DNA of 64,000 bases from Botryllus schlosseri (taxonomy: Eukaryota). Under the pieces are notes generated by a model. It saw only the letters and a program-made list of their open reading frames with translations. It had not been told where the DNA came from and ran no database searches. The translations under genes and the position numbers were made by a program. Positions 1-64,000 of this stretch are shown piece by piece (the stretch's first letter is position 1; every line of letters starts with the position of its first letter). The stretch spans positions 5,270,001-5,334,000 of the forward strand of contig CM119383.1 in assembly GCA_051294905.1 (NCBI GenBank), in the 5' to 3' direction.

Positions 1-431
1 GAGATCGGGTGATATTAGTTTCAGGGACGGGACGCTAAATCTATCGGAGATGAGACAATATTTCCAATACGACATAACTTTATGATATTGAATAATTCTG
101 AAAATATGCGCAAGTACAACAATTTCTGAATGCGTCAACATCTGGACATGATCATTGATCAGCACATCTTGTATCGCCATTGACCCCCAATGTTACAGAA
201 CTATGATATTATGCGAAATAATGATTGTTGAATATGTATCAATCATAAACAAAAAATAATTCAGTCTTTAATCTTGGTTGGAATTAACAGCTGATGCGCG
301 ATAAACGTGGATTGATCCTTTCAATGACTTGCAATAAGGTGTCGCAATATGCATGACGAAGACTGCAGGTAGCATTGGATTATCTTGCGGTTTACGATTT
401 GATAAACAACAAAAATATTGAATGTTCTCAC

Positions 432-3400
432 CAACATCAAGTGATTTACTGGCGGATGCTGTTGAAGGAACGGTGCAATTCCATCGATTGGTTCGCATTT
501 GGTGTTTACATTCTTCCAATCCAGTCTGCGCTCCAGACGACACGAAAGTCATGTGGTCGTTATACCGACGGCATAATGGCCGCTGAGTTCTTGACAGCCC
601 CATCAGTGAACTGCATTTCACCGACTTTTCTTCCGATAAGGATAGGTTACTGTGTGCGAGGGTCCTGAAATTATAATCATATCGGTATATGGCGTATTGC
701 TGTAGTGTAGATGAAATATCCGATAAAAGATATGGTTCATTGGAAACTTGCCCATCAGGGTATTGGACTCAATCAACTATGCATTTCAAGTCAACTGATC
801 ATTACAGAAACAGAAACTGCACTGAACTGCGTTGTTTACGCTCCCAGAATTACCGAAATATGTAAGCCTTCAGCCATACATCTGACATGGATAGTCAGCG
901 GCGTGGACAGGGCGAAAAAGCGATCGTTAAGACCACATATTATGTGCCCACTGCCCAATCTGTGACGTCAGGTCGTTGTTGAAAATCTTTCGACGCACTA
1001 TTTTTGACCCCCCTTCCCAAATTTTTATTTTGGCTACGCTTATGTGGGGAAGCCATATTGTATTGTTCCAATTGATCTGATTTTACCTATAGCAGATTTA
1101 TTAGTTGTATGTAAGTAAAACCAGAGAAATTTGTATTGACTCCATTTTTCAATTCAGATGCTATCATTCTTTCGCTTCCACCTTACCAAGGGCTTTCGAT
1201 GTTATGCCGTTAAACATGTGCAGTAGGGCTGTTCAAAAATAACTTTTTTTTCCCGATTCAAGCCGGTCACCTCTTAAATCGTCAGGTTGCAGTTTAAAAC
1301 CTTGCTCACCAAATTTCACTCGATTCCAACCAGTAAAGGCCTCCGCAGATCCAATTAAAATTTTTAATTTATTATGGAAAATTAAAAAAAAAATTCCAAA
1401 TTTTTCTGCCAACCCCATGAAATTGTTGAGTTGTCTTCAAAGACGTTGCAAAACAAATTTGAGTCAATTCCGTCCAGTAGAAGCGGAGTTATGTGAGTTT
1501 TTCGATGATATTTCTCGGATTATCCTTGATTGGTGGATAATCCGCGATTTATCAACGAAAAACTCACATAACTCCGCTTCTACTGGTCGGAATTGACTCA
1601 AATTTGTTTTGCAACGTCTTTGAAGACACCTCAACAATTTCATGGGGTTGGCAGAAAAATTTGGAAAATTTTTTTTTTAATTTTCCATAATAAATTAAAA
1701 ATTCTAATTGGATCTGCGGAGGCCTTTACTGGTTGGAATCGAGTGAAATTTGGTGAGCAAGGTTTTAAACTGCAACCTGACGATTTAAGAGGTGACCGGC
1801 TTGAATCGGGGAAAAAAAGGTATTTTTGAACAGCCCTAATGTGCAGGCTGTAGTTATTTCAATGTATCATATAGTTACTTTTAATTGCTACAAAATTGTT
1901 AGGTATCGGCTCGAGGGGAGAATAGCAGCTTATAAAGATCATAGCAGGCTTTTACAAATAGGTGATTATAGCAAACTGGATACACGGAGGCTGTAGTTTA
2001 AAATCCAGATTATCTGCATCTAAGTAGCTATTTATACAGCGTATTTCGTATAATATCGCGTTCAAGGTAAAATGACGTAAAATCAAACTAAGAAGCGTGT
2101 CGCTGTGACTTTCACTGGCGAGGGTGTCAATGTGGTCTGAATTGAATTAACACTGATTGCTGGAAACGTCCAAATGGGTTGAAATTATTCTATCCTACTT
2201 ATAATAGCTCATTACTCACGTAGAGGATGACCCATGCAGAGCAATATTAGGATTAGGATTAGGGCTGGACACAATGATTCGAGTAATTGAATCTGAATCG
2301 AGTATTAATTTTATTGATTCGAGTCGAGTAGTAACAGACGATTCTTTCGATTCGAGTACTGAAATTATACGCTCCTCGCCGCTGAAAGTTAATTCATCAA
2401 CAAGAATTACAGTTTCGATACTAATTTTCACTGTTGAAGCCTTGAAACCTTGATTGGCCGGATCGTAGCATACGAACCGTAAAGTACAAAGCTACGAATG
2501 TTACTGGAAATAGCGCATTTCCAAAATCATGATCATCCAACAACATTGTTACAAAGTGCAATGGAATCGGTATGGTCGAAAAAATACCAAAGTATCTTTA
2601 ACGTGACGGATAACAGGCCGCATTATGTTCTCTGTGGTCGCATAAAAGGTATATATTTGAACTTGGACAATGGACATATTACATTCTGTTATGAAATCAT
2701 AATGAGTGATACTCGATTACTCGACTCGAAGCATATTACGTGATTCAGGATCGAATCACTCAGGGACTCGATTTTGCCCAGCCCTAGATATGATGTTATG
2801 GGCAAAGTATAGAATGTAAACATGTAACATGTTAACATTCTATAGGCAAATCTTACAATCATTGATCAAGAAATATGACATAAAAGTGCTCGTATCATGA
2901 GGCACATTCTTTTCCAGCCTAGTGCCGAACCCACATAGCTTCACTCTATATTGGCGTTGGCGATTATGCATGTGATGGATTATTTCGCAATTGAATGCAG
3001 GATGACAAGGCGTTGCAGTTGCGTTAAGCGAGCCTTGAATTTTTCTAATCCAAGGATCGCCATAACTGCATTGTTGACAGATTCAACCTTCAGAAAATAC
3101 CGACCGTAACGGATTGGTGTCTTTCACACAGTTTTGAATTCAGGAGATCAAGATATTTCAAATTCTATAAACACGCTAGAAATTCCCATGTCCCTCAGTA
3201 TGTATATTAATAAATATATCTAACTATGGCCGGTAGCACTCTCAGATCCACCCTAGATTTCACTGTGGGTTTAAATATAATCTACCGTAATCCCCAAAGA
3301 AGTCTGCCGCGTATCGCACCGAACAAATGCAGTATAATCGGCATGATCTACCCCAACATCGTGGGCAAGAACAGGTATTTCGAAGGATCGAAACTTGAAG

Positions 3401-6308
3401 TTATCGCCGCGGAATTGATGCTATATCTAGCATGCCACAATTCACATATGACAGACTACGTTACATTTCCGCATCGCCACACAACATCTGGTGAATTTAG
3501 TGTTACGTCGAAAATAGGCGCGACTTTTTAAATACTACCCTACCACCAACGTCGGAGTTCCCAATACATGAATACTTATGCGTATTGCATACGCTATCGA
3601 AGTGTGAAATTGATAAGTTAATACCTCGCCTACTGGGGTCCGCATATAGCCTACCTCATGAGCGTATAACGTATGGGGATTATCTCCTTACCAGACCAAG
3701 TGGCTCAGCGATTAGCCCCATGCTACTAATAGCCAGAACAAATGCCGATGCTAATTCTAAATATAAAATCCTCTATTAATCTGCGAGAAATTATATTTTA
3801 CAAGTGTCAAAGCATGAGATGAATATTACAAAATGAACAGGGAGACAAATGTAGTCCTGGTTAAATATATTTTTGGTCTGTTTATGACAGTGGCCGGAAA
3901 CGCTTTTCGTCGAAGGAACCATGTTTATCCTATATTTTCAAGTGTCAATGTCAGTCCGCTGTGACGTCACAATTAAAGACTCGTGACGTCATGGCTAAAA
4001 CAAACAATAAAAACAAGGGTCATATTTTAAACGTGTTCGTTTTAAATGGATCTTTGTTTTAAATGCAATCCTAGTTACACGACAGGCTGCAATAAATTTG
4101 AACAATTCAGATTCAGATCTACTGATAACAGTATAGCAGCAAGACATATTTTAGACAGTTTATTCCATTAGTAGAACACCAAGTTGGAAACCATTCTGTT
4201 TAAACGCCCGCTGTGACTTGACGTAGTGAAAGAGTATTTCTAAGAACCGCGATTCTGTTACATCAGCGGACAGAGGATAACTTCTCGGAAATGAAGTTGA
4301 CAAGGCAATCAACCTAGTGAATTCGCATAGCTGCATTGTCAGTAGGAAATCATCACTGGTTTAGACAAAGTAATTGCGCTGCTGGAAATAGCTGGGTATA
4401 CAACGGCCAAAGACTTCAACTTTTGATACATCACCATTAAACTGACAGCGGTAGGGTATAGTTGTCATTATCTTACCGCATGAAGGTCACAGTGGAAAAT
4501 CATGCACCATACACGATAAAAATTTTGAAAACGCAGGATCGGTTGGATCAGCGCTCCTTTGTTCGTGCGGTAGTGTTCTGCCTCGCAGTGTGAGATTATA
4601 TGGGTCAATTACAGGTCAATGTAGGGCAAAGAGTTGTATAACTCGGTACCCAAAAACAACGTGCGTCGTCTATGAGCGCGCGGGTCAACGCATGATGAGC
4701 ATTTCGCTTGTTCCGAGTTAAGCGGCCCTCGAACTTCTATAGTAATTTCCGTCCGACAAAATATACTATCTATATGTTTTCATCGCATTACCCTCTGCTA
4801 TGAGTGCAAACTCGCTACGATCTGCTTATCAGGTATTAAGTAGGTTTATGTTCCAACCAGGGACAGGTGAACAACGCAAACTCTTTTGGTGTGAAGGACA
4901 GTGCTGTCACTAATTGGTGTGTTGAAAATCCGGCTGTTGCGAGTATATAGTTATACGGTTATACCCCAATCAGAGCTGGACTCTTGGAAACAACGCCAAG
5001 CCAATTATATCAACGTACGTTTGCAGTATTCAGTCCGAATTAAACAAAATATAGTGATTTATGCATAAAAACTGAGCATGACGAACCACGCGAAATGTAA
5101 ATCAGTAAAAGGACTGATCGCTGTGGCATTTATCAGGCCGGAAAAGTATCGCAGCGATGCCGGATTTCACACGCGGATGTGAGAATGCCCTCGGCGGTAA
5201 AAGTGACAAAACGATTGTTTGGGGGTCACGGCATAGCGGGGTGCCAAGAAGATCAAATATTACGGTGCGACACCCGTGAACGTACGTGTGGAGCGAAACC
5301 CAATTAAACCATAAACACCGTCAACCAGCTTAGTAAAAGACTTGAGAATGTTGTATATTAGCTTCCCAATCACAATTTCTACCGCTATGACGGGTGTTAC
5401 TTTCTTATCACGGGAAAGGCTTTGCATAAATAATCTTATTCCATTACTCAGCCACGAAATGGTTTCCCAATATTTTTGGTGTACATAAGCAAATAGAGAG
5501 TAAGTAAATTCTCAATTTGCCGAGGCGATGGCTACTAAAGGCCATTTATGAAGCGGGTCGGTGGTAAAATATCTTAATGTTTCTTCAGAAGTCTGTAAAG
5601 GACTTAATAGCGGTAGTCAACCGTAACTTGAACCCTTCACCCCGAAAAGTACTGGTGCCCATATTAAGACTATTTCATGTATGTACTAAACAATATCCGT
5701 CGCGATATGAGTTTGAGTCATATACACACCAAACCCCAGTGAATCTTGTAACGTACAAGTCATCGCTACATACTGTATTCCAACCTGTTTACCGTCATAC
5801 ACACCTGAGGCGTAAGTGATTCTGTCTATAATTAAATGATATTCCGATTTGTTATGGCGTGAATTTACGCCGGAGAAGTCATGTTTTCAATGTTGCATAA
5901 TCGTGTGCGTCTGCAGCAAAAGTAATTGGTTGCAACGTCCATGAAACAGGCAGATATAGCTAAGTGTACACAATTTCCATCAAATTTACGAGGTAATTAA
6001 TTTAGTAATCGCTAATCAGATAAATATGATAGACAAGCATTCGTGGACAAAATATTCACACTCCCATATGCGTCTATCGTCAGAAACAAAAGGGCCCGTA
6101 TGTTATGTAGGTTTCATGTCATCTGCACTAGAAAACTTTTGAACGATAATGTTGCCGAAAAGTGGCGCGGATCTGACCTGATTTCACGACACATAAAGGC
6201 TGTTAGAGTTCATTAAATATCGCTCAATACTTACCACAGTTGTCCATAAGTACTGCAAGGCAACAGCGCAATAGCAAATAATCCAGTGATAGCGTAGAAA
6301 TGAGTCAT
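432..6308 (-). CDS. Wnt5: Wnt5-like gene A, 5' part only: exon 1 6308..6235, exon 2 664..432; remaining exons lie outside the window (<1)
   Basis: Exon 1 encodes the signal peptide MTHFYAITGLFAIALLPCSTYGQL-W and ends TG|GTAAGT. Exon 2 starts after TTTCAG and reads W-TLAHSNLSLSEEKSVKCSSLMGLSRTQRPLCRRYNDHMTFVSSGAQTGLEECKHQMRTNRWNCT...DVG, ending G|GTGAG. Intron phases (2 and 1) match genes B-D. The C..GLS..Q..LC..Y.DHM...GA.TG..EC..Q...RWNC pattern is Wnt5-type. Subfamily call is less certain because the gene is partial and divergent. Confidence 0.8.
1224..1838. mobile_element. hAT-type foldback MITE, a 615-bp near-perfect palindrome in intron 1 of gene A
   Basis: Ends are TAGGGCTGTTCAAAAAT and ATTTTTGAACAGCCCTA. 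Arms of ~300 bp are reverse complements around a 9-nt loop (1526-1534). Identical 8-bp flanks ATGTGCAG at 1216-1223 and 1839-1846. Confidence 0.9.
2260..2786. mobile_element. Older hAT-type MITE with GATTCGAGT/ACTCGA subterminal repeats
   Basis: TIRs TAGGGCTGG...CCAGCCCTA, with clustered TCGAGT/ACTCGA motifs near both ends. Flanking 8-mers match only 5/8 (ATTAGGAT vs GATATGAT). Confidence 0.6.
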
Positions 6309-7930
6309 ATTCCCAAGTTTACAGACGACCGTGAGAAGTTTACGTGAATAACATATAAGATAAAGCTATTTTTTATGAAACATATTCCCGATAAGTCACA
6401 CAGAGCAGAAGGACGGAGTCGACCGATGTGAAACACAGTAAACTCAGTCAATCAAAGTTTAAGACAGTGTATGCATTGCATAACCTAATCCTCCAACTTA
6501 TCCAACACAGGTGTCAACGAAAAAGACTTACACGATCGTTAACTGCTCTGATCAACAAATCTCCGGAAAATGCCCTCAGTATCTCTTGACGAAAGAAACT
6601 TCCGCGTAAATAGCTACCTTAGTTAGCATCATTACAAATTAACCGCCAGGCAGACAGGAGCCTTCTTACTAACTAAGCCGAAGGGAACGCGTTTATGATC
6701 GCTCTTGCTTTGAGTGACAATCCCCTTTTTCTTCAATATACGGCACCTCGGTGGGGTGTCTGTCTAGCAATGCAAAAGACGCCTGTCGTGTTAGTACGTT
6801 GTCAGATGCGTCAATTCTCTCATCTTCACGGGTGACTTTTGCGGTACCTATCAGCGGGAAGTATGAAACACATCCCAACACCTTTGCGCTGCGGGTTCTG
6901 CTTTTTGACCACTATACTCTCCGGTCTTCTGTGTTTCTGATATAGCCTCAAAGGATGCTTGAGCGCTGTTGAAAAATCTTGGCGTCCTTGCCTGTATTTA
7001 GGGCGCAAAGAGATCGCGTATGTGAAATTGACACCACAACATTATTCGACGCCATCGACCCCGATCTGGATTATCCGTCAGCAATACCTACATAAACAGT
7101 CGGATATCGATATTAGTGTAACAACTTATCTCTGTAACAACACTAGCAGATACTCGAATATCTTCAAGGCAAACTTCAATACATACATTATCCACATACG
7201 AATTATACAAGTTCAGTCCGGTTAACGACCAAATCATGTAGTCTGGAAGACAACTCTTGGATGCAGTCTCGAATTCATATACTGTCGCTTCAAAGTCTAC
7301 TGTGACAATGCAAGCGGGTATCAATTCTTTCCACTGCCGGCTATTAATTCCACACCATGACACCGATAGCAATATGTTTCAAGGCGCGACCGTGTTAGAT
7401 AACGGATTCTTGTGACGACTGTCGAAACCGACATATATACATTGCTGATATTATCAGAAACATGGGCTACTGGTATATACATAATAGTATGACAATAAGA
7501 TAAAATAAAATATCAAAGTTCACCGCTGTCTTACTGTACTCAGACTTCACGGAATGCGCCATCCGAGATAGTTGAGAACACTTAATTGGTAGTTGTAAAA
7601 GTGAGGGGAGAATAGATGCTTAGGGGAGCAAAAGAAGTTAATGTCCATATCATCTAAAAGTATACAGATAAGTGGCTGCATCGAAACAAATTCACAACCC
7701 TCTAAATGCGAGCTATATATAAAAGTCGAAATGATTTACCAACCGTCTTACTTAATTAGTGTATTTTTTTTTAATTTTCCGGGCCAAGTTTAGTGTCATG
7801 ACCTGTACTAAATTGGACCAGCCAGGTCATAGTCTGGACTTCTAAATATTCATCTCTCATGGACTGGTGGAACGTAGGTACGGTGCGAATCTCTGAACCG
7901 TTCTTGTCCGTGTGAACGCGAACGTGAACT

Positions 7931-7952
7931 TATGACGTCACGTGACGTCATA
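7931..7952. promoter_or_regulatory. 22-bp perfect palindrome: two CRE/ATF octamers around a CACGTG E-box
   Basis: TATGACGTCACGTGACGTCATA, ~1.6 kb upstream of the gene A start codon. Function is inferred from the motif only. Confidence 0.4.
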
Positions 7953-10133
7953 TTACTAACTCCAACCCTATATTTCGGTAAAGTAATATATTAATGTAAT
8001 ATATATGATAACTATCGACCACTCAGGCCATATTATACAATAATGCTGAAGTAGATGCATAGGCTGACTTTTAAACGTCACCTGTCAACTGAAACAATCA
8101 AATGATGTAATAATTTCACAAGATCGATATCTTCCGTCGCTTTACCAACGAATTCGGCTAGACCAGACAGATGTATTTAAGAGTAAAACACCGGTTTGTA
8201 TACTTGCACTAAATATTATCCCAAAAACAAGTTATACATTAGCTAACACCCCATTCGGACGGATTAGGTCTTTATGATAGAGTAAGGTTACCAAATCAAG
8301 ATAGATCCCGTCCGCCTGATACATTTTTTGCATTATTTATGTCAATTTCGCTGATGTAAATGTAAATAATTAATTGGTTAACCGACCACAATTCGCTGAC
8401 TTCCTACATGTAATGTGTAATTTTTTAGAGCAAATATTTTTTCAAATTGGCAAGGTGCATGCTCGTTTAACGCGAAATTTCTTTTCATGCTGCCAGCGTC
8501 ATGCGGAGAGTGGTCCGAGGTTTGAAAGCATGAAAAAGGTTCACAGTGCAGGACGCAGCAAGGTTCGTTTCTGAACTCGAGCATCTAAATGTCAGCGGTT
8601 CACAGTTCACATACATAACTCGATCGTGAACCGCGCGTTCACACCATCAATAGTGGAACGGTAGATCAAGATAGGGTGGGTTTTTGAATAAGTGTTGCAC
8701 TTTTAATCTCACGTGGGCCGTGGCTACCAAGACCACTGACGCATCGACTGGTAAATCGAGATCGGCGTAATGATCGCCAGTGATCTAAATCAGAGTTCTC
8801 CAAACTGCGGTTGTTGTTGTTGTTGTAAGTATTGTAATATATGATGATCGGCTACTATGGCCTTTTACTACAGGTCTTAAGATCCAAACTGCGGTGACCG
8901 TGTAACGAATTTCAAGGGTCGTATAAGAGAGTAAAACAATTTCATATTGCACACGCACGATGAACCACTGCATTACGCGGTGTTTGAGAAACTAATGGCA
9001 GCAAATGTAAGTGGATGCTATGAATAATTGGATATATGGCGTCGCTAGAGTTGGAAGTGACAAAGCAAAACTCTGACGTCAAGAGATGTAGGAAACACCG
9101 CGGGTCGTCCAGGCCTAGTATGAAAGTAGCATTGTTATTCAAAAAAGCTTTAGTTGTGCGAGTAAACACCAGCAGTGGCTTGGTGTTTGATTTTAAGCCG
9201 CGTGTTTGCACAGCTATCACCATCTCGGACACTTTGATAAGGCTATCGGTCGATAGCAGAATAGTAGGGGTGGGATGGCAAGCAACGATAGCAGCAATGT
9301 GGATGCCGTTGCCTAACCGTCCCTAAAGGATTTTGGAGACCACCTCATCCTTCTCCTCAATCTATGGAAGTCAGTGGCGGACGGGGTATAAGGACAGGCG
9401 GCGGTAGGTGAGATGTTGAAAGATTATCGCCTTCGTCCTGCTCCATGCTGGATTATCGTAAAATTTCGTTTCTTCGTACTTCTTTGGTTAGTTCACTATC
9501 AATTCTGAACATCACAAGATTGCGATAACACGAAAAAAGAGGAAGAAGTCGAAACGACTTGGAGTAGTATGGTTACCATATATCATCCTTCAGGAGGATT
9601 TGCCCTCCTTATTCAGGAAATCGAAAATCTTCACCCAGGACGCCTCCCAGGACGTCCGCCTTTTTGGGAACTCGTCCTCCTATATAGCTTCGACAGCCAG
9701 GCTAATGGTCAGGCAAACTAAAAATCGCCATAAATGACGTGAAATCAACAATGCGGATGTTAGGGCGGGTCATTCTGGAGTAGGACTGAAAAAATGATAC
9801 AGAGCATTATAGTATAAAGTGGGTCATTCGGGAAATCGAGCCGGAAAATTACCTTCTTTTACTCCACCCAACAAGATTTCTCGTAAAAATTTAGAATCAG
9901 CAGTGTTCTAGTCCGGTAATCTAAATTTTGGCTTTTTTAAAAAGTGTAGCATACTCCTTTCCGGATCCCAAAATATGGTACTCCTATCGAGTGGGCTATT
10001 GTTTTAATCAAATATACCCACCTTGGCTTACAATATGAAAATAAGATGCTTGCACACTGTACAGTGTACAGTGCACACTGATAACATTTAAAGAACTGGC
10101 GACGGGGAGACACCAAATTTCTGAAAGTTTCAT

Positions 10134-10488
10134 CATAGTGTCCTATATGGTGTCGACGCAACAATGCTGTCTGGCGAAACGAGAGAGTAGCTCAAGAGAA
10201 AAAGAGCCAGACAGCATTGTTCAGCATTGTTGCGTCCCAATCCCAATCTCCATAACAATCAAAAATTCGAGGCTGATTGTGGGAGTTCCAGGGCCACGGA
10301 ATAAAATTTATATTTTCGTAATCAGTGCAGAGTCAGCTTTCGATTGATACCCGTTTTACCAAATTTAATGCTCGGAAAGTCGGTCAAAAATGACCGTCAA
10401 ATTGCCTGTAGCCAAATGAAAATTGTGACGTGTACAATTTCATTGAGGCGTGAGATTTGCCTGTGTCGACACCATATAGGACACTATG
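10134..10488. mobile_element. 355-bp MITE, internally deleted relative of the 42861-44966 foldback element (P-superfamily-like)
   Basis: 24-bp TIRs CATAGTGTCCTATATGGTGTCGAC. 7-bp TSD GTTTCAT at 10127-10133 and 10489-10495. The body aligns by eye with 43118-43160 and 44698-44966. Confidence 0.88.
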
Positions 10489-11209
10489 GTTTCATTAAAG
10501 TCTTCGGACTATATATCTGGAGAGACTAGCAACTTGATACAGGTCAAATCCACTCAATTATTTTTAAATAATATATTTGCTTTATTTAATAGCGAATGTA
10601 ATTTGTTTTTCATTATATTCCATTTTATCAAGGTTTGTTTGCATTGTGATAAAGCCATGTTTTGGTAAAGTACCAGCTTTCTCAGATCGAGCATTCTTCG
10701 TTCGTAAAAGATTGTTAAAGGATATGTTAGGATGGACTGATTTAGAATGCTCTCCTAGCGTTAAGGGCTTCGTACGGCAATAAAATTCTTAGGTAGAAGG
10801 CACTTGTGGCTGTTGTATCCATCGCCGTGAGTGATCCTGATCATGAAAAACTAATCGAAAGCTTCGCAGTACTTTCTTTTACATTTCTTTATATTGGATG
10901 ATAAGATAACTTGATATAGACAAAATTAGGCAAAATTTCATTGACCCACAAATAAAACACTAAGATTTTAATTGACATTTCAGGAACCTCTTGAAACTAG
11001 TGCACGAATTACGGTTCTACCTACAGTCTTTCCGTCACAGACGGCTAGGCTATATATTTTCGGTTGTTGGCTGACATCTGACGGCACGCAGTTGTCGTCG
11101 ATGGTTGAGTCAGAGCTAATAGGACAACGTTTCGTTCTGTAAATCATAATTATCATATAACGCTTTTTGTTGTCATTCAGCATATGATGGAAATGGGTTG
11201 TCCATGTGA

Positions 11210-11362
11210 ATCAATCTCGTCAATAAACTCATCGTCATAATATCGTCCTCTGCAACTCTCACCTTCACCATATGTCATCCTTTACTCCAACTTCTGGCAG
11301 ATACAGTCCTGATCCCTCCATACATGCCCAAATCGCCATAATACCTTAGTCGGGCTTCTCCA
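11210..11362 (-). mobile_element. Possible degenerate LINE (RTE-like) reverse transcriptase C-terminal remnant
   Basis: Frame-shifted minus-strand translation EARLRY / WRFGHVWR...GEGESCRGR..DEFIDEI resembles the RLRWFGHV.R...G.R.RGRP...W.D.I tail of RTE-type ORF2. It contains a stop codon. Confidence 0.35.
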
Positions 11363-11458
11363 ACTTTACATCAAAAAAGTTCGGCATGGGATGTGCCTCG
11401 TATAGCCCGATACCTATTTTGCATAGTATAGTCACTTGGATAGTGAGTGGGTATCCAT

Positions 11459-11885
11459 CAGAGATGAGCATGGATTAGGATTAGGTTTTGAAAAAACAGG
11501 ATTTGTAAAATTTTGTCGGATTTGGATTGGATTTGGACTAGACATATTTTTCAGAACGGATTAGGATTTGGATTGGATTTACATATTTTCTGGGAGATTG
11601 AAATGTCGTGTGGCGAATGGCGACAAACTTTATTCAGATCAGTTATTAATGTACTTATGGTTACTAAGTTATCTTGAACCAAGTGAATCGTTACTTGTGA
11701 AAGAAAATTTTCGAATCCCTCCATTGCATAAATTAGTATTTTTTCTAAATTTCCAGTTGGAATCGGATTAGGATTGGACATGGACTTGAATATGAAAAAG
11801 TTATGGATTAGGATATGGATTTGGATTTGAAGGTTTGGATTTGGATTGGATTAGGACATAGAAATTTCAAATTCGCTCATCTCTG
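11459..11885. mobile_element. hAT-type MITE with GGATT(A/T)G arrays
   Basis: TIRs CAGAGATGAGC...GCTCATCTCTG. 8-bp TSD GTATCCAT at 11451-11458 and 11886-11893. Many GGATTAG/GGATTTG/GGATTGG repeats near both ends. Confidence 0.88.
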
Positions 11886-12764
11886 GTATCCATATGTAAT
11901 ATATAATATTGTTATCCTTAGATGTGTTACCTCAAGTTCAGTCTCGTGGCATTTTACAACAGCAGAGGTCTCCAACCAATACATCATCATAGCTCATGAC
12001 CATCATCAGCAGTATCAGTATCAGTTTATTAATAATTTTATCATTTCAAAACACCATATAAATCGTCTCCGTTGATTAAAACTGCTATCCTCCTATCACA
12101 ACTGTTACGTCCGATATATGTGATTTCTGGATTACTATCCTCATCTTCAAATTGCGGTTCGTAGTCGATCCCAAGGAATTAAACTGTTCTACTTTCTCAG
12201 TCTCTGGATCATTGTCTGTCGCAGCTGTGCCAAAACAATTCATTTCCATGTAATGCGGTCTTATTGTGACCTTCATTGTTCAATTGTTCATTCCTTTCGT
12301 TTAAAGGGCGCATCCCATATATTGATTAAGAAATGTATGTGGTAGTTTTAGGAGATGTGTATAGTTGCATATTCTATTGTATCTATCATTTTTCAATTAT
12401 AACTGCCCAAATCGTGTTACGATGAAAACAGAAATGCGTTGCCATTGCCAACATGACGTGTCGGAACGTTGAAAAGGACTCGAGATAGTTCTGTCGGTAG
12501 ATGGTAATATAGAGCCGAATGAAAGTAAACTTTCCGTGGCGGGACTTGAAATTTCCGCGTAAACAGGCATTCACGCAGTGTTAGTTTTCGTTGATAACAA
12601 TAAGTACTTGGTACTAATGATATTTACTACGCCCAGGGACCCACAAATGTAAGTTCGAAATGATGATAATGATTGCCTAGCAGAGAGGCTCGATCAATAT
12701 TCACTTGGCATTGGTGATTAAGTGATATCCTGACAGATATATATGTGTGTGCGTGTGATAAAGA

Positions 12765-12800
<36 letters not shown>
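12765..12800. repeat. Compound microsatellite (GT)6(GA)12
   Basis: Read directly from the sequence. Confidence 0.95.
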
Positions 12801-12801
<1 letters not shown>

Positions 12802-13859
12802 TGAAGATCCTTACAAATATTAATAGGTCAAACATCATCGGTAAATGTGATTTCTGAAAGCCCCGTGTAAGCAAGCGCCTCAATGCCTTATTGGAGATTG
12901 TTCGTTCAATGTTCATGCTCCGGATAACATGTAAACGTCGAGTCGCATTAACGAGTTAAACTAGAACAGAGTACCGTTTTAAGTTACCGAGGTAGTGGAC
13001 ACTTCAATTGGGAATAAAGTATAAGCGCAGTACGACTTCCGTAGTTTCACCAAACAATTTACATCCGCCAGCGATCGCTTTCCACGTAAACGTCTGCAGG
13101 AATCCACCCGCAATGTCAAGGGTTAAGAGAGGAGGAGGCATCATCAAATCTGGACGAAAGTAGTTGTGACCGTGTTTGACAAAGGCGCAACCGTTTACTA
13201 ACAAATGAACATGACATCCGCCTTGTCGAACAGAACGGAAAACTATTGTCGTCCTTCGAGTGCTGAGTGATGTGTGAACACAATGTGACGCATTCGGTCT
13301 CGAGGGCACAGCGCCGGGGCTAATTACCGTGAAACCGTTCCCTTGACAACCGAAAAAGACCGTTGATCCCACTATGAAGTGTGTGAAGCAAAAAATATCG
13401 AGGAATTGAACGCTATGCTGATCGTAATGGCAATGGTGGATTTTAATAATATAGTGACATGTCCCTAAAATCAATTTTCATTGGATTACAAAACCATGGG
13501 TCATATGTAGTGTAGGGCGATTTTTTTACATGTTGAAATAAGTCGAAGCTGCGTGAAAATTGCAACCTGCATTTCGTCTGTGTCATAGATTTTTCACAGT
13601 CGGTGAACGTATCATTTGACATTTTCCAGCTTATAGCCTACTTTATATGCATACCGTTGTAAACGGCTAATTTTCTGCTCATTGTGAATCATAACCGGTC
13701 AAATGACACAAAGAGGTTGACATGGTGTTATGCTCAACGTACCACACTACCCCAACTGAAGTAACACTGCGTGGGCATTGCATGGTACTTATATCGCGAG
13801 GCGCATGATGAAAAATTGTGATGTAGACAGCATTGTCAGAATGAAGCAACACGGTGTGT

Positions 13860-14031
13860 GACCACTCACCAGCAGTGTACGCACAACTTCAGTGTTATCA
13901 GCCAACAACTGCTGCTGTTGAACGTTATTTCTTCATTTTTGAGAAGCTACTTAGTAAAAACAGACACTTTCTACTCGAGAATGTAGTAAAGTACCTTTCG
14001 TTGTACTACAACAAATTTCAATCATTTCTAC
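13860..14031 (+). pseudogene. Degenerate hAT transposase C-terminal (dimerization domain) remnant, interrupted by a MITE
   Basis: QLQCYQPTTAAVERYFFIFEKLLSKNRHFLLENVVKYLSLYYN resembles the hAT C-terminal pattern P.TSA..ER.FS..K.LL...R..L..EN....L..N. No long upstream ORF. Confidence 0.55.
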
Positions 14032-14598
14032 CAGGGTTGTAACCAAGTCACAAGGCTCCGAGTCACAAGTCAATCTCACTTTTATATTTTTGACTCGAGT
14101 CAAGTCGAGTCATTTTCAATTCCCACCGAGTCAAGTCCAAGTCCAAGTCAGCGAACAGAGGATCGAGTCCGAGTCATGGTATTATGACTCGAGTCCGAGT
14201 CCAAGTCATTGTGTTGACTGCTCAGTTTCCAGTTAAGGTCTTCCTAAACCTACTTTTTGACCTCTGTTTGGTGATATTGAATGGTTCGCATTTATAATAT
14301 ATCAATTTTCCTCACTTTTAGCAGTTTCTGGTCGCATTTTCAAGCACCAGTACCAACAAACGAAATCCCAATAGTGTGTTGGCTTCGAAATTACAATGAA
14401 ATGTCGGTCTTCGCCGTCTGAATCTCGAGTCATTGACTTGCTTCGAGTCATGCGCAATGACTCGAGTCCAAGTCGAGTCAATACACAGATTGACTCGAGT
14501 CGAGTCGAGTCATTTCCGTATTTTGAGAAAATGACTCGAGTCGAGTCGAGTCATCCGAAAATCGTGACTCGAGTCTGACTCGAGTCATTACAACCCTG
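14032..14598. mobile_element. hAT-type MITE with GACTCGAGTC palindromic subterminal arrays
   Basis: TIRs CAGGGTTGTAA...TTACAACCCTG. 8-bp TSD ATTTCTAC at 14024-14031 and 14599-14606. Numerous GACTCGAGTC/CGAGTC/CAAGTC units at both ends. Confidence 0.9.
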
Positions 14599-14887
14599 AT
14601 TTCTACCATAATACGTGACTACTGGAATTCTTCATAGGGCCATATTTTGTTAAAATAAAGTTTTCCATGTCAAACTACTTCGTAAGGACAGAAAGTTCCG
14701 GCCAGAAATGAAGATAAGCTGTACTGTGCGAAAACGCCTAATTTGCATACTTGAGGTTAAATTTTGCCAGAATTAAGTTTTTTAAGGTAAAAAAAAAATT
14801 AGGTCAAAATCTTCCGGATTTCAGGTAACAAAATTCGCCCTGGATGATATGGTTGCAATGCATATTCCTATAGAATAACATATAGGC

Positions 14888-15201
14888 CAACGGTTCCAAC
14901 CTTTTTTTAGACACGCCCCCTTTTATGATAGTGAAAAGTTTCACGCCCCCCTTTTCGTCATATTGCAAAATCCAACCGGGATGCTAGCAACCCCAACAGA
15001 TTGTTTGATGGAATGGAAGGTTATGACTGTTAATGAGAGAATTCAAAAATATGAAATTCGGTCTATATATAGAGAAACACGCGTGATATGGCGGTAAATC
15101 GCGCAGAGCGCGAAACATTTCAGTTGACCGCTTCTTCGCGCCCCCTTCAGATGCTTTCAACCCCCCTAAGGGTTGCGCGCCCCCCGGGTTGAGAGCCACT
15201 G
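14888..15201 (+). mobile_element. hAT/Charlie-type MITE, same family as 30624-30913
   Basis: Ends CAACGGTTCCAAC...GGTTGAGAGCCACTG. Shares internal blocks with 30624-30913 (GGAAGGTTATGACTGTT.ATGAGAGAATTC; GGTAAATCGCGC.GAGCGCGAAA). No clean TSD. Confidence 0.7.
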
Positions 15202-18200
15202 AAGGCCTATTCATTCTAGGTAGCTTAACGGTGAAATTGGTAAACTGTTGTTGATGACTTCTACCCCTAATATCATTGGTTCACGGCCTTTTTGATAAGC
15301 TGTTGGTGACTAAAATAATGAGTCATTCCTTTCGTACAGTCCAAATCACGGCCTCGGTAACGAAAATAAGAACAAATCTTAGTAATAAGGATTGCATGTC
15401 AACCTGGCATATAGGGATCCTCATCCGATTAGATTTATTATTAATAGTCATCAATGTCATTTAATATATACACTTGTACACTGTACAATCTCATAAATGT
15501 TGGGTCATATGCGGCCACTTTGACACGATTGTGGTTAGAATCATCCTGAAGTGGCATGAGAAATAACATCACCTATATAATGATGTAATTGGTCACATCA
15601 GACTGGAGTAGTGCCTGATTGCGTACCCAGTTTACCGAAGCCCAATTGGCATTTCATGAGCGTTAAAATCGAATCATATCATTATCATTTATCGTTGTCG
15701 GTGGGATTGACCAAAGTGAAATGAGAAAAGTGCGAGCTTAGCTATGAAATATCTGGCGACGTGCAGTAAATGTTAGTTGGGTACCAACTCAGCACGTTGT
15801 TCGGAGCCGATACCAGCTATACATTAAGGCTTTCTCTCATCCTGCTCGCGGGAGGAACTTCTTGGCCAACGATTTTTATCGCACAATCTGTACAAAATCT
15901 TAGACAAACAACTCATATCTATAGGCTTACACAATCCTAGTTCAGCCGCGATTTGTATTCGCTTCTTGATGCGATTCAAAATACATGGATTACATCGAAC
16001 TCCGCTGCGCTATAAATGGCAAAAATAGCATTACGCCATCCTGCAACACGGCATTAAGACTTTGATCGCAAATATTTCAGAAAAATACGCGCTATGAAAC
16101 GGATCGGGTTACCCTGTAAATTTGGCGCCCCGGTGTTGCTATGCGGCCGACCTTTCATATCAAATCATTCCGGAACAATGAAAGCTATTCAATGTTAAAA
16201 TCACATACGGATAGTATTGCTATTAAAATCCGATAAATGTTGTTGACTGTACGCAAAGAAATATTATGCAGTGCAATATGCACGCTGCACACTGTCCTAT
16301 ATAATGAAAGAATTCCATCCATGTTGAAAATTTGTATCATCGTATATCTTCAAAGCAATAAGTCGATATCGTGTCTGCCGTACCGTAAACCCGAATTCGA
16401 GGCATTGGGCTTGAAGGGAAGTCAACTTGGCTCCTGTAGATTTCACTTGAATAATAATGTATTGAGACTTATCTTCGTTCTTAAAGCAATTTTCTATCAC
16501 CACCAAATTCGGATTAACATGACGCTAACCCGCCATTATAATTAACATTGATATAATCTGTAGATGAAACGCAGAAATTATCCACCCTTCCAACGAACAC
16601 CTTGGTCGAATTACTTGTCTCTCGATGCACGATGGTGTACCCAAAGTGCGTCCAAGTTCACGGCTGGTATATTAAGACGCGTTTCTTCAATTTTTGGCGA
16701 TTTCTCTGTGTGCAAGAGATGCCAATGCCTTGCACATAATTCACGTGCACACTGCAGACGCACACCCTTGACCGGCCTGCGTAATTCTTAAAGGGAGAAC
16801 ACCGCAGAGCACTTGCAGCGAAAGGTATCACCAAGAATGAAAACCAAATTAGGCCATATGTTTCACTCTTTTATTAATTTCATTATCCCCCAAATTACAG
16901 CATTCTTACCAAACGATTGCTCTGCAGAGCAGTAAATCCACTGAGTCAACCGCAATATCGCTGCCCAACCCAAAAGAGAGCAAATTTCGTTTACGGTCCG
17001 TTGCTCGCGCAGTATCAACACCGGCCAAAAGAAAATCTAGAAATTGACCCTGCGCCAGCCCTCCCATGTGGAAATTGCCTTTCCACTCGGATAATTCGGA
17101 GATGATATGATTATTTCATGACCTTATCTGAGCCGTGCCGTACTCGCGCAACGTACATACTTCTGTTTAAAATATGATAGCCGTCTTTGTCCTGCAAATA
17201 TTTATCCTAAAACAATAATCTTGCACGGAAATTCCTAATGTTATGAAGCACTTGACCAAGACGAAAGAATTTGGGGCTTCTCATGGCAACGTGCTGGGTA
17301 GGTTTTGCGTTTTTACCGAAATTGGCAGCAGTTCTTAACGAAATATACGATGACAGTTGCAGCGCATGAAGAAACAAACGTTTATTCAGACTTAGATACA
17401 CGACGGACCGTGTTCATTCAAGAACGACTCATGCTTGATCAGGTCCGAGCTTGTTTTAAAAGGGAACTAATGACAATTATAATATTTTGTTCAGGTTGCA
17501 GCATGTTATACTGAAACGCGGAAGTATTTATATCGAGCGGAAAACTATAGCTCACAAAGCTGTGTGCTATAGACGTCACTTCATGCAATATAGTATTTAT
17601 TCGAATACTATAATTTATAGATCTGCGGGGTTTGAAAGTGTAATACCATCAATTTGAAGTTGTGTTCTGCAAGGATGCATTCAAAGTGTTTGTAAATCAG
17701 CTTTCGCTTGTAGCAGTATCATCACACGATGGTGTTTTTTCAAGTTTACGTAGTATTAACGCGTCAACTATAGTAAATAAGCATTACCACAGACTACATT
17801 TGTAAGAATTAAATTCATGGAATGTGTAAATCCTTCATATAGGCCTACTGTGAGGGTATTGACGCAGCCTGAGAGGAAAGGCGCGAATGCCCCCCACCAA
17901 TATTCGACTTGGGAATCATAACATAAGTTGTTTTCACTATACCACAACGGATATCCGTATTGAAAATCCACCCCTCGCATTTTGCAATCGAGTATATGCA
18001 TATGGGGTCATTTTAGCCGCCTCGTTGTATCATGACCACATTTTTCTTATAGTTGTGAGCTCTATACATCACTTACTCTTTCTTCCAGACTAACACCAGA
18101 ATAGTTCATAACAGCGCCCAGAGTCATATGTATAGCTATCGGACTCATTCATAAAATACCCGAAGCTTGGAGTTGTCAGAAATGTTGCATAAACCACCGC

Positions 18201-20204
18201 ATATCTCCGTCCTCGATCAAATACCTGCGACAGTTTTGTTATCCACCAGCGCAACCGACAAAAAACATCAAATATCAATTTCACGGGGATTGGCCCTCTG
18301 GTGCCGTGCGAGTTTACTGCCCGCCCCCACCCATTACGTGGCGCGCTGATGGAAAGGCACTGGGAAAGAAGATCTGGATAGAAGACGTCAACAGCGCTAT
18401 TCACCGCATCAATTACATCTCTCGCACGCACGATAGCGCTTCATCATTTGCCAGCGCGACTAATTAATATCGACGACGTATCTATTGCGTGCTATGCGAT
18501 AACCGCACCGCTCGCATGGGAATATATTCAAAGCTCAATCAATCATTTGTCGACCGGTGAAGTTATCAGGAATGCCTATCCCGTGTATAGGAACCAGGCT
18601 AAATTCCTGGATGGGAAAATCGACGAAATTACGTCGAATTTAGCATATCCCCAATGTTATGTACATATATACCGTCGGTTTTCCGATTCTATTTCATAAG
18701 ACGCGTTCCGGGCAGCTGTGAGCAAATACTATTTTTAGAAATAGGGATATTGGGTATTTGGAGAAATATAATGATTGTAAACTGAATTTTTCTCGAAAAT
18801 AGAAATATGAGATTCGAGAGATGAAATTTATACGATTGGTAGTTTTGTTGACTTGCACGCATCGTGAACAATCCAAATTAACGGGAAAGTCAGCATAACT
18901 AATCGGTGGAAACTGCAACGCAGGCGTGTAGGTTGTTATTATTCACCGCTGCAAACGCCTGCCGGATGGTAACCTTCGATTATGGTTTGTGTTTCCGGCT
19001 ATTTGCCACTATGCACTTCCGATCTAATAACCAATTGTGCTCGGGAGTCCGCGATAAACAACAAAGGTGTTATATTCACGCCGGGAACACGTACAGCAAA
19101 CACCCTGGACACCCTCAACTGATAAATCGAGATTATTGACTTCTGACATGAGCGATTGTCGAGAATTCTAAATTGTATATTATCAATTGTTGGTCGTAAA
19201 GTCTTTTCACAGTTCGTGACTTTACAAGTAGACTTTGCGTCATGAATAAATGCCAGATTTCTTTTATCCTTCATTTTTTTTCTGCATCGAACTTCGAGAC
19301 CCGGGTTTGAAGTGAAGCGAAGCGAATCAAAACTTTGATGTAAAAGTGTCTTCAATGTACTCAAATCTTCAGTCGCGCTGCGAGTAGCATTTAAGTTAGG
19401 GGGCACAATAGACTTCTGTATATCGAGGCAACTTGAGAGTTTGATACATTTTTGGTCTCTGATTCAAGTCCGTTTTTCAATCAGGAAATATTTTCGATGA
19501 ATAATTGTTATATCCGAGGATGCGATCTATGATTGATGAATTCGGCTTTTGCAATTCAATAATATTTGACTAATTCGACTATTTTGTGAATATCATCGAC
19601 TTCTTCAATACCGTAAGTTACCATACGAAAACTTGTAATAGCGAGTCATTGTATTTACGAGCCAATATGAAAAAAAAATGATAATTTAGTTGCAGAATAG
19701 AATTTTAGACGATTAATTCGTTATGTTTTCGCACTTTGTTGTGTATTTCGCACGACACATACTTGAGACGGTTGTAAACTTGCATCGTCAACAGTGCTTG
19801 ATTTGATCGCAGGCCTTTCTGCCGAAAAATGTGTTTGACACAATAGCTTACGCGATTACTTGTTAGAGTACTTAGACACATAAATTTGGATTACAAAAAG
19901 CTTCGCAAAACACGCGTTCCTCCAAATTCAGTCACTTTCTCATCGTTCCGGGAAAGTGAAATCGCGCCGATAATTACAGTTTACGAATATCTAAAGTGGA
20001 AAAATAACTTGTAGCGCTATTGTCGAGAACGAAAGAAAATAGCAGGTTGCGTGCATTTGCGACATGGGAGCATTAGGTCGAGGTTTATTAAACACACCGC
20101 CCGGCATTTATAACCCGCCGGTGGCGACATTGAAAACTCCAACAGCAACCTGCAATTATAAATGGAAGGACTGCTCTCGAAATCACGCATAAATTACAGC
20201 AAAC

Positions 20205-20213
20205 TATATAAAA
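20205..20213 (+). promoter_or_regulatory. Candidate TATA box of gene B
   Basis: TATATAAAA ~130 nt upstream of the ATG at 20342. The transcription start site is unknown. Confidence 0.35.
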
Positions 20214-20341
20214 TAGTTGAGCGTTTTCACTGTGTTCATTGTACTGCTGCGAACGTCTGAGGAATGATCGAACATCCAATTGTCACACAGATCGCTGAAT
20301 AGGCCAATTCAGTGTAAAGAAACCCGCTTTGAAGTGTCAAC

Positions 20342-22958
20342 ATGGAGATTCTTAACAGATTATTTATCTTACTCGTAATCAACGTGACTTCAGTAAAGCC
20401 GCATTGGTGGTGAGTGACTCTTCGCTAAGCAGCTTCCAAAAGCCTACAATTCAACGTTCAATATATTATTTTCTCAGGTCAATGACTGTGCGGCAGCCGA
20501 CGGACGATGTTGTTTATAGAAGATTCTCAGCGTGCGAGACTGAAGGTCTGTCGCGCAACCAGAAGGCTCTCTGTATGAGATATTACAGCCACATGGGCTA
20601 CGTCAGCGACGGGGCGCGAACGGGGATACATGAATGTCAGCACCAATTCAAAGGTCATAGGTGGAACTGCTCGACTGTGAATGATAATTCCGTCTTTGGC
20701 AAAGTTATCAAAACAGGTTAGTGTGAAAAAACAGATCATTATTGACATGCTCGTACATACAATTCGTTAGTCCGCTGGTCTGATCCGTCTAGCGCACGGT
20801 TTTATGTATGGGAACTCCAGTGCTTTATTTCAATCACACACTGTCGATTGTCGAATTACAAGTGCGATAAGAACCGTGCTAGCACATATAAGTTTTTTGG
20901 GTCTCTCGTAATGAAACCACTTCCTTGTTTTCGGGAATAGCATGACAAAATAAACGTGGGATGTGACCCGGATTGTCGATATTTCATTGGGATAGTACCG
21001 GAACATGATCCACATCTTTTATCTTCACCAGTTACAAGTTTATATACGTGACGAATGTCTAAATATGCATTTGCAGGTAGCAGAGAGACGGCTTTCACCT
21101 ACGCAGTGGCGTCGGCTGGAGTACTGTATTCAGTCGCAAAAGCGTGTCGAGGCGATACTCTGCCTGGGTGTGGATGTAGCGAGCAGGCACGGCCGGAGGG
21201 ACTCAATGAGGATTGGGTAAGAAGTTACAGATATTCACTCAGTTTGTCCTGTACTGTCCGTGCTTAGATCCAGCGAAATTCGTGATCATCGTGGCGAATC
21301 TATACAGTGCTGATATCTAACATTGAGCGTTTGATTGTTCGTATAGGTATGGGACGGATGTGGGGATGATACGAACTACGCCTACGGATTTTCCAGAGAG
21401 TTCATCGACGCGCACGAGCGCGACAATTTGTCCCCGAGAGGAAAAAAGAAGAAGGCCAGGAAACAAATGAACCTTCATAACAACGAAGCTGGCAGAATGG
21501 TAAGTGGCTTCCTATACTGCGGTCTATTCCAACTACATTTGAACATCGTGATGATGCAGGCGTCGATAAGAGACGTTGGCGTCAGCAATTTTATAATTGA
21601 AACCACCTTGTTTGTGGTGGAAACACGAACCTCCCTACTTCTTCAAGTGGGTTCGAGTGCATTGTAATTCAAACATTGCCTACAACCAACTCCAGCGAAG
21701 GTGCCAGTAAATGGAGTTGTTTGTTTCGGAAATATCATAGCATGCGACACCCAGCGGAAACGAGGGTCTACATTTACGTGGGTCGTGTTTAGACGAATTC
21801 CGTATCCACTTATGGTTGTTGCATTGGCCTACTGCAAGAATGCGCAGAGAAATCTTTCCATTCGTATCCTACGCGAGCGAAATTCCATATGTCATACATC
21901 AACGGTCACTTCTGTGTGTATCATTGACAGTGTATATCCAGTTAAACATATTCCCTTAGCTGCTAGTCTTGCAATTGTAAATGTCGTGCATGCCTGCGGA
22001 TAGTCCCATACTACATGTATCTTACACATAACGCAAAGCAACTTGTAATTTATACTGTAAAAATGCAAAAAGGAAGCAAGAATTTCCTTTCCTGACAAGA
22101 GCAGTATCCCGAGTGCCGTTCTTTATAGCAGTGGTTCCCAACGCGTTTTTTAGGCCGACCCTTTTCAAATGATAGTTCAGATCGGTATAATCCTGCGACA
22201 AAAACCAATAGTCATAATATATTTACTGTATGTATACACTACGCAATGTTTCATGTTTCATGGTGTATATATTTTCATTATTTGTGATCTCGTTATGTTT
22301 TAAATTATATTTATATCATTTGTTCGCTTTAGTTACAATACGCCTGAAAAGGCGAACCTAAAAATAATCACGCGATCCACCGAACTAGAGGGTACACGTA
22401 GAAAGTCAATGTCTTTTGCGAGACTATCCTTCACCCTCCATAGTAACCCAATAATTGCAATGCAACAGTAAATAAAGAATATCAATCAATTTCTTCCAGA
22501 TGGTAGTCCGACTAACAAGACCATCGTGCAAATGTCATGGAGTTTCGGGATCGTGCAATTTGAAGAGCTGTTGGATGAAGCTGCCCGATTTCCGACAAGT
22601 TGGCAGCAAGCTGCGACGACAGCACAAAGTCGCCGTGAAAATGACCACCACGAAAAAGGGCACTTTAAAGCCGCGAAGGGCGTCCCACGAGGCACCGGCT
22701 ATAACGGATTTAATCTACATCGAATCGTCGCCCGACTACTGCAAAAAGAATTCCAGGACTGGGGTGCCGGGCACGAGAGGACGCGAATGCGTTTTAAACT
22801 CGAAAGGACTCGACGGGTGCGGGTTGCTTTGCTGCGGTAGAGGGTACACGCAGAAAGAGATAACTTACGACGTTCAGTGTCATTGCAAGTTCCAGTGGTG
22901 CTGCAGTGTTCGGTGCGACACTTGCACGCGGCAGATTACGAAGTATTTTTGCAACTGA
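20342..22958 (+). CDS. Wnt5: Wnt5-like gene B, 352 aa: join(20342..20409,20478..20716,21077..21216,21347..21499,22500..22958)
   Basis: All four introns are GT-AG (68, 360, 130, 1000 nt) and the exons sum to 1059 nt in one frame ending TGA. Protein: signal MEILNRLFILLVINVTSVKPHWW, then [95 protein letters not shown]. 24 Cys. Confidence 0.95.
22129..22170 (+). repeat. Solo hAT/Charlie-type TIR end in intron 4 of gene B
   Basis: CAGTGGTTCCCAAC...GACCCTTTT matches the left end of the 30624 family. No matching right end found. Confidence 0.4.
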
Positions 22959-23364
22959 AACAAATTTCAACTCAGCAAAATCGAAAGGAGCCGGCCGTCG
23001 GACTTCAAGACATCACTGTGAAAGAATGAAGCGGACTTCTGATGACGTACGATCGCGTGTGAAGGGAGATGTATCTTATGAACTCGTGGGCAGCAAATTT
23101 ATGGTTACAATATACTACAGGTAATTTTTCTCCATGGATATAAGGTTTAAGTATATAGTCTTTATAAAGTATACTTATTGCGGACAGGTAATGAACCGCT
23201 GAAATTTGATATGCAGGTTTGAGTGAAGTAATGTTACGAATTATAAATGTAGGAAATTATAAATAGATGAAGGTCGATCCTGCAGGGGCAATTGAGTACT
23301 AAAATTTCGTAGCAAGCCACTTCAAGTCAAAGACACCGTTCTCGCCAACTGTGAAGGTTCCTAT

Positions 23365-23370
23365 AATAAA
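23365..23370 (+). other. Candidate polyadenylation signal of gene B
   Basis: AATAAA ~400 nt after the stop codon. Confidence 0.35.
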
Positions 23371-26300
23371 TCTATCTGTCCTGAGAATTGAAATCAATTT
23401 TCCTTGAAGCCGGAGATCCGGTTTGTCATGATGAAATCATTCCTTTTGACATGGGACGTCAACAAATAATATGGCATGCCGTGTAATTTCGGCAGCACGC
23501 AATTTTACCAGCACATGGGAATCTGAAGTGGAAAAATGTCACCACAATAATAACATGAACTATCATATATTATTGTCATCTGTGAATTCCTTGTGTATAT
23601 TATTATAAGGATCTGTGCACATTTTAATGAAATATTGCTTTATTGAGCAACAGTTAATTAAGTACAGATCAAGTTTTATCCACAAAGATGCTAATGTATG
23701 TTATTGTATTTCAGAATCTTGCTTGCTGTGATACTGCATTGATGATGTATATGCCAGCAAGTCCATCTGTCGGTGCAGCCTGAAAAGTTCATGAATACAG
23801 TTTCACTTAATCACGAAAATATATATTTATTTAATTTAATTATACGCTCAAGTGCGGGATCACCAGAAAAGGGGGCGATATATCAAATAGTTATTTGTTT
23901 GGCTGGCCAAATTTTCATGTATTGTTACAATGCATTTATGATTTTTTCTGTGACTCTACAATACATTTCGCATCGCTTCAATTTCTTCTTTTATATAAAA
24001 TTAAAAGATTCTACATCTTTCTATACTGTCTCATGACTCAAAATAAGTATGCTGTAGCGGACACATTGTCAGCCACCTGCATTCAATCTCTCTGGCAGCA
24101 GCGACGTAGAAAATTCCTACGCGGCCACGATGTGCCAGACAGTATATAAGGTTCGTTGCGTTAGCAATGTGTTAGATTATAAGTAATCCGTTAGTAAACA
24201 GATGGATCTTTAGCTAAAGTGCGCGTTGTCATCAACAAAGCAAAGAAGATATTTCGGGATTTGCATCAAAATATCAAAGAGGCAGCGTATTAATACGGTG
24301 TAACGCCGCCGAGTTAGGGAGAATACTGTGGTAAACCCATGAGAGACCGTTCTGGTTGAAGTATCTGCAGATTTCGAATATCCGCCGCAGTATTATTAAG
24401 CGACAGCAACAAATTGAGCAATATACCCGAAGTTACGATGCAGTTTATTTCTCTTTACGAAAAATACATAATTGCAATCGAAGTCTAATGAATCGTCTCT
24501 AGATTTTACAATATTACACATGTTATCGCTACAGACATATCAAACCACCGTCCTTGACAAAAATAACCTTGCATTGTGGAATTGAATATCACGAAAATGC
24601 TGCTGTCGTTTCTGGTAAATAATTCGGAAAATTTTACACGGTTGTATATCCTATAGAGATTGCGGTGTACGGTTGCGCGTATACGGTGTATAGACAGGCT
24701 GTGTTCAGGCAAGTATTTATTCCGACGTGGGAAAATGCTCCGGTAAAATGCCAGCGAAAATTGTTTTGTTATTGGTATCAACATCCACGGTTGCCACCTG
24801 ATTTTTCAACGTATAGGTTTGTAAATGGTCGAGTGCCTCGATGGTAACATATCATTCATCAAAGCAACGCAACGCTTTATAGCGATTTAATTGAGTAATT
24901 TGGCAAGTTGAAAATCGCTTGTCTTTGATTAAGCTATTTCCTGTTGCACGTTTCGCACGCGACCGCCAAACCCATCATATGAAGATCTAGCTATATTATC
25001 CCTAAAAGCAACAATTCATATTCGTTTCAGCTGATTGATCCGAAGTGAATCCGGATTTTTATCTCAATTCAACTCACGTCTACAATGATCGAACTGTAGC
25101 AGGGTATTAACTCGGTTAACGGCGATAAAATCAGATGTCAATTTTTGATGGGTATAACCCAAAGCATGTAATCGGAATGTTACCTCCATCCGGGCCATTT
25201 TCGAAAAACATTCCTACATTTATAGATCATTTTCATATTGCTTGTTGTCTATGGCGCACTGTGGAGCGAGTTATCCAGACAACAGTAAAGAAAATGCTAG
25301 GAGGATGTCACTTTTCGCACTTGTCACGGTATTTTCATCTCCAGTAAACTGTTAATGAGATTAGAAAAATTTGAAATTTAATAGATTTTAACCGAAACTT
25401 CGCGACGGAGGGAAATTTAACCGCGAATCCCTTATTTTACGTCTTGTAATCTTCATTGAGCAGCGAAGAATCCTAGATGTGCGACTTCAGTCCTGTTATA
25501 GTCAAAAGCACTACAGAATCTGGATTCAATCATAAGTCTTAATGCGTTTATTCCCACGCCAAATTCAAACGACGAGCAATAGTAGTCAGTGAGCTGGCAA
25601 TCTTACATCGTCGCCTCATCAGTCAAGGGCATCATTTTGGCGCAGATATTACTACCTATTCTAGATTGAATCTATATACGGGTTCACGCAACGTTACGGC
25701 GAGCTGTCAAGTCTGCATTTTGATCCATTTTGAATTAGATCAACCGTATTCTATACTAAGACCGCTCGATGGCGCAATGGGTGATATAGTTGAAGACAAG
25801 TTTTCGCTGACTTTACAACCAATCGGCAACCACAATCCATGTTGTAAATAGAACATCTACCCAGGTAATTTGTGCAGTGTGAATATCCATTCGATCCATT
25901 AGAATGTCATTGATAAACTTACACCGATAACGATATATCTGCTTTCTACAACATGCACAATTGCGCGTGAGCATGCACAAATTACACATGACCGAATATA
26001 TTGGCCGTGACAAAACAGAATTCGTCAGGTCACCAGGTATTTTTCGTTCCGAACATTTGCTACTTAATAGCAGGATACCAGCAATATTACCTTTGTTGCT
26101 TCGATACAGCTCAGAAGCGCAAACCGCAAACTACATGAAATTTCAGTCTATATGTTTGATTAGGATTACTCTCTATTTGACTCGTGTTTCGCCGATACAC
26201 TCTATCATACCGTTGAGAAATATCTTTCCGGCACGTGTGGAAATGCCTTGACATTGGAACAATAACGTCTTCTGAGTACAGCTGGGTTGACTGTCGCGTG

Positions 26301-29300
26301 GAAACAGGGGCGGTAAAACGTGAGGAGCACATGTAGGAGAATATCGAATTCCCTAAAATCTTCTTTTATACTGACTCAATATTGTTTCGATAGCAAGAAT
26401 TCGCTCAACCAAGTATTCAGGTAACAGTGGTTGATGGTCAAAGTAAATGGGCTTCTGAAATCCTACTAATCCCTTCGTGCCGAACGGGGTGAGACATTAT
26501 AACTACGACAAAGCCATAGAGCGCTATTGATGACCATATTTGCGCGAAATATATCGACATGATACAAAAACGACATTGCAGGTACGTGATGTAGACGTGT
26601 GAACGATCACGAAATCTACCCGGTTCGTATAATCGATACATCAAATACAGTGTGGAGATTATCACCACATTGTCTTTGATATATGTGGAGATTTTCACCA
26701 CATTACCGAATTTTTCCGCCCATAGAAATGACTTTCTAAAATATTATATCCGAATATAATATAGTTCATGGAACTGTAATGCCATTTTTCAATGCCATTT
26801 CACATTGTTGTAACTTCGATTGTCAATTGGTCGTTTACACCATATAGCCCCATGTGTTACTACCAAATTTCTGTGCTGTCGACTTATGGTATTGTAGGGC
26901 ACAACAAGCGTCTTAGGTGAAGGGACACGAGACAAGACTCAACCCCAAAGCAGTCCATCCGCGACAAATTAGCTAGCCACTGCGCGACTAGCTTCACCAA
27001 TCGGTGGTGTCATCTTTTGTGATAGGATGGAGCTTCCCGTAATCGTCATGGGGCACATATCATGAAAATTTATAGACTGTTGGAACATGAGTTTCCATGA
27101 GAAATGAGTTTGGAGAAAACTACCGCGGATAGATACTGTTAAAATTTGATATCACGATTCAGACGGATTTTTTATATTTCGCTAGATTATTGGGCTCAAA
27201 TATCATACGCTATAGTCTTGTGGCGCACGGTTGTATCAGGTGTCATGAATATGACGTATTCCACCAGCAACCTCCTAGCATTATACCACACATGTAATAC
27301 CAATTGTGAAATACTACCTCATACCACTGAAGGTCGTGAGGGAGACGTTTTTAACTGCTTATTTCTATCTGTTGAGAAGGTGGATGTACTGTACACGTTC
27401 AGCACACGGATACTGTACATTGTGTACAATTGTACGTACATGTTCAATGATCGCAACGATCAATCTGATTTCTCCAGTTGGACTTCACGAAAACACTATT
27501 GAAACGTGTATTTGCTACAATGTACTCAACTCATCGATATAATGAACCAGAGCCTTTATCAGCTTCAATTGCTGAGTAAGCAGATAAAGGGCGGGTTCGT
27601 TCTATTTGCTATTTCGCCACGGAGAGAAGAACAGTTTGAAGCCCCTTTAGAATAGTGAGGTGAAGCTGAAGCGGCCTTGATGACACCATCTTCTACACTT
27701 TAGATTTGTACAGTAAACATGGTTTGTCGGATGGTTATATAAGACACCTTCCGCCTATAGGATGATGACCAGGTGTGTCAACGTTGTCATCAAAATTCAA
27801 TAAAGAATAGTTAATTTACTCGAATGCTGTAAGATCGAATGTTGTCATTTGCGGTGATATATTGGTATTTTAAATTATGCACTCAATAATCCACCATCAA
27901 AGTCAACATGCATCCTCATTTATGATATGCGCTTATCACATGTGCATGTATTGAAGGGTATTGATTTGAATACCCATAATCCCGAATTTAGCAGAAAGTA
28001 TTGTGGCAATCTCGGCATCGTAGATGCAATCGGAAACGGTTGACACGGTGCGTTAATGCTAAATATAATACCGAAGCACACTTTTTCCTGACTATATATA
28101 AGTTCTGTAATTTTATCTGATGATAAGTAATGTGAGTATCAGATGTCTATTGCACAATTTTCCTGGCATTGACAATGACATAATGCCTTACAATCAGACC
28201 AACCGGGTGATATTGAATTTAGTATATCTACTATATTATTAAGTATGTGCTTTCGAATATTCAACACTAATACATTACCCGTCTACAGTACATGTTGGTG
28301 AATCCCAGCGCAAAAACAATCAGCGATAGGCCGATAGGGAATTCACGATAGAAGTTTGCCTTGTTATCACGCGTTGGGTGTTGCCTGTAGGACAAGTGCG
28401 CAATGAGCGCGGGAGTCAGAAATAAGCTTGGTAATGCAAATTAGTATTTAACAGCGAATTGATATTGGCGTTCAATCGTAACTCCACCATCGCCCCATAG
28501 TGACTGAAATCGTAAATTTGGAAAATGCCAGATTTGGTGAAGGCTAGCCTAGAACAATCTCCATTGCTTTTGCCATGACCTGACCAACGGTAACAAAGGC
28601 TAGATATGGGTGAAACTGATCCTTGGGTTAAGTTATGCAAGCCACGTGTAGTGCGATGATGACCGATCAAAATGGCTGACACCATTTCACTCTTAGATTT
28701 GCTGACGCAATAGGCAATTGGATTATCATAGGGGACAGAATTGCTTACACGACTTCAAAGAATAATGATACCGTTGAGCGTTGACGTAGTTTCTAACATC
28801 TCCTGCACAAGTAGAGTTACAACTGCTCGCTAAAACCAGCTGGGATCTTAAGATTAATTTCCGTAATCGGATTTGGGCTGTGAGTATGAATGCTACGTTG
28901 ACGTAACGAATGTAAAGGCTATATGGCGGGGTAGCCAACAAGCTCTAGAAAGAAGAATGTCGTGCGCTCGGTATTCGCAGCCCTCAGAGACAGGGATATC
29001 CGCAACAGATACCAATTTTAAACAAGAATCGGGAAATGTGAAAGATTAGTAGCAAAGGGAAATCAATACCCGAAACTCAAACTGCGCCGAATGGATTTAG
29101 ATGAGATGCATAGTTCTGTAACATATGTCTTGCGATGAACCATCAAGTCTTGCGCATTTAAGGGTGGCCTCTATCAAACCAAGAAATTATGCAATGCTGG
29201 ATTCTGGTGCTGGGCAAACACTAAACATGTATGTAATGTACAGGTCGTATGTATAACTAAAGGCGGACTTTCAATATGCAGATGAACCCGAACCTTAAGT

Positions 29301-30245
29301 CGTATGCCACTAAATGGTGTGAACAATTGAACACCGCACACTGCAAAGCTACACAATGTGCACATGCACATTGCACATGCACAATGCATAATTGAACATG
29401 CGAAATTTGCACATTTACCGATCAACATGTTGTTCATCGGTGATTAATGGAACGTTTACCTGAGAAGGACTGATTGCGCCAAATTAGTCAAAAGGTGGTA
29501 AAAAGTATTGTCCTTGAGATATCCAGTTCTGATTGGCAAATTCATACTGATTGATACATAGCGCACTCTGGTCCTGTGAACGTTCCATTAGTTATCGTAT
29601 ACGACTTGATTCGTTACCAGCGCTGCGATTAAATTAGCTTAACTGTCGCTCGCTATGTGAGTCACGGGCAATGTCATATTAGTATAGTATTTCATCAGCA
29701 CCGTAGCCTTTCCACAGGCGACCGTTGTTCAGGTTTCAGTATTTATCAACTTACTATTGGACCCACGTCGACCGTACTGTGGCCATCAAGGTATATGTTG
29801 TGTGTAAGCAAACCGTATTCTAAGCAAGCTGCATGCTGAAGAACGCAGTCATTCTGATGAGCTGGACACAGTCATTGCACTACCGGTACACACACTAGAC
29901 TTCTGCTACGCCGATCTGCGGTAAGACAGTCGTACATTGCTACAAGGTCGTCGATATAGTCGCGTTCGTTACCGGACTTCTGCGATCTTCTTGCAGTTTG
30001 GCTTGTTTTCGTGTGTAGTGTGCGCGGAATTTCAAATTTGAATTAATCTTGGCACTCACTTTTGTTTGTTGCTCAATGTTCAGTGCTACACCGTTATTGC
30101 AGAAGCGAGATTCTGATCAAGTAACATAGGGATTTGGTAACATCGCCTTGAGCCCCATATACCACGAAGTTACTAGACTTTCCGTGCTCGAATCGCCATT
30201 AATCTCCTGGAAAAGATATCACAGTAGGTATAGTAGGTACTAATG

Positions 30246-31174
30246 CGGGGGTCGCCAACTCAAAACGGGTCGCGCGCCACTTTTCAAATTTCGTAGCGGC
30301 CGCGGGCCGCATGAATTCAATATCGCTATCAAACGGGCAACCACGTTTTAAAAATCAGTCAGTACAACGCTGTGCTACCTAGCATAGGCGATTGGCATAG
30401 TGACCACTCATGCAGTAATACTTCATTAGGGGAATACAAATACAATATAAAATCATTGCCATAAATATTATTTTATTTTGGACTCTGCGTTGTGCAGTGT
30501 GCACGATACCTGAAAACGCTTTTCAGCAACTGAGGAATCGATATTGTGGCTAGCGAGATACGTTCGTTATATGCTGAAAGGCCCTCTCCACGTAAAGCTT
30601 GATCTTGTGAGGAAGCCCTAAGCCGGTGGTTCTCAAACTTTTTTGGACACGGTCCCCTTTATGATACTGAAAAATTTCGCGCCTCCCTTATCGTCATATC
30701 AGAAAATGCAACTAGAATACCAGCAATCCCAACGGATAGTTAGATGGCATGGAAGGTTATGACTGTTGATGAGAGAATTCTATAATATGAATTCCGGATT
30801 ACACACCAAGCAATAACTATGAACTAGAGGTAAATCGCGCGGAGCGCGAAAAAAATCAGTTGACCGCAGCTCCACGCCCTCTTCAGATGCTTACCCCAGT
30901 TTGGGAACCACTACCCTAGGCCGTTTTCCAAGCGTCTCGGTTTTGCCAATCTTTGGGTTAATGCCCGTCAAGACAATATGGCCATTCATATCAGCTGATT
31001 CTCTCTCGATATAATGCTGTTGCCAAAGACTACAACAATATGTTGAAACTGTAGTCAATTTTAGTTTTTCAAATGGTTTTAGCTTTCTTCCGAAATCTCA
31101 AATCAAGTCGCGGGCTGCAAAATATGATCTCACGGGCCGCAGGCGGCCCGCGGGCCGCGTGTTGTTGACCCCTG
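30246..31174. mobile_element. hAT/Charlie-type non-autonomous element containing a nested MITE
   Basis: Ends CGGGGGTCGCCAAC...GTTGTTGACCCCTG. 8-bp TSD TACTAATG at 30238-30245 and 31175-31182. GCGGGCCGC subterminal motifs at both ends. Confidence 0.85.
30624..30913 (+). mobile_element. hAT/Charlie-type MITE nested in 30246-31174
   Basis: Ends CGGTGGTTCTCAAAC...GTTTGGGAACCACTA. Flanks CCCTAAGC and CCCTAGGC (7/8 match). Homologous to 14888-15201. Confidence 0.8.
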
Positions 31175-32164
31175 TACTAATGCGATATATATGTGACATA
31201 TTGCGATTCATCCTGGACTTCTGAATTTTGACATGAAAATTTTCCGCCAGCAGGTCGTAAATAATAGACTTATTTTCGAATTCCACTGTATGACATCACG
31301 GATTCGGTGTTTTGGTACCGAAAGATCAAGTAACCCATGTGTCATAGACAGCCAGACGGTGGTGTCAAAATCGATTATTAAATTATCATAATTTCAGTGC
31401 ATGCAATTAACGCGGTTATATTCTTGCTGTTTTCTCGGTTAGATATTCAGCTTTGATGTTTTGTTCGGGTCAATGGGTTGCGTCATAGTTTTTATATATA
31501 GGTACTCGCAATTGCCCCAAAGGTCATGTCATCTGATCTTGTTCCTCGATACAGCTCCAAAATTGTCGCTAGTTCTTCGGTAACATTTGTGATCTCGGAT
31601 GGCATTCGACGCTTGTGTCATGTTTCATCAACCTTGGATCATGTGATAGCTGTCAAAATCGCTCTATAAACAATGCGACTATTGTATCCTTGATCTAAAC
31701 ACGAATAAAAAGCTTTGATCTTCATTCAGACGTGCCTGGTATATTTTATCCCGTTTAGATTGTCTTCAGCAGGACGGCATTAGACTCCTTCATATCTTAT
31801 TAGCACATCTTACCTAACATATAAAAAGCATATACAATTGCAGGGGTTACGTCACCAGTCTGCTGTGACTGCTGTATCTTGCAACGGTCTTGTGCCGTGT
31901 TTGCTTCAATAGATCATCGACTCACACAATCGCAACAGTAATTATTCATACATACATCAATTTTGAAATAAATATAAATATGTTCACGCACATACCTGCA
32001 TTCTACTCAATGTTCCTTCAACTATGGGTTTTGTGCACTTTGAAGCACATTTGTGACCCAGCAATGGTGTCATAATATTACGAAATTTGTTCAAAATACG
32101 GCCATCACGACCATGGATATTGGATATGCTAGCAAGCTAGCATTTCGAAGTTGTTACACCAGTG

Positions 32165-33885
32165 CAGTGCTTTTCAACCTGTGTGACGGTTCGCACTGGT
32201 GCGAATGAAAAAAATTGCAGTGCGAATGACGAAGGTGGTGCGAATGGTGCGAATGAAAAATCCGGATGAGTGCGAATGAAAATCGTGAATAATTGTTCAT
32301 TTTTCTGATGTGGAATAATTAAAATAAACCTAATAGAAAATGCCAGGGTCGTGTTACTGTTGTAGTTGAGACGCAATTGTAGAAAAATGTTTAATTTGAC
32401 GCACCACTAATCGTAGCCCTCGCAAGCCGTAATGAATTATAGCTTTAGCATTATAATTATTACGTAATCAAAAGCCTGGTTAAGAAGCTGGTGTAGTCGC
32501 AGACATGCAGTTATATTTGTTGAATTTATTGCAAAGATCCTGCCATAGTTTTTACATATCCAAGGGCACTGTGTTGGGTACTGTAGTCAATAAGCGAGAC
32601 ACGCAGAAAATATGGCTTGACCATAAGAATCAGCGGACCTTTGGTTTGAATTCATGATAAGATTTGTCCGATTTTTTTTTCTTCTGGAAAACATGGACGA
32701 AGACCGTTGGGATGAACTAGTGTAGGGGTGTGCAACAAGCGAGTTCAGGCCTATGAGATTCATTCATTTTGAAGGCAACACCTTCTTCGTCGGATCACAT
32801 GAACACGTGAAGTTTCGGCCAACATACCGCTGATGAAATGTGGAGCCGCTGATAAAAGACGGTGCCAAAAACATCAGCGGCGACGAAACCTTGGCCAAAA
32901 ATCACCGTCGCTTAAAGGCCAAACCTTTCGCTATGAATATGCTCCGTTGTCGGCACGGAATAGTCCCGTTCTTGCAATCTGAGTAGACAGTAGTAGGCTA
33001 CAAATGCGACACGCAGAGAAATTTACTTCACCCTGATTTGAAATCGCGTACGTCAGACATATTTTAGAGGTGTGTTTGGTAGAATTGTGGTGTGCGCGTT
33101 CTGTATGTCATACGTGCTCGTAAAATCGAAGCATACTACTGTAATACTAAAAATTAATTTCTTTTCGTAGGTGAGGCTCGGGTTGCGAGATGCCACAAAA
33201 ATGGTGGAAGTCTAAAAATCTACTTTAAGGTTATTAAACTGCTATGTATATTCAAGTAAGATTGAACTAAAGAGTCGATCAAACAGTATCGCGACTTTGT
33301 TTGATCTTCTCATATACTCGTGAGACAGAAAATGGGATATCGAAAAAATAACATAACTCATGATGAAGCAACGTTTCATAAGGTAGCGAGCTCTATTATG
33401 CCTACTCTCCTTGACAGTATTGGAGCTTATTTTCCAAGACAGCAGGCACAAGCCTCAACCCAATCATGTGGATTTTTCACCTTTTCGACAAACTGGAGCC
33501 CCCGGGATCGTTGTGTCATCTCTCAAAACGATTTCTGCCAGCAAGCGTTTTTCATTCGCGGAAAACACGCTGTATTTTGGATAGGAGTGCAGAACAGCTC
33601 TTACGACCTGGCCATCTAAGCACTATGGTCGGCGTTATTGTACAAAATCTGCCGAGAAGCGTTTTAGTGAAATAGTTGAAATCAAAACGAGGGAAAAGAG
33701 TTTCCTTTTTAATGAGACATTTCATGGCGTAGCAGCTATGGTAGGCAATTTGTTACACATATGAATAGAATATTCTGATGTATCTTCTTCTTGTTGTTGT
33801 ATAGCCATTTTCGGTAGGCGTGTGCGAATGAAATTTATTTTCCAAAAAAAGTGCGAATGAAGCTCAAAAAGGTTGAAAAGCACTG
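32165..33885 (+). mobile_element. 1.7-kb internally deleted hAT (Buster/Charlie-like) transposon with a transposase remnant
   Basis: 16-bp TIRs CAGTGCTTTTCAACCT. 8-bp TSD CACCAGTG at 32157-32164 and 33886-33893. GTGCGAATG subterminal repeats. About 33570-33695 reads FWIGVQNSSYDLAI*ALWSALLYKICREAF/SEIVEIKTR, like the Charlie C-terminus FW...YP.LA..AL..L..F.TTYLCE.GFS.L..IKTK.R. Confidence 0.88.
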
Positions 33886-36800
33886 CACCAGTGTATAGGA
33901 TGGTCGAGTAACATGTTGTATTCTTAAAATTCTTACACTATACTATACATTATACAGCCTTGTGTTGGCTATCAAATTCTACCCCTGCAAGTTATGCTAG
34001 GCTAAATAATTGGTATCCTATTATGTATGCAATATCCCTGGCTTATTATGTTTTCAAAACAATCCTAATATTCACAAATAAAATGCCTGTATAAGATATC
34101 TTCTCGCGCCGACTTCCTTGTTGTGGAATATATAGTTGTTTACATCGTGTTCGAGATATGTTATTTGATTGAAGGGCGTCGATCTTGTTTACGGAATGCG
34201 CTTACATATGTTTCAGTCATGATCAGCGATTCTTAATTTGGACGATAAGGCATTATCTGAATTAACCGAAATAGTCAACGCCTGTCGCTCCGGCAACGTG
34301 CGTTGAGTCAAGGCCCTATATTCAACGACTCGACAGTGCATATGCCATGGGCTCCGATGAGGAAAGCATCCCATCTTTATCAGATGAGCTGTTTCTGAAA
34401 TCACACTGTAAATGTAAATGCAGTGTTGGACTGCGCGTTGAGCGATTAGGATAATATTCCAAATATGTTTTTCTATTCGAAAAATATTTTAAGTGAATAG
34501 AAATCTTAGAGCGTATCTTTCGAAACGTGCAGATATTATAAATAATAGCAGTATATCTTATTTTGGTGACATCCCCAAACCTGATGCAAAGAAAATTGGC
34601 CACTGTAACGTGACTATACTGACTACCGACTACCGTACCAGACGCGGATTGCGATATCCATCGGAGTCGTGCGGTCGTGACACTTGCTGTGGTAATAATG
34701 AATATAATTGAACTTTGATCTGCAGAGTATGCATTAGCACTACATGTTGTCTTGGGTAATAATATGGAATTCGACGTGAATATCGATAAAGATGATGACA
34801 TCACAGTTGCGACACCAGACACTACAAACTAAACCTTAACAACAAGAGCCTCTAACTTCCGTCGAACTTATTGTCTGCTGATTATGACTGTTCACGAGGT
34901 TGCCATGGACTCATGGGTATGTCATTCGATTTGATTCCTTTCTATCACAGATACTTTGACGATGTTTTCAATACAATTTGTTGAAGCATTGTCTATGAAA
35001 TTACATTATAGGTATATGCAGGCGATTGACGAAGACATAGGCAGAATGCTATTTTATATTATGTGCAATTTATGCATATATGAAATGTTCATTTTAACAG
35101 GTCCGTCTGCGTATGATCTGGATTGAATATGTGGCATGAGCATATCGATGGTCTTTAATCTTGATTTATCCGGGCTAAGTGCCGGTTGTATAGATTCTAC
35201 CTTCAAGAAATAATTATGCGACTTCGAGCTATGATGCCTGATGATCTGAAGGATATAAACCCGACATCAGACATTTCTGTTTCATCTTTCTCTCTGTTAC
35301 GAAGAAAAACGGTATTTTGCTCGGGCATCTTACCTTAGTTTGCGAGCTTGCAACAATATTTAGAAGAGCTATTGACATTCTTTTCATCATGTACGTCAAA
35401 GCTTTGCGTGGCTCCTTGCGTTTTAAGGTGCCGTAACTTGGAACTTTAGACATACTTCGGATTTGTCAAGCAGTTGCCATTCTGAAAACATGTGAATCTC
35501 CTATGTAATTCGCGTCATCGAATACGTAAGAAAGCGAGTTACAAGTTGGATCGAATTCCGTTTCCATTGTTTTAGGCCACACTTTGAAATGTAGGCTACC
35601 TTTCGTCACTCGTTAAGTGCAACGAGAGATAATCTTTCGCACAAGAATGGGGAGGTTTTCACTATAAATCTAATCTTGAATAAGGTGCGTGTTATTGCAC
35701 TTCATTTCCCTGCGATGCTACACTTGTTGTGACATAGCTTTAACATTAGTATATACAGATCACATATAGAGCAATATTTCACGCACGGTTTCGAAAACAG
35801 TAGCGACACGCTGACTGTTTAGTCGTGGCCGGTCATGCTACAAATTGCGATTTCACGTTAGGTATACTGGTGCTCTGAAAATATTTATCGTCCTGGGTGT
35901 GTGCTTTGTCGTGCGCATGCGCATATATAGAAAGCAATGGCACAGAGTTCATGCTTACTGACCGATCATGTGTTGAAAACAATCTAGAACAGCTTGTGGG
36001 CAACAAACAAATTTCAAAAGTAACGCAAAATGTGTCCAACTCAAAATCAAATATATTCGTGGTTCGATTTAGTGAGAAATTCGCTGTTGCCTTTATGATA
36101 TTACATGTGTTTTTCATTATTCAGAAATTTCTGAAAGGCTGTGGTCCTGTTAAAAACCACTAGCTTTCTTCAAAAGAACTGCGTATTTTCTGTTTGCTAG
36201 CCTCTATTTGTCTATTATATTTCCAAACTTCGCTAAATTTCACTATCGAAATTCAACGAATTTTGCTGGAAAGAGTCTTTTTAGCTTTCACATATAACTG
36301 ACTCTTAGATTAGTTGTGGGGTGTCTTTAAATAGTGTGGTAAAACACTTGAAGCATCGTGACGTATACGAAAATTTGGAAGTAAACCGTATATTACGACA
36401 CCATGCAGAAAATGCGTTACAAATTTCTAAATCAATTTAAGATTCGGTATTCCATTTCTCTAATGAATGAACAAGCGTCCAACTTCTTGTATTTTGCAAT
36501 TGAGACATGAAACTTTAGTATATTTGGCGGTCCGGCAGGAAAGTTGCCACGGACAGACGTCTGAGAAACACTGATCTAGAAGATTGCATCGATTCGTTTC
36601 CCATCTCTACACTTGTAAGCTCATTTTAACTTTAGTCAGTGTCATTTCAATGTTTTGTGGCGATTTCGTGACGCATTTCCAACACGTAATAGCGATTTCG
36701 TCGGATCATTGCCCCTCTTGACCCTGGCGCTCAACTACAAAACACACCGACCTTCATCTCTGTGTAAACCTCTAGCGACAACCTTCACCGGACTAAACTT

Positions 36801-39261
36801 CTGAAAAGTAAGTAGCTCACTTCCAAGCATACGACAGGCTATTCCATGTCGAAATACGTCAATTTCGTGTTTCTCCAAACCTTTAACACGGACTATGCCA
36901 TGGACTAAGTATCCAATATAGAAGACAGACAATTTTTGGATTTTATTTGAGGAAAATGACGAAGTAAAAATGTCTCATGGAAACGAGAATCGTAAAACAT
37001 AAATATGGAATTCAAAAGATATTTGAAACACCTGTTTCTAAATGATAAAGTTTGAAAGGTGGCTTTTATCGGATGAGAATGTGAGCATTTTATGAGTTGC
37101 GATGTAACATCGCCAAAATATTTTTGTCACCTCTAGCAAGTTGTCAGCTCGTTAACACTAACAACTCAACAGATCAAATACTTGCGACATACTTCAAACC
37201 GCACGCAGCAATTTGTTTAGTTTCGGCGGACTACACTTCTGAGTAACTTCGTAATCAGATCTAGTTCATGACGTAGCACCAATAATGGGGTGAAATGCTC
37301 AATTTCCAGTCAAATTGGTGACGGTCTTAATACCCCGACCCTATATATTGTACCATCAGTCACCGAATGAGGAATGTAAATAATTTGACTTCTGCGAATA
37401 CATGTTGGAAAAGTGAGTAAAATTATCGTGGACCCTCTTCAGATCTGCGTCGATTTATCAGGATGTACACTGTACAGCAATAGGAAAATTTCACGGGTGA
37501 TCTGTATCTACGCGAAAAAACAGGCGAACAAAGCGAAAATTATGTCACAGTGATGAACGATTCTAGAACTAAGATGTGTTCTCGCGTGAGGAAGTACTCT
37601 TGTTATCTTTTTAATGAAATTCGCGATGACGATATCGGTGAAGAGTTGCGTTGCGGAGATGTGAGTGGTTCAAAACCTGAAAACATATCAATTTTAAGTG
37701 AAACAATTCGCAAGCATCAGACTCACGCACACGCACAACGTAAATCGACTTGTATTTGAAACTCGTGACACCGTTAGTGTGCAGTTGGATTTCGCCGTCA
37801 CGAAACATGCATTTGCGACAACGCTTCAAAACCTCGTTAATCTATAGTTTGACACGATTTCTCCCGCGGCCCACGGCGCGCACGTGACACCTGACAATTC
37901 CATACGTTACATTGACTAGAGATGTAATCGCCAATGGCTGTATATAGTGCATATGTAACCAATACTTGGAGAAGTTCGATTCACAGACACGATGAGTTGC
38001 ACATGTCTCCGAGAAAAAACGTGGTCCTATTTAACTTACATAATCGGTGATGTAACCTTACACTACGCCGGTGCGTGTTTTTGACATTAGGGTTTCTGTA
38101 ATTTCAACTCAGGCACCATCTTGTGCTCGAAGAATTTGATGGTTCCATCATGTATGCAAAACATATGGGGCTGGCAATGAAGAATGGAGCTATTGCAAAT
38201 TAGAATAACAGTAATGCTTTGTCTAACGTACAAAGGCACATAAACTATTTTCCCGTGATAGATGTACGGGTTTATGTGATGCGGATCAATTTTTATCACG
38301 TTAGGGCGGCCATTAGAACTGCGAGGAAGACAATTTAGCCATTATCACATTAATGGTCTCGCGGGTCTCGGATGTGATATTATCGGCTCTAATACGAAGA
38401 TTATTTTGATTTCGAAAGGATTTTGGTGCGTATTGTGAATGTTATGCTCACGCAAATAACAGCTACAACCTATGCTGCTAGCGCGATGTGTACGGTAGCT
38501 TTCAATTGTACATTATCGTTGTTGCAAATGCTGTATGGTCATTGCTCATTCGTCACTATATGGTACAAAACACATCAATTTAATGTTATTCAGCTAGTGA
38601 CACAAAATCTTTCGGCGGCTAATTCGTAGTTGAGAAAAATCAATACGATATATATAAAAATAGGGCTTCACGGTTCCATCGTGTCGTTACGTTCATGAAA
38701 ACCGCGGCTATGTTTAATTCTACAATTTTGCAAGTAGTCTTGGGACAAAATGCAACAAGTTTATCGTCGCTGTGGAGTCAGAGTAGCTTATGCCCATTTT
38801 ACACATTGTGAGAAAATTAACTTTATGTAAAGTTTTCATTTTCTTTCGGCATTATCTCGGCCATGGTTAACTTCGAAACAATTTGATAAACCCTTCTGTT
38901 TGACAACAAATCAAACTTTTACAAAAACTTGATTTTCTATCAGCTTGAAAACTGGATCTGACGATGTGAAAAACTGGGCATAAGCTGCTTTGATTCCACC
39001 GCGACGTTATGACTCAAGCAATTCAAACATACGCAACCTACCATCAATAGTATCCACCCTTTACATATGGGATGATTACTATTCTTGCACGGCTCCCGTA
39101 TCAGTGAATTCATAATGATGATGATGGATGATTGCGGACTCGAAAAAGAGATGATGTCGTATGCATTCCCCTTACGAAATGTCACAATACTCCATATCCC
39201 GAATGGTATTTGTCACCGCTCAGCGCGGAGATCTGATCAGTTTTTGAGGTTGAGGTTGACG

Positions 39262-42200
39262 TTAGTGACATATATGCTTCGTAATTTCTTCTTTGCATGT
39301 TTCACACTTTACGGTGCAGCACCATTGGAATTTGCAGTTACACTCCTTGTAGATAACAACTTTTTTCTTACTATACCCCCTACCACAGCACAAGAGCCCG
39401 CATCCATCCGCCCCTCTGGATTTTTTGTCACATTCTCTACCTCTCGTTCCTGGAACTCCAGTCCTGATATTCTTGTGACAGTAATCCGGCGAGGCTTCGA
39501 TGTAAACCAAGTCCGTGAGATCCGCTTTCGTGCTTCCATGTCTCGCGGGCCTGCGCACTTTTATCTGTCCTTTTTTGGTTATCCGCATGTCCACGGAGTC
39601 GATATGAGCTTGACGGAGTACCTGCCCTATCGACCGGAAATCAGGCAGCCGATTCCAACAACTTTTCATGTTGCAAGATCCCGATACGCCGTGACATTTG
39701 CAAGCAGGTCTTGCTGATCTCACCACAGTCTGAAAGAAGGAATATAATATTACTGATAGCATTGTGCGGTCGTAGAGCTCCGTACAGCCGCGCATCTTAT
39801 TAACGGTGATTTGCTTTATCAATATATCATGATCAATGATCATATTTCAGGAAGACAGGAGTTGTATACAATAAAAGATACATTCTTGCTATATGTATTG
39901 TATGTAATGGCAAAAACGCGCCAAAGCCGATTAAATACCGAATATATATGCAGGACCACCATATAACATACTTGCTTAAAAATTCGTGGCATATCATTAT
40001 CAAATTGATTCCAATTCTACCACTTAATATGCATAATTTACTCAATTAGGTACCGAGTGACTATATGCACTTCGGTGTACCGAGCAACCTTATTGATTCA
40101 TACACCATAACGAGCTGGTCTCTTTACACCGAATTCCGACTCAGAGGTCATGCGGAGTTATCTGTTTTAATGTGTAGGGATCCAACTACATTGTGAATAT
40201 AGCGCACCGTGTACAGTAAAAAGAACAATGACTCGGATCCCGAGGCATTTCATCAAAGAACTATTGTCGTTTGATCATCACGTTTTATGTTTTAGTTTTA
40301 AATAACTCTGCGCGATCTCGACACCGTTTTTCTGATCCGTATTTGACGCACATTCAGCTTAATAAACTATGACGCTCTGGTGTACCGTTTCTTATCTCAA
40401 CTCAACGTAAGATACATTGCGACGGGATAACGACCGAAATTGAACCCGAAATATTCGGTGAACGCGCCCCGTAAGCTAAATCAATAAACAAAGATAACGG
40501 ATAGTGAAAAACTTTACTGATACAGCTATAAGGGTATAGGTAATAGGCATACTATCAAGGATTTGTCTTCTCCGCTGCCATTTATTGTGATCCAATTGTT
40601 GTTCGAACCGCGCGATTTCAAACACGGTAATTATATCGGTCATATCATCAATAGTGATCTATGCTGCAATTTTGCAAAATATCTGAAAGTAGCGGGCGGG
40701 GCTTTTGTACTTGAGATCACTTTGCATTCGACTGTTTATTTGGATTCGGCGGCAGATGAATGATACGATGCGACTGGTGCGGCGTAACACTGACTCATTT
40801 TGCCGAGTAAATCCGATGTAGTATTTTGATCCCCTAATCAAAATATATGTGACGCGAATGAATATTTTGTTCGTGGCCTCTCCAAAAATTAGCTGTAAGG
40901 TTGGATGTCGAGGTTACCTAATCTCGTTTGTTTTCTCTCTGGGCGCCCCGTTATCGGCAGGGTTCGAAGTCGCTATATTCTTATATGGATCATAAATTGT
41001 GTACACTCATAAAATGTTCAGATAAATTTACTCGTCCAAAGTAGGACGCTACCAACGTTAGTGTAAATCCCTTGAAATATGAGCTTGTCGAAATTGATAT
41101 TTGCAACCTTGTTAACATGATGTTGTTTCGCGAGGGTCTTTGGCCCGGTCGTAAATCCGTAAGAATACATTATTCCTTTCGAGGTTTTGATAATATTTAC
41201 TCGCTGAGTGCTGTAAATCTTTGCCACAAACAACGACCCCTCATATCTCTTCTTTGCTCGGACAATTCCTCACGACCATTTTTGATATTGAGCCATATCC
41301 GATCAATACATATTTTTGATGGGCTTATGGAACAGCATGTCTTGACTCAAATGGAGGTTTTGAAAAAGGCACGCGAGATTTTTCTGAGGCACCAGCATTT
41401 CTAGTGGATATGGCTTACAACCTGTGGTAATTCAGATGCCTCATTTACTACAAAACAGTGCTTATCACCCGTCAAAAGTCCATCTGCATTTGTGTCCTAT
41501 TCAAACCTATTATAAATGTTCAGCTTGTACACGACAATGTAACTTAGCGATAAGATAGACATTTCATTGCTAGAAATTCAACTTCCCTTTGGATCGAACT
41601 AATTCACCGTTATTTCCATAGAAATATGTATCAGAGCGTTTTGATCCGAGGACATTGCAATGAACGATTAACCGCCGATTCCATGCTTATCACCAAATTG
41701 GCATGTCGTGAATTCGAAATCTCGGATTATCGACTCTTATAAGGAATATATCAAACGGTATTTGTTTGCTTTTTGCTACGGTGATTACATGTTATCTCAA
41801 CAGGTGTGTTATTTTGCGTTTTTTTTCCGGGTATATGAACATCGGACAATGAACATGAGACATTGCGTGCAGTGGGCTATGGATATGCTGAAGACGCCAA
41901 TTACATTCAAGCTCTGCGTTCACCCGTCCATTGATTGAAAATTATTTTTTTCATAGAGAACGGGAATCTATTGCCCTAATTCAATCATGATACTGAAGGA
42001 AATTGGTAAAGTTACTCACCATGCGCCCCGCTTCGTTGTTATGTAAATTCATCGCCTTTCGCGCTTTGGCTTTTCGACCTCTTGGGGATAGGTTGTCCCT
42101 TTCGTGGGCGTCAATAAATTCTTGTGCGAAACCGTACGCGTAGCTGGTATCTTCCCGACATCCTTCCCAGCTCTGAAATACGTCTATGTCAGGCTACGGG

Positions 42201-45200
42201 GATACGACTTCAGATATCTACTTAATAATGAAATCGTATTCAAGTGGGACTATTGGAAGAGTGCCCAGAATATATGTGCGTACCCAGTCTGGTTGTAGAC
42301 CTTTTGGTCGCGGTTTCGTAGTGCAGCCACACTCCAAATGTCCGGTCTGACATGCTTTTGTGACAGCGTGCACTACACCGGCTGAGGCAACGGCGTAAGC
42401 GAAAGCGATTTCTTTACTTCCTGAAATGTAGGTTAGCAATATTTTACCACCCAAAACAGTTAGATTTGAACGGTGTCTATTTTGGATATTGTAACTACGG
42501 AAATGACTAAACCAGACACACGTTGCTAGATGGGTTTTCACTACAGTGCTATCGACAATTTTATCGGTTATATTCTGTTTTCAGTGGTACTTCTCAATTA
42601 CACTCCATAAAACGGGAAACTTGTTCACTTCCTAATGCCGTTGTCAATTGCACAGTCATGGGGGGCCTGAGTAATAACAAGGGGTCGTAAAAATAACTCC
42701 CTAATCGCCCGATGACATCAGAACGCTTCATCAAAATTATGTCAGTGTCGACTCGTAACGATCAACACGGATTCGTAGAAGAATTGGTGTAACCATTACT
42801 GAGATAAACGGTTACTATTTCGTATCGACGTTATCATTCGTATTTTAGGGAGAATGTGGGCATAGTGTCCTATATGGTGTCGACACAAGCAAATCGCACG
42901 GTTCAATGAAATTGTATCACGTCACAGTTTCCATTTGGCTACAGGCAATTTGACGGTGATTTTTGACCGACTTGCCGAGCGTTAAATTTGATGAATCGGG
43001 TATCAATCGAAAGCTGACGCTGTGCTGCTTGCGAAAATATAAATTTTATTCCGCTCATGGCCCTGGAACCCCCACAATCTGCCGCAAATTATTCATTGTC
43101 TAGTAGATTGGGAGTGTGACGCAACAATGATGTCTGGCGAAACGTGAAACTAGCTCAAGAGCAAGGATGCGGCCGAGCGGCGAGAGTGGGATCAGCTGAC
43201 GTGACGGCAATAGCAGTGTGCAAACGCGCCACAGAGAAACGCTGCGCTGTTGATACCTTTTCTATGCGTTTCGGTACAAGCGAGCACACACCAGCCTTTC
43301 CTTGACTTGTAAGGGTAGAACTGGGTCCACGGAATGTATTAGGGCCCTACCAATTTTCGCGCAATATCCTTCAGCTGATAGGGATATGTAGGCTACATCT
43401 AAGTAGTCTACATTGGATATGTCAGATTATTATGATATCGATTGCCTTAGCCCGCTTGTTGCGTAGGGCTCCAGAGACACGTCGCGCTGTTGATGGTGGG
43501 TGTCGATACTTTCTATAGTCACTTTTATGGTTAAGTGTGAGCAAGGAGCATTGAGCATGAGCATACATTACAAGCTTTTATTTGATCCGTATGGGTAGGA
43601 CTTGGTCCGCGAATGCAGCAGGTAAAATGTTGATTGTTGAATAAAGTTTAACAGCAGGAGTGTCGAATTATACTGGTATCGCTGTCCGGATTCAATCCGT
43701 TACTAGAAAGCTTGCGGGCCATACCTGCCAAATGATTCCAAAATGTTACCACCAAATTCATACCTTTGTTTTTCACTGGAATATATCTCATATCACTATA
43801 AACGTTGACGTTGGAATTTGGTTTAGCATTTTTCAATCACCAAATAGTTTTTTTGAATGCCGGGGACCTTTTGCGTCAAAAGTAATACAGTGGTATCACA
43901 GATATTTGAATTATATTCATTCTGTAGCCTGTATATATATTCCTAATGTAACTTACGTAAAACGGATTTGCAGTATTTTTTTCGCATCTGTGAATAACTG
44001 AATGTCCATTCGGCCCAACAGAGTTTGCACTTTTTCGCCTTCTCGGAATTTGGCCTCAAGGTCACCGACGTGGTGCTTATGGGGACTAGAGTGAAAACTC
44101 AACACTGTAGTTGTATTACTACAATATGATATATTTACATTATCTAAATTTGCTGTCTTGAGTGAATCTTATTACTTGAAAGTATATTTTTCTTACTAGA
44201 AATATCTTTAACAGCTGAAGGATTGCGCGAAAATTGGTAGGAACCAAATACATTCTGTGGACCCAGTTCTACCATTACAAGTCAAGGAAAGGCTGGTGTG
44301 TGCTCGCTTTTAGCGAGGCGCTTAGAAAAAGTATCAACAGCGCCACGCATCTCTGGAGCCCTACGCAACAAGCGGGCTAAGGCAATCGATATCATAATAA
44401 TCTGACATATCCAATGTAGACTACTTAGATGTAGCCTACATATCTCTATCAGCTGAAGGATATTGCGCGAAAATTAGTAGGGCCCTAATACATTCCGTGG
44501 ACCCAGTTCTACCCTTACAAGTCAAGGAAAGGCTGGTGTGTGCTCGCTTGTACCGAAACGCATAGAAAAGGTATCAACAGCGCAGCGTTTCTCTGTGGCG
44601 CGTTTGCACACTGCTATTGCCGCGACGACAGCTGATCCCACTCTCGCCGCTCGGCCGCATCCTTGCTCTTGAGCTAGTTTCACGTTTCGCCAGACATCAT
44701 TGTTGCGTCACACTGCCAATCTACTAGACAATGAATAATTTGCGGCAGATTGTGGGGGTTCCAGGGCCATGAGCGGAATAAAATTTATATTTTCGCAAGC
44801 AGCACAGCGTCAGCTTTCGATTGATACCCGATTCATCAAATTTAATGCTCGGCAAGTCGGTCAAAAATCACCGTCAAATTGCCCGTAGCCAAATGGAAAC
44901 TGTGACGTGATACAATTTCATTGAACCGTGCGATTTGCTTGTGTCGACACCATGTAGGACACTATGATGTGGGTTTCGTTTTGTTGATTCATGCAATTGT
45001 GACGTATAATATCGTGACAGTTCAGATTTAGGGATATGATCCATTTTAACGATCGTGCCAATGGCGTAACATCTACGAAGTTATTTACCTTGATACGAAC
45101 AGTTTCAGTTGTTGTTTTCGCAATGAAGGTAACATATTTGTTTTTCCAACCTGTCCCAGATTATAGTTCGTTTCTTCAGTAAATACAAGGCCATAGAAAG

Positions 45201-48200
45201 CACACAGTAACGTTATATTATGATTCTTCAACAGTATATCCGAGAATTGCGATATTCCGTATCATAATACTTATATATGCCGTCATGCTATACCGCCGAA
45301 CCCAGGATATTCCAAATTTCAAAATTGGTTACCAATGAACTTAATGCCTTCAAATTTTGCCCAGTTATCTTCGTCAATCATGCCACGTTTGCACATCAAT
45401 CCGTGGAGAAATGTGATAAATCATGGAAATGCGACAAGGTCGTGTGCACTGTGCACTTGTACTGATAACCCTCGATTGAGGGACGTACGACGCGCCGGAC
45501 GAAATGACGCATACACAGATACACTTACCTATGTCAAGAACATTTCCAAAAACGCTGTTGTCTTTCACCGTGGAGCAGTTCCATCGATGGTCACTGAACT
45601 GGTGTTGGCATTCGCCTATTCCGTTAAGAGCACCTTCTCGTACGAATTCCATATGGTTGTGGTATCTCTTACAGAGCGCCTTTTGGTTCCTCGAAAATAC
45701 TCCATCGGCGTCGCACATCTCGGTGCGATAGGCGGTCATGTTTGTGAGAGGCGCACGGGGCGATGCTAGCGACCTGTAGCGCGATAAACAACACTTTTCT
45801 TGAAAGACTGCACACCGGAATTCAATTTTAATTTTGTGAATAAAATCGAATGCATTTAGTATAAATTTGTCTACTTAATAAGACGAACCGCTACGGAATT
45901 CCATGGGGGTTTAACAGGTCAATACAGGTTTAGTAATGCTAGCCGATGCCGCAATTGTGACTTGTGTGGGCAAAATTCAGCGGTTTAGCAAATATTGTTT
46001 TCATCTGTTGTCTTGCATATCATGATGTTTGAAGTCTCCACTGACCAACGCGTAGGTAACACTACATTTCCAAACTTCGGTGTTGTCACATCAAATAGTT
46101 TTATTGAATCGCACGCCTTCATGTCTCCCTGTATTCTTTACTTTCCCATTCCCGGAATTCGCATTTGTTCATGTGATGTTTTGTAATATTCGTCATTTGC
46201 TGTATTTCCTCATTATTCCCGCGCGCATATAACGTTTATACCTCTCGAATATGTTGAAAAAATCGTCCGGGATTACATCAATAATTTATTGAGATTTTTC
46301 GATTTCTTGCCGGGATCTGCCGACTCGCGCCGCGTCTGATGTCAGCACTGCGGTTTTAGATTGAAATTTAAACCATTTATCTTCAACGCTGATATACTTC
46401 ACTTCCTTGCTCAGTAATTCCCCAAGGTAAACAATTTTGTTGCTTCCTGTTCATCGTGAAGTCGATGTCGTGAGCTCGTTATACATTTTGAAGACCACCA
46501 CCAGTGCCGCGGGTTGTCTAAAAGTCAGTTCAATGCCTCATACGGTTCAAACGTTTGCAGTAAAATAGATTTCCAGAATGTTTTCGTCCGTTCCTCGACC
46601 GGAGACGCCAGAAAACTTTTAATCCACGAAACGTGATAAATACCTTATGCGCCGTGCTTCGACGCTATTGAAACTTGCCGGATTCGGAGTACCGTATGCA
46701 CCACACGAAACGCATCGATTACATGTTTACATTAAGGACATGTTATTTTAGCGTGAGCCTGATACATTTGCTTTGCAACATCTTGTACACCTGGCGTGTG
46801 ACACAGCCCGATGAATACACCCCCATCTCATAAATGGCGAGTCATCAGACTGGAAGCTATTTACGTCTTAATATAATTACAAACTACACATATTTGCCAA
46901 CAGTTTCTACAAAAGGCTATTTAATATGCCGGTGTTTACTACATTCCCGTCTTCCGCTCTGTGACAGTACCTTCAATTTAACAACCCGTGATTATGACGT
47001 TTAAGTCGTTTGTTTTTCGTCACAAAAGGCGTGCCGTCATCGTTTGCAGCCGCTATCTACTCTGTGTCACTTCCGCTGTTTTCGTCGGCCGTATTTCATC
47101 AAAATTTCCCCAATCACCGAAGACTTTAAAGTTATATTGACAAGGCTTTATGTACTCATAGTCAATAGTATATCTTTACATTCTTTTACCAAAGTTTGGC
47201 CGTCCAGATTTCGGAGTATTTGGACAACTCCACTTGGAGTCAATTGAATGTTTAAAAAAATGTACCTCCATGACAATCTCGACCTCTCGGTGAGTGATGA
47301 ACACCACGCGTGATTGCGGAATGATTTATGGTTTTCGCGACATCCAGATCAAACACGATCGGGAGTCGGATACAAATGATCACTGAAACGTTTTATGATC
47401 CTTTTAAAACGTGAGCAGGACGGACTTTTGTCGCGGACAGAATGTTGGTTTCTCCTGCAAAACTATGCGGACCTGTGTACGCTCGCTTTTCAAAAGTATC
47501 CGTTGGTACAGCTGCAAGTCGCGCATTTTTTTGCGGCCTTTTCGTACCCGATTTACGCAATCTGCTATCAGTATGATTAACGATTGTTGCGCCTCGCTGT
47601 ATAATTGAATCCAAGCACTGCAGAATTCTCTATGCATAATCGCAACGTGAGTATATAAACCTGTAACGCTGGTTCCGCTGCGAAGACACTAGGTTAAATC
47701 ATGACCAGATTAGTCCACAGCGTACATTTTTTGTAATTAAGTGCATGAGCGCACGGGAAGCACCCGCCCCACGACGGGTATACCATGGATACGATTTATT
47801 TCCTGATTGTCAGTTACTCTGAGTTTTGCGCCGCCACTCCCCCGATTGTTGCCCAGTTGCACTGCGGCCTGGCACACCATCCTTAGACCAAACTACTTCC
47901 ATGCCCTATCGATGTTATCACTAATATTTAATTAAGTGCTTGAATGTGGCACTGATACATCAAACACTTAGCTAAGGGTTTTCTTGGTTTCGATTCGGAT
48001 ATTTTACCTCTAACATTCCGTTCTGTGTTATACTTTTTTCGTAACCCCAGCAAGCTCCCGAGGAATGTAAATTTGCTTTCCTGAAACGCGTGTTACACCG
48101 AATTATATACAATATTGGCCGAGCCATTACTGAATACCGCCCGGCTATTGTAGCAAATACTGATGACCCAGCTTGAATACATATGTTTTCACTTGAGTGA

Positions 48201-48373
48201 AACTATTGACAGAGCCCCCTCGGCAGTAGCGTGTTTGAATAATTGGTCCTCTTTGCATTGAGCTCAACCATCGTAATTCAAAAGACTTACCACCAATGTG
48301 CGGACGCTTCTTCGACCATGATAACCATTACAAGCGTAAAAACAATCGCAACTTTGCTAGATCTCGTATCCAT
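39262..48373 (-). CDS. Wnt5: Wnt5-like gene C, 361 aa: complement(join(48373..48291,45773..45529,42420..42284,42172..42020,39729..39262))
   Basis: GT-AG introns (2517, 3108, 111, 2290 nt) at the same positions and phases as gene B; exons sum to 1086 nt. Signal MDTRSSKVAIVFTLVMVIMVEEASAHWW, then [54 protein letters not shown]. 24 Cys. Confidence 0.93.
42861..44966. mobile_element. 2.1-kb foldback element with ~634-bp TIRs and 7-bp TSD (P-superfamily/Galileo-like, non-autonomous) in intron 2 of gene C
   Basis: 42861-43494 is the reverse complement of 44333-44966 with roughly a dozen substitutions. Termini are CATAGTG...CACTATG. TSD ATGTGGG at 42854-42860 and 44967-44973. A ~238-bp-period internal duplication (44212-44343 vs 44450-44583). 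No transposase ORF. Confidence 0.9.
46245..46735 (-). pseudogene. Possible decayed coding fragment with an RRM-like motif (PARP14/NMI-like) in intron 1 of gene C
   Basis: A single frame with several stops reads KFSGVSGRGTDENILEIYFTANV*TV*GIELTFRQPAALVVVFK, resembling the VSG.....DE..LELYFEN....G..E.......A.V.F pattern. Recognised by eye only. Confidence 0.3.
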
Positions 48374-51300
48374 ATTTGCACGATATGATATGAAATATAG
48401 TTTTCTAAAATTCAAAGAAAGTTATAAAATCACATCACACACATTACTGGGATAACAGTATCTACATTTTAAACATTTTTTGCACGCATATAATACGATG
48501 CTGGTATCTAATGACTCGCAGCTAACGATGCTATGCTGTACCGAATGATGCCAGAATGCGTCTGTCAAGCTTTTTTCTATCAACTTCCTTTTTTCTCAGC
48601 GTCTCGAAAGGCGACGGCTGTCAATCAAAAACGATCCTCCACTATCTGAGATAACGTTGTATTTTCATAAGACCCACCTATGTATCTTCCTCGATTGGAT
48701 TATGTACACTTGGAGTAATAGTAATTGAACGTGTAATGTTCAATCAACCGCGAAGATAGAGCCCCAATGATTTATTTCTTGTAAACAGTCTCGGAATGAG
48801 TCATGTTTAATTATTGTCTATTTACACACCGATAGATTCGGGATGTATAAGTTACTGTGTAATTGGCTGAGATCGTGTGCTCGCTCGCAACATATCCGCA
48901 ATGGTAACTGTGCAGAAACATAATCTGGCGGTCGCAAATATCAGGAATTCTTTTGTCCAGGCTGGTAATGAAAACGAGGATTGTTTCCGCGTGTTTACCA
49001 TTTCTTCTTCTTGCCTTACGTAGTAGTTAGCTGACTCCGCGATGGGCTCTCCATTTCCAAGTACTGTAACAAGCGCCGAACCGGTGATTATCCTGTGATA
49101 TCAATTGAGGAGAATGCCTCTGATATGATGCGGCTAAAGACGCACTATGCCAATTACAGTATCATCGTCAAGTGCGCAGTTTAATTGAACCGACATGCCA
49201 CACACATAAAATGCCGGATTCCACATTGCATCATCGGCGGTTCGGTGGCAGTACTTCTTTAAAAAAAAACGATAGCTCTGGGAATTCATAATTATTGTGT
49301 TGTGGCCTGTTGTTTTGTTTACTGTGCGTGCACCGTGCACTTGAGCAGATATACAGCGGATAATGTTTAACTGTCCCGGCAGATACTTTACATAGTTGTG
49401 GGTGGGATCGTACCCAGACGTCAATACTTGATACTTTTTCTTGCAGACCTATCTGCATGATAATTAACGTTCTGGTAGATTCAAACTGTGCTGAGATTTA
49501 TACTTGAACGTGGTTGACATGCACATTTTCAATGTCAATACATGTATTGTGATATCCTAATGTGCTCGATTGTATTAAATTGGAGATCCAGTTTGTGATT
49601 AAAAAATATCTTACAATAGCTTGGACTCACCAAACGAATCTTTAGTCCGACAAACAAGGCTCTTTCCAATTTTCTGCTAGTTGCTGACGATTACCCCCGA
49701 CGAGTTTTATTTCAATATGATCAACGGTATATTGAAGTTCTGTAGCCGGAAAGAAACTCTTCCGATAAAATTATTTGTAGGTACGTCGTGACGACACAAC
49801 ACAGAATGCATTGTCGGTTACATGTCATTTATTCCGTATTGGATTCATTCACTAATTAACGAAATGGAAACACCGGTTTACTGATGCCGCGGCATTGTAG
49901 TCGCGATGTTGATTTAGAATCCAAATTACTCTGTATTTTAGACGGTGCATAACTAGACCTCCATTCGTATATACGGTTGTATGGTGTGAACATTTCACGT
50001 CTATAGCGCGGTATCACGGACGCCGTTATCACTTCGTTTTAATTGTTACTGTGTCGGTGTCTTTACGATGTGCGATATTCGGCTCTCGCTCTTTGTGCTT
50101 TCTACAAGTCCCCATTAAGTCTTGTCCATAAACCTTATTGTTTCCGCGTCAAAAATATCCCCGTCGTAAATGACGAGACATCTTTTGAGGAAAGTGTACG
50201 CCACGGGCAACGGGCCCCCGACGACTTCCCGGCGCGTGAATGCCATTGATTCAGCCGTGGTCACGGCGGTGCCCGTGTAGCACGGAGGCGCTGGTCAAAT
50301 TAGTCAGCCTTGCTACTCAAATAGAGGTTGAGGAAACGCTGCAAATATCTAATCAATTACAAGTAGACGACATTTTAAAGCTACTTCAACAAGCTGGAGT
50401 AGAAATTGAAAAGTCTGAAAACTACTCAAGTAATTAGTTTAAAAAAATTGATTCAGTCGATGGGTCGCATTTTTAGCAGTTACTCGGTGGTGGCTACTTT
50501 CCTAATTGATAGATCTATCTTCGCGACCAGCCCCTAATGACTATAATGACTCATACAAATAAGTAGGATCTTCAGAAATCTATGTAGGTACTGTTGTTGT
50601 TTGTGACATTCATGGTGTTTGTCGATTACTTTAGTCATTTACACCGGGCTAATTTTCTTCATTTTAGTCAGTAGCTGCCGACTTGTAGCACGGCGCTCGG
50701 ATCATACCACTACTCCATCTCGTCACATATGTAGTTACTGTGATACGCGGGCTATTTCGAGCAGTTCTTGTCTCAATTTCACTCATAAAAGGGATCCAAA
50801 CTTATTCCAAAACTACTCTCTACATTTCAAAATCCAAATTATGAAAGGGAAGTCATTTTGACTCGATGCTGTTCCACGGAAAAGTGGTGCTAGTCTAAAA
50901 GCATACCCACTTGAGGAAGTAATACCAGTAAACAATACCTGCTTGAGTAGGTCTACTTTCATTATTGACCACCTCTGGTTTAGTATATCTTACTCGAGTG
51001 GTAAATTGAGGTCTTGCTCAGACCAGAGGAGGTTGGGTAAAACTGATATTCCCGTTGTCATTGGGAATTCGGAAGTGTGAGATATCGTGTGCTCCCTTCG
51101 TTCCTGATACCTTTTCCATAGGCGATCGTACTATTTTGACTGTCGAATGCTCCCTCATTTGATATATTATACGTATACGAAAACGAAAGTGAGATTGGAA
51201 TCTCGCACTTCCCATAAAAAATATGGATGTTGCTTTTGCAGCTTTTTGCATTCATAGTGTCGCGACTACTGTGGTTATCTACACCCGGACGATATTCCCT

Positions 51301-54300
51301 AGGCCGACCCGTTGTACGGTCCGCTTTCGTTTTAGGCTTTTTGTAAGTGGTCACGAACAACATACTTACGGAGTTGGATGATTTTCAGGATATGGCATAC
51401 AGCAGTGCACCATTTGGGCCACCACTAATTTCGATGTTTGCAATTGTACAGATATACCAGCAATGTGAATTTCTCAATGCAACCCGCCGTTTATTTAAAT
51501 TGCCGGATAACTTTCGGTCTAATATTTGTGTTTAGCAAGGGGCGACTATCAAAAGCCTTTTTGAAGACAGAAGACAAATACTGTCGTTCTTCTTTAGGAA
51601 TATATATTTGTTCACGGCAAATGGAGTTATTGAATACGAAAAAGTAGAACACAGCTGCTCTGTGTCCAGTGCATTCCATTCACGTATCATTTGTTTTTTT
51701 CATAGCTGAAGTCGGGTTTGTTTTTATCCGTGACCCTGGAATCTGAGGGATACGCTGCACTGGGAGGGACTCAACAACAGGTTGGTGAAATGATGTATCA
51801 ATAATTTCAAGCCCCTGACTGCCCCCTAACGGTCATCTCGAGACCAGCTAAATCAATGGGCCTCACCACACACGTACTTCACGAGCATTAGTTGCATCTG
51901 TAATCTGGATGTTAACCTGATATATGTCTTTGTAGAACGTACATGTTCTACAATTGGGCGCGTTTTTGCATTTGCGCCTTTTGAAAGTAAGGTATGGCAG
52001 GTGCAGAAGGAGCAGTCACGTATTTATTTATTTATATTTCAGACGTAATAATAGCGTCTAATTAATGGTTTTGTTGCTATGTGTTCCGTTCGCCGCATTA
52101 TGTACGGTTGTTGTCGGAAGTAATCGCGCGTGAAGTCATCATTACGTCAAATTATCCGACCGAGTTATTTACTCCCGATTTATTTGCTCTCCGAACTCCT
52201 ATTAATTGTATACGAGTCGAAATTCATGTATTACACGGCCAATCACATTATGCCTAGCGTCATTTAATGGTTGATGCTTCCACGTGAAAATTGTCATTCA
52301 CCACCGTGAACATATAGAAATATATGGAAATGAATTACGTACCATTATATTATCCAATGACGTAAACGATAAATTGAATATACCTTTTTGACCAGTGACT
52401 AGGCAGGCAGACATGGGCATTGCAGTCAGTCAGTCATTTATCGATGTTTTTATCCATTCATAAACGTCACAAGATTGCAATACAATGAAGGGATAGCAGG
52501 GTGTCGAAACCACTTGGAGTGGTCTTTTAATCAGACACCTACCTTGCAAGAAAGGTGTCCAGAGGATTTGACGGACTATAGCGTCAAATGGCTCGTTTAC
52601 GACACCACAGTCATTGTTTGTACAATGTCCATTGTACATGTGTTGTCGGCCCTAAGCTATACATGTAATGCGTATTATGTAGTATGACAAAACGGGGCGT
52701 TGGTAATTCGGGGGCAGATATAAATAATTAGATAATTAGGTTAGCTGTGTTGTGTATCCGTCATTTTGACCAAACCGTAGCGTACAACTGGCGTATAGTA
52801 CATTTCATTATTTATGTCCGCATGTTCAGATTGTTCACTTAAAACACGCAACGCGCATCGTTGATCACATTCTAATCGGTGTGGGATGATATGCTGTTGC
52901 GTTTACGCTCTTGGTGCAATGGTTAGGTAGGTTATGGAATGAGGCAGTTGACTGCGGGACCTTTAAAATTATATAAGTGACGTACATTTATCGCACAGGA
53001 TGATACGGAAGTCGCGAATATTTCTATGCGTTCATTATATACCTAGGAGTGACAGGATAATGTGGTTTGATCGGAATCGTTTGATTCATAGATAGCACGA
53101 TAAGGAGCCATTATCCATGCAAATTCTCAATATTATTACCGGCGTTTGAAAGTGTTAGATTTATCACTTCGTAATAGTACGTCTCCGTTATCTGTGTTAT
53201 TTACACTTCGACTTAAAACAGATAACGGTCACGCATTTGCACTTGACTTGGCTTATATCGAAGGGAGCTGTGCTGCATATAGCTGCCGTGCTGCTGTTCT
53301 CGATAGGGTATCTGATGCATGAGTCTGTCTTTCGCGATGAAGAATAATATTCTTGGGATCGTCATATCACATTTATGTTGTCATGAATGATTAGACGCGA
53401 CTGCATACCGTAGGCACTAGTAGGCAGTAAAACGCAATCTACGTGCCAATATGAGAAAGCAAACATTGAGGTATGACAATTCCCAGGAATTTCAATCCTT
53501 TTAACGCATTAAAACATCTTGTTCGTACGTGCGGTCTATTCGCTAAATATGCATATTGCAAACATTCGTAGTTCGCTGAATGTACTGTACGGCTACGCTG
53601 TGGACAGTAGGGCTCGGCAGCCGTTTTGGCTAACGGGCCGGATGAAGAAAGGTAGAAAAGTAGTCGGGTGAATCTGAGCAATTCTCAATCATGCAAATTT
53701 CATGAGCATGCTTCATTGAGCGTTCGTTTCTACGACTGGGTATTCGAAATTAGTATTTTGAAATTATGTTAATACGAACTGCGGACGGATTCAATAGCAT
53801 GGTTGATGTTGCTTGCACTGAAGTTCGTCGTAGAAATCTGCAAGATGTGATTCAAATGTGGAACACTGATTTGATTTGAATTAGAAGTATATTCTATGTC
53901 AAGCTGTTTTTGTTCTTGTTGCTAGTAAATATGGTGTCGCGACATTTGGGGTTATTTCACAGCAGGTCGACATTGATATTTATGATTCCTGAGCTGTCAT
54001 TGCGTCCAATGTTGATTGGATTTTTTGGGTTCAGAGTAGCTTTTATATTGCGAGCCCGATTTAGCAGCCGTGAACATAGTCTTTTGTGTTCTTGCCCTGC
54101 AGGACAGACTCTAGCAGCAGCTGCAGCGTCAATGATCACTGACAAGTGGCTTCTGCAATGATATATAACCAAGCGGAAGTGGGATTGTTGACTATCGCGT
54201 ATATACATACAAAATCTCTAAAACATGTTCGACCAGAATATGACTAGAGATGCAATACAATGCAATCGACGGTTGTTATTTTCATTCACTCAAGACACAC

Positions 54301-56114
54301 AATATAGGTTACATTGCGATACACAGGGTGTGACCGCTGTGACCAACCAAACTTTCAACAGTTGTGAGACACCAAACACTAGCGCGTCAGGGTCCGGGCT
54401 CACATTAGAATATGGCAGTAAAAGGTGCAGTAGGTTTCTGTATGTGACTATATTTATACTGGTTGCGTCGCGAGGAAAGCAGCAGGGTAATTATTATGTA
54501 TGTTAGTTTCGCAGTCACAATGTTTGGTTCGCCAGTCTCCACAGTTCTCGAGGACATGATTTGGGGTCGCAAAGAAAAAAGTTCATAACTGCTGTTTTCT
54601 GGTAGAAGTAAAAAGTCTCCAAGCTTTCATAACTGGTCTGGTAAATGTGGCATCCAATAGTAGTGATTTTCTGCGATAAGAATCCAAGGTGGTGAATGTA
54701 ATTGAGCGGCCCGAGTTGCTACGGCTAAATTTGAATGGTGCGATGTTATGTTATGTCGTATACGCCGCATCATCAACAGTAATTTCTGGTTTCGGTGGTA
54801 TCTCCCTCACTAATTAGAAGAGGTCGCTTATAGGTAATAGCAGCGACAGAACATTGTTAGTGTGCAAAAATACTTGCGTAACCCTGTATGAATCTAATGA
54901 AAGTATCGGTTGTAGTCGTGTTATTATTGTCCTTTAATTGACTAATCATAAGGCGCGATCTGCCGTCCGAAACTGTCTTGTACCTTGATTCGCTGCCATA
55001 TGTTTCAAGTAAATACCATTAGCTCGCGTTCATTTTCGTTTTCATGATTGCTTGAGAGAAGGATAATGCGTTACCGAGTCCAGTCGGATTTAACTGACAT
55101 TCAATCCCTCTTCATAATTTCATGCTTATCGAATATTGAAGCTATAACGATATCCGTTTAGTTCTCAAAACCGGATTGAATCCGACTCATTCAGCATGCT
55201 TACACAATCCAACCCAACCCACGCCTTTGGCTAACAAGGTGAAGCCGCAGACCCGATAATTGAATAGTCGAGGTCATCCTGTTCGTATAATGACGTCGTA
55301 CGATGCTGATATGGCAAATAGCGTTATTATGCGACGCAGAGATTACATGCAACTGAACCTCTCGTTTGGGTCCAGTGCTTGCTCATTTGCGGTTCCCAAT
55401 GATCGCTAAATCGGAACCTAGTGCGCCATGGAATGGTATGGTATGGTACAATACGACAGAATGTATCGTGGTCAGTTCTTTACCACGAAATAGGAAGCAT
55501 GTGTGAAGTTCCATTTATTTTTATATCTAAAATAATTAAAACTTCCGTGAAATGTCGCTGTATATAGGGAGTTCGTTCGCATCTACATTGTAGAGAGGTA
55601 TAGCCATATATCGCATTCCAAATTGGACCAAGTGCTTTTTAGTATCATATATTCCATTAATGAGTTGAGTTGCACATTGGGTCATACACCGTGTATGCGT
55701 GTTCTTGTGCGCTTAAAAATCAACAAATTGCATCATGGCCTGCTAGGCACAGAATCAACGTAATTTCTAAGACGGGGTATATGCTATTTGCCGAATACCA
55801 TCAATTCAAGGCGTAGCTCTGATAGAAATATTTTTTGGGAGGAGGGCATCTTTTTTTAACGAATTCATGACGCCATGACGTATATCCATTACGACGTGGT
55901 GAAAATGAGTAACGTCACAATGTTCAAGTCGGGAATTTAGAGGTGGCATATTGGCGCTTTTCAGCCCCTGGTTACCCCTGCATATTTATATATATATAAT
56001 TATATTTCGCCAATATATATCTTTCGAATATTTCTACGCTGCAAAACGCCGCGAAACACTGGAAAAAATAAGACCGGCAGCAAATGCATAAACGAATGTT
56101 TTCGTCGCATATAG

Positions 56115-56120
56115 TTTATT
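56115..56120 (-). other. Candidate polyadenylation signal of gene D
   Basis: TTTATT on + (AATAAA on -), ~610 nt after the stop codon. Confidence 0.3.
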
Positions 56121-56728
56121 GCACTGTGAATATAAAAAACAGGATGGACAATAATATAAATACTGGAAATTTAATAAAAACGAATATTTAAAGTGCACGT
56201 CATGTGACGGCTGTTGATTTTATGGAGATCGACAGGATTAATATTTTTTCTTCTGCAGGATGACCATTGATCAAGCTGCATCAGGCGTATCGTAACATGC
56301 AGCTCTCGTTCGCCCAGCAACTTGCATAGCCTTACAATTAGTAAGTTTCAAATATTTGTGGAATAAATTAATAGGGTACTAGCAGATCAATGAAGAACAA
56401 TTAATGTTCAACCGACAACTTACACACAACGTCATAATTTCGAAATAGAAGAGTTTTATCGAAATGTCTCAAGTTATTTTCCCATATTTTATCTTGAACA
56501 TGACGCTGTAGGGTCTAATAGCTAACCAAGTTGCTGGGACCGTGTGGACTTCGATTTCCAATCCCGACCATCGCTGGTTATCTACATAAATTTCAGCTAA
56601 CCATGAGGATGCTTATCAGCGTTCGGTAGACGATGCAGTGTGAAAGCTTGGGAACAGAATATTCTGAGTGTGACAGCTCGCGGCAGAAATGTAGATGCTT
56701 ATCAAGGAACTTCACAGTTTGATAGATG

Positions 56729-59700
56729 TCAAAGGCAAATATGCTTGACAACAGTCCGTTTACATTTTTCGCATCGCACCCTGCAGCACCATTGAAATTT
56801 GCAGCGACACTTCTCGACAACCTCCACCTTCCTGCTTTCGAAGCCTCTGCCGCAGCACAAGAGTCCACAGCCGTTCGGATCGGTTGAGTCCTTATCGCAC
56901 TCTCGACCCGTCGTCCCTGGCACGCCTGTTCTCGGATTTGGTCTGCAGTAGTCTGGCGAGGCTTCGATGTATATAAGATCCGTCGATGTGGGACTACCTT
57001 TCCTTGGCCTCCTCGGTCGCAAATGTCCTTTTGTGTTTCTTTTCATTTCGAATGCCTTGGCGTGATTTTCGCGTAGTGTTTTGCCAACTTTTTTGAAATC
57101 TGGCACCTGGGACCAGCATGTTTTCATGCTGCACGATCCAGATAGTCCATTGCAGCGACAAGACGGTTTTGTCCCTCTAACGACCACCTAAACATTGACA
57201 CGAAATGTTTATCAACTTTCTTATACGTTTCTCAAAACATGAAATGCATGCTCTTACAATATGATGCTGTAATTCACCTGATTGTCCCATCAAATCTCTT
57301 TGGACATTATAGGCGTGTAGTCACATCAATTGAGGAGTGCCTTGGGTTTAAATTGAGGGGGCGGGGTGCTAAAACACGCCGGCTACGCGAGTCGCTATCA
57401 CGCACATGCGGATTTGTGACTATATCATTGAAATGAAAAATCACAAAAGTATACAATATCCCTTCCGTCGATCGAAATACAACATTGTGCTAGGTTAAGA
57501 CCTCCTCTTTCGCAAGATTATCTTTGCCGGTCTATTTGCAGTAGGGGTGTATTTTGTCAATGTCCTCACTCGTCCGCATCTTCTGAAAGACCGTGACTAA
57601 GTGGACTTAACGTAAAGCCGTTAATCCTACTTTGGCACTCTGGTTCACTTGGGTTAGTATCTTAAAGCTTTGCTCAAGAATGCTTTGCGACAGGAAGTTA
57701 TTAAAACCTTTCCGTATTCCTATGACGAGAACGGCATTCAAATATCACGTGTATTTCTTTACTTGTCCAGCTTCTCTATAGTACTGAAAATCAGATCGGA
57801 AACACTCAGATTTTCACGCCGCACTGCCTTCCACTTGTGTTGAGGAAGTGGATGCTGGCAAACGTATACGATGACGTATCACTTGAAAGAAGTCATCGAC
57901 TTTGTTTTGATAGATTTAGAACCTCGTATCCTTCATTCATTCAACTCAACAGGTTGCATTATAATGATATTAGCGGTGCAGTTTCACGGGTTATAATAGT
58001 TTCAAGGAGTTCCTCGTATATAGCGAATACTGGTAGTGACGATCAATGTTGCTACCGAAGTGGTCTTGTTACGAGGTACACTCAAATCATCGCGAGGGAA
58101 CAATTTGTATAACTTCCACCCCAGAAAATTATAGCACTGCCTTATTGGAAATGATGACACAATCCAGATGTTCGAGTTCTTTTCATGACGAATGACCAAT
58201 TGACCATGCTTAACATTCAATTTGGCACCATTTTGTTTCTTGTTTCTGTGTTGTCGCGTTATCTGCATATGGTACGAAGCTAGTGAGACCCTCAGTGTCC
58301 CACAAATATTTATGAATCACAAAGGACGTTCAAGTTTTTTTAAGTGAATGTGTGTTTTGTTCATGTCAATCCTCGGCTGCCGATCTCAATCGCCAAACGT
58401 ATTGTAGGACGCAAAGCTAGAATAAAGTCGAGCGTCTGAGACGCAACTTGGCAAGTCTCAAATTCCACGAAATGCGAAATGTATTATCTCAATCTAATAC
58501 AGCGTGAGTAAATGTATGCTCATTGCTCAGAATTCTGGGCTATAATTTTCTACTAATCAATGGAAGTAGATTTTCTTAATACTGAGACTGTAATTGTTTT
58601 TTCGAGATCATAATAATAGAACAGAAAAACGGAAAGATTAAGTTTCAGAATCTTAGCCACTTTGATATTGGCTACAGGCACCACGTATGTTTAAATGTTT
58701 GGAATGCCCGATTCTCCAGCATATTACGTCAGCACGGAATGAGTACGTAACGGCCTATTTCTGCTGGATAGATCTGATCTGTCAACTTCACGTCATAGTA
58801 GTCCGATAAAAGCGATGACAGTCGCCATGGCTCTGAAATCAACCAAGAACTACTATTACAACAAGTACGGTTATAATTGACGTGTGTTATGACTGCGTGA
58901 CTTATTGGCAAGGGGTTCATATCCTCCGTAAAAGATTGGCGATGTCACACATCCGCAAGACGGGTTAGAAGTCGACGCAAGTTAGTGGATATCTTTCTGT
59001 AAAGCGTTGTATTAATATACTGCGAATTCACATCCCCTAAATTACATGATGAAGGGCGCATTCATCAGTTCTTACCATTCTTCCAGCTTCGTTGTTGTGG
59101 AGATTCATCGCCTTTCTTGCTCTATCTTTGCTGCGTTTTGGTGACAGGTTGTCCCGTTCGATTGCGTCCACAAATTCTTTGGCAAAGCCGTAGGCATATT
59201 TCGTGTTATCGCCACATCCACCCCACTCCTAAACAAATCGTGATCATGGCAGAATATATACGTACACATATAAAGCGGCGGGGACGTGAGATGAGCAGAA
59301 ATTGTCGATTAACCCTTGCAGGGGTGTTCAACTTTTCTGCTATTACCGGCAGCATTTCGCTTATATATACTGTGTACGGCCTCATTTCAGCGGACAGTCG
59401 CAATGGCCCACCTGGACGCCAAATACCCATGCTATATCAACAAATGGAGTACTTCGCCTCGTAGAAAGCCCTCGCAGTGTTCTATGCCATTACTGTTTTC
59501 TTGTGAAATATCTTGCGCATGAAAGTTTGTAATGTAGAAGTAGAACGCCGCCACAGACTTACTACTCGAACCGAAATCGCGAGAATACATGCTGTGGAAG
59601 ATAGGAATCGTCGTCTAGTCGCGCCGAGCGCGAAAAATTTTCGACTTCGTGAATAAATATCGTATATATACTGTATAATATTGGTAGTTGCGCAAATGCG

Positions 59701-62537
59701 CAATGCACATATCACTATAAAATACTCTCCTCTCTCAGCCCACGGATCAGATTTACATGTGGAGCTGATGGAGCGGTGTCTTTTTTGAATTTCGGATTCA
59801 AAATTTATGATGAATGAATCCTATTCGGGTTGCTATTTTCACTTTGTTGCATGTCGTCATTTCTGGACATCCCTTCAAGAACCGTCGGTCAAGTCAAAAT
59901 TTATATTGGACTCGCACAAACGTACCAGTAAAACATTCATTCGTGAGACACACCTGATTCCAAATTTGTATTTCATTATTCGGATAGCAATTACCGGGCC
60001 TACGATAATTACCTATGCGGCTAGAAATTGTATACGGTGGGTATCAGATTGCAAGTACACTACTATATTAAAAATAAAAAATGTAATCAACCTAAATCAC
60101 GGCAACCACGAAAATTTTTTTTAGTTGAATTATTATAATCTCTCAAAACTTAAGGATTCAATTCTTTTGCCCTTCGCCAACACACGCTAATTTAACTAAT
60201 GTGTAGATTGACGCATAATTTTTGTTTCAATGCCGCAGGTCGGCCACCCCTGTCTTATAGCGTGGACAGTGAATAGATATAGTAGTCAAATTTGGTAAAC
60301 TTACCCAGTCTCGATCCAATCCTTCCGGGCGCTCATTCGCACTGCACCCGCACATTGGGAAGGCATCGGTCTTGCACGCTCTCGCTACCTCGTGGACAAC
60401 ACCGGCCGATGCGATTGCGTAGGCGAAAGCTACTTCTTTGCTGCCTGTTATGCATGTATTCGTCATAACAATTCGGTAATCTCCATTTCCAAATCATGAT
60501 CCAGAACCTACCTATCTCAAGAACCTTCCCGAACACGGTACTATCTTCCACAGTCGAGCAATTCCACCGGTGTGACTTAAACTGACTTTGACACTCGTTA
60601 ATTCCAGTCATTGCCCCTTTCCGCACGTACGTCATGTGACTGTAATATCTCTTGCACAAAGCTTTCTGATTCCTTGATAAGCCTTTCATGATGTCGCACA
60701 GCGTGATCAGCTCAGCACCGAGAGCCTCGACGTCATTGCGTTGTGCAAATGACCTGAAATTACATGGTAAGCCTTGAAGATAAAAAAAAATTGTCTACGT
60801 TCTCTATCGTCACGGTATATGTGCGAAGCATAGATATACCAAATTAGTTAACAGAATGTCAGAGCGAAGGAATGGAATACTGTGTTTATAATTACCACCA
60901 AGATAACCTGTATATAAATTATGATACCTGATTTATGGTGTGATTGGTAAATTATCATATATTCGATCAAATTCCTTCTGATGTATAGCTATAATTCGCA
61001 CAAACACCTTCTAAAGCTTCTGGACAGCTTGTCGCACATATTAGTCGAAAGTATAAAGCTGCTTTTAGCAAAGAAAAATCGAAATTTTGTGGCGTTAACA
61101 CATTTCGAAAATTCCGCCTCTTTTGGCGGCGAATTAACTATTTTAATCTACTTAAAGTTTGATGATGGGACTCATTATATGAAACGCACAGCACGATGCT
61201 TTCTGACTTACGTATGCTTATAATTTTTGTATGGATTTCGCTCGCAAATAACGGTACTGGATGATCTGTCACTTGGAACCGCACATATAAAATAGCAAGC
61301 CTGTAGTTTTGTCACACGCACGACCCTGTTGCTGACGATAACATGTGGCGAAGCACTATTGCAAAAACCCCGGCTTCAACGGGTAGGCCTGGAGTTTGGT
61401 TATTGCGACCGAACATTTCAGATGTCAAAAATTGCATTGTTGAAATGTGCAAAATGGTTGGGAGAGCACGGACTAAAATGCCAACACGTGCATGGTGCAT
61501 TATGGTAGTCATTAACCGGTTCTACACAATTTTATCAATATCACGACCTCAAAAGCGAGTCCAAATTTACGTGTACATGACTTCCCCTCGTGATCAATCG
61601 ATGCGAATTTGTATTTGAGTCACACTGACCCCGCTTTGAAGTGAGCGAATATCGTGTTGCATTTGCTCTTGCACTTTGTCACGGCGAGCCGTAAACTATC
61701 CAGTTTACGACATCATATTTCAGCGATTATCGAAGACCTTTTGCTAGTGACTTGATCGTGAATGATGCACTGATGTAATCGAAAGTAATTGTATGATAAG
61801 TGTTCTTATGCCGCGCGACTTCGGGTTGAATATGCCAAGTATGGTTGTTTAGAGCTGTGCTTGTCGACAGATATCATTTTCTTAATACACTAACTCGCGT
61901 GAGTCGAATATTGAGGCGCACGATCGCAGTTCATAATGCCTGATAAAATGTGTTTTGAGGTTAAGTTATTATGAAGGCACAATTCAGAAGCTTATGTCTA
62001 CACGGAGCGACATTAATCAAACGTATAGGTCGTCGAAAAGATGGATTTATCCATGTTTCGATGGTTGTGCGCATCACGCATTGCGTTGGATACGGCGTCA
62101 CGTTAAATACAAATGTGACATTGACATGAAACAGCTCTGAACGACACAGTTACATTTTTTTGTAAATTACAAGTATGCAACATGTATGGCCCAAGCACTC
62201 AGTTTCTCTAGTCGACATTCAATATTTACCGCGGGCATGTATACTTGTATAGGCGTAACCTTGATGAATTTTGCTAGGGTCACAATGTACAGTGTGCACG
62301 TCGAAAATCTTGGGATAAGCGATCATTCGCTGCACCTACCATACAAGACAGCGGAAATGAGTTAACATTGAAAACGATATACGTAATAAATACGTTGGCA
62401 GATACACCTCAATAGTACCGCTATAGTATTGTAGAAATAAGCGATACTTACCACCAATGACAGTTAACCTCGTCCGTTGTAAGAAGCAATGTCGACACTA
62501 CCAATAGAACTCTCAAATTCGACGAAAGATAGTACAT
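56729..62537 (-). CDS. Wnt5: Wnt5-like gene D, 359 aa: complement(join(62537..62452,60753..60512,60444..60305,59228..59076,57187..56729))
   Basis: GT-AG introns (1698, 67, 1076, 1888 nt) with the same positions and phases as B and C; exons sum to 1080 nt. Signal [29 protein letters not shown], then [62 protein letters not shown]. 24 Cys in the mature region. Confidence 0.93.
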
Positions 62538-63097
62538 GCTGTATAACTTGTCTACGTGGATCCGTGATGCGATATACAGACTTAGAAAAGCTCGCTGGTC
62601 AAACATCAAATAAATTGTTACCGGTTGTACCTAATTGTATGACCTGAGTCGCAATTACGTCACGTTGGCCTTGCAATCGCAACTTACAATGACAAATTGG
62701 ATAATTCGTTGCTAATAGTCGGAGATGGTATATAGTTATGTACGGCACTTAATTTCTGCTAATTAACTTGTCCGTTCCTTTGACCGAAGTATCCAAACAT
62801 TTTATGCATTCCTGTCGTGTCTTTCCTGCCACCTGCCTTACACGAAACTATATAGTCTGCAACGCAATCATCCTGGTTGGAAATGGTCGCACGGCAATAT
62901 CGGACTAATATGTCTTCCTGTGCGATTTATCTTGGCGAATAGCAATTTCACTCATCATGCGGAATTACGAGCGATTAAATTCAGTGTGTAGCTTCTAAAG
63001 CATTACGAATCGAATAATCGGATGAAGATTTAAAACTGCTTTACCTGGAATTATTCCCAGTATATTTCGTACACTTCCAAGTATAATCTTACTGTCT

Positions 63098-63350
63098 TTA
63101 CGGATCCACCGTAATATCGACGAGTATGTAAAGGCGTTGGCTATTCGAAGTACGTTTATGCGGTGAGCACCTTGTAAAATGTACCCCCAGATTTGCGATG
63201 AATTCTCTTCTATTTCGGGGAGTTTTACCGGCGATTTGACCTGAGTTTGACTTCTTCCCGCGTCTGTCTCGCGATTCTAGAAATACCGCCATTCGTTCGA
63301 TCGCATTTGTTCGCCGGCCCAAACCGGCAATTTCCTTCTTTGAGAAGCGT
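63098..63350 (-). mobile_element. Possible degenerate LTR-retrotransposon integrase remnant
   Basis: RREFIANLGVHFTRCSPHKRTSNSQ loosely resembles the Gypsy integrase core F..F...GI.H....PYHPQSNG. Short, with no LTRs seen. Confidence 0.25.
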
Positions 63351-64000
63351 GTGAATTTGAAGAAATTAATTCTTAAATCAGGTGTCGCCTATCGTTCGGA
63401 CATCTCAATTTGTGGAGACGACACGCCCAGTGACATAGGTAACTTGTCATTACTAGCACGAGACCACGGCAATGATTATTGGTGTATTTGGTGTTTCTGC
63501 ACAGGTGCCAAAAACAAGTCGTTCTAATTAGAGATGTATACAGGTATTTGTACGATTTTTCTGATACAATGGAAAGGTATCACTTACACTCTTATTACTC
63601 TCACAGCTTTTATATTTACGTTTCTTTTTCCTCATTTATATTCGCGTCAATAAAATCTCCAAATAATCGTATCCTACTATAACAAAATACTTAATTACAG
63701 TCAACAATATTGATTCATCGTTAGCGATCCGACCATCCGAATAAGCATAAGTGTCGGTTGAAAATAAGCAACTTATTTACGTTATTGTTTATGCATATAC
63801 ATTGGCCACTGATTCCGCCCGAACCCGGGAGTAATCATATTGAAAATATTAATGAGTGAAAACTGGTGTCCCTCAGGTAAAGCTACCGTGTAACACTCGC
63901 TGGAATGTCTGTGGAGTGTAACGCGTAAAATTATGTTCATTGTTCAATGTTTAGCACTGACGAATATCATATTTCCCAGTTTTTACCTTGATTATATTTG

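Follow-up and report, generated by a model that had tools for sequence, protein, structure and literature searches.

The question raised by this locus is whether the Wnt-like exons scattered over 64 kb of Botryllus schlosseri DNA (the window, that is, the whole stretch of 64,000 nucleotides analyzed here) represent a set of old Wnt5 paralogs that have been kept intact, and whether the individual copies still encode equivalent ligands. Among non-vertebrate chordates, tandem expansion of Wnt5 is the only known amplification of a Wnt subfamily, and speculation has tied it to coloniality and regeneration. The results indicate, with a probability of about 0.9, that the window, from B. schlosseri or a very near member of its species complex, holds a tandem Wnt5 cluster of the stolidobranch type. 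It consists of four genes, each with its own transcript, whose products are secreted ligands of the Wnt5 class with cysteine knots and lipid modification.

Six-frame translation together with tblastn, in which the exons of gene B served as queries, locates Wnt exons at only four places in the window, and models of the four genes, termed A, B, C, and D, were built by hand from these results. The genes span positions 432–62537 and are contiguous within 62 kb, and the models bear out the claim of a preliminary description of the sequence that four intact-looking Wnt genes lie in the order −,+,−,−, in the case of A as the 5′ part that falls within the window. Gene A (432–6308, minus strand; identified from its model, the Pfam wnt match of exon 2, the maximum-likelihood (ML) tree, and a published match) comprises exon 1 (6235–6308), with an ATG, a hydrophobic leader ending in ..GQLW, and a codon split as TG/G, and exon 2 (432–664; gene model, Pfam wnt, and PDB match), with a phase 2 acceptor and a phase 1 donor. 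Exon 3 of A is absent from the remaining 431 bases at the left edge of the window, and exons 3–5 lie to the left of it. The other three genes are complete, and each is identified from its model, its position in the tree, and a published match, to which mapped primers are added for C. Gene B (20342–22958, plus strand; 352 amino acids, 24 Cys) has its exons at 20342–20409, 20478–20716, 21077–21216, 21347–21499 (51 amino acids), and 22500–22958 (including the stop codon), all assigned from the gene model and, for exons 2, 4, and 5, from Pfam wnt, with a PDB match for exon 5. Gene C (39262–48373, minus strand; 361 amino acids, 24 Cys) has exons at 48291–48373, 45529–45773, 42284–42420 (lacking one residue relative to B and D), 42020–42172 (51 amino acids), and 39262–39729 (including the stop codon), again from the model, with Pfam wnt for exons 2 and 5 and primer mapping for exons 2, 3, and 5. 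Gene D (56729–62537, minus strand; 359 amino acids) has a putative signal-peptide exon 1 at 62452–62537, followed by exons at 60512–60753, 60305–60444, 59076–59228 (51 amino acids), and 56729–57187 (including the stop codon), from the model and, for exons 2 and 5, from Pfam wnt.

The structure of the genes is shared. All introns of A–D are bounded by GT...AG, and their phases of 2, 1, 0, and 0 occur at homologous positions in the alignment, so that the identical intron positions and phases noted earlier are upheld. Exon 1 of each gene encodes a Met and then a hydrophobic stretch (Kyte-Doolittle 2.6–3.1), its junction in A, B, and D having been inferred from the HWW/S or QLW/T motif, the phase, the GT-AG boundaries, and transcript identifiers listed by others. 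The exon pieces of A–D all match the Pfam wnt family PF00110 above the gathering cut-off of 20.3 bits, with scores of 49–62 bits for the exon 2 pieces of A–D and 185–193 bits for the exon 5 pieces. All 24 columns that contain Cys in 28 of 28 reference Wnt5 proteins also contain Cys in B, C, and D. The earlier count of 24 Cys per protein therefore holds for B and C but not for D, which has 25, the additional one being in its leader (NCHWW); the cysteine framework of A was judged over its first 102 residues. The identities in exon 4 counted by hand in the preliminary description (B/C 41/51, B/D 37/51, C/D 37/51) proved exact on recount, and full-length protein identities are 60.6% for B/C, 57.1% for B/D, and 56.9% for C/D.

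The spaces between the genes were searched for anything else. The ten longest non-Wnt open frames in the window have no Pfam match below E = 0.05, tRNA and Rfam scans of the window found none, a Wnt5 HMM run over all six frames of the window detected nothing beyond the 17 Wnt exons, and in tblastx against three Wnt5 loci of Styela clava the Wnt exons alone were conserved, with no conserved non-Wnt element. These searches, all empty outside the Wnt exons, agree with the earlier statement that no other gene lies between the copies, although a gene consisting only of short, unconserved exons may still be present there. One candidate relic of an exon 2 (19753–19818, minus strand) was obtained by tblastn with E = 0.11, but it scored only E = 12 and 2.6 bits with the Wnt5 HMM and was dismissed as chance, leaving the window with no pseudogene of the Botrylloides type.

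To which subfamily the genes belong was addressed with an ML tree of 53 rows having Wnt1, 2b, 3, 4, 6, 7b, 11, and 16 as named outgroups. Support is 100/94 for the Wnt5 clade and 100/99 for the tunicate Wnt5 clade within it; B, C, and D fall in an eight-row stolidobranch Wnt5 clade (100/100), and in a second tree A and Styela P0164 group together (99/93) within the clade of Halocynthia WNT5 (100/99). With outgroups that leave aside Wnt8, Wnt9, Wnt10, and WntA, the ML trees thus bear out by sequence the proposed Wnt5 identity of all four genes, A included. Among solved structures, exon 2 of A is most similar to Wnt-5a (57.8 bits versus 46.8 for Wnt-3a), as is exon 5 of B (161.6 bits versus 135.6 for Wnt-3a, with Wnt8 41 bits below Wnt5a). 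Assignment of A to another Wnt subfamily, which would make the cluster a mixed one, might be suggested by its identity of only 30–34% to B, C, and D across its 102 residues and by its lack of the SVFG motif. Such an assignment is nevertheless highly improbable given the tree support and the PDB match, and given that the QLW leader end, YNDHM, CKHQM, and an S/P-rich segment one residue shorter are common to A, Styela P0164, and Halocynthia WNT5. A is moreover identical over the part in the window to Bsc_Wnt5b1 of Additional file 2 of Somorjai et al. (PMC6060547), the remainder of which, as far as retrieved, is itself a Wnt with the expected motifs. Gene A belongs to a separate and older paralog class (the Wnt5b1 or HrWnt-5 type) than B, C, and D, which represent the ‘Wnt5a’ class of Somorjai et al. 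(2018), and the four genes are accordingly not equivalent.

In protein collections the best representative match to exon 5 of B is 57% identical, a search for an exact copy of its open frame returned nothing, and no protein identical to those of the window occurs among the matches to Ciona or Styela Wnt5. The genes are nevertheless known. An alignment of Bsc_Wnt5b1, Wnt5a_3, Wnt5a_1, and Wnt5a_4 is given by Somorjai et al. (2018, Genome Biol 19:98, Additional file 2; PMC6060547), and these correspond to A, B, C, and D, respectively; both the genes and the type of expansion were thus published in 2018, in line with the earlier guess that a stolidobranch tandem Wnt5 expansion was already on record. 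A transcript is listed for each of the four in Table S1 of that paper. Counted by eye over the published sequences as far as retrieved, two residues differ between B and Bsc_Wnt5a_3, three between C and Bsc_Wnt5a_1, and eight between D and Bsc_Wnt5a_4. The retrieved Wnt5a_4 model begins in intron sequence and does not contain the putative signal-peptide exon, so that inclusion of exon 1 at 62452–62537 corrects the 5′ end of the D gene model. By sequence, C is also the “wnt5A” of Di Maio et al. (2015; PMC4499891): all four published wnt5A primers map to C only, and its spliced coding sequence predicts amplicons of 722 bp and 149 bp, exactly the published cDNA sizes. That gene was cloned from cDNA and has a specific in situ pattern in germline precursors (PMC4499891).

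Since B. schlosseri is highly polymorphic, and since the 2013 draft contains a second, near-identical B-type model, Wnt5a_2, without a listed transcript (PMC6060547) and absent from the window, the copies could in principle be uncollapsed haplotypes or assembly duplications of one or two genes. The divergence among the copies makes the chance of this practically negligible. YN00 and NG86 gave no dS because of saturation, and identity at four-fold degenerate sites was used instead; it is 26–35%, approximately random, while dN is 0.29–0.32. Coding DNA is only 62–63% and protein 57–61% identical between copies, nucleotide similarity is confined to exons, the introns are without similarity in sequence, and intron lengths and gene orientations differ. 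The haplotype reading is refuted for the four window genes by this divergence, the introns, and the orientations, as anticipated in the preliminary description, and survives only for the published Wnt5a_2. Saturated synonymous sites combined with retention of all 24 conserved Cys indicate old duplicates; the saturated dS, the dN of ∼0.3, and full open frames likewise confirm that they have been kept intact and are not recent copies. Of 102 near-invariant Wnt5 columns, moreover, only one is changed in B, five in C, and four in D. When the duplications took place is a further matter. An origin of B, C, and D by duplications confined to the Botryllus lineage, with their apparent orthology to Styela genes an artefact of the tree, is unlikely, even though the tree for the most part does not resolve relations inside the eight-row clade, D lacks a clear partner, and the ascidian Wnt5 tree was hard to interpret for Somorjai et al. 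as well (PMC6060547). The partner of B is Styela P0155 (98/88, and 94/87 in the second tree) and that of C is transcript P0158 (100/99), and forcing B, C, and D into a clade costs 31.6 lnL with AU p = 0.042, a marginal value for a group named after the tree had been seen. The great age of the copies follows from the saturated dS under either history.

Intactness of sequence leaves room for the reading that at least one of the copies, with C and D as the most plausible candidates, is decaying or non-signaling and intact in appearance only. Its evidence lies in two motifs. In C, GCGD is changed to GCRE, a change unique to C at two residues that are the same in all 28 other Wnt5 proteins compared, and Arg following the Cys of this motif is found in 0 of 211 other Wnts compared. 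In D, three positions of the acylation hairpin are altered (CKCHGV to CRCNGL), including a His kept in 316 of 318 Wnts. Decay is still very unlikely, because the open frames are full, all 24 Cys and the acylation-site Ser are retained, dN is ∼0.3 against saturated dS, transcripts are listed for both C and D, C was cloned from cDNA with a specific in situ pattern, and the His-to-Asn substitution of D is shared with Halocynthia Q8T8A8. The hairpin of B and C is CKCHGVSGSC, and the ten-residue hairpin of D likewise has Ser at the acylated position, acylation itself being predicted in all three. Both GCRE and CRCNGL recur in the independent published assembly, and reproducibility in two assemblies indicates that they are not sequencing errors. 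The hope that these paralog-specific changes were new was not fulfilled; they are already present in the 2018 sequences, although undiscussed in the text (PMC6060547). It is conceivable, though doubtful, that C and D are neofunctionalized ligands, with GCRE or CRCNGL affecting how the protein is acylated or exported or which receptor it engages. The Wnt5 signals from the cluster would in that case differ in function and be tied to colonial life, for instance to germline stem-cell migration and budding, and C and D would be more than expression-partitioned copies.

A cluster of old, constrained Wnt5 genes is the reading preferred here. The copies arose through old tandem duplications, the split between A and B/C/D being older than the divergence of Botryllus and Styela and the separation of B, C, and D from one another probably predating it as well, and all copies have since been under purifying selection. 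By analogy with Wnt5 in other animals, the conserved hairpin serine of each protein would be acylated by Porcupine, and the acylated proteins would be exported by Wntless; judging from subfamily membership, they may signal mainly through non-canonical pathways of the Frizzled/Ror/Ryk type (polarity, migration). The copies have probably been retained for use in different tissues or phases of the life cycle, as in the case of C in germline precursors, and the shared regulation and the sub- or neo-functionalization put forward in the preliminary description may also apply. Nothing categorical is added to the published picture, and the published gene set is confirmed; what is added is the contiguous 62-kb cluster, the corrected 5′ end of D, and two reproducible motif changes. 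These should be of use for paralog-specific probes, knock-downs, and single-cell read assignment in Botryllus.

Comparison with known systems places the cluster among those of other ascidians. In the 2013 draft of B. schlosseri the same four genes are scattered, with Wnt5a_1 and Wnt5b1 on chr12 and Wnt5a_3 and Wnt5a_4 on unplaced scaffolds (PMC6060547), whereas here they are contiguous. Botrylloides leachii and B. violaceus likewise have four tandem Wnt5 genes on one scaffold with similar exon-intron structure, but for Botrylloides a Wnt5 pseudogene is reported between Wnt5.1 and Wnt5.2 (PMC5882950, PMC10542563), whereas, comparing by description only, the Botryllus window has no Wnt relic. 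The ‘Wnt-5-like’ genes of Styela clava on OZ123520.1 (P0153, P0155, P0156, P0160, and P0164) comprise the same paralog classes: P0164 matches A, P0155 matches B, and C and D fall in the clade of P0153, P0155, and P0156. In Styela, P0164 lies tail to tail with a plus-strand gene of the Wnt5b2 type, P0160. In both species the b1-type gene is on the minus strand and the next gene is of the a-type and on the plus strand, and the proteins are 48–65% identical, but the Styela genes are larger (7.6–13.7 kb), and the distance from the b1-type gene to P0153 is ∼150 kb, compared with 14 kb from A to B. In Halocynthia roretzi, HrWnt-5 (WNT5_HALRO) is Wnt5b1 and HrWnt-5b (Q8T8A8) is Wnt5b2 (Table S1, PMC6060547); Botryllus is represented in the HrWnt-5 clade by A, with 39% identity over its 102 residues, although Halocynthia and Botryllus belong to different families, the Pyuridae and Styelidae. 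Vertebrate Wnt5a and Wnt5b are of the same subfamily and have the same cysteine pattern and acylation hairpin, at 47–53% identity, but that pair is unlinked and stems from whole-genome duplication, whereas the Botryllus copies are tandem duplicates of independent origin.

The window contains Wnt-like exons at just four places, as judged from translation in all six frames, from scanning for motifs and from tblastn with a single copy's exons as queries; it is free of N and has a G+C content of ∼41%. Exon boundaries were set by base-by-base reading, and first exons were recognized from an ATG and hydrophobic leader together with a GT donor in phase 2. Gene A lies on the minus strand (6235–6308, 432–664) and is truncated by the window edge past exon 2, exon 3 being absent from the 431 bases to the left of exon 2. 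Gene B lies on the plus strand (20342–20409, 20478–20716, 21077–21216, 21347–21499, 22500–22958), and genes C (48291–48373, 45529–45773, 42284–42420, 42020–42172, 39262–39729) and D (62452–62537, 60512–60753, 60305–60444, 59076–59228, 56729–57187) lie on the minus strand. All introns of these models are bounded by GT...AG. Their alignment positions and phases (2, 1, 0, 0) agree across copies, as the preliminary description had stated; the first intron follows HWW or QLW, the second splits the Gly of IG/S, the third follows DW and the fourth GRM. The open reading frames of B, C and D, which it had called complete, are stop-free over 352, 361 and 359 residues, and its exon 4 identities (41/51, 37/51 and 37/51) are exact on recount. 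Its figure of 24 Cys stands for the conserved residues of B, C and D, but the D frame contains 25 in total, with one extra in the leader. D has a second in-frame ATG 69 bases upstream of the start used in the model (62538–62606), and starting there would place 23 extra residues before the hydrophobic leader; the proximal ATG was preferred here, as it had been previously. B intron 1 (20410–20477) measures 68 bp and D intron 2 (60445–60511) 67 bp, whereas their counterparts elsewhere in the cluster span 1.7–5.6 kb and 0.36–3.1 kb, respectively, indicating that intron sizes have fully diverged between paralogs.

Every exon piece of A to D matches Pfam wnt, and the best solved-structure match for B exon 5 and A exon 2 is Wnt-5a, above Wnt-3a, Wnt-7a and Wnt-8. 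Homologues were collected with B exon 5 as query, from which the full-length match P0006 (Ciona savignyi Wnt5) was chosen, and then with P0006 and Styela clava Wnt-5-like protein P0164; outgroup clusters were named via cluster look-up. In the resulting maximum-likelihood tree (53 rows, LG+C20+F+G4, including named Wnt1, 2b, 3, 4, 6, 7b, 11 and 16), B, C and D fall inside a Wnt5 clade (support 100/94), as had been proposed. The tunicate Wnt5 clade (100/99) is split four ways, between the non-stolidobranch ascidians, a Styela P0160/Halocynthia Q8T8A8 (HrWnt-5b) group, a Styela P0164/Halocynthia WNT5 (HrWnt-5) group, and a clade of eight rows (100/100) in which B, C and D stand together with three copies from Styela and two transcripts. 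B is sister to Styela P0155 (98/88) and C to stolidobranch transcript P0158 (100/99), and D has no resolved partner inside the eight-row clade. A, placed by adding it as a partial row, pairs with P0164 (99/93) within the HrWnt-5 clade (100/99). A, P0164 and Halocynthia WNT5 have in common the QLW leader end, YNDHM and CKHQM, and in all three a Ser/Pro-rich segment, one residue shorter, replaces SVFGKV. These placements and common motifs indicate that all four genes are Wnt5 and that the paralog class of A is older than that of B, C and D. Two full-length stolidobranch Wnt5 transcripts are present in Logan SRR32906210 and SRR32906208 (L004, L005); they include P0158, which is orthologous to gene C and 70% identical to it.

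That the copies might be uncollapsed haplotypes, recent duplicates or products of recent gene conversion is rejected by their silent sites and by the extent of their similarity. Pairwise dN among B, C and D is 0.29–0.32, and dS is saturated beyond estimation; four-fold degenerate sites are 26–35% identical, approximately the expectation from base composition alone; and in self-comparison of the window, inter-copy similarity (67–73%) is restricted to exons. The earlier reading of old duplicates kept intact is thus upheld. In comparison with 28 other Wnt5 proteins, B, C and D lack none of the 24 conserved Cys and keep the acylated Ser, and of 102 near-invariant columns B alters 1, C 5 and D 4. 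A tree constrained to unite B, C and D is worse by 31.6 log-likelihood units (AU p = 0.042), which, because this group was chosen after inspection of the tree, weakly suggests that the duplications are older than the Botryllus–Styela split.

Tandem Wnt5 expansion is described in every stolidobranch examined (PMC6060547), and Botrylloides has four-gene Wnt5 clusters (PMC5882950, PMC10542563). A search of the PMC6060547 supplementary alignment with motifs peculiar to the window proteins identifies the window genes as its Botryllus schlosseri rows, bearing out the earlier suspicion that the expansion was already known. With differences counted by eye on the printed rows, A is identical to Bsc_Wnt5b1 over its in-window part, and B, C and D correspond to Bsc_Wnt5a_3, Bsc_Wnt5a_1 and Bsc_Wnt5a_4 with 2, 3 and 8 differences, respectively. 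Beyond that part, Bsc_Wnt5b1 shows the expected Wnt motifs in the accessible portion of the source (PMC6060547). Its Table S1 pairs every one of the four genes with a transcriptome contig, places 5a_1 and 5b1 on chr12 and 5a_3 and 5a_4 on unplaced scaffolds of the 2013 draft, and gives Wnt5a_1 as the gene called wnt5A by Di Maio et al. (2015), who report it in the gonadal blastema, in germline cells that are still immature (PMC4499891). Primer mapping independently agrees with this identification: all four wnt5A primers of that study map in the window to gene C alone with 0–1 mismatch. Their spans on the spliced C coding sequence, 722 bp and 149 bp, equal the published amplicon sizes, which supports the splicing of C exons 2 to 5 at the cDNA level; on genomic DNA the same pairs are separated by 6.2 kb and 3.2 kb. 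The finding is real and was correctly read in the preliminary description; locus, expansion and species were all known already.

The window adds contiguity: Wnt5b1(−), Wnt5a_3(+), Wnt5a_1(−) and Wnt5a_4(−) form one cluster, and the 2025 chromosome-level assembly paper makes no mention of Wnt5. The published Wnt5a_4 N-terminus consists of intron-derived residues (..NFFHLQGLPSNFR), its start mapping to D intron 60754–60800, where a TAG closes the frame in the window, so the published gene model is probably wrong at its 5′ end. The first exon of D, at 62452–62537, ends in the family-typical HWW/S. Wnt5a_2, a near-duplicate in the old draft for which Table S1 (PMC6060547) lists no transcript, has no counterpart in the window and may be an allele of Wnt5a_3.

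The genes are separated by 14.0 kb (A–B, head to head), 16.3 kb (B–C, tail to tail) and 8.4 kb (C–D, head to tail). Pfam gives no credible match for the ten longest non-Wnt open frames, tRNA and Rfam scans of the window return nothing, a Wnt5 HMM finds no fragment beyond the known exons, and tblastx against three Styela Wnt5 loci matches Wnt exons only. Within the limits of these methods the spacers hold no other gene, as previously described. Intron 1 of A contains a long perfect-hairpin, foldback-like repeat (1221–1841; 620 bp, matching its reverse complement at 95% identity). A 2.1-kb element in intron 2 of C (42861–44966), ending in 634-bp terminal inverted repeats (42861–43494 and 44333–44966, 98% identical), is probably a foldback-type transposon; partial copies (86–88% identity) lie in the A–B spacer at 10150–10488. 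Two spacers share a 265-bp direct repeat (14892–15156 and 30628–30892, 79% identity), a 134-bp palindrome lies at 14456–14589, and a (TGGATT)n microsatellite at 11554–11856 overlaps an Asn-Pro-repeat-rich open frame.

Two motif changes distinguish C and D. In C, GCGD is replaced by GCRE, Arg following that Cys in 0/211 Wnts compared; in D, CKCHGV is replaced by CRCNGL, His occupying that site in 316/318. Both substitutions are present in two independent assemblies and are therefore genuine. The locus carries four Wnt5 genes, all intact and constrained and each oriented separately. By analogy with their subfamily, the proteins would be secreted palmitoleoylated ligands with a predicted main role in non-canonical polarity and migration signalling. 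Their retention suggests that the copies may divide expression domains, of which one, germline precursors for gene C, is documented (PMC4499891). The shared regulation proposed earlier is possible for the head-to-head pair A/B.

In Styela clava (OZ123520.1, 8.808–8.835 Mb; L001, L003), the genes for P0160 (Wnt5b2-type, +) and P0164 (Wnt5b1-type, −) lie tail to tail with ∼4.5 kb between them, and the a-type gene P0153 (+) lies 150 kb beyond this pair. The tail-to-tail order of P0160 and P0164 predicts a Wnt5b2 gene directly to the left of the window.

Follow-up and report, generated by a model that had tools for sequence, protein, structure and literature searches.

Acidic residues at the first glycine of the hairpin-1 motif in two transcribed paralogues of a Botryllus schlosseri Wnt5 array

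Two neighboring Wnt genes of the ascidian Botryllus schlosseri, here termed B and C, have an acidic residue in place of the first glycine of the WGGC motif in hairpin 1. This raises the question of whether the change is a shared adaptation that alters how the two ligands are handled by their carrier, Wntless (WLS), or a product of drift within a duplicated family. The genes were analyzed in a window of 64,000 nucleotides (contig CM119383.1 of assembly GCA_051294905.1, positions 5,270,001 to 5,334,000). With moderate confidence, we favor the reading that B and C are intact, transcribed array members whose acidic residues reflect lineage-specific drift, probably arising separately in each gene, and not a shared acidic adaptation.

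B and C are members of a tandem array of five Wnt5 paralogues on contig 13, arranged in the order Z, A, B, C, D (Table 1). The paralogues have a common exon-intron structure, and GT-AG splice sites are found throughout the gene models. Tandem expansion of stolidobranch Wnt5 has been described previously (Somorjai et al. 2018, PMC6060547; Blanchoud et al. 2018, PMC5882950), and Styela clava Wnt-5-like and Halocynthia HrWnt-5 show the same tandem arrangement. Gene B is Bsc_Wnt5a_3 of Somorjai et al. 2018 (PMC6060547), and its N-terminus is identical to the start of that entry (>Bsc_Wnt5a_3, Additional file 2). The sequences of B and C both appear as Bsc_Wnt5a rows in the published alignment and are the same genes. 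All four published 'wnt5A' primers find their sites in gene C, none with more than 1 mismatch, and its exon model fits both published product sizes exactly, namely the 722-bp FISH probe (244+137+153+188 over exons 2-5) and the 149-bp qPCR amplicon (76+73). Because the primers map and the product sizes match, gene C is the 'wnt5A' cDNA of Di Maio et al. 2015 (PMC4499891), for which FISH in that study showed restricted, vasa-like expression in the germline precursors of the primary bud. That study treated 'wnt5A' as a single Wnt5A orthologue, whereas C is one of five paralogues and reads WEGCRED; work on Botryllus 'Wnt5A' should name which of the five is meant. Published work thus far already covers the genes, the tandem expansion and the expression of C. 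What has not been remarked on before, judging from our reading of Somorjai et al. 2018 and Blanchoud et al. 2018 (PMC6060547, PMC5882950), in which the hairpin-1 motif passes without comment, is the acidic hairpin-1 residue in two of the paralogues.

Table 1. Positions of Wnt5 gene features within the window
Gene	Feature	Position	Strand	Basis or remark
B	Exon 1, coding part (MEILNRLFILLVINVTSVKPHW + 2 bases; signal peptide, HWW)	20342..20409	+	Contigs join 20409-20478; ORF
B	Exon 2	20478..20716	+	GT-AG model; junctions seen in contigs of runs X1, X2, X16
B	Exon 3, ends ...NEDW (first hairpin-1 Trp)	21077..21216	+	GT-AG model; transcript contigs
B	Exon 4 (VWDGCGDD...NNEAGRM; hairpin 1 and Wnt5-type loop)	21347..21499	+	Pfam wnt E 9.5e-12; transcripts, 0 other letters
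B	Asp codon GAC at site of first Gly of WGGC	21353..21355	+	Codon reading
B	Exon 5 with stop (CKCHGVSGSC lipidation hairpin, FQWCC hairpin 3)	22500..22958	+	Pfam wnt E 9.7e-57
C	Exon 1, coding part (MDTRSSKVAIVFTLVMVIMVEEASAHW + 2 bases), predicted only	48291..48373	-	ORF; GTAAGT donor; HWW|S junction as in B
C	Exon 2	45529..45773	-	GT-AG model; published probe and qPCR primers map within
C	Exon 3, ends ...QPDW	42284..42420	-	GT-AG model; qPCR primer 42348-42367
C	Exon 4 (SWEGCRED...NNEAGRM)	42020..42172	-	GT-AG model; Pfam wnt; probe size
C	Glu codon GAA at site of first Gly of WGGC	42164..42166	-	Codon reading
C	Exon 5 with stop	39262..39729	-	GT-AG model; Pfam wnt; probe primer 39542-39561
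D	Exon 1, coding part (28 residues + 2 bases), predicted only	62452..62537	-	Alternative upstream Met at 62606
D	Exons 2-5 (span 56729..60753)	60753-60512, 60444-60305, 59228-59076, 57187-56729	-	
A	Exon 2 (paralogue with KWGGCGDD)	432..664	-	Remaining exons upstream of window, C13:5257295-5264057

Codon-level reading bore out the motifs given in the earlier note, which were DW|VWDGCGDD for B, DW|SWEGCRED for C and EWGGCGDN for D. Exon 4 begins GTA TGG GAC GGA TGT GGG GAT GAT in B (V W D G C G D D, 21347-21370), AGC TGG GAA GGA TGT CGG GAA GAT in C (S W E G C R E D, 42172-42149, minus strand) and GAG TGG GGT GGA TGT GGC GAT AAC in D (E W G G C G D N, 59228-59205). Exon 3 closes with D-W in B, C and D alike and is followed by a GT donor, giving a full motif of W-x-W-(D/E/G)-G-C. 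Hairpin 1 is read as W-V-W-D-G-C-G-D-D in B, W-S-W-E-G-C-R-E-D in C and WEWGGCGDN in D. Measured against W-x-W-G-G, both tryptophans are kept in B and C, and the first glycine is replaced by Asp and Glu, respectively. Sequencing error, already thought unlikely, and mis-splicing are excluded because the B transcript contigs, the C amplicon sizes and the published alignment, which was built from an earlier assembly and contains the same residues, are in agreement. An alternative splice acceptor restoring WGGC was also considered and rejected; the acidic codon is flanked directly by the Trp codon on one side and the Gly-Cys codons on the other, within uninterrupted exon DNA confirmed by transcripts. 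The join of 21216 to 21347 in B is present in contigs of three runs, which come from three studies; exon 4 is free of differing letters in the two runs listed, and raw RNA reads span the exon 4/5 joint at 21499/22500. Both B and C are transcribed and correctly spliced.

Apart from the first glycine, the two proteins resemble other Wnt5s. Exons 4 and 5 of B, C and D match the Pfam wnt family (PF00110) with E values of 5e-10 to 1e-11 and 1e-54 to 1e-57, respectively, and all of these matches exceed the family cut-off of 20.3 bits. Exons 2-5 of all five paralogues (Z, A, B, C, D) encode 24 cysteines apiece, the number also found in the Styela clava sequence P0155. The hairpin-2 acylation motif C-x-C-H-G-x-S-G-S-C is present as CKCHGVSGSC in B and C, and the W-C-C tip of hairpin 3 as FQWCC in B, C and D. 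Among solved structures, human Wnt-5a comes closest to exon 4 (55 bits), and the two align without gaps, the loop from hairpin 1 to the NNEAGR helix being of Wnt5 length, whereas alignment to the Wnt3, Wnt3a, Wnt7, Wnt7a and Wnt8 structures requires an 8-residue gap. Human WNT5A (PDB 9z67, 9z4h; PMC13434646) reads W-L-W-G-G-C-G-D-N and has an overall identity to B and C of ~50-55%, sharing with them the WxW anchors, the loop length after hairpin 1, the lipidation and WCC motifs and the tandem Trp of the N-terminal HWW. The top full-length relatives are ascidian Wnt5s, and nearly all named sequences among the best 120 matches of two protein searches are Wnt5, 5a or 5b; the window's own proteins were absent from these two word-based searches, in which relatives reached at most 74% identity. 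From these features, B and C are predicted to be lipid-modified Wnt5 ligands, ordinary in every scorable respect except the first glycine.

If B or C, or both, were decaying or non-functional duplicates, the motif change would be a symptom of that decay, as might the long terminal branches described below and the 10 non-synonymous variants found in B transcripts. We regard this as highly improbable, and a pseudogene reading was rejected on intact frames, conserved motifs and transcription. The splice sites are canonical, and the cysteines, both hairpin-1 tryptophans, the lipidation motif and WCC are all kept. The B transcript variants, none of which is listed in exon 4, include more synonymous (13) than non-synonymous changes despite ~3x more non-synonymous sites, and paralogues old enough for their synonymous sites to be saturated are still intact.

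WGGCxDN had been described as near-invariant, which proved to be an overstatement. The asparagine is Asp in 23 of 69 Wnt representatives (33%) and in several ascidian Wnt5s, paralogue A of the array among them. The first glycine is replaced by Ser, Ala, Lys, Asp or Glu in 16 of the 69, most commonly by Ser in Wnt4-like WSGC sequences, as in vertebrate WNT4; the Wnt4-like sequences with Ala (WAGC) probably include that of amphioxus. Acidic substitutes account for 3 of the 69 and are found in about 3-4% of Wnts, and a published chordate alignment has a residue other than glycine in 31 of 218 motif instances, ascidian WntA-like WDGC included. An acidic residue follows the second tryptophan in a leech (Helobdella robusta T1FP01, WEGCGDD) and a sponge (Corticium candelabrum Wnt-5b-like, WEGCSDD), in otherwise complete Wnts, as well as in lamprey-set WDGCSAD and ascidian WntA-like WDGCND sequences, which belong to different subfamilies or phyla and are of independent origin. 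Within Wnt5, the first glycine is kept in 131 of 134 clusters (98%) and is acidic in none, and for this reason the residues of B and C are unusual among the Wnt5 sequences compared and the position is strongly constrained outside tunicates. The count of non-glycine residues that the earlier note had proposed as a check upholds the rarity of the change within Wnt5 but not across other Wnts, where the position varies. Among the sampled ascidian Wnt5s, B and C are the sole members with an acidic first-glycine substitute; one relative has Lys and another has Ala (WAGC). The residue between the two hairpin-1 tryptophans is polar in ascidian Wnt5, replacing the usual Leu or Ile.

Phylogenetic placement bears on whether the glycine was lost once or twice. 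The tree held Wnt5 sequences only, and placement relative to other subfamilies rests on the searches and the published Bsc_Wnt5a assignment. The ascidian clade holding the window's genes has 100/100 support, and within it a styelid-specific clade unites B, C and D with three genes of Styela clava. B groups with P0155 (WGGCGDD; support 98/97) and C with P0158 (WKGCGDD; 100/100). The Styela orthologue of B therefore has Gly, and the nearest relative of C has Lys, at the position in question. A shared B+C branch, as assumed in the earlier proposal of a branch-site test, is not recovered; B and C are not sisters in the best tree. Such a test is in any case not meaningful because the paralogues are old, and synonymous sites are saturated among B, C and D in pairwise comparison, making dN/dS among them uninformative. 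The codons at the position are GAC in B, GAA in C and AAA in P0158; GAC and GAA are a transversion apart, and each is one transition from a glycine codon. Terminal branches of all five Botryllus paralogues are 2.5-5.6x those of their nearest relatives in the tree (D 0.75, B 0.67 and C 0.38). Together these data suggest separate losses of the glycine in a fast-evolving lineage, each gene probably having reached its acidic residue by a single G-to-A transition (GGY to GAC in B, GGA to GAA in C).

Alternatively, the glycine may have been lost once in an ancestor of B, C and the Lys-bearing P0158, with later changes to Asp, Glu and Lys, such that B and C would be part of a derived styelid Wnt5 subgroup. 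A tree holding B, C and P0158 together, a group named after the tree had been seen, was not rejected by the AU test (p 0.228, lnL difference 7.15). B and C are also neighbors in the array, and gene conversion and complex histories have already been suspected for the clade in published work. We nevertheless consider a single loss unlikely, since the best tree places B with a Gly-bearing gene and C with P0158, the acidic codons are separated by a transversion but are each a single transition from glycine, and B and C (63% identity) are no closer than either is to D (59%).

The earlier note had placed the motif in Wnt hairpin 1, within the carrier cavity of WLS, and this agrees with the 2026 structure of Wnt5a bound to WLS (PMC13434646), in which WXWGG is called conserved and hairpin 1 is essential for Wnt export. 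Its two tryptophans dock on WLS, and both delivery to the surface and release require them; one of the pair, W179 in human Wnt5a, packs on TM2 of WLS, with a pi-cation contact to the choline head group of phosphatidylcholine, and its mutation abolishes both delivery and release (PMC13434646). The residue replaced in B and C directly follows the tryptophan equivalent to W179, and both anchors are kept. Neither the structural paper (PMC13434646) nor an MD preprint makes a statement on the glycines themselves, and a search for literature on WGGC, or on a human WNT1 glycine variant in the motif, yielded nothing usable. Because the two anchors are kept and other Wnts lack glycine here, we infer that B and C would still have Wntless as their carrier, any effect on docking or release being quantitative at most.

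A charge beside the WLS-packing tryptophan could still matter, and selection could lie behind the two acidic replacements in a single array. It is conceivable that the acidic side chain alters docking on Wntless and the adjoining lipid head-group layer, changing how tightly B and C are held or how easily they pass to extracellular carriers and giving them a different range or niche. The near-complete retention of glycine in Wnt5, the essential role of the adjoining tryptophan, the acidic replacement in two paralogues of one array through different codons and the restricted germline expression of C all speak for such an adaptation. We consider it unlikely, however, given that the nearest relative of C has the opposite charge at the site, the Styela orthologue of B has Gly, other and presumably functional Wnts have Ser, Ala, Asp, Glu or Lys, and the whole of hairpin 1 is loosened in ascidian Wnt5. 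Its more specific form, in which the acidic residue would retune lipid-dependent docking on Wntless or carrier hand-over, making B and C short-range or differently released ligands with C serving the germline stem-cell niche, is quite improbable; if true, it would offer a natural test of the part that hairpin 1 plays in setting Wnt release. Lineage-specific drift is the most likely reading of the acidic residues, with constraint on the glycine position having loosened in fast-evolving ascidian Wnt5 duplicates, and we infer that the change is neutral. Should the residue affect docking or release, B and C would be ready natural variants for testing hairpin 1; if not, which we think likelier, they would be another case of loose sequence constraint on tunicate Wnts.

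Gene D had been taken as the canonical-looking reference for B and C, a role that does not suit it. Although its hairpin 1 has both glycines, its terminal branch is the longest of the three, and the His of its lipidated hairpin-2 motif, in exon 5, is replaced by Asn, a rarer change than those in B and C. Of 272 other instances of the motif, 270 have His at this position and just 1 has Asn.

The changes at the first Gly of hairpin 1 (the Gly following the second Trp of W-x-W-G-G-C) are best interpreted as lineage-specific loosening of one position rather than a shared acidic innovation, and B and C themselves are best regarded as probable functional Wnt5 ligands of a known lineage-specific array. 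Codon reading located the motifs of B, C and D exactly where the earlier note had placed them. In all three genes the exon preceding the motif exon ends in D-W and a GT donor, so that the full hairpin-1 motif is W-x-W, then Asp, Glu or Gly, then G-C. Use of another splice acceptor that would give WGGC back was excluded by transcripts for B and by primer product sizes for C, and is impossible in any case, the acidic codon being flanked by those for Trp and Gly-Cys. Both hairpin-1 Trp residues are retained in B and C, with the new charge directly after the equivalent of W179, and the acylation motif CKCHGVSGSC, the WCC tip and the N-terminal HWW are all kept.

Positions of the features discussed (window coordinates unless prefixed C13)
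Feature	Position	Strand	Reading
Gene Z	C13:5246650-5251931	+	SWGGCGDN; modelled, intact
Gene A	C13:5270664-5257295	-	KWGGCGDD; modelled, intact
A exon 2	432-664		
B exon 1 end	20400-20409		H-W-W
B exon joints	20409/20478, 20716/21077, 21216/21347, 21499/22500		
B exon 4 start	21347	+	GTA TGG GAC GGA TGT GGG GAT GAT = V W D G C G D D
B exon 5, variable part	22538-22937		
C exon 1 end	48291-48300		H-W-W
C exon 2 end	45529		
Foldback transposon, C intron 2	42854-44973		
C exon 3 start	42420		
C exon 4 start	42172	-	AGC TGG GAA GGA TGT CGG GAA GAT = S W E G C R E D
D exon 1 end	62452-62461		H-W-W
D hairpin-1 motif	59228-59205	-	E W G G C G D N
D exon 5, acylated hairpin 2	57148-57119	-	His-to-Asn

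Models of exons 2-5 were built for B, C and D, and every exon border in them is GT-AG. The four joints of B were seen in contigs of three runs, one from each of three studies, the exon 4/5 joint was also crossed by raw reads from an RNA library, and exon 4 had no differing letters in the transcript pieces listed for two runs. Exon 1 of B, found from those transcript contigs, encodes MEILNRLFILLVINVTSVKPHWW. Transcript variants of B comprised 13 synonymous and 10 non-synonymous changes, none listed in exon 4, which by a rough measure indicates purifying selection; between paralogues, synonymous sites are saturated. For C, exons 2, 3 and 5 contain the sites of the four published 'wnt5A' primers (Di Maio et al. 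2015, PMC4499891), none of which differs from its site at more than one base, and the model reproduces the published products exactly (244+137+153+188 = 722 bp and 76+73 = 149 bp). Gene C is the published 'wnt5A', whose FISH signal marks germline precursors in a vasa-like pattern (PMC4499891). In exon 5 of B, transcript contigs of different runs depart from the assembly at many positions, with three different changes at codon 323 (numbering starts at the first complete codon of exon 2) and two at codon 259, which suggests that B has several divergent alleles or exists in near-identical copies.

Exons 4 and 5 match Pfam wnt. For exon 4 the best solved relative is human Wnt-5a, which aligns without gaps, whereas Wnt3, Wnt3a and Wnt7a require an 8-residue gap. 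Ascidian Wnt5 proteins (Ciona, Clavelina, five Styela clava 'Wnt-5-like' proteins and Halocynthia) ranked top in an exhaustive profile search and in word searches. In the supplementary alignment of Somorjai et al. 2018 (PMC6060547), the row >Bsc_Wnt5a_3 begins with the N-terminus of B, and there are also rows with VWDGC-GD-DTNYAYGFSREFID and SWEGC-RE-DTSYAYGFAQEFID; this identifies the window as Botryllus schlosseri and shows that the two proteins had been published before. Two B-like rows that differ slightly occur there. Tandem expansion of Wnt5 in Stolidobranchia was described in the same work and by Blanchoud et al. 2018 (PMC5882950). When exon 4 of D was used as a query against the genome, two further copies, Z and A, were found just upstream, giving an array of five Wnt5 genes over ~87 kb in mixed orientation (+ - + - -). 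Each of the five proteins retains 24 cysteines; the first Gly is acidic in two, and Asp replaces Asn of WGGCxDN in three.

The earlier note had called WGGCxDN near-invariant, which overstates its conservation in Wnts at large. Among 69 Wnt cluster representatives, picked by exon 5 alone and thus blind to the motif, the first Gly position reads G in 53, S in 11, E in 2, and D, K and A in one each (16 of 69 non-Gly), and the Asn position reads N in 41, D in 23, H in 4 and F in 1. Asn-to-Asp is thus commonplace in Wnts. A published chordate alignment has WGGC 187 times, WSGC 12, WAGC 11, WDGC 4, WEGC 3 and WKGC once; the WSGC and WAGC sequences appear to be Wnt4-like, the subfamily being assigned from sequence signature. 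Further acidic cases are a Helobdella Wnt, a Corticium 'Wnt-5b-like' protein, one transcript, sequences in a lamprey/shark/Asymmetron alignment and a WDGCND row adjoining Ciona WntA. An acidic residue at this position is rare (~3-4%) yet recurrent in Wnts. Within Wnt5 alone, Gly is present in 131 of 134 clusters and an acidic residue in none, two of the three exceptions being ascidian. Between the two Trp residues, 111 of the 134 have Leu or Ile, where Botryllus Z, A, B, C and D have polar or small residues (S, K, V, S and E). An ascidian Wnt5 with WAGCGDN, in a contig of ERR14799794, groups with phlebobranch and aplousobranch Wnt5.

In a maximum likelihood tree of Wnt5 sequences, Z and A each clustered with one Styela and one Halocynthia gene, and these counterparts make both older than the split of B, C and D, which fall in a styelid-only clade (100/99). 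The sister of B is Styela P0155, reading WGGCGDD (98/97), that of C is P0158, an ascidian transcript reading WKGCGDD (100/100), and D and Styela P0156 form a weakly supported pair (91/71). A contig of SRR32906210 (Logan) carries an ascidian Wnt5 with WKGCGDD, the closest relative of C at 74% identity. At the first Gly, B has the codon GAC, C has GAA, P0158 has AAA and P0154 has GGA, which fits a course in which GGY would have become GAY in B, and GGA would have passed through GAA to AAA in the lineage of C, every step one transition. On the best tree, Gly must have been lost twice in the styelid-only clade and three times among ascidians. Gly may instead have been lost once, in a common lineage of B, C and P0158, a possibility against which those two losses stand; an AU test holding the three together did not reject the grouping (p 0.228), the group having been named after the tree was seen. 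Terminal branches of all five Botryllus paralogues are 2.5-5.6 times those of the nearest relative (0.38-0.83 vs 0.14-0.26), longer in D (0.75) than in B (0.67) and C (0.38), and the whole Wnt5 family evolves fast in Botryllus schlosseri.

Loosening of the position is argued for by the opposite charge (Lys) in the closest relative of C, the Gly kept in the orthologue of B, the Ala of other ascidian Wnt5s together with a polar residue between their Trp pair, and the non-Gly, partly acidic, residues of other Wnts. The earlier note had proposed altered secretion. In the Wnt5a-WLS structure (PDB 9z67/9z4h; PMC13434646), W177 inserts into a basal cavity in the luminal domain of the carrier Wntless (WLS), and W179 lies against the luminal end of TM2, in contact with a phosphatidylcholine head group; Ala in place of either strongly reduced surface delivery and carrier-mediated release. 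That paper makes no mention of the two hairpin-1 Gly residues. That the acidic residue adaptively alters Wntless docking or release would accord with the strict conservation of the first Gly in Wnt5 and with its position beside a critical Trp, yet the features that favor loosening lead us to consider such an effect unlikely.

Gene D had been called canonical-looking, with B and C as its possible modulators. This description fits D imperfectly, as exon 5 of D carries Asn for His where Wnts read C-x-C-H-G-x-S-G-S-C in the acylated hairpin 2, and the proposal of modulation is weakened with it. Of 272 other instances of the motif, 270 have His, the sole other Asn being in Halocynthia roretzi Q8T8A8, with Gln in one protein; the change in D is thus rarer than those in hairpin 1 of B and C.

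The H-W-W that ends exon 1 of B and the predicted exon 1 of C and D corresponds to the tandem-Trp N-terminal helix described for the long Wnt5a isoform; its second Trp codon is split, its last base being the first of exon 2, and Ser comes next. Intron 1 measures 68 bp in B vs ~2.5 kb in C and ~1.7 kb in D, and intron 2 ~3.1 kb in C vs 360 bp in B and 67 bp in D, the length in C being explained in part by the foldback transposon that lies inside it.
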